20,000 nucleotides of DNA. Source: an uncultured virus (IMG/VR IMGVR_UViG_3300030117_002316). Lineage: Duplodnaviria > Heunggongvirae > Uroviricota > Caudoviricetes. Position numbers and translations under genes: made by a program. Positions 1 through 20,000 of the stretch are shown here, piece after piece (the first letter of the stretch is position 1; each line of letters starts with the position of its first letter). The stretch lies in the IMG/VR virus record IMGVR_UViG_3300030117_002316, positions 45,015 through 65,014 of that record. The stretch is one strand, 5' to 3'. The notes under the pieces are model-generated. The model made no database searches. It was not told where the DNA came from and saw nothing but the letters and a program-made list of their open reading frames with translations.

Positions 1-2
1 TC

Positions 3-3000
3 GAGAGTCCCTCCTTTTTAGAAGCTGTAGCAGAATCTTTCCCTGCACCTGTAGTCGATCTTGTTTCTGTAATTATGGAGCGCGGTCCTGAAAATCCAGA
101 AGAAGAAGACCTTATGAATCTTATTATGAATTGGGGTCAGATAGAGCATGACGGCGTTAGTCCAGAACTTATGGAAAATACCAGAAGAGAAGCACAGATT
201 AGAACACAGAATGTATCTCGTTCTAATGCACGAAGAAAGATTGACGAATGGAAGGGATCTTTCCAGACCAGAACCATCCTGAATGAAGATGGGAGTATAG
301 ACAGAAGAGCACTTAGAAATGCGTCTATGGATTTACTGAAAGGTTTTGTAGATGTTTTACAGGAAGATCAGCTTGAAGATGGATTTGCCCCACTTTTGGA
401 GTGGGCTTTTAGTAATACCGAAGAATGGGTAAACCAATATGGAAGAGCTTTGGCAAACATAGATCCGGAATTAGCTGAAAATGCGATAGTAGAAATAATA
501 GCAAGACAGTTTGCTGAAAGTGTTGAAGGATCCTTCAATGAGCAAGTTGAACGCAGGAATGGATTAATCAGCGCAGAAGCACAACCGGCTCCTGATATTT
601 ACAGAGTAATGGAAACGATGTTTAATGAAATCTATGGGGGGACTTACGAAGGAGAGTTAGTACAAACTCCATTCGATGATACAACTATACCCTATAAACC
701 AAATGGATGGGAATTGTTATCCGAAGAGGCTCAATCTTCTATTACAGCTCAAGTTATAAGAGAGAAGGCCCCACAGCCAGCTCTCCCTATGTGGGGATTA
801 AAGGGTCTACAGGCTAGAGATCTTCAAAGGGAAGGGTTAGATAAGTTATTAGATGCTTATGACAGACGAAGACAAATAGCTGGAACAGGTGTGGAAAGAA
901 TAACGAATGAGTACTTCCTAACAGACCAAACTAAAAATGTAGTTGATCAAGCTTTGGCTGAACTAAAGTCAGGAGAGCTTTCTCCAGAAACGGATTATCA
1001 ATACATAGCATTAGTATTAAATAAAATGGGGTTAGCAAATATAGATACTACCGTTCCTTTTGGTGCAGGAGATGTGGAAGGATATATTACCGCCCTCACT
1101 AAGGCACAAAGCGTTCTTGATAAAGAGTTTAGTATACTGGAAGATACCTACTATAATTTAGTCGACCCTAGATTTATGTACAATAAATTAATGATGGATG
1201 CTATGGGTGACAAGTTAAGAATGAAGTTTAATAATATTGAAGAGGTTAATGCTTTAGTCTACGATGTTATAAAAAACCCAGATAACTATGATCGAGGTTC
1301 GAGAATGGGGATCCTTACAACTTATAACCTAGCCAATAATCTTTTTTCAGATCTCGAAACAGAAGAGGAAGAAGACACGAAATGGAGAATAGAATTAGGG
1401 GACTTAAGAACCAGTGCTTTAGGTACTAAGGGTAACTTAACAAAACTAGGTAGGACTCCAATGGGTGTTTTGTTTGATTCAAGTGCTGAGTTAAGAAGAG
1501 CGGTAATGGATGACGAACATCCGGTAGCTGTACAAATGCAAGAAGAAGCGTTTATGTATTTTGAAGAAAAGTTTGCTGAAAATTACGCAGGCATAATGGA
1601 AGCAACCGATCCCGAGTGGACTCCTGAGAAAAACGGGATGCCTACTTTCAGGCAGGTATTAGGTCCAAATTTTGTTATTGGAGGTACTGTAAACTGGCAG
1701 GGAATGCCTCAACATACAAGAGCTGCATTAGCTTCTACTTTTATAAAATCACACGTAGATACAAGTCCAGATAAAATGTCTTCTGCTCTTAAGGGATTGC
1801 AAGCTCATATGATAAAAAACATAGGCAGGGTACAAAGCGGAGACGAGTTAGTAAACATGCCAAAAGAAGACCAAGTAGAAGCTTTTGCTACGTTTAATAT
1901 GGCACATTGGTTACTGCAAGATACAAAACGATTTGGTTTAAATACTAAATCTAGAGCACTTATTAAAGAACTTCTCGTAGGAGAAGGACCAAACAAGCAC
2001 CAAAAATTCTTAGCTATGAAAGCTTGGTCTACTGTTGCAAGTAAGTTAGCTGGTCCAGATACATTAGTAGAACTTATAGATGTCGGTGCATTAATGGCAG
2101 CAGAAGATCCTGCTGAAATGCAGCTTATACTAAACGATAGATTAAACCTTCCAAAAAGAACTGCAAATATTTTATATAATTATATCGGCAAAACTTACAC
2201 TGCTCCAGAGGAGACCGCAAATCTTGCATCAGGCGCGAATTCTTTCTATAACGTAAATAGAAAAACTTTAGACATCACGAAATGGGATGATGAATTAAAA
2301 AGATGTAATCTTGCAATTCCTTCGGAAGATGATGATAATGCAGAAGAAGATATTAGAAATATGTATTATGAGTTAAAGGCTATATGTAGACTTCCTGAAG
2401 ACGTTGCTAAGGAGATTGAAGAAACCACTTGGATGTGGATAAGTGTTGACCCCGGATATAATGAATATAAAGAGGGGATTAGGAAAATCATCTATCAGCA
2501 AACAGAAAATGCAGCAACTCGTAGATTACTAGGAACCCTTAACTCTGCTTGGGTTACTTCAATGCCGCCAAGTATGAAATTAAGTCCTGTTGAGTTATTT
2601 GAGTTAGCTGATGTGCATACTACCAATGAGGGATATGTCCCAACAAACAAAGGACATTACATTACAGCTGGAAGAAACGGAGACCAAGACGGCTTAATTG
2701 ACGCAATGGAGAGGTCTGATACTATTCCGCGTCCCGCTACTATTACTCCAAAACAGTGGGAAGATACAGACCCCTCAGAAAGACTAACCATGTCTTTTAA
2801 TAATTTTGCAGGAAATACAGATCCTACCAAAAGACCAATACATTGGGAAAAGTCTTTAGGTCAGGCGAATGAAGCAATGTGGAGAGCGACTTTTCCTGAT
2901 GAAGAGTATACTTACTCAGAAGCTAGGAATTCAGAATTTGCATCTATCCGAAATAAAGCAATTGCTTTTGAAAAGAATGTAGCAAAAGACAGCGGGTATA

Positions 3001-3817
3001 CGATAATGGATAATTCGTGGATGAAATCCCCTCAAGTAAGGGCTACTTTAAAAACTAATTTTAATCCCACTCAGTTAAAGCATATTCAAGCGGCNNNNNN
3101 NNNNCTTTAATAGAAGCTTCTCCTAGAGGAACAACCGAAGCAGAAGTTCAAGTTATATTCGACGAACTTATAGATGGGGTAATAAGAGACTACTCCAGTG
3201 GAGAGACAAGTGCGGCCCAGCTTAGATTGGCAAGAAGAGATAGATTAAGTTTAGAAGGAAGTATTAAAGCATACAAGCCTACTTTACTTGATCTTCATTG
3301 TGAAGTATATGCTAGACTACATGAAAGAATCTTAGAACTACGTCCGGGCTCACGAGGAATCATAGCAAACGCTACTAGTCTGGGGGGAGAAGTACTGGAA
3401 GGAACAAAGATTAGAAAATATCGTACTGCTAAAATAGATTTTAGACAAGTAAACATGGGTGATCCGTCTATCATGTCCCCAGATACGGAAATGAGTATAG
3501 TACTTACTTCAACAAGTGCAGATAAAGGAGTACCTAATGCAAGTTTAGAGCTTGCATGGGTATTGCCTTATCAGTTATTTGGACTAAGAGATGATAAGGG
3601 CAGAATGTATAGAGGATTAGGAGACGCAGGTCCAGCAAGCAGTAAATACCCAATTTCTGATCACGGAGACGGCCTTACTAGAACAGGTGTCGGTCAATAC
3701 AATAAGCCTGAGGCAGCATTAGCATCACCTATTGTACCTATGGGAGATCCTCAATTAACTTATCCGGGGGATCAAATGGGTAGAACCCCAGAACAACGTA
3801 CAGTACCTCAACATTAA
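3..3817 (+). CDS. Large putative internal virion/ejection protein (5'-truncated; interrupted by a scaffold gap)
   Basis: Frame +3 is open from base 3 (ESPSFLEAVAESF...) to the N-run at 3095-3104. After the gap, frame +2 is open from 3107 (LIEASPRGTTEAEVQ...LRLARRDR) to TAA at 3815-3817, so track ORFs 75..3110 and 3227..3817 are most simply one gene. The protein is acidic, helical-looking and Cys-poor, and lies directly upstream of the giant gene. The function is inferred from size, composition and position only. Confidence 0.6.
3095..3104. other. Assembly scaffold gap (10 N)
   Basis: Run of 10 n. The reading frame changes across it, so the true gap length is probably not 10. Confidence 0.95.
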
Positions 3818-3822
3818 TTCTT

Positions 3823-3832
3823 AAAGGAGACA
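3823..3832 (+). promoter_or_regulatory. Shine-Dalgarno for the giant gene
   Basis: AAAGGAGACA ends 6 nt before ATG 3839. The identical 10-mer precedes ATG 17959. Confidence 0.85.
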
Positions 3833-3838
3833 CTTTAG

Positions 3839-6800
3839 ATGAGTGACAACACTTGGGCTTATACGCCCATTCCGCTGACTACAGGAAGTATAGTAGAAGA
3901 GGAAATGTTAAGAGAGCGAAGAGATAAAGCTCTTCGGACAGTAGAAAAAATCCCCTTCTATAAAGATACACCTGATTATGCAGCAGCATTTGAATCTCCC
4001 CTTATCTTCCAAGATATAGATTCAGGAGAAATTGTCAGGGGCATGATGCATACAGCAGAAGCTTCTAGGCAACAAATGAAAACTGAACTCACTAGAGGTT
4101 TTACTTCCAGAGATAAGGGTTTCCAGCAAATGGTTTCCCAGCAAGCAGTAGGTGGTAGAGACTTAGAAAAATATGAAAACACTATTTTGGATTTAACCGA
4201 CGCACAAGAAGAAATCTTAACGTCAGGTGCTGAAGGTCCGCAATGGAATCTTGAGTTTTGGAATTATTCGGTAGATGATATTCCAATTTATGATTTAGCT
4301 GTAGGTGGACCAGAAGATATACTAAACGATGAGCCACCAGAGGGATGGAGTGTAGACTCAGCTATAGAAGTCTTTAAGGAATCAGATCCGGAATTATACA
4401 ATATTATGTCTCTATCTTTAGGTGGAGATTCTGGTATTGCTGAAATTGTTAAGGATGCTAGAAACCCTATGGAGTTCTTTGTTAAGCTTCAGCAAAGACA
4501 ACAGCTCCTTGCTATTACTGAAAGTCAACAAGAGTTTGATAGAAGAAGCGGATGGTTCGGAAGACAATACGAATGGGGTAAAAACTTTATTGTAAATGGT
4601 ATTTTAGATGATCCAGATATGGCAGGATCTATCGCTCTTTCTCTAGGTTTATTAGTTACAACAGGTGGTATTGGAACAGTAGGAGCTATAGCTGCTAAGG
4701 TAGGACAGACAGCCTTGAGAGGATATAAGTTCGCAAAGGCAGGCAGAGCTGCCAGAGTAGCGGGTAGAGCTTTAGCAACTAGTGCAAAATACGGACGACA
4801 GGCCCAACATTGGATGCCAGAAAACTTAGGACCAACTTTAGTTAAGAGCGTCTTATTTAAGAATAGGTATCAAAGCTGGAGCGGATTAAAAAGATTTTCT
4901 GTAAATAGACTAGCTGACTCGGCTGAAGGTACAATTAGTGGTGGTATTGCAGAGTTCTTTAACCAGAATAGAATGAAGGGACTTGGGATTACTGATGATA
5001 TCAGTTACACCTCAGTCTTAGCAGAAGCAGCAGTAGAAGCTATGGTGTCTCCTATGATTAACCCCGGTATGGGCCAAGCTATGAAATTAGTTGGAGCCGT
5101 CTCTGCTGTACCCGGAACACTGGGAGCGATGGCTTGGGAAGGAACTATAGGAAAAACTGAACTAGGAGAATTCTTAGGAACTCTTGGAGAGAAAACTATA
5201 AGTATGTGGAATCCTGATTCTGTTATTACTTCTATGGATGCCTACGATAAGAAAGAAGAAATCTTTGCATCTATGAATTCACTATTAGTAGAAGGTGAAT
5301 CTGTAGGAAAGTCTTTAGATGAAAATGAATTATTAGCAGGTCTTTTAGAGACCCTCAAAGTAACTACAGAACTAGATGATCTTACTTTTCTTGATAAGAT
5401 AAACGGTGCTTTAGGAGAGCTAATCCTAGCTAGAGATAATGCAACGGGTACTCAAAAGAAAATGACTGGTCTTGAACTCGCTATTGGGTTAGCTAATCAG
5501 TTGGCTACTAAAGATCAAGACATCAAGGCAGCTATGCAGGGAGATAACTATACTGAGTTTATGTCGGTCTTAGGAACCCAAGTAACTATAGCACAGAATG
5601 CTAGAAGAGAAAACAAAACTATAGATGAGTATTTAGATGATGTGAATGAAAAAGGAAACTATTTCGATCTTCTTCCCGATGTTCTAAAGGAACGGGTTTA
5701 TAAAGAAAACGGCGGCAAAGCGGTAGTAGATAAACTTACTGATAAAGCAAAGAGAGAAAAGGCAGCCGAGATACAGCTTGAGATTGTGAAGAAAACTAGA
5801 GAAGTTCACAACAATTTCCAAGATAGAACAGACGAACAGACAAATAAAATTGAAAAGATTGAAAGCGACGCTAAGAAAGTTGCTAGGAAGCATAAGGTAA
5901 ACCCTCCTGTTATTACCGTTGTTGAAGAGAAAACAGATACAGACTTAACAGATACAGACTTAGCTGATACAGAAGAAGAAGCCATAGTAGAAAAAGAACC
6001 TTCTTCTGGAATGATGCAGCACCAAGAAAACATGGACAAAATTAAAAAGGGTAGAGCAGAGTTAAGAAGGGTAAAAGAAGAACTTAAGAAGAAACATGAT
6101 AATGCTTCCGATGCTGACGCGAAAGAAGCTCTTGAAACAGACATTAAAGAAATTGATAACCTTTTGTCAGAAATGGCCGAACTAAGTAGGAAAGCTACTG
6201 AATCAATGAATGTTTATTTAAGAGAATCGGGGCAGGACAAGAAGCTGATTGAATTAGGTAGGACTCTTTCTACAATTGTAGCAGATGTTAAAAAGTTTGA
6301 AACAGATAAAGTTAAGCCTTGGGAACAAAAAATGCATAAATTCGCTAAACCAAGGCTGGGGATACAGCAAATACAAATTAGGTTTATGCGTGAAAACTTT
6401 AAAGAAGAATATCCAGATGGTCTTCGCTATTCAGATTTAAACTCGGATGAACAAGCAGCTATAAATGATGCTATAGAAGTTCTTGAGGGTAGGGGAAGTA
6501 AGTATTTAGAAAGAGTTAGGGACGGCGAGAAGATAAGCATTAAACAATTGAAGCAAGTTGTCGAAAGAATTGGCAATAGAATGAAAAAAATCCACGATGA
6601 TTTTGAAAAATCCTCAGAAGGACGAGAGTGGGCTGATCATGTAGAAAAACAGAATAGAGCATTAGCAGATTACCAAGTTGCTTTCGCACAATACCAACAA
6701 GAGAACATGGTTAGTGAAGTTATCCGCATGGCGCAAGTCAGGGGCATTGCTGAAACACAAAAACTTAGAAGAGCAAAAGAAGCTCAGCTAAAAGGAATGA

Positions 6801-9800
6801 GAAAAACCGTAGATCAATTTATTAGTGAACATGTTGCTGCTAATCCAGATACCCCCATTTCTGCTAAACAAGTTATAGATAGACTGCCTAGATGGTCAAA
6901 GTTAAGAAAGAAACTTGAGAGTAACAGAAACAAGGGTGAGTCTTCTATTAATGTTGCTGAATTAAAAACTATGATTGATGAAGATTTTGCCGACATGAAA
7001 AAGAATATTCGAGTAGGAAAGCAAGACCCTAGATACAGAAGATTTAAAAGATCAGACGCTGTTAAAGATAGATATAAAGGTCGGTTTGCTAATGAAGTTT
7101 CTGATAGTGAGATTCTTGATGTGGACTATGATCAAGATTGGTTGGTTCAGAATATTGAAATAGGATCTCCTGTTAAGAGTGGAGCTTTATTTTCTATAGA
7201 ACAAGACTCCAAAGCGTTTGCAGAGTTTAAAGCAAACCTATCTGATTTGTCAAATACGGTTGGAGCAATAGACAATGAAGGAACTATTTCTGCTTGGAGA
7301 CTTACTACAAATATGCCTGAGTATTTCTGGGACTTAGGTCTTCCGCTTCACCTTATATTCAGAGAAGCAATGATTGATCCAGAGGGAACTGAGGGAGCGA
7401 GTAAAAAAGGAATTGCTACATATTGGTCAGGCAACGAGGAATTCTCCCACGCTAGGTTTGACTATGCTACGGTAATGAAAATTCTAAACACATGGCAACA
7501 GATTACTAAATCCAGATTGGAAGGAATAGTAGCAGATCACGGTAAGAACATCGCATCAGAACTATTAGAAGAACTTTTAGAAGAAGGAAGCTCTTCTAAT
7601 TTACCAAACTTACACAGAACAGTAGAGTTTTTAAATAACGTAATAGAAGCTGATAGAATATTTAACAAAGAACGATTTGAAGCAGACGGATTCATTTTAA
7701 CAGTTGATGAAGAAACTGGATTCCCTGCATCATTTGCTAAACAAACTGACGGCCATAGATTTGTAGGTGCTGTTAAAAAAGCTATCCACCAAAGAGTTGA
7801 AGTTTTAATGGGACGGAGAAAATATCGAGAAGCTCTTCGTGGGTTAATAGGCCTCGATCCAAAGAAAAAATTTGAGCGCGAATCTCCGGAAGCATTGAAT
7901 AGTAGAATAGCTCAGGAAACAGCCGACATTACAAGTTATATTATGTCAGAACTTTCAGATCTTTTAAATACAGTGGGACCAGAACATCTTAATTATATAG
8001 AATATACTATTGAAGGATTTGGTAACGGAGAGATTTCGTGGTCCTCTCCTAAACAAGCGGGGGATGGGATTGTTGATACCATTATTGGAAAGCTTGTTCC
8101 TGAGAAGAGCAGGCTTTCAGGAGTAGGAGAAGTACCAGATATCCCAACTACAGAATCTAGAGTAATAGGACAATCTGTCAGAACTGCTGCTCCTTTAGAG
8201 GCAGATACAAATGCAGCGGCTCCTGTACCTACTTGGGAAATTAGAAGAGCAGTAGAAAATCATAAGTTCAGATTACGGGTTAGGGAAGTTTTAAAAAGAG
8301 CTGAATCAGGTAAACCTTTAACCCAAGCTGAAAAAGATATCTTATATAACAAAGCACACGCTGAATATAAAGAATCTAGACTTAAGGATAAGATGGATCC
8401 AGTAGCTGACGAAATGGATGTATATGTCGTCCCTCAGATTATAGGAGGCCATCTTCAGGAAAGGATAATGACAAGAGGAGAAGCTAAGGAATTCATGTTA
8501 GAGATTTTCTTAGATATGGCTCATGTTAGTTACTCCTTCATTCAAGATGCTCAGACTATTGCTAACGGTGGAACTCTTAGATTTAAGAATACTGCTGAGA
8601 ATCCACAGCCACTGGCAATAGCCGGACTAAATGTAGGATACGATAATATTGTTCCTTGGGGACGTTTAGGAGAAACCCTTGCTCTGGAAGAGATGTCTCC
8701 CAATTTAAAGGGGATGACTGAAACAGTAGCTACTGCTCACTTAGCTTGGTTGGCCGAACGTAAAGAAAAATGGTTAGCTAATAATCCGGGCAAGGAATGG
8801 AATATAAATGAAATCCTAAGTGACTCAAATCAAATTGACCAAGTAGGTAGTGGACTCCAGATTACTACATTACTTTCCCGTATAGGTGATGAGGGGGTTG
8901 CTAGACAGCTTGGTGAAATAGAAGCACTATTAGCTGGCGACAATGAAAACAGGTATGAGTTTTTAGATGAGAATGGAGATGCTAAAGTAGATGAAGACGG
9001 AAACTTTATTAGCTTAGCTTTAGAAGATATATACGTTAATAGTGGCTTGGGTGCTGTCGCTGCCATGAGAGGGAAGCATTCTGATAATGAGTTTATTCAG
9101 GGCTCTGGTCAGTGGAATACCGTAGTATTTAAATGGCTGGCAGACAATAATATCAATACCGCAGAAGATTTTAGAAATGCTCTTGCTACTATGGAAGGTC
9201 AAGAATTAAAGAAGGCTAAGGCTTGTAGAGAATTCTTTAAGATTCCTGTCTTGCGTCGTTTATATGGTGGTGGTCTTGATTCTTGGAAATTAGAGTTTAT
9301 TGGGGCAAACCCTAGATCTCGTGAAAAGATAAAAGATTTAGAGGCAGCTTTTGCAGATGAGAATTTAAAGTTTACTGACGAAGAATTATTAAACTTAGGT
9401 AAGTCTTGGTTAGGCCACGCTGGTAAAACTGTAGGCCATATCCTTGATGCTGCTATGGGCTTTGAGGGCACGATGAGAAAGAAGGCAATGTCTTTCTATA
9501 CTCAAGGCAGAAGCTCACAAATGCTTTCTGAGGCGTGGAGAGATATTGTACAATCAACTACGATTCCTGCTAGGGATAGCGAGACTGCTCAGGGGGCACA
9601 GGAGTTGGTAGGTGAGGACGGCGGAATTCATGTTATGGACCGCATCGAGCGTGTTAAGAGAGACTTAGATGCTAAATTAGATTGGTTGGCTGAGAGAATG
9701 CCCGGAGATCCTGATAAAAATAGAATTGAATTAGAAGAAAAGTATCAGGATAGATGGGGTAAAGCAAGAGAGTTTATAGAAGAAGTAGAACGCAAGGGTG

Positions 9801-12800
9801 AGAATTTAAATGACGGCAGCCCTAACTGGGAACGTTTACAGGAAATACTTCACGGTAATACTATGAGTTGGGAAAACATTCGACTGTTTAGAGCTACGAA
9901 TATTCTAAACGCAAGTGCATATAGTTTGAATATGCAACGAATGAAGCAAGTAGCTAACGATTTTGGATTCCCTGATTTTGATCCTGAAGACTGGATGGGA
10001 CTTGAAAACCAACTATTATTCCACTTAAACCTCCCAACACAACGTTCTCCAAGATCCTATAGTGTAGGTGGATTAGATACTCACGGTATCTTTGCAAATA
10101 GAGTAGCAGTAAATCCTGAAAAGTTTACTGCTTTCATGCAAGAAGCTAAAGAAAGAGTATTGCGAGAAGAGGGACGAGAGTTTACAAGAGAAGATTTTGA
10201 AGAAGCTCTTGGAGACTGGTTAGAAAATAGAGATCCAGATGCTATGGGTATGTTTGATATGAAGGATAATATCTTTAAGGGAGAAACTCGAGAAGATGTG
10301 GATGCCGAATTAGATAGGCTAATGGATATCGATCAGCTTCTTTATATGGCAGGAGAAGATACTTTAGATCCTAAACTATTCCCAGACTACCATGCAGAAA
10401 GCAGTGAGATAGCAGTAATAGATAGTTTAAATAGGATGTGGTATGAGCATAATGAAAAAAGATTCCGTACTCCAGAAGGAGAAACTGATAGGACTATAGC
10501 AAGCGAAATAGAGTTTGAGGAAAGAATGTTAGCTAGCGGAGAACACGGCAGGGCTATCTTACTCAACAGAGCTAAAATTCTTGGTGGTTATAGAAGCTCT
10601 AAAGTTGCTAAGGCTATGGGCGGAGCTAAGGTTGAATACCACAGACGAGAATACAGTGCTTCTGAAGCTATTGGAACTAAAGAAGAACATGATTTATATA
10701 TGTCTACCGTAGCTCCTCAGGGTCCGTTGTCTTTAACTCCCAAGTATAAACGAATGTCTTATTTCAATAGAGGAATCCCCGCTCTTCAAAGAGAAGGAGT
10801 TCAGAGACAGATAAACGAAGTAATGGCTCCTATTGCCAGAATTGATCCAACGTTAGCAGATACCGCTATCGATGCAAGAGTAGGAGATACTACTAACAAG
10901 GGAGTAAGTATCTTTGAAGATCATCCAGCATTGTTAGGATGGAAGCCGCCTTGGAAAAGAGAGAATCTTCCAATGCCAAGACCTATCAGGATTGATGAAC
11001 TGTTAGAGCTTAATATTGATGATGAGATTGGACGCAAGGCTGTTACCATTCTTCAGGATATGAGAGAGTGGGCTTCTCTTAGACCAGACGTACTTGAAGA
11101 TTTAGAAAGTCCTGAGGGATTGATATATTGGTACGTTACTAGAGAGATAGAACGTCTTAGAGAATCCCAGCTTAATGATTTGCCCGCATATGACGATTTT
11201 AATACAACGGAAGAAGAAGGGCTTGCTTATGCGAGAAGATATAGAGAGAAGTGGTTGAAGGGCTTACACGATCTTACTCATTTCTCCAGAGACATTAAAT
11301 ACGGATCAGCTAAGGGATATACTTTGTCTGATAGTGCTAGAGAACTATCGGTCCAAGCTGCAAAGTATGGGGAAGAAAACATTACAGAGCCAGAATGGTT
11401 AGAGCTTTTGACATCTAGAATGTCTGAGAATAATCCTAGAGGTATTGGTTTGTCCTCGCCTACTAGATTAGATAAAGCACTATCGTTCATTCTTCCTAGA
11501 GAAAACGTAATATTAATAAATAAGTTGGGACAGAACGGAGCTAAAATAGAAACAAACGAGTTAAAAATGTTAGCTCAGTTGATACAGTCTACCGACTTTA
11601 ATCTCCATCTTTTAAGTGTACTGTATACAAACGAAATACTTCCTAGTGTTTTAAAGGAGTTTACGGTTACTCTTCCAGATGGGAGTACAGTTAAACCCTA
11701 TGCTGATAAGAAGTTTAAAGCCTTAGATAGCGAGGGAAATATACGACGTAACTCTAAGGGTGAAGTAATTGAATTAGCTATGTGGGAAGATCCTAATCTA
11801 TGGGAACAATATATAGATCCTAGTCACATCCATGCTATTATCGCTCAAGCTAAAGAGTGGGTAAAGAAGAACGGAAAGGATGACATTGTATTTGATACTT
11901 TGATTGAGACCCAGATTACAAGTGATCCTAAAGTAGCTGGCGGTAAGATGGAAAAGATGAAAGTACATCTTGCTTCTTCGACTCCTGATGCTGTTGGTGG
12001 CAGGCAAGGATCAAAGCTTATGCCTCACGTAATGGGTGGTAGTGTATTTAGAACTGTCAATACGCAGACCGAAGTTACAGGTAAGGGAACACTGGCCCTT
12101 ACTCCAGACAAGGCATTAGAATTATTTGCATACTTAGAATCTATGCCAGTAATTATGAAATCCCGAAGATCTCAGTGGGGGAACATTGCACTTGGGTTTG
12201 AACGAGATCCGGTAACCGGTCTTCCTAGAGAAGTCCAACCTGTTTCAAGAAGTATTGAAGAAGGTCTTGGACATAGCGAACGAGAGATTAGAGAAGCAGA
12301 GATTAAACGAAGCAATGCTCTTGAAAGAATCATAGCCACTAAGGAAGAAACAGGAATTAACGTTAGGATGGTTGCAGATGAGACAAGAACTACTGAGGGT
12401 GGTGCTATAGTTCAAGTTGTAGATTTGGATCACTATTCTAAAGGAGACCATGCTGCAAGAATGGGCCGAAGAGATTCTTGGTTTGAATCATTCCTTAGTC
12501 CGATTGAAAAACAAATTGGATACTTAAAGGCTACAAATATTCATTCAGGAACCTCTCCTGCCTTATTAGCACAACTAGAATCTGTAGTAGAAGGAGCTAG
12601 AGAAGCAAATCTTGCAGACGACGTAGACGGAGATTTAAATGCAGCTGTAGCAATGTGGTTAGGTATTATGCTTCAGTTAGATGATTGGAATAAGTTTATA
12701 CAATTAAAATCATACGGACCAATCTTTAAAACTTTCATTGGTCAGGATAGGTTCTCTAAAGCAACCAATGCTGAAGCTTTTGCTCAAGCTAAAAAATTAG

Positions 12801-15800
12801 CCCGACAAATTAGACAGGTTGCGGGAATAGACTGGCGTGGTGGAGGACTTACTGGACAAAGGCATACGAATTTAATAAACGCAATAAGAGAATGGGCTTC
12901 GCATGCCGCAGAGGAAGAGGGATTAAATGCAGAACTTTCTCCATCAGAAAACTTTAAACAGTGGGTAGCAGAAAATAGAAACACTGTGAGAAAGAGTCTA
13001 GGGATAGATGTTGTAGATTGGGAATCATTAGGCTTTACTTTAGAAAACGATGAGTTAGTATTTGAAGGTATTGGAGATAGCAGAGATCCGGATGTGCCTG
13101 CTGAAGAAGAACTTAGATATATTGTAGAATATGCTATAGGCAAAGAATTATTAGATGTTGAACAAGATAGTAATATCACAACATTTGAAACCGATGAATC
13201 AAGATTAAACTCTACGGGTAAAGATTTAATTCGCTTAGTAAAAGATCCTGATGAATTTAGAAAAGCTGTTAACCGTACTGGAGACATGAACCTTCGTCGA
13301 GTTGCGTCTGATTTAGATGGACTGGAGGGACAAGTATCCCCTCGAAATCTTGAAAGGCTTAGAGCGTTAGTATCCAGAATGTGGGCAATCAACCCAATGA
13401 ATCTTCTTGATTTAGAAATAGGCAGAGACTTTGTAGCTAGAGAAGGAAAGCCTAGAGTAAAAAGATCCGAAGATGGTAAGTTTGTAATACGGATGGGAAA
13501 TAAATTAGACACTCCCCTTAATGACCCAAATGTTGCGTTAGTATTTGCGCACGAACTAAGTCATATGGGTAGAATGAAGTGGGTAGCAGATAATAGTGGA
13601 ACATGGAGACAGTGGGTAGATCTCTATCACAGTAAGGCAGGAAGAACTCTATTAGCTAAAATTGTTCAAGCTTGGCACGGAGGACAGTGGACAGCTGTTG
13701 CTGAACAGGAATATAATTCCTACTTGAAAGATCCAGAAGAATTTATAGCTGCGTTAACTTCTTATTATTTAGTTAACGATTCCCTTCCTGCTCTTGAATT
13801 AGACGAGAACGAAGGCAGAGTTCTGGGAAGGGCTGATTCTATTATTGATCGTATTTTAGATTTTGTAAGACAGCATTTCTTAAGAGTAGCTTCAGTCCTT
13901 ACAAACTTCCACTACGAAGATCCTAAACTTGCAGGACATGTTGAATCCTTAATACAGAAAACACTGGGATGGGATCCTGAAGGAAAGAAAGCATTCACTG
14001 AAATACAAAACGAAGGTACTACTCGTGAAATGTTCTGGGATAAAAGATTTGAAGATCCTGCTAATGATTATATCTATAGCTTAGATGAGCTTCAAACAAA
14101 AATCAAAGAGCACAGTGACTTGGCTGAATTGGGAGAAGACAGAGACGATGCCCAAGATTCTAGATTTCTTAGATTAGATGAAGAGCTTAATGATCCAAGA
14201 TCTGGTGCAGATCACATGCTGGCAGCAGGGCTTTCAAGATATGATTATGAAATAGCCCATGCAGAAAATATGGAAAGATTTGCTGGTCCTAACGGAACGC
14301 TAGACTTATCCGCTATGATGAAATCTATTGATACAAGTAGAGGAGACGCTGTAAACATGACAAGTATGGCGGCTGCTTTACAGTACGCTATGACAAAATT
14401 AGATGACACATACGGTGCTCAATTCCGTCAGGGTGGTGGCGTTGTTCTTCATAAGATTATGAAGGCGGCAACAATGATGCTATCTATGGGACACGGAGAT
14501 CCTGTTAAGTGGGCTAGAGGATTAGCAGACTTAACCGTAGGTAAAACAGGAGCTAACCATACTTGGAATGGTCCTCATCCTTTTGAGGCATTATTGACAA
14601 TGTTAATAAATGATGACATTGCTACAACTATTGGACAGTACACTAATGTACGGGGTACACCGTCTGTTAATCGTAATGTTGTGGGAATGATTGCTACATA
14701 TCAGGAAAGAATCATAGCGTCCCAAACAAAAATCACAAACTTGCTCCAGCCTTGGATGACTAAATTCTTAGGACACGAGGCACACTTTACAACAAAGGCC
14801 AAAGAAAGAAGTGCAAAAATTTGGGATGCTGTTTACTTTGAAATTATGCGCAAGACCGAAAACCCAAACCACGAAGTAGAACTATCAAAGCTTGTTGAAG
14901 ATGGCATGGGAGTAGAGTTAGCTGGTAAGATTAAAACAGAAATAGAAAATATTGCTTTATCATTGTCTAAGTTTATGCAGGACTATATGGTTGCGGGCAA
15001 AGAACTTGGGGTTATCAGTGAGCACACAGCAGACGATACTCACACCCTTCCCTACAAAATGACAAAACGTTTAAACGAATACGATGCTAGATCTGGATTT
15101 ATGAATAACATGGGTACAATGCTTCAAGATAAAATCATAAACACAGAAGAATTAATAGATCCTGTCGTAATGTATTGTGGAGGTCTTCTTCCTAGATTTG
15201 ATACTCTTAAAGGTCTTAAGAATGATTTAGAAGAAATAAAGAATGTAGATAACGGAAGCCTATTCCAGATGATTGCTTATAAGGCAGCAGAAGCTGCTAA
15301 TAAAGCAGAAGGTAAGGACATAGAAGACAGAGCAATAGTGGCAGGTAGAAAGCAGGCTGTTGTTAATCAGTTATATTCTGCGGATGATCACGTTGCTACA
15401 AATGCTTTAGAACACTTTAGACAGGGTGTTTTAACAATCATGCGGGAAATGGGACATAAGAGACTTACTGTAAGTGAACTTAAGAATGACCATAATATTA
15501 ATTGGGATGCTTTTAAAGATAGGTATGAAAGAGCTGCTTCTAAAAATCATGTAGTCCAAGGAGACAGAATACAGGCATTAGACAGCCCAGCATTGGATGC
15601 AATAGTTCCAGACTCTATTCACTACTCCCCCGGAAGAACAACCGCAAGAAAACACCATGTAATGAAAATTAGAAACGCAGTAGATCTTCACTTACATAAC
15701 TTAATGAATCGTGCGTCCGCAGGTATGTACTATACTTGGGATATGTGGTCTATGCCTACTGTTCTTGAAGCAGCCTCTGATCCAGTAATCAGACCTCACC

Positions 15801-17866
15801 TTATTCTTAGTCCTAGAGATATTATGGATGATATGAAAAAAGGCAGAGGCGATAAGATGTTTGAAAGACAGATGATGGTAGATGAGTTTAATATCTTTGG
15901 AGATGTATCTGATCTTCTGAATTTATTCGAAACGGTAGCTAGTAGAGGACCGGGAGAAACCTTCTATAACTACGACGGAACTCCCGTTTCTAGAGAAACC
16001 CAAAACCACATGGTTAAGTCTGCTCAGGTTCTTAGGGGTAAGCACGATGTTACAAGAGGAATTAAGCACTCAGCTGAAGGACCAAGTAGTACTGAAAATA
16101 TCTTTATGCAAATGGCTCCGGGCATTACTAGAACAGTATTCGGAGGAAACCTTGCAATGGCAACTGCTACTGTTGAAGGAATGATGAACGTCCTTCAGGA
16201 AGCTTTGGGCAAGGGTAACATTGTAAACGCACTGCGTGGAATCTTTGCTCCTATCTTAGGTCTTAGTCGAGAGGGACAGGAAAGAGTTGCTAGAGATCTT
16301 GTCCATACCGTAGAGGCTTTAACTAAGGGACACCTTCCTGATCACGAAATGCCAGCTAATGCAATACAACAGAATTGGGCAGTAAAGGCTGTAAACTTTA
16401 CGGGTAGACAGGCAATGCGACCTGCCCAGCATATGTTGAAAACTATTGCAATGTCTAGAGCTGTATCAGCTAGAAACTTTATTACAGACAATCTTTTACA
16501 TAAGACAACTAAGGGTAAAGACGGATCCCGTGTTCCCCGTCTTGAAAGATTGGCTCAGTTAATTAGGGACGAACCTTTAGGGGACGATCCCAAAGCATTA
16601 AGAGATAGAATGCGTAAGGCAGGATTTGGTACGATATTAGCAGGAGACCTCCCCCTTATTTCATATATGTTAAGAGCGGGAGTTTTAAATCTTGAGGACG
16701 GATCCTTTGATAACCTTCAGTCTATGGTTAAAGAAGGAACACAAGAACACAGGTACTACAGTCCGGGTGAGATGTTAGGTAAGTTACACAGGAGTGGTCT
16801 TGAAGTAACCGATCCCGAATATCAATCAAGAAAGAAGATTATCTCTGGTCTTAGGTTTATTGAGAAGGGCTATATCGAAGAAGTGCTGGTGGCTCCTAAT
16901 GCCTTTGATATCTTTACCCCAATGGTCAGTAAGACAGGAGAGGTATCTGGTGTGGGTGCAATGGATACCTTGTTTGAAATCTTCCGGCGATACCCCATGC
17001 TCTTCGTTAGTCAGCATATTTATCGTAAGGCCAATCGTCTTGATTTTACTCGGTTTGCTTTTGGTGCAGCTAGTATGATTATGTTAGATATGGTTTACAT
17101 GCTTGCATTGAGATTAGCTATGGGTGCTTATCCTGAAGACATCTGGGATGAGTTTGAGAAAAACCCTGTACAGTTTACAATGCTGTATGCCAGTAGGCTG
17201 CCTATCCTTGGTCGATACATGGGATTCTTAGCAGAAGCTACAGCTCAGGTTACAAGCATGGCTCAAGGTAGAACCACCAGACAGCCCGGTGGATTTGTCC
17301 CAACGGCAGCAGTATTCACAGCCTTGGGTGGAGGATTAAAAGCAGGACAGTCTTGGTTAGACGACGAACCCCATAAGTGGCAGGACACGATTAATGCTGC
17401 TAGGGTTGTTCCCCTGCTGGGCGAGGGTATCCTTCGCTTAGGGATCTACACAGCAGCCGGAGACAGCATTACAAGACGTAAGCACAGCTCAGGTGGAGGA
17501 GGGTCCGGCTCAGGCTCAGGAGCCCCTATACACTACGGAGTGACCTCTCACGCTCTCAATCAGGGATATAATGTAGAATTACGTAAGCTTCTAGAGGAGT
17601 TCTCTGGGCAGCAGCTTAGGTGGCCTCAGTATGAGGCTCAGCGAAACATGAGTATTCCATTTAGGGATACTACTGTGCCTGAGGTTCCAAAGGAAATGGA
17701 AGGAATGACTCCTCCACCAAGGATGCCCTCCACCTCTGTCCCAGAGCCCGCCCCAGCCCCCGCCTCGCCTCCCGTCCCCGCGCCGACTTCAGTTGAGCCC
17801 GATATGGTAGATCGCCTTAGAGGGCAACAGGGGACATCTGGTAAACTAGCAGACGCACTGGGGTAA
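3839..17866 (+). CDS. 4675-aa giant virion protein; putative virion-encapsidated T7-family RNA polymerase / polyvalent ejection protein with a zincin-type metallopeptidase motif
   Basis: Uninterrupted 14-kb ORF with a strong RBS. Motif A-like IDQVGSGLQI (D1667; T7 FDGSCSGIQH), LEDIY (D1730; T7 VQDIY), motif B REFFKIPVLRRLYG (R1797/K1801/Y1809; T7 RSVTKRSVMTLAYG), HELSH (H3238) plus EEFIA (E3300). Hydrophobic segments near both ends. Only two Cys found by eye. Confidence 0.8.
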   Translation: MSDNTWAYTPIPLTTGSIVEEEMLRERRDKALRTVEKIPFYKDTPDYAAAFESPLIFQDIDSGEIVRGMMHTAEASRQQMKTELTRGFTSRDKGFQQMVSQQAVGGRDLEKYENTILDLTDAQEEILTSGAEGPQWNLEFWNYSVDDIPIYDLAVGGPEDILNDEPPEGWSVDSAIEVFKESDPELYNIMSLSLGGDSGIAEIVKDARNPMEFFVKLQQRQQLLAITESQQEFDRRSGWFGRQYEWGKNFIVNGILDDPDMAGSIALSLGLLVTTGGIGTVGAIAAKVGQTALRGYKFAKAGRAARVAGRALATSAKYGRQAQHWMPENLGPTLVKSVLFKNRYQSWSGLKRFSVNRLADSAEGTISGGIAEFFNQNRMKGLGITDDISYTSVLAEAAVEAMVSPMINPGMGQAMKLVGAVSAVPGTLGAMAWEGTIGKTELGEFLGTLGEKTISMWNPDSVITSMDAYDKKEEIFASMNSLLVEGESVGKSLDENELLAGLLETLKVTTELDDLTFLDKINGALGELILARDNATGTQKKMTGLELAIGLANQLATKDQDIKAAMQGDNYTEFMSVLGTQVTIAQNARRENKTIDEYLDDVNEKGNYFDLLPDVLKERVYKENGGKAVVDKLTDKAKREKAAEIQLEIVKKTREVHNNFQDRTDEQTNKIEKIESDAKKVARKHKVNPPVITVVEEKTDTDLTDTDLADTEEEAIVEKEPSSGMMQHQENMDKIKKGRAELRRVKEELKKKHDNASDADAKEALETDIKEIDNLLSEMAELSRKATESMNVYLRESGQDKKLIELGRTLSTIVADVKKFETDKVKPWEQKMHKFAKPRLGIQQIQIRFMRENFKEEYPDGLRYSDLNSDEQAAINDAIEVLEGRGSKYLERVRDGEKISIKQLKQVVERIGNRMKKIHDDFEKSSEGREWADHVEKQNRALADYQVAFAQYQQENMVSEVIRMAQVRGIAETQKLRRAKEAQLKGMRKTVDQFISEHVAANPDTPISAKQVIDRLPRWSKLRKKLESNRNKGESSINVAELKTMIDEDFADMKKNIRVGKQDPRYRRFKRSDAVKDRYKGRFANEVSDSEILDVDYDQDWLVQNIEIGSPVKSGALFSIEQDSKAFAEFKANLSDLSNTVGAIDNEGTISAWRLTTNMPEYFWDLGLPLHLIFREAMIDPEGTEGASKKGIATYWSGNEEFSHARFDYATVMKILNTWQQITKSRLEGIVADHGKNIASELLEELLEEGSSSNLPNLHRTVEFLNNVIEADRIFNKERFEADGFILTVDEETGFPASFAKQTDGHRFVGAVKKAIHQRVEVLMGRRKYREALRGLIGLDPKKKFERESPEALNSRIAQETADITSYIMSELSDLLNTVGPEHLNYIEYTIEGFGNGEISWSSPKQAGDGIVDTIIGKLVPEKSRLSGVGEVPDIPTTESRVIGQSVRTAAPLEADTNAAAPVPTWEIRRAVENHKFRLRVREVLKRAESGKPLTQAEKDILYNKAHAEYKESRLKDKMDPVADEMDVYVVPQIIGGHLQERIMTRGEAKEFMLEIFLDMAHVSYSFIQDAQTIANGGTLRFKNTAENPQPLAIAGLNVGYDNIVPWGRLGETLALEEMSPNLKGMTETVATAHLAWLAERKEKWLANNPGKEWNINEILSDSNQIDQVGSGLQITTLLSRIGDEGVARQLGEIEALLAGDNENRYEFLDENGDAKVDEDGNFISLALEDIYVNSGLGAVAAMRGKHSDNEFIQGSGQWNTVVFKWLADNNINTAEDFRNALATMEGQELKKAKACREFFKIPVLRRLYGGGLDSWKLEFIGANPRSREKIKDLEAAFADENLKFTDEELLNLGKSWLGHAGKTVGHILDAAMGFEGTMRKKAMSFYTQGRSSQMLSEAWRDIVQSTTIPARDSETAQGAQELVGEDGGIHVMDRIERVKRDLDAKLDWLAERMPGDPDKNRIELEEKYQDRWGKAREFIEEVERKGENLNDGSPNWERLQEILHGNTMSWENIRLFRATNILNASAYSLNMQRMKQVANDFGFPDFDPEDWMGLENQLLFHLNLPTQRSPRSYSVGGLDTHGIFANRVAVNPEKFTAFMQEAKERVLREEGREFTREDFEEALGDWLENRDPDAMGMFDMKDNIFKGETREDVDAELDRLMDIDQLLYMAGEDTLDPKLFPDYHAESSEIAVIDSLNRMWYEHNEKRFRTPEGETDRTIASEIEFEERMLASGEHGRAILLNRAKILGGYRSSKVAKAMGGAKVEYHRREYSASEAIGTKEEHDLYMSTVAPQGPLSLTPKYKRMSYFNRGIPALQREGVQRQINEVMAPIARIDPTLADTAIDARVGDTTNKGVSIFEDHPALLGWKPPWKRENLPMPRPIRIDELLELNIDDEIGRKAVTILQDMREWASLRPDVLEDLESPEGLIYWYVTREIERLRESQLNDLPAYDDFNTTEEEGLAYARRYREKWLKGLHDLTHFSRDIKYGSAKGYTLSDSARELSVQAAKYGEENITEPEWLELLTSRMSENNPRGIGLSSPTRLDKALSFILPRENVILINKLGQNGAKIETNELKMLAQLIQSTDFNLHLLSVLYTNEILPSVLKEFTVTLPDGSTVKPYADKKFKALDSEGNIRRNSKGEVIELAMWEDPNLWEQYIDPSHIHAIIAQAKEWVKKNGKDDIVFDTLIETQITSDPKVAGGKMEKMKVHLASSTPDAVGGRQGSKLMPHVMGGSVFRTVNTQTEVTGKGTLALTPDKALELFAYLESMPVIMKSRRSQWGNIALGFERDPVTGLPREVQPVSRSIEEGLGHSEREIREAEIKRSNALERIIATKEETGINVRMVADETRTTEGGAIVQVVDLDHYSKGDHAARMGRRDSWFESFLSPIEKQIGYLKATNIHSGTSPALLAQLESVVEGAREANLADDVDGDLNAAVAMWLGIMLQLDDWNKFIQLKSYGPIFKTFIGQDRFSKATNAEAFAQAKKLARQIRQVAGIDWRGGGLTGQRHTNLINAIREWASHAAEEEGLNAELSPSENFKQWVAENRNTVRKSLGIDVVDWESLGFTLENDELVFEGIGDSRDPDVPAEEELRYIVEYAIGKELLDVEQDSNITTFETDESRLNSTGKDLIRLVKDPDEFRKAVNRTGDMNLRRVASDLDGLEGQVSPRNLERLRALVSRMWAINPMNLLDLEIGRDFVAREGKPRVKRSEDGKFVIRMGNKLDTPLNDPNVALVFAHELSHMGRMKWVADNSGTWRQWVDLYHSKAGRTLLAKIVQAWHGGQWTAVAEQEYNSYLKDPEEFIAALTSYYLVNDSLPALELDENEGRVLGRADSIIDRILDFVRQHFLRVASVLTNFHYEDPKLAGHVESLIQKTLGWDPEGKKAFTEIQNEGTTREMFWDKRFEDPANDYIYSLDELQTKIKEHSDLAELGEDRDDAQDSRFLRLDEELNDPRSGADHMLAAGLSRYDYEIAHAENMERFAGPNGTLDLSAMMKSIDTSRGDAVNMTSMAAALQYAMTKLDDTYGAQFRQGGGVVLHKIMKAATMMLSMGHGDPVKWARGLADLTVGKTGANHTWNGPHPFEALLTMLINDDIATTIGQYTNVRGTPSVNRNVVGMIATYQERIIASQTKITNLLQPWMTKFLGHEAHFTTKAKERSAKIWDAVYFEIMRKTENPNHEVELSKLVEDGMGVELAGKIKTEIENIALSLSKFMQDYMVAGKELGVISEHTADDTHTLPYKMTKRLNEYDARSGFMNNMGTMLQDKIINTEELIDPVVMYCGGLLPRFDTLKGLKNDLEEIKNVDNGSLFQMIAYKAAEAANKAEGKDIEDRAIVAGRKQAVVNQLYSADDHVATNALEHFRQGVLTIMREMGHKRLTVSELKNDHNINWDAFKDRYERAASKNHVVQGDRIQALDSPALDAIVPDSIHYSPGRTTARKHHVMKIRNAVDLHLHNLMNRASAGMYYTWDMWSMPTVLEAASDPVIRPHLILSPRDIMDDMKKGRGDKMFERQMMVDEFNIFGDVSDLLNLFETVASRGPGETFYNYDGTPVSRETQNHMVKSAQVLRGKHDVTRGIKHSAEGPSSTENIFMQMAPGITRTVFGGNLAMATATVEGMMNVLQEALGKGNIVNALRGIFAPILGLSREGQERVARDLVHTVEALTKGHLPDHEMPANAIQQNWAVKAVNFTGRQAMRPAQHMLKTIAMSRAVSARNFITDNLLHKTTKGKDGSRVPRLERLAQLIRDEPLGDDPKALRDRMRKAGFGTILAGDLPLISYMLRAGVLNLEDGSFDNLQSMVKEGTQEHRYYSPGEMLGKLHRSGLEVTDPEYQSRKKIISGLRFIEKGYIEEVLVAPNAFDIFTPMVSKTGEVSGVGAMDTLFEIFRRYPMLFVSQHIYRKANRLDFTRFAFGAASMIMLDMVYMLALRLAMGAYPEDIWDEFEKNPVQFTMLYASRLPILGRYMGFLAEATAQVTSMAQGRTTRQPGGFVPTAAVFTALGGGLKAGQSWLDDEPHKWQDTINAARVVPLLGEGILRLGIYTAAGDSITRRKHSSGGGGSGSGSGAPIHYGVTSHALNQGYNVELRKLLEEFSGQQLRWPQYEAQRNMSIPFRDTTVPEVPKEMEGMTPPPRMPSTSVPEPAPAPASPPVPAPTSVEPDMVDRLRGQQGTSGKLADALG
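5933..5973 (+). repeat. 15-bp coding tandem repeat (TDTDL x2 plus a partial copy)
   Basis: ACAGATACAGACTTA twice exactly, then GCTGATACAGA, in an acidic linker of the giant protein. Confidence 0.85.
8837..9268 (+). other. Single-subunit RNAP palm/fingers core (motif A, DIY, motif B) within the giant protein
   Basis: D-QVG-SGLQ at 8837, DIY at 9026 and R-x3-K-x7-YG at 9227-9268 occur in T7 order. Asp-to-Lys spacing is 134 aa versus 94 aa in T7 (D537-K631). Confidence 0.8.
13550..13750 (+). other. Zincin-like metallopeptidase motif within the giant protein
   Basis: LVFAHELSH (HExxH at 13550-13564) followed about 60 aa later by PEEFIAA (13736). This is the typical pattern of MPTase domains in phage polyvalent proteins. 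Confidence 0.75.
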
Positions 17867-17893
17867 ATCGACTAGGGGGTCACGAATTTGTCT

Positions 17894-17930
17894 GGGGGTG
17901 TAATGGTTGCATGGAGCAACCTTATCCCCC
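17894..17930. promoter_or_regulatory. Inverted repeat/hairpin between the giant gene and the early-type gene block
   Basis: GGTTGC-ATGGA-GCAACC core (17905-17921), extendable by TAA/TTA and GGGGG/CCCCC. No U-tract follows. Function unknown. Confidence 0.5.
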
Positions 17931-17958
17931 CTTACCCCCCTTGTCAAAGGAGACAAGA

Positions 17959-18255
17959 ATGAAGAAGACAGTACTCATCGTACTGGTCGTGGCATTCCTT
18001 GTTATTGTACCACAGCGTGCTGTGCGTACAATCAATGAGTGTGTCATTGCCAACCTTGGCACATCCATCTTGGAGTGCCAGAGCGTTCGAGATGTCGCTG
18101 TGCTCGGCGAGTTCCTCGTCGAGAACACAGTCGACGGCTGGATTCCCTACCAGATCGGGTTGGATCTTATCGATCCAAGCTGCTGGTTTGGTTCGCCATC
18201 TCACGAGATGGATGATCCGAACGAGCAGTACGACATGCCTCAGTGGGTGCACTGA
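17959..18255 (+). CDS. Hypothetical 98-aa protein with an N-terminal signal/membrane anchor
   Basis: RBS AAAGGAGACA at 17946-17955 favours ATG 17959 over the track's 17911. MKKTVLIVLVVAFLVIVP is a basic-hydrophobic leader and the C-terminus is acidic. Confidence 0.75.
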   Translation: MKKTVLIVLVVAFLVIVPQRAVRTINECVIANLGTSILECQSVRDVAVLGEFLVENTVDGWIPYQIGLDLIDPSCWFGSPSHEMDDPNEQYDMPQWVH

Positions 18256-18467
18256 TGGCAAAGCGTAGCTTCAAAGTCCACGATGTTGTGACCCTGCCGC
18301 CTCGCGGTGGGGCACAGCATCGTGGACGAGGCATCGTCGTCAAGGTCACGAAGAAGAAGGTAACTGTGTTACCGATCCCCGACCACTCGTCGGGGAACCT
18401 CACGTTTAAGCCAGACCAGCTCCGGTACTGGCGAAAGGGCAACCGAAACCGGAGAATGCACGAATGA
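18255..18467 (+). CDS. Hypothetical 70-aa basic protein, possible KOW/SH3-like beta-barrel
   Basis: TGATG stop/start overlap with the upstream gene. Pattern FKVHDVV...GRGIVVKV...KVTV...FKPDQL resembles small SH3/KOW folds. Lys/Arg-rich. Confidence 0.7.
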   Translation: MAKRSFKVHDVVTLPPRGGAQHRGRGIVVKVTKKKVTVLPIPDHSSGNLTFKPDQLRYWRKGNRNRRMHE

Positions 18468-18470
18468 CCA

Positions 18471-18500
18471 GCCCATGCTGCCTTAACGGGTAGCATGGGC
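18471..18500 (+). terminator. 13-bp GC-rich stem-loop (terminator or RNA-processing hairpin)
   Basis: GCCCATGCTGCCT-TAAC-GGGTAGCATGGGC with two G.U pairs, 3 nt after the stop at 18467. It is followed only by a weak ATTCTATAT tail. Confidence 0.55.
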
Positions 18501-18523
18501 ATTCTATATAGGAGGCCTGATGG

Positions 18524-19030
18524 ATGATCAACATCAAGGCTATCGCTTGTGTTCTCGCAGCAATTGTCTGCGGGTTCCTGACTATCGCGTGTGCGTACAT
18601 GGCATATGATGCTTTCGCACACATGGACTTCATGTTCGGTCCTTTGTTCGTCGCTGCCGCTGCTGGCAGTGCGTGCATGGTCTGGCTGTTCTCGGGTATT
18701 GTGCACCTTGACATCTACAGCACAGCCTACGATGAAGGCTGGGATGACGGCTGGGCACAACGAGACGAGCAGTATTCTTGTCTCCTCAAGGAAGCGGTCA
18801 GCTCCCGGGAGTGGGTACATCCCTACCTCAGGCGGCTGAAGGCTTTGGACCCTCCTCTCATGGTCCAACCTCCCGGGGCGGACAGCCCAGCCAATCCTTT
18901 CTATGTTGGCGAGTTGTGCCGAAGGCAACGGCCTATCGACCCTCTCGTCAAGCTCGGACAGGGCGACTACGAAAGATGCGACAAGGACATCATCGTCCCG
19001 CCTATCATTGAGGATGACATGAACGACTGA
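18524..19030 (+). CDS. Hypothetical 168-aa membrane protein (two N-terminal TM helices)
   Basis: GGAGG RBS at 18511-18515. Hydrophobic stretches AIACVLAAIVCGFLTIACAYMAY and FMFGPLFVAAAAGSACMVWLFSGIV, then an AYDEGWDDGW helix. Confidence 0.8.
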   Translation: MINIKAIACVLAAIVCGFLTIACAYMAYDAFAHMDFMFGPLFVAAAAGSACMVWLFSGIVHLDIYSTAYDEGWDDGWAQRDEQYSCLLKEAVSSREWVHPYLRRLKALDPPLMVQPPGADSPANPFYVGELCRRQRPIDPLVKLGQGDYERCDKDIIVPPIIEDDMND

Positions 19031-19040
19031 CAATCTCAAC

Positions 19041-19066
19041 GATGCCCTCTCTTCGGAGAGGGTATC
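19041..19066 (+). terminator. 11-bp stem with a cUUCGg tetraloop
   Basis: GATGCCCTCTC-TTCG-GAGAGGGTATC, 10 nt after the stop at 19030. The G.U pair and UUCG loop indicate a + strand RNA structure. The U-tail is poor (TATT). Confidence 0.6.
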
Positions 19067-19208
19067 TATTGGGATTCTCACGGTGAGACTCCGCTCTTAC
19101 TAACGACGCCATCGTTAAGATGGCAGCACTCCCACCAAGGAAGGGTGAAAGGGAAGCCGGGGTGGTCCTACGACGGTAGGCCGCATGTCTGCCCGGCAAA
19201 CTTCTTGT

Positions 19209-19237
19209 TCCCAGTACGGTGCTGGGATACACTTTTT
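19209..19237 (+). terminator. Intrinsic-terminator-like hairpin immediately upstream of the second RNAP gene
   Basis: TCCCAGTA-CGG-TGCTGGGA followed by TACAC and TTTTT (19233-19237). Confidence 0.45.
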
Positions 19238-19260
19238 AAATTCCGTTTGGAGACCATCGC

Positions 19261-20000
19261 ATGGCGATTACGCTTACGGAAAAACGTGTGGTCATTAAGG
19301 AAGCAGCTGAAATTGCTATCCGAGACTACTTCACGGAGCACAAGAGGCTGAAGGTGTTCATGGACAAGGGACAGGATCCTATCAAGATCCTTGACCAAGC
19401 TACCATGCCCGTCATCATCGCAGTTGAGAAAGCTGTGCCTGCCTCTCACTTCGACCTTCTTAAATCCCACGACACCAACGTTGTGCAGAAAGCTATCGCA
19501 CACTTTGTTGCGAAATGGGACGGAGCTATTGAGCCCCGTGCTAGCTTGCATCACGATAGTGCACCTAAGTTGGAAGGCATGAGTAGGGTGAAGATCTCAC
19601 GACGTGACGATCTGAAGCCTACTGCCCATGCAGTGGAGGCATGTCAATACCTCTCATCTGTTGGGCTTACTGTCGACCAAGACTTGGCAGCCATCCTTCT
19701 CGAGTATCGGGAAACACTGGATGGCTATGATCCCGACAGGGACACAGACGAGCAGGAGAACTGGTTCCCTCGTCGTGCTGTTGAGGAGATGAATCGTGTG
19801 GGCAGCTCTGTATTCTATACGGAGTGGAGCCTGCTCGATAGTCGTACACGTATGTACCCGGACTGCCTTGCGGCATTCCACTCGACGTTCTGCAAACGTT
19901 CGAGAGGTATCATCTGTGGGGATACTAGTTGGCCGATCTCCTCTGCTCAGCTTGAGCAGTGGGGCAGTGATCTTGGTGAAGATCTCGGTCTTGATGACCG
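19261..20000 (+). CDS. T7-family DNA-directed RNA polymerase, N-terminal part (short N-terminus; runs off the window)
   Basis: Not in the ORF track because it has no stop in the window. GGAG RBS at 19249-19252 and an in-frame TAA at 19237. It translates MAITLTEKRVVIKEAAEIAIRDY...AVEACQYLSSVGLTVDQDLAAIL...SVFYTEWSLLDSRTRMYPDCLAAFHSTFCKRSRGII. This aligns by eye with T7 VYKAINIAQNTAWKINKKVLAV and AIWFPYNMDWRGRVYAVSMFNPQGNDMTKGLL. Confidence 0.78.
   Translation, partial: MAITLTEKRVVIKEAAEIAIRDYFTEHKRLKVFMDKGQDPIKILDQATMPVIIAVEKAVPASHFDLLKSHDTNVVQKAIAHFVAKWDGAIEPRASLHHDSAPKLEGMSRVKISRRDDLKPTAHAVEACQYLSSVGLTVDQDLAAILLEYRETLDGYDPDRDTDEQENWFPRRAVEEMNRVGSSVFYTEWSLLDSRTRMYPDCLAAFHSTFCKRSRGIICGDTSWPISSAQLEQWGSDLGEDLGLDD

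Follow-up and report, generated by a model that had tools for sequence, protein, structure and literature searches.

A giant, cysteine-poor protein with single-subunit RNA polymerase motifs in a T7-like marine podophage

The virion RNA polymerase (vRNAP) of phage N4, gp50, is a 3500-aa protein in which the mini-vRNAP occupies aa 998-2103 and a HELVH sequence follows downstream of the polymerase at position 2228. According to the parts of Iyer et al. (2017) that treat these enzymes, N4-like vRNAPs are limited to N4-like phages and prophages, and an MPTase domain is always fused to N4-like RNAPs; the relevant portion of a further account (PMC4496689) has the late genes of N4 transcribed by the host RNAP. 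In Thermus phage P23-45, according to Chaban et al. (2024; PMC10770324), an RNAP is fused to a 5002-aa tape measure virion protein, and this virion RNAP transcribes the pre-early genes, one of which encodes another phage RNAP that is not part of the virion.

Here we describe a 4675-aa protein, referred to below as the giant, from a marine podophage; coordinates are those of the window, meaning the whole 20,000-nt stretch of DNA analysed. Like N4 gp50, than which it is 1175 aa longer, this protein is of giant size and nearly devoid of Cys (2 of 4675 residues vs 0 of 3500), and it has a long helical N-terminal part, a candidate single-subunit RNAP (ssRNAP) module with an RxxxKx7YG sequence, a HExxH zincin signature and a long C-terminal part. 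Its gene likewise lies among late and virion genes and is paired with that of a small T7-like RNAP of the early region, which in N4 consists of gp15 and gp16 and in this phage is a single 599-aa protein (mini-RNAP). Unlike the N4 system, however, the giant has no detectable sequence similarity to gp50 outside the motifs, its motif A reads DxxxSGLQ as in T7 rather than EADGVTNG, its HExxH sequence lies about 1190 aa downstream of the candidate motif C instead of about 280 aa, and it is encoded by a T7-like, single-strand genome with an extra canonical T7-like RNAP. The giant also departs from the T7 RNAP family in being unmatched by PF00940, in having its module embedded in a 4675-aa protein, in the longer insertions between its motifs (134 vs 94 aa from A to B and 242 vs 173 aa from B to C) and in a candidate motif C that lacks the HD dipeptide. 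With T7 gp14, gp15 and gp16 it shares its Cys-poor, large and helical character and a place in the virion block, and it has hydrophobic segments, but there is no sequence similarity, the genes here follow the terminase rather than lying between nozzle and fibre, and Pfam found no lytic transglycosylase domain in the giant. The logic proposed for the giant, a polymerase on a giant virion protein, is that described for P23-45; the enzymes of that siphovirus are two-barrel and related to cellular RNAP, whereas those of the podovirus studied here are single-subunit, right-hand polymerases, in the giant a candidate one. A literature search that had most subscription journals outside its reach found no description of the giant family.

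Genome context and the giant family

The phage genome is 65 kb long and T7-like throughout. Pfam identified T7-type portal, scaffold, capsid, tube, nozzle, terminase and primase-helicase genes, and all genes of the phage are carried on a single strand, which bears out the original prediction of a single-strand, T7-like layout. The genome context of the Schitoviridae is absent, the portal, capsid, tube, nozzle, terminase, primase-helicase and canonical RNAP all being of T7 type, and the giant shows no PHROG or hhalign similarity to N4 gp50; the phage is not a member of that family. Three polymerase-type genes are present, encoding the giant, the 599-aa mini-RNAP and a canonical T7-like RNAP of 814 aa. 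The proposal of a dual-RNAP system thus stood as regards a motif-bearing giant and a separate mini-RNAP but not as regards there being two only, as the canonical enzyme makes three. The giant gene closes the late block downstream of the terminase, the mini-RNAP gene is the largest in the G+C-rich left region, and the canonical RNAP gene lies about 8 kb beyond the latter. All three genes are also present in genome G001 (49% identity to the phage in the giant and 41% in the mini-RNAP), and near-complete genomes with the full trio number two. The two halves are not chimeric, a possibility raised with the original prediction: a single contig of 15,520 nt spans the G+C shift, and the giant-to-mini-RNAP order recurs in three other contigs; L010 is among the sequences with this order.

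The giant gene (P0001) occupies 3839..17866 on the + strand as originally described, and we propose that its product is a virion-packed, ejected polyvalent protein. Other assemblies contain homologues 4661 and 4740 aa in length and, with a cut-off of E ≤ 1e-3, 48 cluster representatives of the family, of which about 19 have lengths of 3397-5694 aa; an assembly artefact is thereby ruled out as the source of the open reading frame. Across 19 giants aligned with MAFFT (median pairwise identity 22%), no more than 25 of the 4675 columns are invariant, including D1667, R1797, K1801, Y1809, N2021 and the HExxH/E3301 residues discussed below. A Kyte-Doolittle scan located hydrophobic segments near both ends of the protein, at aa 261-286 (4619..4696, + strand) and at aa 4406-4428 (17054..17122, + strand), the first of which adjoins a nearly invariant DPD at aa 258-260. 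A tblastn search of 50,697 phage records with giant aa 1101-2300 returned 0 matches, and scans of IMG/VR with the same segment, the mini-RNAP alignment and P0008 did not find relatives.

Cys makes up 0.04% of the giant (two residues) but 1.13% of the 34 other ORFs (binomial P 1e-20); relatives of the giant contain 0-2 Cys. The giant ends a Cys-poor gene block downstream of the terminase, in which the five ORFs directly upstream of it have 0, 0, 0, 2 and 1 Cys vs 1.13% elsewhere in the genome. Counts are similarly low in N4 gp50 (0/3500) and in T7 gp14, gp15 and gp16 (1, 0 and 0), as against 12/883 in T7 RNAP and 9/599 in the mini-RNAP. Cys depletion is common to the giant, its five upstream neighbours and known ejected proteins but not to cytoplasmic enzymes of the same genome, and we take it as a mark of an ejected protein.

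RNA polymerase motifs, zincin signature and fold comparisons

Within the giant, an RNAP-like module extends over aa 1478-2054, from R1478xR1480[VI] to D2051xxG2054 (8270..10000, + strand). Motif A, D1667QVGSGLQ (aa 1667-1674, 8837..8860, +), has a pattern shared with T7 and N4 gp16; D1730-I-Y1732 (9026..9034, +) is the equivalent of T7 DIY (569); and motif B, R1797xxxK1801xxxxR1806xxY1809GGG (9227..9274, +), which reads REFFKIPVLRRLYGGG from aa 1797, has the R-K-Y spacing of known enzymes. The patterns and this spacing can be said to match T7 because the same regular expressions recover D537GSCSGIQ, DIY (569) and R627xxxK631x7Y639G from the real T7 RNAP sequence. The motif A pattern DxxxSG[IL]Q is also found in N4 RNAPII gp16 (DATSSGLQ, at 75), and RxxxKx7YG occurs with the same spacing as in the giant in T7 RNAP, N4 RNAPII gp16 and N4 vRNAP (R1663/K1667/Y1675). 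Among the 19 giants, conservation is 19/19 for D1667, 17/19 for S1671 and 12/19 for G1672 in motif A, 18/19 for D1730 and 16/19 for Y1732 in DIY, and 19/19 each for R1797, K1801 and Y1809 in motif B. Motifs A, DIY and B are thus T7-type and sit where the first reading of the giant had placed them, and the patterns of motifs A and B fall on invariant columns. Judged by its residues, motif A is of the RNAP type, with Gly at D+5 as in T7 and no Glu steric gate; DNA polymerases have a Glu steric gate in this motif.

Further elements were assigned by eye. A candidate motif C region, N2021xxN ... G2043xxxF2047xxxD2051xxG2054 (9899..10000, +), parallels T7 N781...HD812SFG, a correspondence given by no aligner, and has no His before D2051; N2021 is present in 19/19 giants, D2051 in 16/19 and G2054 in 17/19, and an acidic residue, D or E, stands at 2050 or 2051 in 19/19. 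Similarly, [YF]K[FWH]R1478xR1480[VI], in which the two Arg residues occur in 15/19 and 18/19 giants, resembles T7 DWRGRV and is a candidate T/DxxGR equivalent, albeit one without the Gly and the leading Asp/Thr of the T7 sequence. Four additional motif-like correspondences follow one another in the correct order. When we shuffled the giant 20000 times, the motif A pattern arose in 144 shuffles and the motif B pattern in 651, whereas both patterns in order and 40-250 aa apart arose in 0/20000.

Downstream of the module, the giant carries a zincin-like metallopeptidase signature, H3238ELSH3242 followed by E3301-F3302 (13550..13744, +), which emerged from conservation: its H, E, H, E and F are each present in 19/19 giants. 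An hhalign comparison of the HExxH region of the giant with N4 gp50 2101-2500 aligned only 17 columns around HExxH (E 0.06).

Profile searches did not recover the polymerase module. The whole giant matched 0 families of Pfam and PHROGs at E ≤ 0.1, Pfam searches with eight slices gave nothing real at E ≤ 10, and when all six frames of the genome were searched with PF00940 at E ≤ 10, the other two RNAP genes alone were found. With giant aa 1560-2260, hhalign gave E values of 0.05-0.5 against T7, N4 mini-vRNAP, N4 RNAPII, the mini-RNAP family and the phage's own RNAP. The giant profile aligned to gp50 with E 0.078 over 32 columns and also had no PHROG match, nothing was found against T7 gp13-16 and the N4 66-kDa protein (gp14-16, E 0.06-0.68), and phmmer searches of PDB sequences with giant aa 1300-2700 and 3150-3420 found nothing.

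Structural comparison gave a partial match. Foldseek searches of two giant models against PDB, and of the first model against BFVD, yielded no match at E ≤ 1e-3; weak BFVD rows included 'large polyvalent protein' domains and two 'RNA polymerase' fragments at TM ≤ 0.15. The best ESM Atlas score, 0.75, was uninformative, and in a wide structural scan with a 1200-aa model the matches were taken up by the helical bundle that model residues 750-868 form. In an independent structural alignment of the giant model, T7 RNAP ranked 1 of 48,161 chains; the alignment starts at DIY, in register, and pairs both DIY and motif B of the giant with their T7 counterparts. In predicted models the motif B region superposes on T7 567-689. 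The palm was recovered in neither giant model, short strands lying near the candidate motif C without a matched palm.

The mini-RNAP and the interval preceding it

The mini-RNAP gene (P0056) begins at 19261. In the window it is an ORF of 246 aa at 19261..19998 (+) that is still open where the window ends, and these first 246 codons fill 19261..20000 on the + strand. The two ends of the contig share about 98 bp, and with the reading frame resuming at contig position 2 and occupying positions 2-1159 the complete protein has 599 aa. PF00940 matched weakly in 7/7 members of the mini-RNAP family (best E 3.2e-5), P0056 scoring 18 bits vs a cut-off of 22. P0056 matched phrog_414 'RNA polymerase' (E 3.7e-6) and, by hhalign, the phage's own canonical RNAP (E 3.9e-4) and N4 RNAPII gp16 (E 7e-5); N4 gp16 is also the best PDB match of the mini-RNAP. 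Conserved in the family are 'DSRTRMY', 'IDAAASGITL', 'MKPGIVAGGYGASG', 'NLTHAMDAL' and 'AIHDSVG', and the mini-RNAP carries motifs A, B and IHDS, the last as its motif C. On these sequence grounds the ORF at 19261 is a divergent homologue of T7- and N4-RNAPII-like RNAPs. Both its standing as a separate, minimal T7-like RNAP and the DxxGR-type region ascribed to it, 'LLDSRTRMY', are upheld.

The giant and mini-RNAP genes, both on the + strand, are separated by the expected 1.4 kb (17867-19260). In this interval lie a structured element that is conserved and three small ORFs, also on the + strand. The element, about 80 nt of the form G5...G5 - hairpin - C6..C6 (17866..17945, +), lies directly 3' of the giant stop and is present in a single copy in the genome. 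It recurs at the equivalent site in L010, L011 and L015, where a run of 36 nt hardly differs; RNAalifold found 19 pairs, in five of which both partners have changed, and the DNA fold has an energy of -17.5 kcal/mol (z -3.17). It lies upstream of the early region, where it would be a candidate for a hairpin-form early promoter like those of N4-like vRNAP. Contig breaks at the element in L009 and L011 were rejected as evidence of physical genome ends because co-occurring relatives share the 36 nt, which would break assembly graphs. The small ORFs encode 98 aa from an ATG after AAGGAG, with a hydrophobic N-terminus (17959..18255, +), 70 aa (18255..18467, +) and a hydrophobic 168 aa (18524..19030, +), the last followed by a hairpin at 19047-19062; the second is missing in a related strain, contigs of runs X3, X5 and X7 skipping 18256-18470. 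Searches for promoter-like repeats found 0 14- or 16-mers with three or more copies and, across 20 intergenic regions, no convincing common 18-mer, while Rfam gave 0 matches at E ≤ 1 and sigma-70-like sites numbered 2 vs 1.4 expected.

Possible roles of the giant protein

We give a probability of roughly 55% to the reading that the giant is a virion-packed, ejected polyvalent protein with a very divergent ssRNAP of the T7/N4 kind at aa ~1480-2055, its catalytic residues intact, and a zincin at aa 3238-3302. The gene, its family, the conservation of the motifs, the partial fold match, the Cys depletion and the synteny are established directly; packaging, ejection, catalytic activity and the order in which the giant polymerase is used we infer. 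According to this reading the giant would be made late and packed into the capsid with the neighbouring Cys-free proteins, a step suggested by its gene being last in the late block, since a polymerase made so late would be useful mainly if packed. Threaded into the cell at infection, it may start infection as a self-injected enzyme whose polymerase module would transcribe the first-entering, G+C-rich early region, including the mini-RNAP gene, with the canonical 814-aa RNAP taking over after the mini-RNAP. The succession of RNAP and HExxH, the same as in N4 gp50, counts in favour of an ejected polymerase, as do the size of the gene family, the invariant motif residues, the RNAP-type motif A, the Cys depletion and the conservation of the trio in G001. 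Against this reading stand the failure of every profile method to recognise a polymerase in the giant, the assignment by eye of motif C and of the T/DxxGR equivalent, and the lack of similarity to T7 gp13-16 and, beyond the motifs, to N4 gp50.

It seems unlikely to us that the giant functions as an ejection or internal-core protein with a module that derives from a polymerase but is inactive and exapted, for example to grip or ratchet entering DNA, early transcription being left to the host enzyme and the two free RNAPs of the phage. Several observations nonetheless favour this alternative: two free RNAP genes are already in the genome, profile searches of the giant fail, the palm went unrecovered in both models, and the candidate motif C is without the His that T7-like enzymes have there, with D2051 in only 16/19 giants. 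Against an inactive module, the catalytic and NTP-binding residues D1667, R1797, K1801 and Y1809, whose loss would then be expected, are invariant in 19 proteins at a median identity of 22%, and the acidic residue at 2050 or 2051 is universal among them. A helical ejection protein with a zincin but without polymerase ancestry, its motif and weak fold matches being coincidental, is quite improbable given the outcome of the shuffles, the position of the motif patterns on invariant columns, the first rank of T7 RNAP, with DIY and motif B each paired with its counterpart, and the four additional correspondences in correct order. We regard as very improbable an intracellular, non-packaged enzyme, such as a polymerase that serves late genes or primes replication and is fused to other activities; the inferred nature of packaging and the lack of similarity to T7 gp14-16 speak for it, but the giant shares its Cys depletion with five upstream ORFs and known ejected proteins, its gene terminates the virion and terminase block, and its architecture resembles N4 gp50.

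Returning to the packed and ejected polymerase, a tentative extension, which we consider doubtful, is a three-step cascade of phage-only ssRNAPs, in which the giant would start at the G5-hairpin-C6 element and be succeeded by the mini-RNAP and then by the 814-aa RNAP, leaving host RNAP dispensable. The giant would in that case perhaps help to pull DNA in, and the mini-RNAP would be the fused equivalent of N4 gp15 and gp16; N4-type and T7-type strategies would, if the cascade is true, share an ancestral 'ejected polymerase' state. Standard profile annotation misses enzymes of the giant's kind completely. If our reading of the giant is true, it would represent a new and very divergent RNAP of possible use in orthogonal transcription, and virion-delivered transcription would be wider than the N4-like phages, linking the T7 and N4 strategies.

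Genome layout and the polymerase-type genes

The window is the final 20 kb of a 65,014-bp virus contig (G000:C1:45015-65014) with a CheckV completeness of 97%. The contig ends share an overlap of approximately 98 bp, the ORF starting at window 19261 carries on in frame from contig position 2, and the junction of the ends is spanned by an independent 9050-bp contig (L009) at 99.95% identity. Consistent with the single-strand, T7-like layout put forward in the original prediction, the large genes all lie on the plus strand and the Pfam matches of 32 further ORFs describe T7-like phage content. A DUF932 gene comes first in gene order, followed by a canonical 814-aa RNA polymerase (RNAP) outside the window (contig 8269-10713, L001:8269-10713; PF00940, E 9e-77; phrog_414, E 1e-156), metallophosphatase and RusA, T7-type primase-helicase, DNA polymerase A, 5'-3' exonuclease and ribonucleotide reductase, T7-type portal, scaffold, capsid, tube and nozzle, a 1629-aa fibre, a T7-type terminase and, in order, ORFs of 245, 346, 213, about 1306-1312 (+196) and 4675 aa. 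Against RNAPs from cultured phages (Rhizobium, Nostoc, LUZ100), the canonical RNAP reaches no more than 28% identity. The terminase shows about 40% identity to its counterparts in T7-like pelagiphages and roseophages (38-46 kb). Given this T7-type gene content and these low identities, the phage is, judged by its sequence, a deep-branching T7-like phage enlarged chiefly by its post-terminase block. The same gene content, without similarity to N4 gp50, indicates that it is not a member of Schitoviridae, an alternative that had been raised alongside the original prediction. A 10-N scaffold gap at window 3096-3105 terminates the 1312-aa ORF (contig 44186-48124), and the same Cys-poor gene may continue in the 196-aa ORF (window 3227-3817).

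Three polymerase-type genes are present in this genome. Both ORFs named at the outset were recovered on the plus strand, one at window 3839-17866 encoding the 4675-aa giant protein (P0001) and one at 19261-19998, open at the window end, whose full product is a 599-aa mini-RNAP (P0056). The proposed dual-RNAP system thus holds for the giant's motifs and the mini-RNAP, but the canonical RNAP brings the count to three. As had been predicted, the mini-RNAP is by its matches a short, divergent T7-type RNAP: PF00940 matches 7/7 family members, below cut-off, phrog_414 'RNA polymerase' is matched at E 3.7e-6, and its hhalign E values are 3.9e-4 against the phage's own RNAP, 1.3e-3 against T7 and 7e-5 against N4 gp16. 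Its six homologues (44-60% identity) share the motifs DSRxRMY, IDAxASG, MKxxxxxxxYGAGG, PNVTHAMDAL and AIHDSVGVP, and N4 RNAPII 6dt7_B is the top PDB sequence match of the family profile (E 0.31). In size and affinities, the mini-RNAP resembles a fused counterpart of N4 RNAPII gp15 and gp16.

The same three polymerase-type genes recur in a related IMG/VR genome, G001 (62,786 bp, 93% complete). Its giant, with at least 3333 aa inside the locus examined, shares 49% identity with P0001; the conserved structured element that follows the giant, a pair of small ORFs, a mini-RNAP of 602 aa (41% identical) and a canonical RNAP (PF00940, E 8.6e-72) are present as well. On contig L010, the C-terminal end of the giant is followed by the element and by a mini-RNAP at 52% identity, and contig L011 begins at the element. 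G+C is higher in the early region (window 17001-20000 plus contig 1-5000; 0.50-0.57) than in the rest of the genome (0.37-0.44), a shift that is found again in the related contigs L015, L010 and L011 and is therefore a lineage trait rather than an assembly artefact. Together with this G+C jump and the synteny in relatives, a single 15,520-nt contig of sequencing run X1 bridging window 17477-19999 rules out the suggestion that the two halves are chimeric.

Polymerase motifs and predicted fold of the giant protein

A word-indexed search recovered homologues of the giant, one 4661 aa long at 49% identity and one 4740 aa long at 26%, and an exhaustive search with aa 1101-2300 as query returned 48 representatives at E<=1e-3 (39 at <=1e-10 and 24 at <=1e-30), none of them a named protein. 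About 19 are long (3397-5694 aa) and the remainder are fragments. By sequence similarity, then, the giant belongs to a real protein family. Searches of GenBank phages and a scan of IMG/VR with the giant protein sequence found no relatives, a later DNA-pattern scan of IMG/VR found one related genome, and a literature search found no description of the family.

In a MAFFT alignment of 19 long giants (pairwise identity median 22%, minimum 18%), 25 of 4675 columns are invariant, and 14 of these fall within aa 1284-2072. The predicted motifs D1667QVGSGLQ, D1730IY and R1797EFFK1801IPVLRRLY1809GGG lie where they had been placed; D1667, R1797, K1801, Y1809 and N2021 are kept in 19/19 giants, D1730 in 18/19, S1671 in 17/19 and Y1732 in 16/19. 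When applied as regular expressions to real sequences, DxxxSG[IL]Q also matches T7 RNAP (position 537) and N4 RNAPII gp16 (75), and RxxxKx7YG matches T7 (627), N4 gp16 (134) and N4 vRNAP (1663). Singly, these patterns arose 144 and 651 times, respectively, in 20000 shuffles of the giant; both in order within 40-250 aa arose in none of the 20000. Matched by eye rather than by an aligner, [YF]K[FWH]R1478xR1480[VI], N2021xxN and G2043xxxFxxxD2051xxG may correspond to T7 D421WRGRV, N781xxH and GxxxFxxxxHD812xxG, and their order agrees with T7. D2051 is present in 16/19 giants and an acidic residue at 2050 or 2051 in 19/19.

Pfam, PHROGs and a six-frame PF00940 search recognised no polymerase in the giant, which fails as a PF00940 member at the profile level. 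Profile comparison of the giant with known RNAPs, proposed as a check at the outset, missed it too: hhalign to T7, N4 mini-vRNAP, N4 RNAPII, the mini-RNAP family and the phage's own RNAP gave E 0.05-0.5. The proposed structural check was mixed. AlphaFold2 models were built of aa 1141-2340 (pLDDT 74.3, pTM 0.65) and aa 1520-2150 (pLDDT 69.3, pTM 0.41), and Foldseek found no match at E<=1e-3 in PDB for either model or in BFVD for the first. Of the 50 matches listed for the 1200-aa model, 5 fall outside a helical bundle, namely T7 RNAP (3e3j_B, 5.4; 8dh2_B, 5.1), yeast mtRNAP (8atv_A, 5.4; 6ymw_A, 5.3) and Taq Pol I (1jxe, 4.9). In all five, the giant's DIY aligns with DIY and its motif B with motif B, and the alignments extending further upstream begin at motif A.

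Features of the proposed ejected protein and the downstream element

The giant contains 2 Cys in 4675 aa, and nine relatives checked contain 0-2 each. In the genome's 34 other ORFs, which total 13,406 aa, 152 residues are Cys (1.13%); finding <=2 Cys among 4675 residues has a binomial probability of 1e-20. N4 gp50 has 0 Cys in 3500 aa and T7 gp14, gp15 and gp16 have 1, 0 and 0; T7 RNAP has 12 in 883 aa and the mini-RNAP 9 in 599 aa. The five ORFs between terminase and giant (contig 41735-48831, window up to 3817) hold 0, 0, 0, 2 and 1 Cys, or 3 in 2306 aa in total, and none has a match in Pfam or PHROGs. They probably represent the remaining ejection or internal-core proteins, sited after the terminase and not before the fibre. 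Hydrophobic segments of the giant lie at aa 261-286 and 4406-4428, and H3238ExxH3242 and E3301, downstream of the polymerase motifs, are invariant across the 19-giant alignment. In the giant's C-terminal region, a single-letter difference (A>G at 17476) separates two 61-nt run X1 contigs (window 17446-17506); this polymorphic site breaks the assembly at that point.

A structured element of about 80 nt, present once in the genome, immediately follows the stop codon of the giant (window 17866-17945). Across four phages its conservation far exceeds that of the flanking proteins. Its G5/C6 runs do not vary, and the stem of its inner hairpin co-varies (GGTTGC/GCAACC here, GGTCAC/GTGGCC in L011, GGATGG/CCATCC in L015); RNAalifold gives 19 pairs, 5 with changes on both sides, and the DNA fold has -17.5 kcal/mol (z -3.17). 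Two short run X1 contigs match its first 36 nt and then continue differently, into other hairpins with C-runs behind them. Because N4 vRNAP uses hairpin promoters, as stated in the available portion of PMC13492108, the element could by analogy be a promoter for the ejected polymerase; other candidate roles are that of a late-transcript terminator or of a site for packaging. After it come three small plus-strand ORFs and terminator-like hairpins, of which 7 were found in 17600-20000 versus 1.7 expected; such hairpins follow each of the small early ORFs and also immediately precede the start of the mini-RNAP (18471-18500, 19047-19062 and 19209-19227). Window 18256-18470 (215 nt, small ORF 2) is missing in a close relative from another study, where contigs of runs X3, X5 and X7 carry five other letters in its place.

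Comparison with known virion polymerases

The available text of Iyer et al. 2017 (PMC5512222) gives the order of N4 gp50 as a helical N-terminal region, RNAP, a zincin HEXXH domain (aa 2130-2448) and a C-terminal part; we located its HELVH at 2228. The parts of the giant follow this order too, without detectable sequence similarity to gp50, and as a member of the N4 vRNAP family it fails on both sequence and genome context. The proposal that it works like an N4 vRNAP draws on its motifs, the partial fold match, the architecture, the depletion of cysteine and the position of the gene. In the StenR_269 paper, as far as its available text goes, a vRNAP is no more than a guess from size, helicity and lack of cysteine. 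The original prediction had also offered an independent origin of virion-delivered RNAP, which we consider less likely than an N4-like architecture.

The best-supported reading, at a probability of roughly 0.55, is that the giant is a polyvalent protein which is packed in the virion and ejected, and whose active single-subunit RNAP module would initiate early transcription. The logic of such a virion polymerase would be shared with N4 gp50 and, from the portion of the P23-45 work available, with the tape-measure-fused RNAP of that phage, but here it would operate in a T7-like phage that also keeps both a mini-RNAP and a canonical RNAP.

Follow-up and report, generated by a model that had tools for sequence, protein, structure and literature searches.

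A giant ejection-type protein of an uncultured T7-like podovirus contains a putative, highly diverged T7/N4-like polymerase module

The giant protein P0002, encoded in a stretch of 20,000 nucleotides (the window, positions 45,015 to 65,014 of IMG/VR record IMGVR_UViG_3300030117_002316; Table 1) from the ~65-kb genome of a T7-like podovirus, very likely contains a module derived from a polymerase. Its gene is the last and largest of a block of genes for cysteine-poor ejection proteins, and its central part contains invariant T7/N4-like motifs and a fingers-like fold. The protein is probably injected along with the phage DNA, and with its T7/N4-like nucleotide-binding stretch it may supply the cell with a polymerase of the phage's own, whose activity is putative. 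Whether this giant ejection protein carries an active, injected RNA polymerase we regard as evenly balanced.

Table 1 Features of the giant gene and its surroundings in the window
Feature	Position	Strand	Basis or remark
Upstream ejection-block gene	3..3817	+	Frame shifted by 10 consecutive N in the record (3095-3104)
Giant ORF P0002, 4675 aa	3839..17866	+	ORF call and translation
Conserved N-terminal domain, aa 1-430, with Gly/Ala-rich hydrophobic stretches	3839..5128	+	
Central conserved region, aa 1131-2330	7229..10828	+	Query of the profile searches and of model me45f5587fa21
Block 'SYSFIQDAQ' with invariant D1570, candidate motif C ('IHD'-like) upstream of motif A	8528..8554	+	
Motif A-like 'DQVGSGLQ' with invariant D1667	8837..8860	+	24/24 rows
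Fingers-like helical segment, aa 1728-1868	9020..9442	+	VIA-align of predicted models
'EDIY' element, D1730 and Y1732	9023..9034	+	Aligns with N4 'NDLY' (hhalign)
Motif B 'REFFKIPVLRRLYG', R1797/K1801/Y1809	9227..9268	+	
'FRATNILNASAYSLN' block with invariant N2021	9887..9931	+	Downstream of motif B; N2021 in 24/24 rows
Block R2072 ... G2083 ... R2088 ... P2093	10052..10117	+	After motif B; R2072 in 24/24 rows
HExxH ... E zincin-like motif, H3238/E3239/H3242/E3301	13550..13741	+	
Conserved C-terminal region, aa ~3900-4570	15536..17548	+	Many positions kept in 19/19 rows
Gene of the 599-aa compact T7-type RNA polymerase, start	19261..20000	+	GC-rich region; the gene spans the ends of the circularly closed contig

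Cys accounts for 2 of the 4675 residues of the giant protein and is absent from 12 of 20 family members. The four ORFs upstream of its gene encode 0, 0, 0 and 2 Cys; the cytoplasmic enzymes of the phage contain 1.6-3.3% Cys. The interrupted upstream gene encodes 2 Cys in 1304 aa, and at its place the relatives have a single ORF of 1270-1426 aa with 0 Cys. The N4-like virion RNA polymerase (vRNAP) P0084 has 0 Cys in 3500 aa, and passages of PMC3821669 link the absence of Cys in the N4 vRNAP to passage through tail and periplasm. All six IMG/VR relatives have the same gene order, with the Cys-free block, the giant gene and then the GC-rich region. From cysteine avoidance and synteny only, we infer that the giant protein is packaged and ejected. 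Within the protein, the N-terminal domain has ~30 positions that are kept in at least 18 of the 20 full-length members and is followed by a variable, charged and coil-like stretch (aa ~500-1100) with 0 conserved positions; H3238, E3239, H3242 and E3301 of the zincin-like motif are identical in all 20 full-length members, and the conserved C-terminal region is followed by a Gly/Ser run and then a Pro/Ala-rich tail. The genome also encodes two ordinary T7-type RNA polymerases (RNAPs) and its own PolA (PF00476, E 1e-46). One of the two RNAPs is canonical (789 aa), the compact one of 599 aa carries the motifs IDAAASG, RQAMKPGIVAGGYG, PNLTHAMD and IAIHDSVG, and its C-terminal part gives a weak match to PF00940 (E 6e-4). 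A compact T7-type RNAP-like gene (591-602 aa) comes after the giant gene in this genome, in L017/G001 (E 4e-88; the G001 homolog, at the equivalent place, has 602 aa and 42% identity) and in L018/L019, where it was recognised by motif reading only.

The sequence-only reading had claimed three ordered matches to T7 RNAP, DQVGSGLQI, EDIY and REFFKIPVLRRLYG, at 8837-9268 on the plus strand. The three strings are indeed found there in the frame of the giant ORF, and the translation confirmed the residue numbers D1667, R1797, K1801 and Y1809, with EDIY at E1729-Y1732. A chance test was made with 20,000 composition-matched shuffles of the 4675-aa protein and with patterns defined after the sequence had been seen: D...SG.Q alone was present in 936 shuffles, [QE]DIY alone in 1038 and R...K.......YG alone in 676, and the ordered triple D...SG < [QE]DIY < R...K.......YG with a span of 60-200 aa in 0 of 20,000. 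When 1.84 billion representatives were searched with a profile of aa 1131-2330, 75 proteins reached E<=0.001. The family alignment had 24 rows and comprised the query, P0006-P0008 and the 20 of these 75 matches that had the widest profile coverage; the other 55, mostly short fragments, were excluded. The aligned homologs are 19-50% identical to the query, and invariance is limited to 10 of its 1200 positions. D1667, R1797, K1801 and Y1809, which had been taken for retained catalytic residues, are identical in 24/24 rows, as is D1570, and the alternative alignment A2 led to the same invariant columns. D1730 of EDIY is identical in 23/24 rows. The spacing of motif B, R-x3-K-x-P-x5-Y-G, is identical to that of N4 'RGIAKNPLTITIYG', and R-x3-K-x7-Y-G lies on the fingers O-helix, as is characteristic of single-subunit T7/N4-type RNA polymerases.

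Profile-profile comparison pointed in the same direction, as the central segment was colinear with the N4-like mini-vRNAP (hhalign E 0.003, probability 10%) when a template made of 13 diverse Schitoviridae vRNAP regions was used. The best local match aligned query 461-685 with mini-vRNAP 461-684, motif A being misaligned there, and the match columns only gave a score of 37.7; the reversed template scored 15.9, and the highest of 40 block-shuffles reached 27.2. Neither the N4 sequence by itself nor a shallow N4 profile (from a set with 71-100% identity) gave a significant match, nor did a 12-member profile of T7-like RNAPs (E 0.13 at best). When the motif B block alone was scanned against the whole profiles, the best matches were T7 627-648 and N4 663-684 with E 0.002 each. 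The AlphaFold model of aa 1131-2330 (me45f5587fa21) has a mean pLDDT of 70.1 and a pTM of 0.60. In both AlphaFold models aa ~1728-1868 superpose on the fingers of T7 RNAP and human mitochondrial RNAP (POLRMT), which rank ahead of nearly all other PDB chains in VIA-align, and in the second comparison the best 6 of 979 chains were all T7 RNAP or POLRMT; EDIY is located at the start of the structural match to T7 568-689. The VIA matches are confined to the fingers, with palm and thumb not recovered, and the N4 mini-vRNAP is absent among the matches listed. Foldseek gave no match at E<=0.001 in the PDB with either model or in BFVD, where only an uncharacterised viral protein came up. The structure prediction for the polymerase region returned the fold of the fingers but no confident palm. 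As for the T7-type motifs, motif B and DIY are borne out by conservation, profiles and the fingers match, but motif A is weaker and has no profile match.

In these enzymes the catalytic Asp of motif A ends a palm strand and precedes motif B by 90-110 aa; D1667 lies 130 aa before R1797. The structural alignment with POLRMT 917-1058 begins at model residue 162 (aa 1662), 5 residues before D1667. The motif A stretch has a pLDDT <50 in both AlphaFold models with no strand predicted, and scanning its block against the T7-like and the Schitoviridae profile recovered motif A in neither. Downstream of motif B, aa 1810-2330 contain no invariant Asp/Glu in the 24 rows and no motif C; the best acidic position up to aa 2330 is 2143 (acidic in 23/24), and position 2586 is D/E in 20/20, yet no profile recognised a motif C context there. 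'ILDAAMG' near aa 1869, 'FDPED' near aa 2047 and 'GMFDMKDN' at aa 2137-2144 were considered as motif C and rejected because they are not conserved. Upstream of motif A, the family consensus around D1570 is s-x-I-[HQ]-D-[QSA], and this block, scanned against the T7-like profile over its full length, matched best to T7 806-814 'SFALIHDSF', which is motif C of T7 (E 0.06-0.1); the Schitoviridae profile gave no match, and the model confidence at D1570 is low. Two further blocks follow motif B. The 'FRATNILNASAYSLN' block ('LN..W.IN'-like) resembles T7 316-337 'YKAINIAQNTAWKIN', and with aa 2005-2100 that segment was the best match in the whole T7-like profile (score 25.5; maximum of 60 block-shuffles, 23.9). 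With the whole Schitoviridae profile the best match of aa 2005-2100 was N4 423-447, and the R2072 block has the spacing of N4 R424 ... NPQS435 ... R440 ... P445 (T/DxxGR-NPQ region); the sub-profile test gave a score of 19.4, which 3 of 60 shuffles attained. At the canonical T/DxxGR and NPQ place upstream of motif A, 'LRF ... NPQP' is found in P0002 and P0006 only. For the putative T/DxxGR-like and 'LN..W.IN'-like blocks a position after motif B is a non-canonical order, which counts against the polymerase reading. A self-comparison of aa 1400-1990 with aa 1990-2900 found no internal duplication (E 0.8).

These results have to be weighed against a polymerase-descended module that no longer polymerises and was kept as a nucleotide- or nucleic acid-binding part of the ejectosome, for example one that grips the leading DNA end or recruits a host or phage polymerase. 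Fold comparison recognises the fingers segment alone, motif B is followed by no canonical motif C, there is no confident palm and the genome already has two ordinary T7-type RNAPs, all of which such an inactive module would accommodate, and passages of PMC13434306 ascribe recruitment of host RNAP to T7 gp16. Against it stands the strict invariance, in 24 members at ~20-30% identity, of the D, R, K and Y expected to bind NTPs and metal and of the second, IHD-like D, because selection on catalysis predicts exactly that. Dead enzymes usually lose catalytic residues. On balance, we consider loss of activity unlikely.

Searches of libraries placed the protein in no known family. Pfam had no relevant match to the giant protein at E<=1, PF00940 included, whereas the same library scored the phage's own T7-type RNAP at 8e-77 (PF00940); the N4 vRNAP families PF21769, PF21894, PF21624 and PF21867 did not match it at E<=1, and all four matched the N4-like control P0084. 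PHROGs contained no family for it at E<=0.01 and NCBIfam no relevant match, and nothing relevant was found in the PDB by sequence, by a 4-row profile or for the HExxH region. None of 50,697 phage records matched any of three parts of the protein in tblastn searches, and look-ups in the ESM Atlas with a window fragment and P0022 gave no usable one. Pfam on 10 family members returned only one weak match (RNase_H_2, in P0032). The distant partial matches P0054, P0066, P0073, P0075, P0082 and P0074 were considered as N4-like and rejected by Pfam; they share only aa ~1377-1597. In titles, abstracts and passages of the literature we found no description of this protein family. A second explanation is an ordinary, very large helical ejection protein of the IVP-D/gp16 type without polymerase ancestry, in which the likeness of the motifs and the low-Z helical match would be convergence or chance and the invariant residues would serve otherwise; this we judge to be distinctly improbable. 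An active template-dependent enzyme of other specificity (a family A-like DNA polymerase, a primase-like enzyme or a terminal transferase on the incoming genome) would fit Rx3Kx7YG, which is common to family A DNA polymerases and T7-type RNAPs, and the variation of SGxQ, but it is very improbable, since all top structural matches are RNA polymerases (T7, POLRMT), no family A DNA polymerase is among the best 50 structural matches, the N4-like vRNAP is the closest profile match and the genome has a PolA of its own. The sequence-only reading had used SGxQ and DIY to favour an RNAP over a family A enzyme; with the structural matches just named this preference holds, but SGxQ has to be dropped from it as it is not a family feature (S1671 in 18/20 full-length members, with G1672 and Q1674 varying).

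In the reading that we prefer, the giant protein would belong to the ejection (internal virion) proteins of this T7-like podovirus: the capsid would hold it, and it would leave through the tail together with the DNA. Its cargo would be a single-subunit nucleotide polymerase module of the T7/N4 type that has diverged greatly (aa ~1540-1900 or further). After ejection, its N- and C-terminal parts may help to build a trans-envelope channel. For the putative module we infer catalysis, a role of D1570 and a choice of template as follows: R1797 and K1801 on the O-helix-like helix would bind NTPs, Y1809 would position the incoming nucleotide, and the invariant D1667 and D1570 would serve as metal ligands. 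The module would transcribe the first-entering genes, that is the GC-rich region just downstream with the gene of the 599-aa T7-type RNAP as its first large gene, and the canonical 789-aa enzyme would act next, so that the polymerases would form a cascade as in N4. Neither the whole genome nor its early region yielded convincing repeats of promoter-like words, and a sigma-70 scan of 17700-19400 found 1 site with 0.9 expected. The stretch that separates the giant gene from the gene of the 599-aa RNAP (17867-19260) is hairpin-rich. Two T7-type RNAPs are already encoded and therefore a third is not obviously needed, which counts against an injected polymerase. A more daring form of the proposal, which we think unlikely, is a third, previously unrecognised lineage of single-subunit RNAPs with permuted palm motifs, in the order IHD (D1570), motif A (D1667), motif B and then the T/DxxGR-like elements; it would head a three-polymerase cascade from the injected giant to the 599-aa early RNAP and on to the 789-aa T7-type RNAP. 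A permuted motif order, with C before A and B, occurs in some viral RNA-dependent polymerases; we know of no permuted palm motifs in the T7/N4/family A class.

If the module is active, virion-delivered single-subunit RNAPs would not be peculiar to N4-like phages but would recur, with a very different sequence, in T7-like phages that are abundant in metagenomes, and the picture of early transcription and host take-over in this phage group would change. Such an enzyme would also offer biotechnology a polymerase independent of the host, and it would be a natural case for testing how much rearrangement the T7/family A active site tolerates. With an inactive module, the family would still be a large class of ejection proteins that is completely unannotated and has an invariant zincin motif and a polymerase-derived core.

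Compared with T7 RNAP and POLRMT, the giant protein lacks a PF00940 match, palm and thumb were not recovered, the apparent motif order is C-like, A-like, B instead of A, B, C, and the module sits inside a 4675-aa putative virion protein. Like T7 gp16/IVP-D, it is a large helical protein that closes a block of internal virion genes, but the block is located after the terminase gene and not between the tail tube and fibre genes. The giant protein is 3.5 times as large as T7 gp16. In the concept of Hardies et al. 2016 (PMC4819975), IVP-D homologs host domains that are meant to reach the cytoplasm, the N4 vRNAP being the example given. The tape-measure-fused RNAP of Thermus phage P23-45 (bioRxiv 10.1101/2022.12.01.518664), one of the virion RNAPs fused to other virion proteins, is alike in principle: a giant structural or ejected protein delivers a polymerase for the transcription of pre-early genes, including the gene of a further polymerase. 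The P23-45 enzyme differs as a two-barrel RNAP of another fold class and comes from a long-tailed phage. From N4 gp50 the giant protein differs in being ~1200 aa longer, with ~900 aa extra between motif B and HExxH, in being unmatched by the four N4 vRNAP Pfam families, in having no motif C after motif B and a T/DxxGR-like block out of order, and in belonging to a virus with T7-type rather than N4-type morphogenesis genes that has two further T7-type RNAPs where N4 has RNAPII and the host RNAP. Nevertheless, N4 gp50 and the other Schitoviridae vRNAPs (mini-vRNAP, residues 998-2103) are likewise giant Cys-free proteins, last and largest in the ejection operon, and N4 gp50 shares the spacing of motif B and a D-x-Y element between motifs A and B. 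According to passages of PMC13434306, HExxH of the N4 vRNAP lies in domain C1 directly after the polymerase domain, so that both proteins have the same order of N-terminal domain, polymerase or polymerase-like region, HExxH and helical C-terminus.

Translation of window 8837-9268 in the frame of the giant ORF gave DQVGSGLQI, EDIY and REFFKIPVLRRLYG in this order, which confirmed the sequence-only observation of stretches resembling motifs A and B of a T7-type RNA polymerase (RNAP) within the encoded protein; its numbering of D1667, D1730, R1797, K1801 and Y1809 was correct as well. When the complete giant protein was shuffled 20,000 times, the single patterns R...K.......YG, D...SG.Q and [QE]DIY came up in 676, 936 and 1038 cases, respectively, and the ordered triple with 60-200 aa from the first to the last element in none. 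Since the patterns were chosen after the sequence had been seen, the test shows only that their combination is not an effect of composition. The C-terminal end of the protein (window 17380-17866, aa ~4515-4675) is of low complexity with a GGGGSGSGSG run, and the tail is rich in Pro, Ala and Ser (PPPRMPSTSVPEPAPAPASPPVPAP).

Positions of the giant gene, its zincin-like motif and downstream features (L001, genome of the window; L017 and L020, records of relatives)
Feature	Position	Strand	Protein	Remarks
Giant gene	window 3839-17866	+	4675 aa	single unbroken ORF
HExxH ... E zincin-like motif	window 13550-13741		aa 3238-3301	H3238-E-x-x-H3242 and E3301, invariant in 20/20 full-length members
Hairpin and T-CCCCCC-[TG]TA word	window 17905-17935; L017 20585-20614; L020 21792-21820
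Compact T7-type RNAP gene	window 19261-20000, continued at genome 1-1159 (L001)		599 aa	spans the ends of the circular contig

A word-indexed search revealed three relatives of the giant protein, itself not counted, and with a profile run against 1.84 billion representatives 75 proteins matched at E ≤ 0.001 (60 of them at ≤ 1e-10 and 38 at ≤ 1e-30). About 20 of the 75 are full-length giants of 3526-5825 aa and the remainder mostly fragments. A Pfam scan of ten family members gave no domain except one weak RNase_H_2 match, the giant protein, compared third by third with 50,697 deposited phage genomes, had no match, and literature searches listed no paper on the family. Twenty-four sequences were aligned over aa 1131-2330 (the query, its relatives P0006-P0008 and the 20 of the 75 matches with most coverage), with 19-50% identity to the query. 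Only ten positions were invariant (P1532, D1570, G1600, P1606, D1667, R1797, K1801, Y1809, N2021 and R2072), and a tool-made alignment with full-length rows had the same invariant columns. D1667, R1797, K1801 and Y1809, which had been proposed as catalytic residues, were thus identical in all 24 rows; D1730 was kept in 23. S1671 was kept in 18 of the 20 full-length members, and G1672 and Q1674 were not conserved; therefore, the SGxQ element, previously read as favouring an RNAP, is not a signature of the family. Motif B has the family form R-x-x-[FVYW]-K-x-P-x-[ML]-[RT]-x-x-Y-x-[GA].

Additional modules occur in some relatives: for P0007 the Pfam family PF18760 is given as a precomputed assignment, and P0032 and the partial relative P0073 had weak RNase_H_2 matches, which points to a variable-cargo, "polyvalent" architecture. 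The more distant P0054, P0066, P0073-P0075 and P0082 (541-4035 aa) have only aa ~1377-1597 in common with the giant protein, characterised by FGNGxIxW, D1413, R1480 and P1532; this sub-region is thus a candidate for a separate domain of wider occurrence.

Direct reading of gp50, the virion RNA polymerase (vRNAP) of coliphage N4, gave YVEAD559GVTNG, NDLY610-612, R666GIAK670NPLTITIY678G and KIFD951G, so that motif B of the giant family agrees with that of N4 in its K-x-P and exactly in the distances between R, K and Y. Neither a single N4 sequence nor a shallow N4 profile gave a significant profile alignment. With a profile built from 13 diverse Schitoviridae vRNAP regions, the best local match was query 461-685 to 461-684 of mini-vRNAP, the polymerase region of gp50 (E 0.003, probability 10%); the two motifs B coincide in it and D-x-Y falls on D-L-Y, but motif A is misplaced. 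The real score was 37.7, compared to 15.9 for the reversed template and 19.8-27.2 for 40 shuffles in 20-column blocks, none of which reached it. Motif B was again the best match to a 12-member T7-like profile (E 0.13). Scanned alone against the whole profiles, the motif B block matched best at T7 627-648 and N4 663-684 (E 0.002 each), and the motif A block had no match in either.

An enzyme of the T7/N4 type requires a second catalytic Asp (motif C) downstream of motif B. Across the 24 rows no acidic residue between aa 1810 and 2330 was invariant; in "GMFDMKDN" position 2143 was acidic in 23 and position 2140 in 17 rows. Other motif C candidates after motif B failed as well. D1570 is the only further Asp that is invariant; it precedes D1667 by 97 aa, its context is s-x-I-[HQ]-D-[QSA] (AFIHDS in one member), and the best match of its block in the whole T7-like profile was "SFALIHDSF" at T7 806-814, which is motif C (E 0.06-0.1). 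This suggests, but does not show, a permuted order of C-like, A-like, B. Two blocks after motif B, "FRATNILNASAYSLN" with the invariant N2021 and R2072 ... G2083 ... R2088 ... P2093, matched best to T7 316-337 and N4 423-447, the latter with the spacing of N4 R424 ... N432-P-Q-S435 ... R440 ... P445; both matches were weak (E 0.1-0.3), their scores being reached in 0/60 shuffles for T7 and 3/60 for N4. An internal duplication was not detectable in the giant protein.

AlphaFold2 models of aa 1131-2330 (mean pLDDT 70.1, pTM 0.60) and aa 1501-2700 (61.3 and 0.46) were nearly all helical; since pLDDT was below 50 around D1570 and D1667 in both, the palm cannot be judged from them. Foldseek gave no match to the PDB at E ≤ 0.001, and the best BFVD row was an uncharacterised viral protein (E 0.002). 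The segment shared in VIA structural alignments was aa ~1728-1868, and 1662-1890 in the longest alignment, which starts shortly before D1667, spans EDIY and ends past motif B. Judged by QDIY and motif B of T7, read at 568-571 and 627-640, the modelled fold match sits exactly where the motifs predict.

In sum, a single-subunit polymerase of the T7/N4 type is the most likely origin of the region. For the fingers with motif B we regard this ancestry as quite probable; activity of the region as an injected RNA polymerase is plausible, with the chances evenly balanced. Because no curated test placed the giant protein in PF00940 or the N4 vRNAP families and it has no canonical motif C, we regard it as working like, and not belonging to, these families.

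The contig is 65,014 bp long, and the window takes up its final 20 kb. Because the two contig ends share 99 nt, with a single mismatch, the sequence closes to a circle of 64,915 bp, in which one strand carries all large ORFs. By its Pfam matches, the genome is that of a T7-like podovirus: a 789-aa T7-type RNAP (PF00940, E 8e-77, genome 8344-10713), a set of enzymes (T7-type primase-helicase, family A DNA polymerase, exonuclease, ribonucleotide reductase) and a virion set (T7-type portal, scaffold, capsid, tail tube, nozzle, a beta-helix fibre, T7-type terminase) were found. A T7-type RNAP of ~820-840 aa is present in three of five related records, the more complete ones. Identity of the terminase to its counterparts in deposited phages does not exceed ~41%; T7-like phages of Pelagibacter, Roseobacter and Ralstonia come nearest. 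Three adjacent tRNA genes, Met (CAT), Arg (TCT) and Leu (TAA), were predicted by ARAGORN at genome 12973-13200.

Downstream of the terminase follow ORFs of 245, 346, 213 and ~1304 aa and the giant gene, with 0, 0, 0, 2 and 2 Cys, respectively; the cytoplasmic enzymes of the phage have 1.6-3.3% Cys. Twelve of 20 full-length family members have none, and the maximum is 7 in ~4700 aa. Six IMG/VR relatives have the same order of Cys-free ORFs, giant gene, ~1-kb gap and a GC-rich region (0.50-0.52) whose ORFs are rich in Cys. At window 3095-3104 the upstream ejection-block gene is interrupted by 10 N, with a shift of its frame, and ORFs 3-3110 and 3107/3227-3817 probably belong to one gene; in relatives this place is taken by one Cys-free ORF of 1270-1426 aa.

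From the 3' end of the giant gene GC rises sharply from ~0.39 to 0.52-0.57 (~0.55; window ~16500-20000, genome 1-5000), a step also seen in the relatives L017, L018, L019 and L020, where the ORFs that follow the giant gene have 0.50-0.52. The first large ORF of the GC-rich region encodes the Cys-containing compact RNAP, which is the second ordinary single-subunit RNAP of the phage beside the 789-aa enzyme. Motifs A, B and C are clear in it, and its motif strings are IDAAASG, RQAMKPGIVAGGYG, PNLTHAMD and IAIHDSVG. The relative G001 has a 602-aa homolog (42% identity) at the same place, and L018 and L019 have a more diverged 591-aa version that Pfam did not recognise. The gap between the giant and the small RNAP gene (window 17867-19260) abounds in stem-loops, with 6 terminator-like sites versus 1.0 ± 1.0 in shuffles. 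These include a 13-bp stem (18471-18500) and, close to the start of the RNAP gene on its upstream side, an 8-bp stem that encloses a loop of 3 nt (19209-19227); hairpin promoters of the N4 kind or terminators may be among them. In three of four genomes compared, a 6-bp hairpin with differing stem sequences precedes the conserved T-CCCCCC-[TG]TA, ~40-60 nt past the giant-gene stop; in the window an ORF of 114 aa (MEQPYPPLPP...) starts within it, and the word may therefore simply be coding.

According to a 2026 study of N4 (PMC13434306), its vRNAP is injected and transcribes the genes that encode RNAPII, a small T7-like enzyme. By analogy, the giant protein would be injected and transcribe the GC-rich region with the compact RNAP gene; the analogy is suggestive, and host RNAP could equally transcribe that region. 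The N4 vRNAP is without cysteines, which PMC3821669 links to passage through tail and periplasm, and IVP-D-type ejection proteins were proposed as hosts of cargo domains, with N4 vRNAP as example (Hardies et al., PMC4819975). The zincin-like motif of the giant family had no Pfam or PDB sequence match, and it might serve self-processing after ejection or cleavage of cell wall or host proteins. In N4, according to the same study (PMC13434306), an ejection operon of three genes has gp50 as its third protein, and the polymerase domain of gp50 is followed by C1 with a conserved HExxH and then by the large helical C2; in the giant family, too, an HExxH comes first and a conserved C-terminal region after it.
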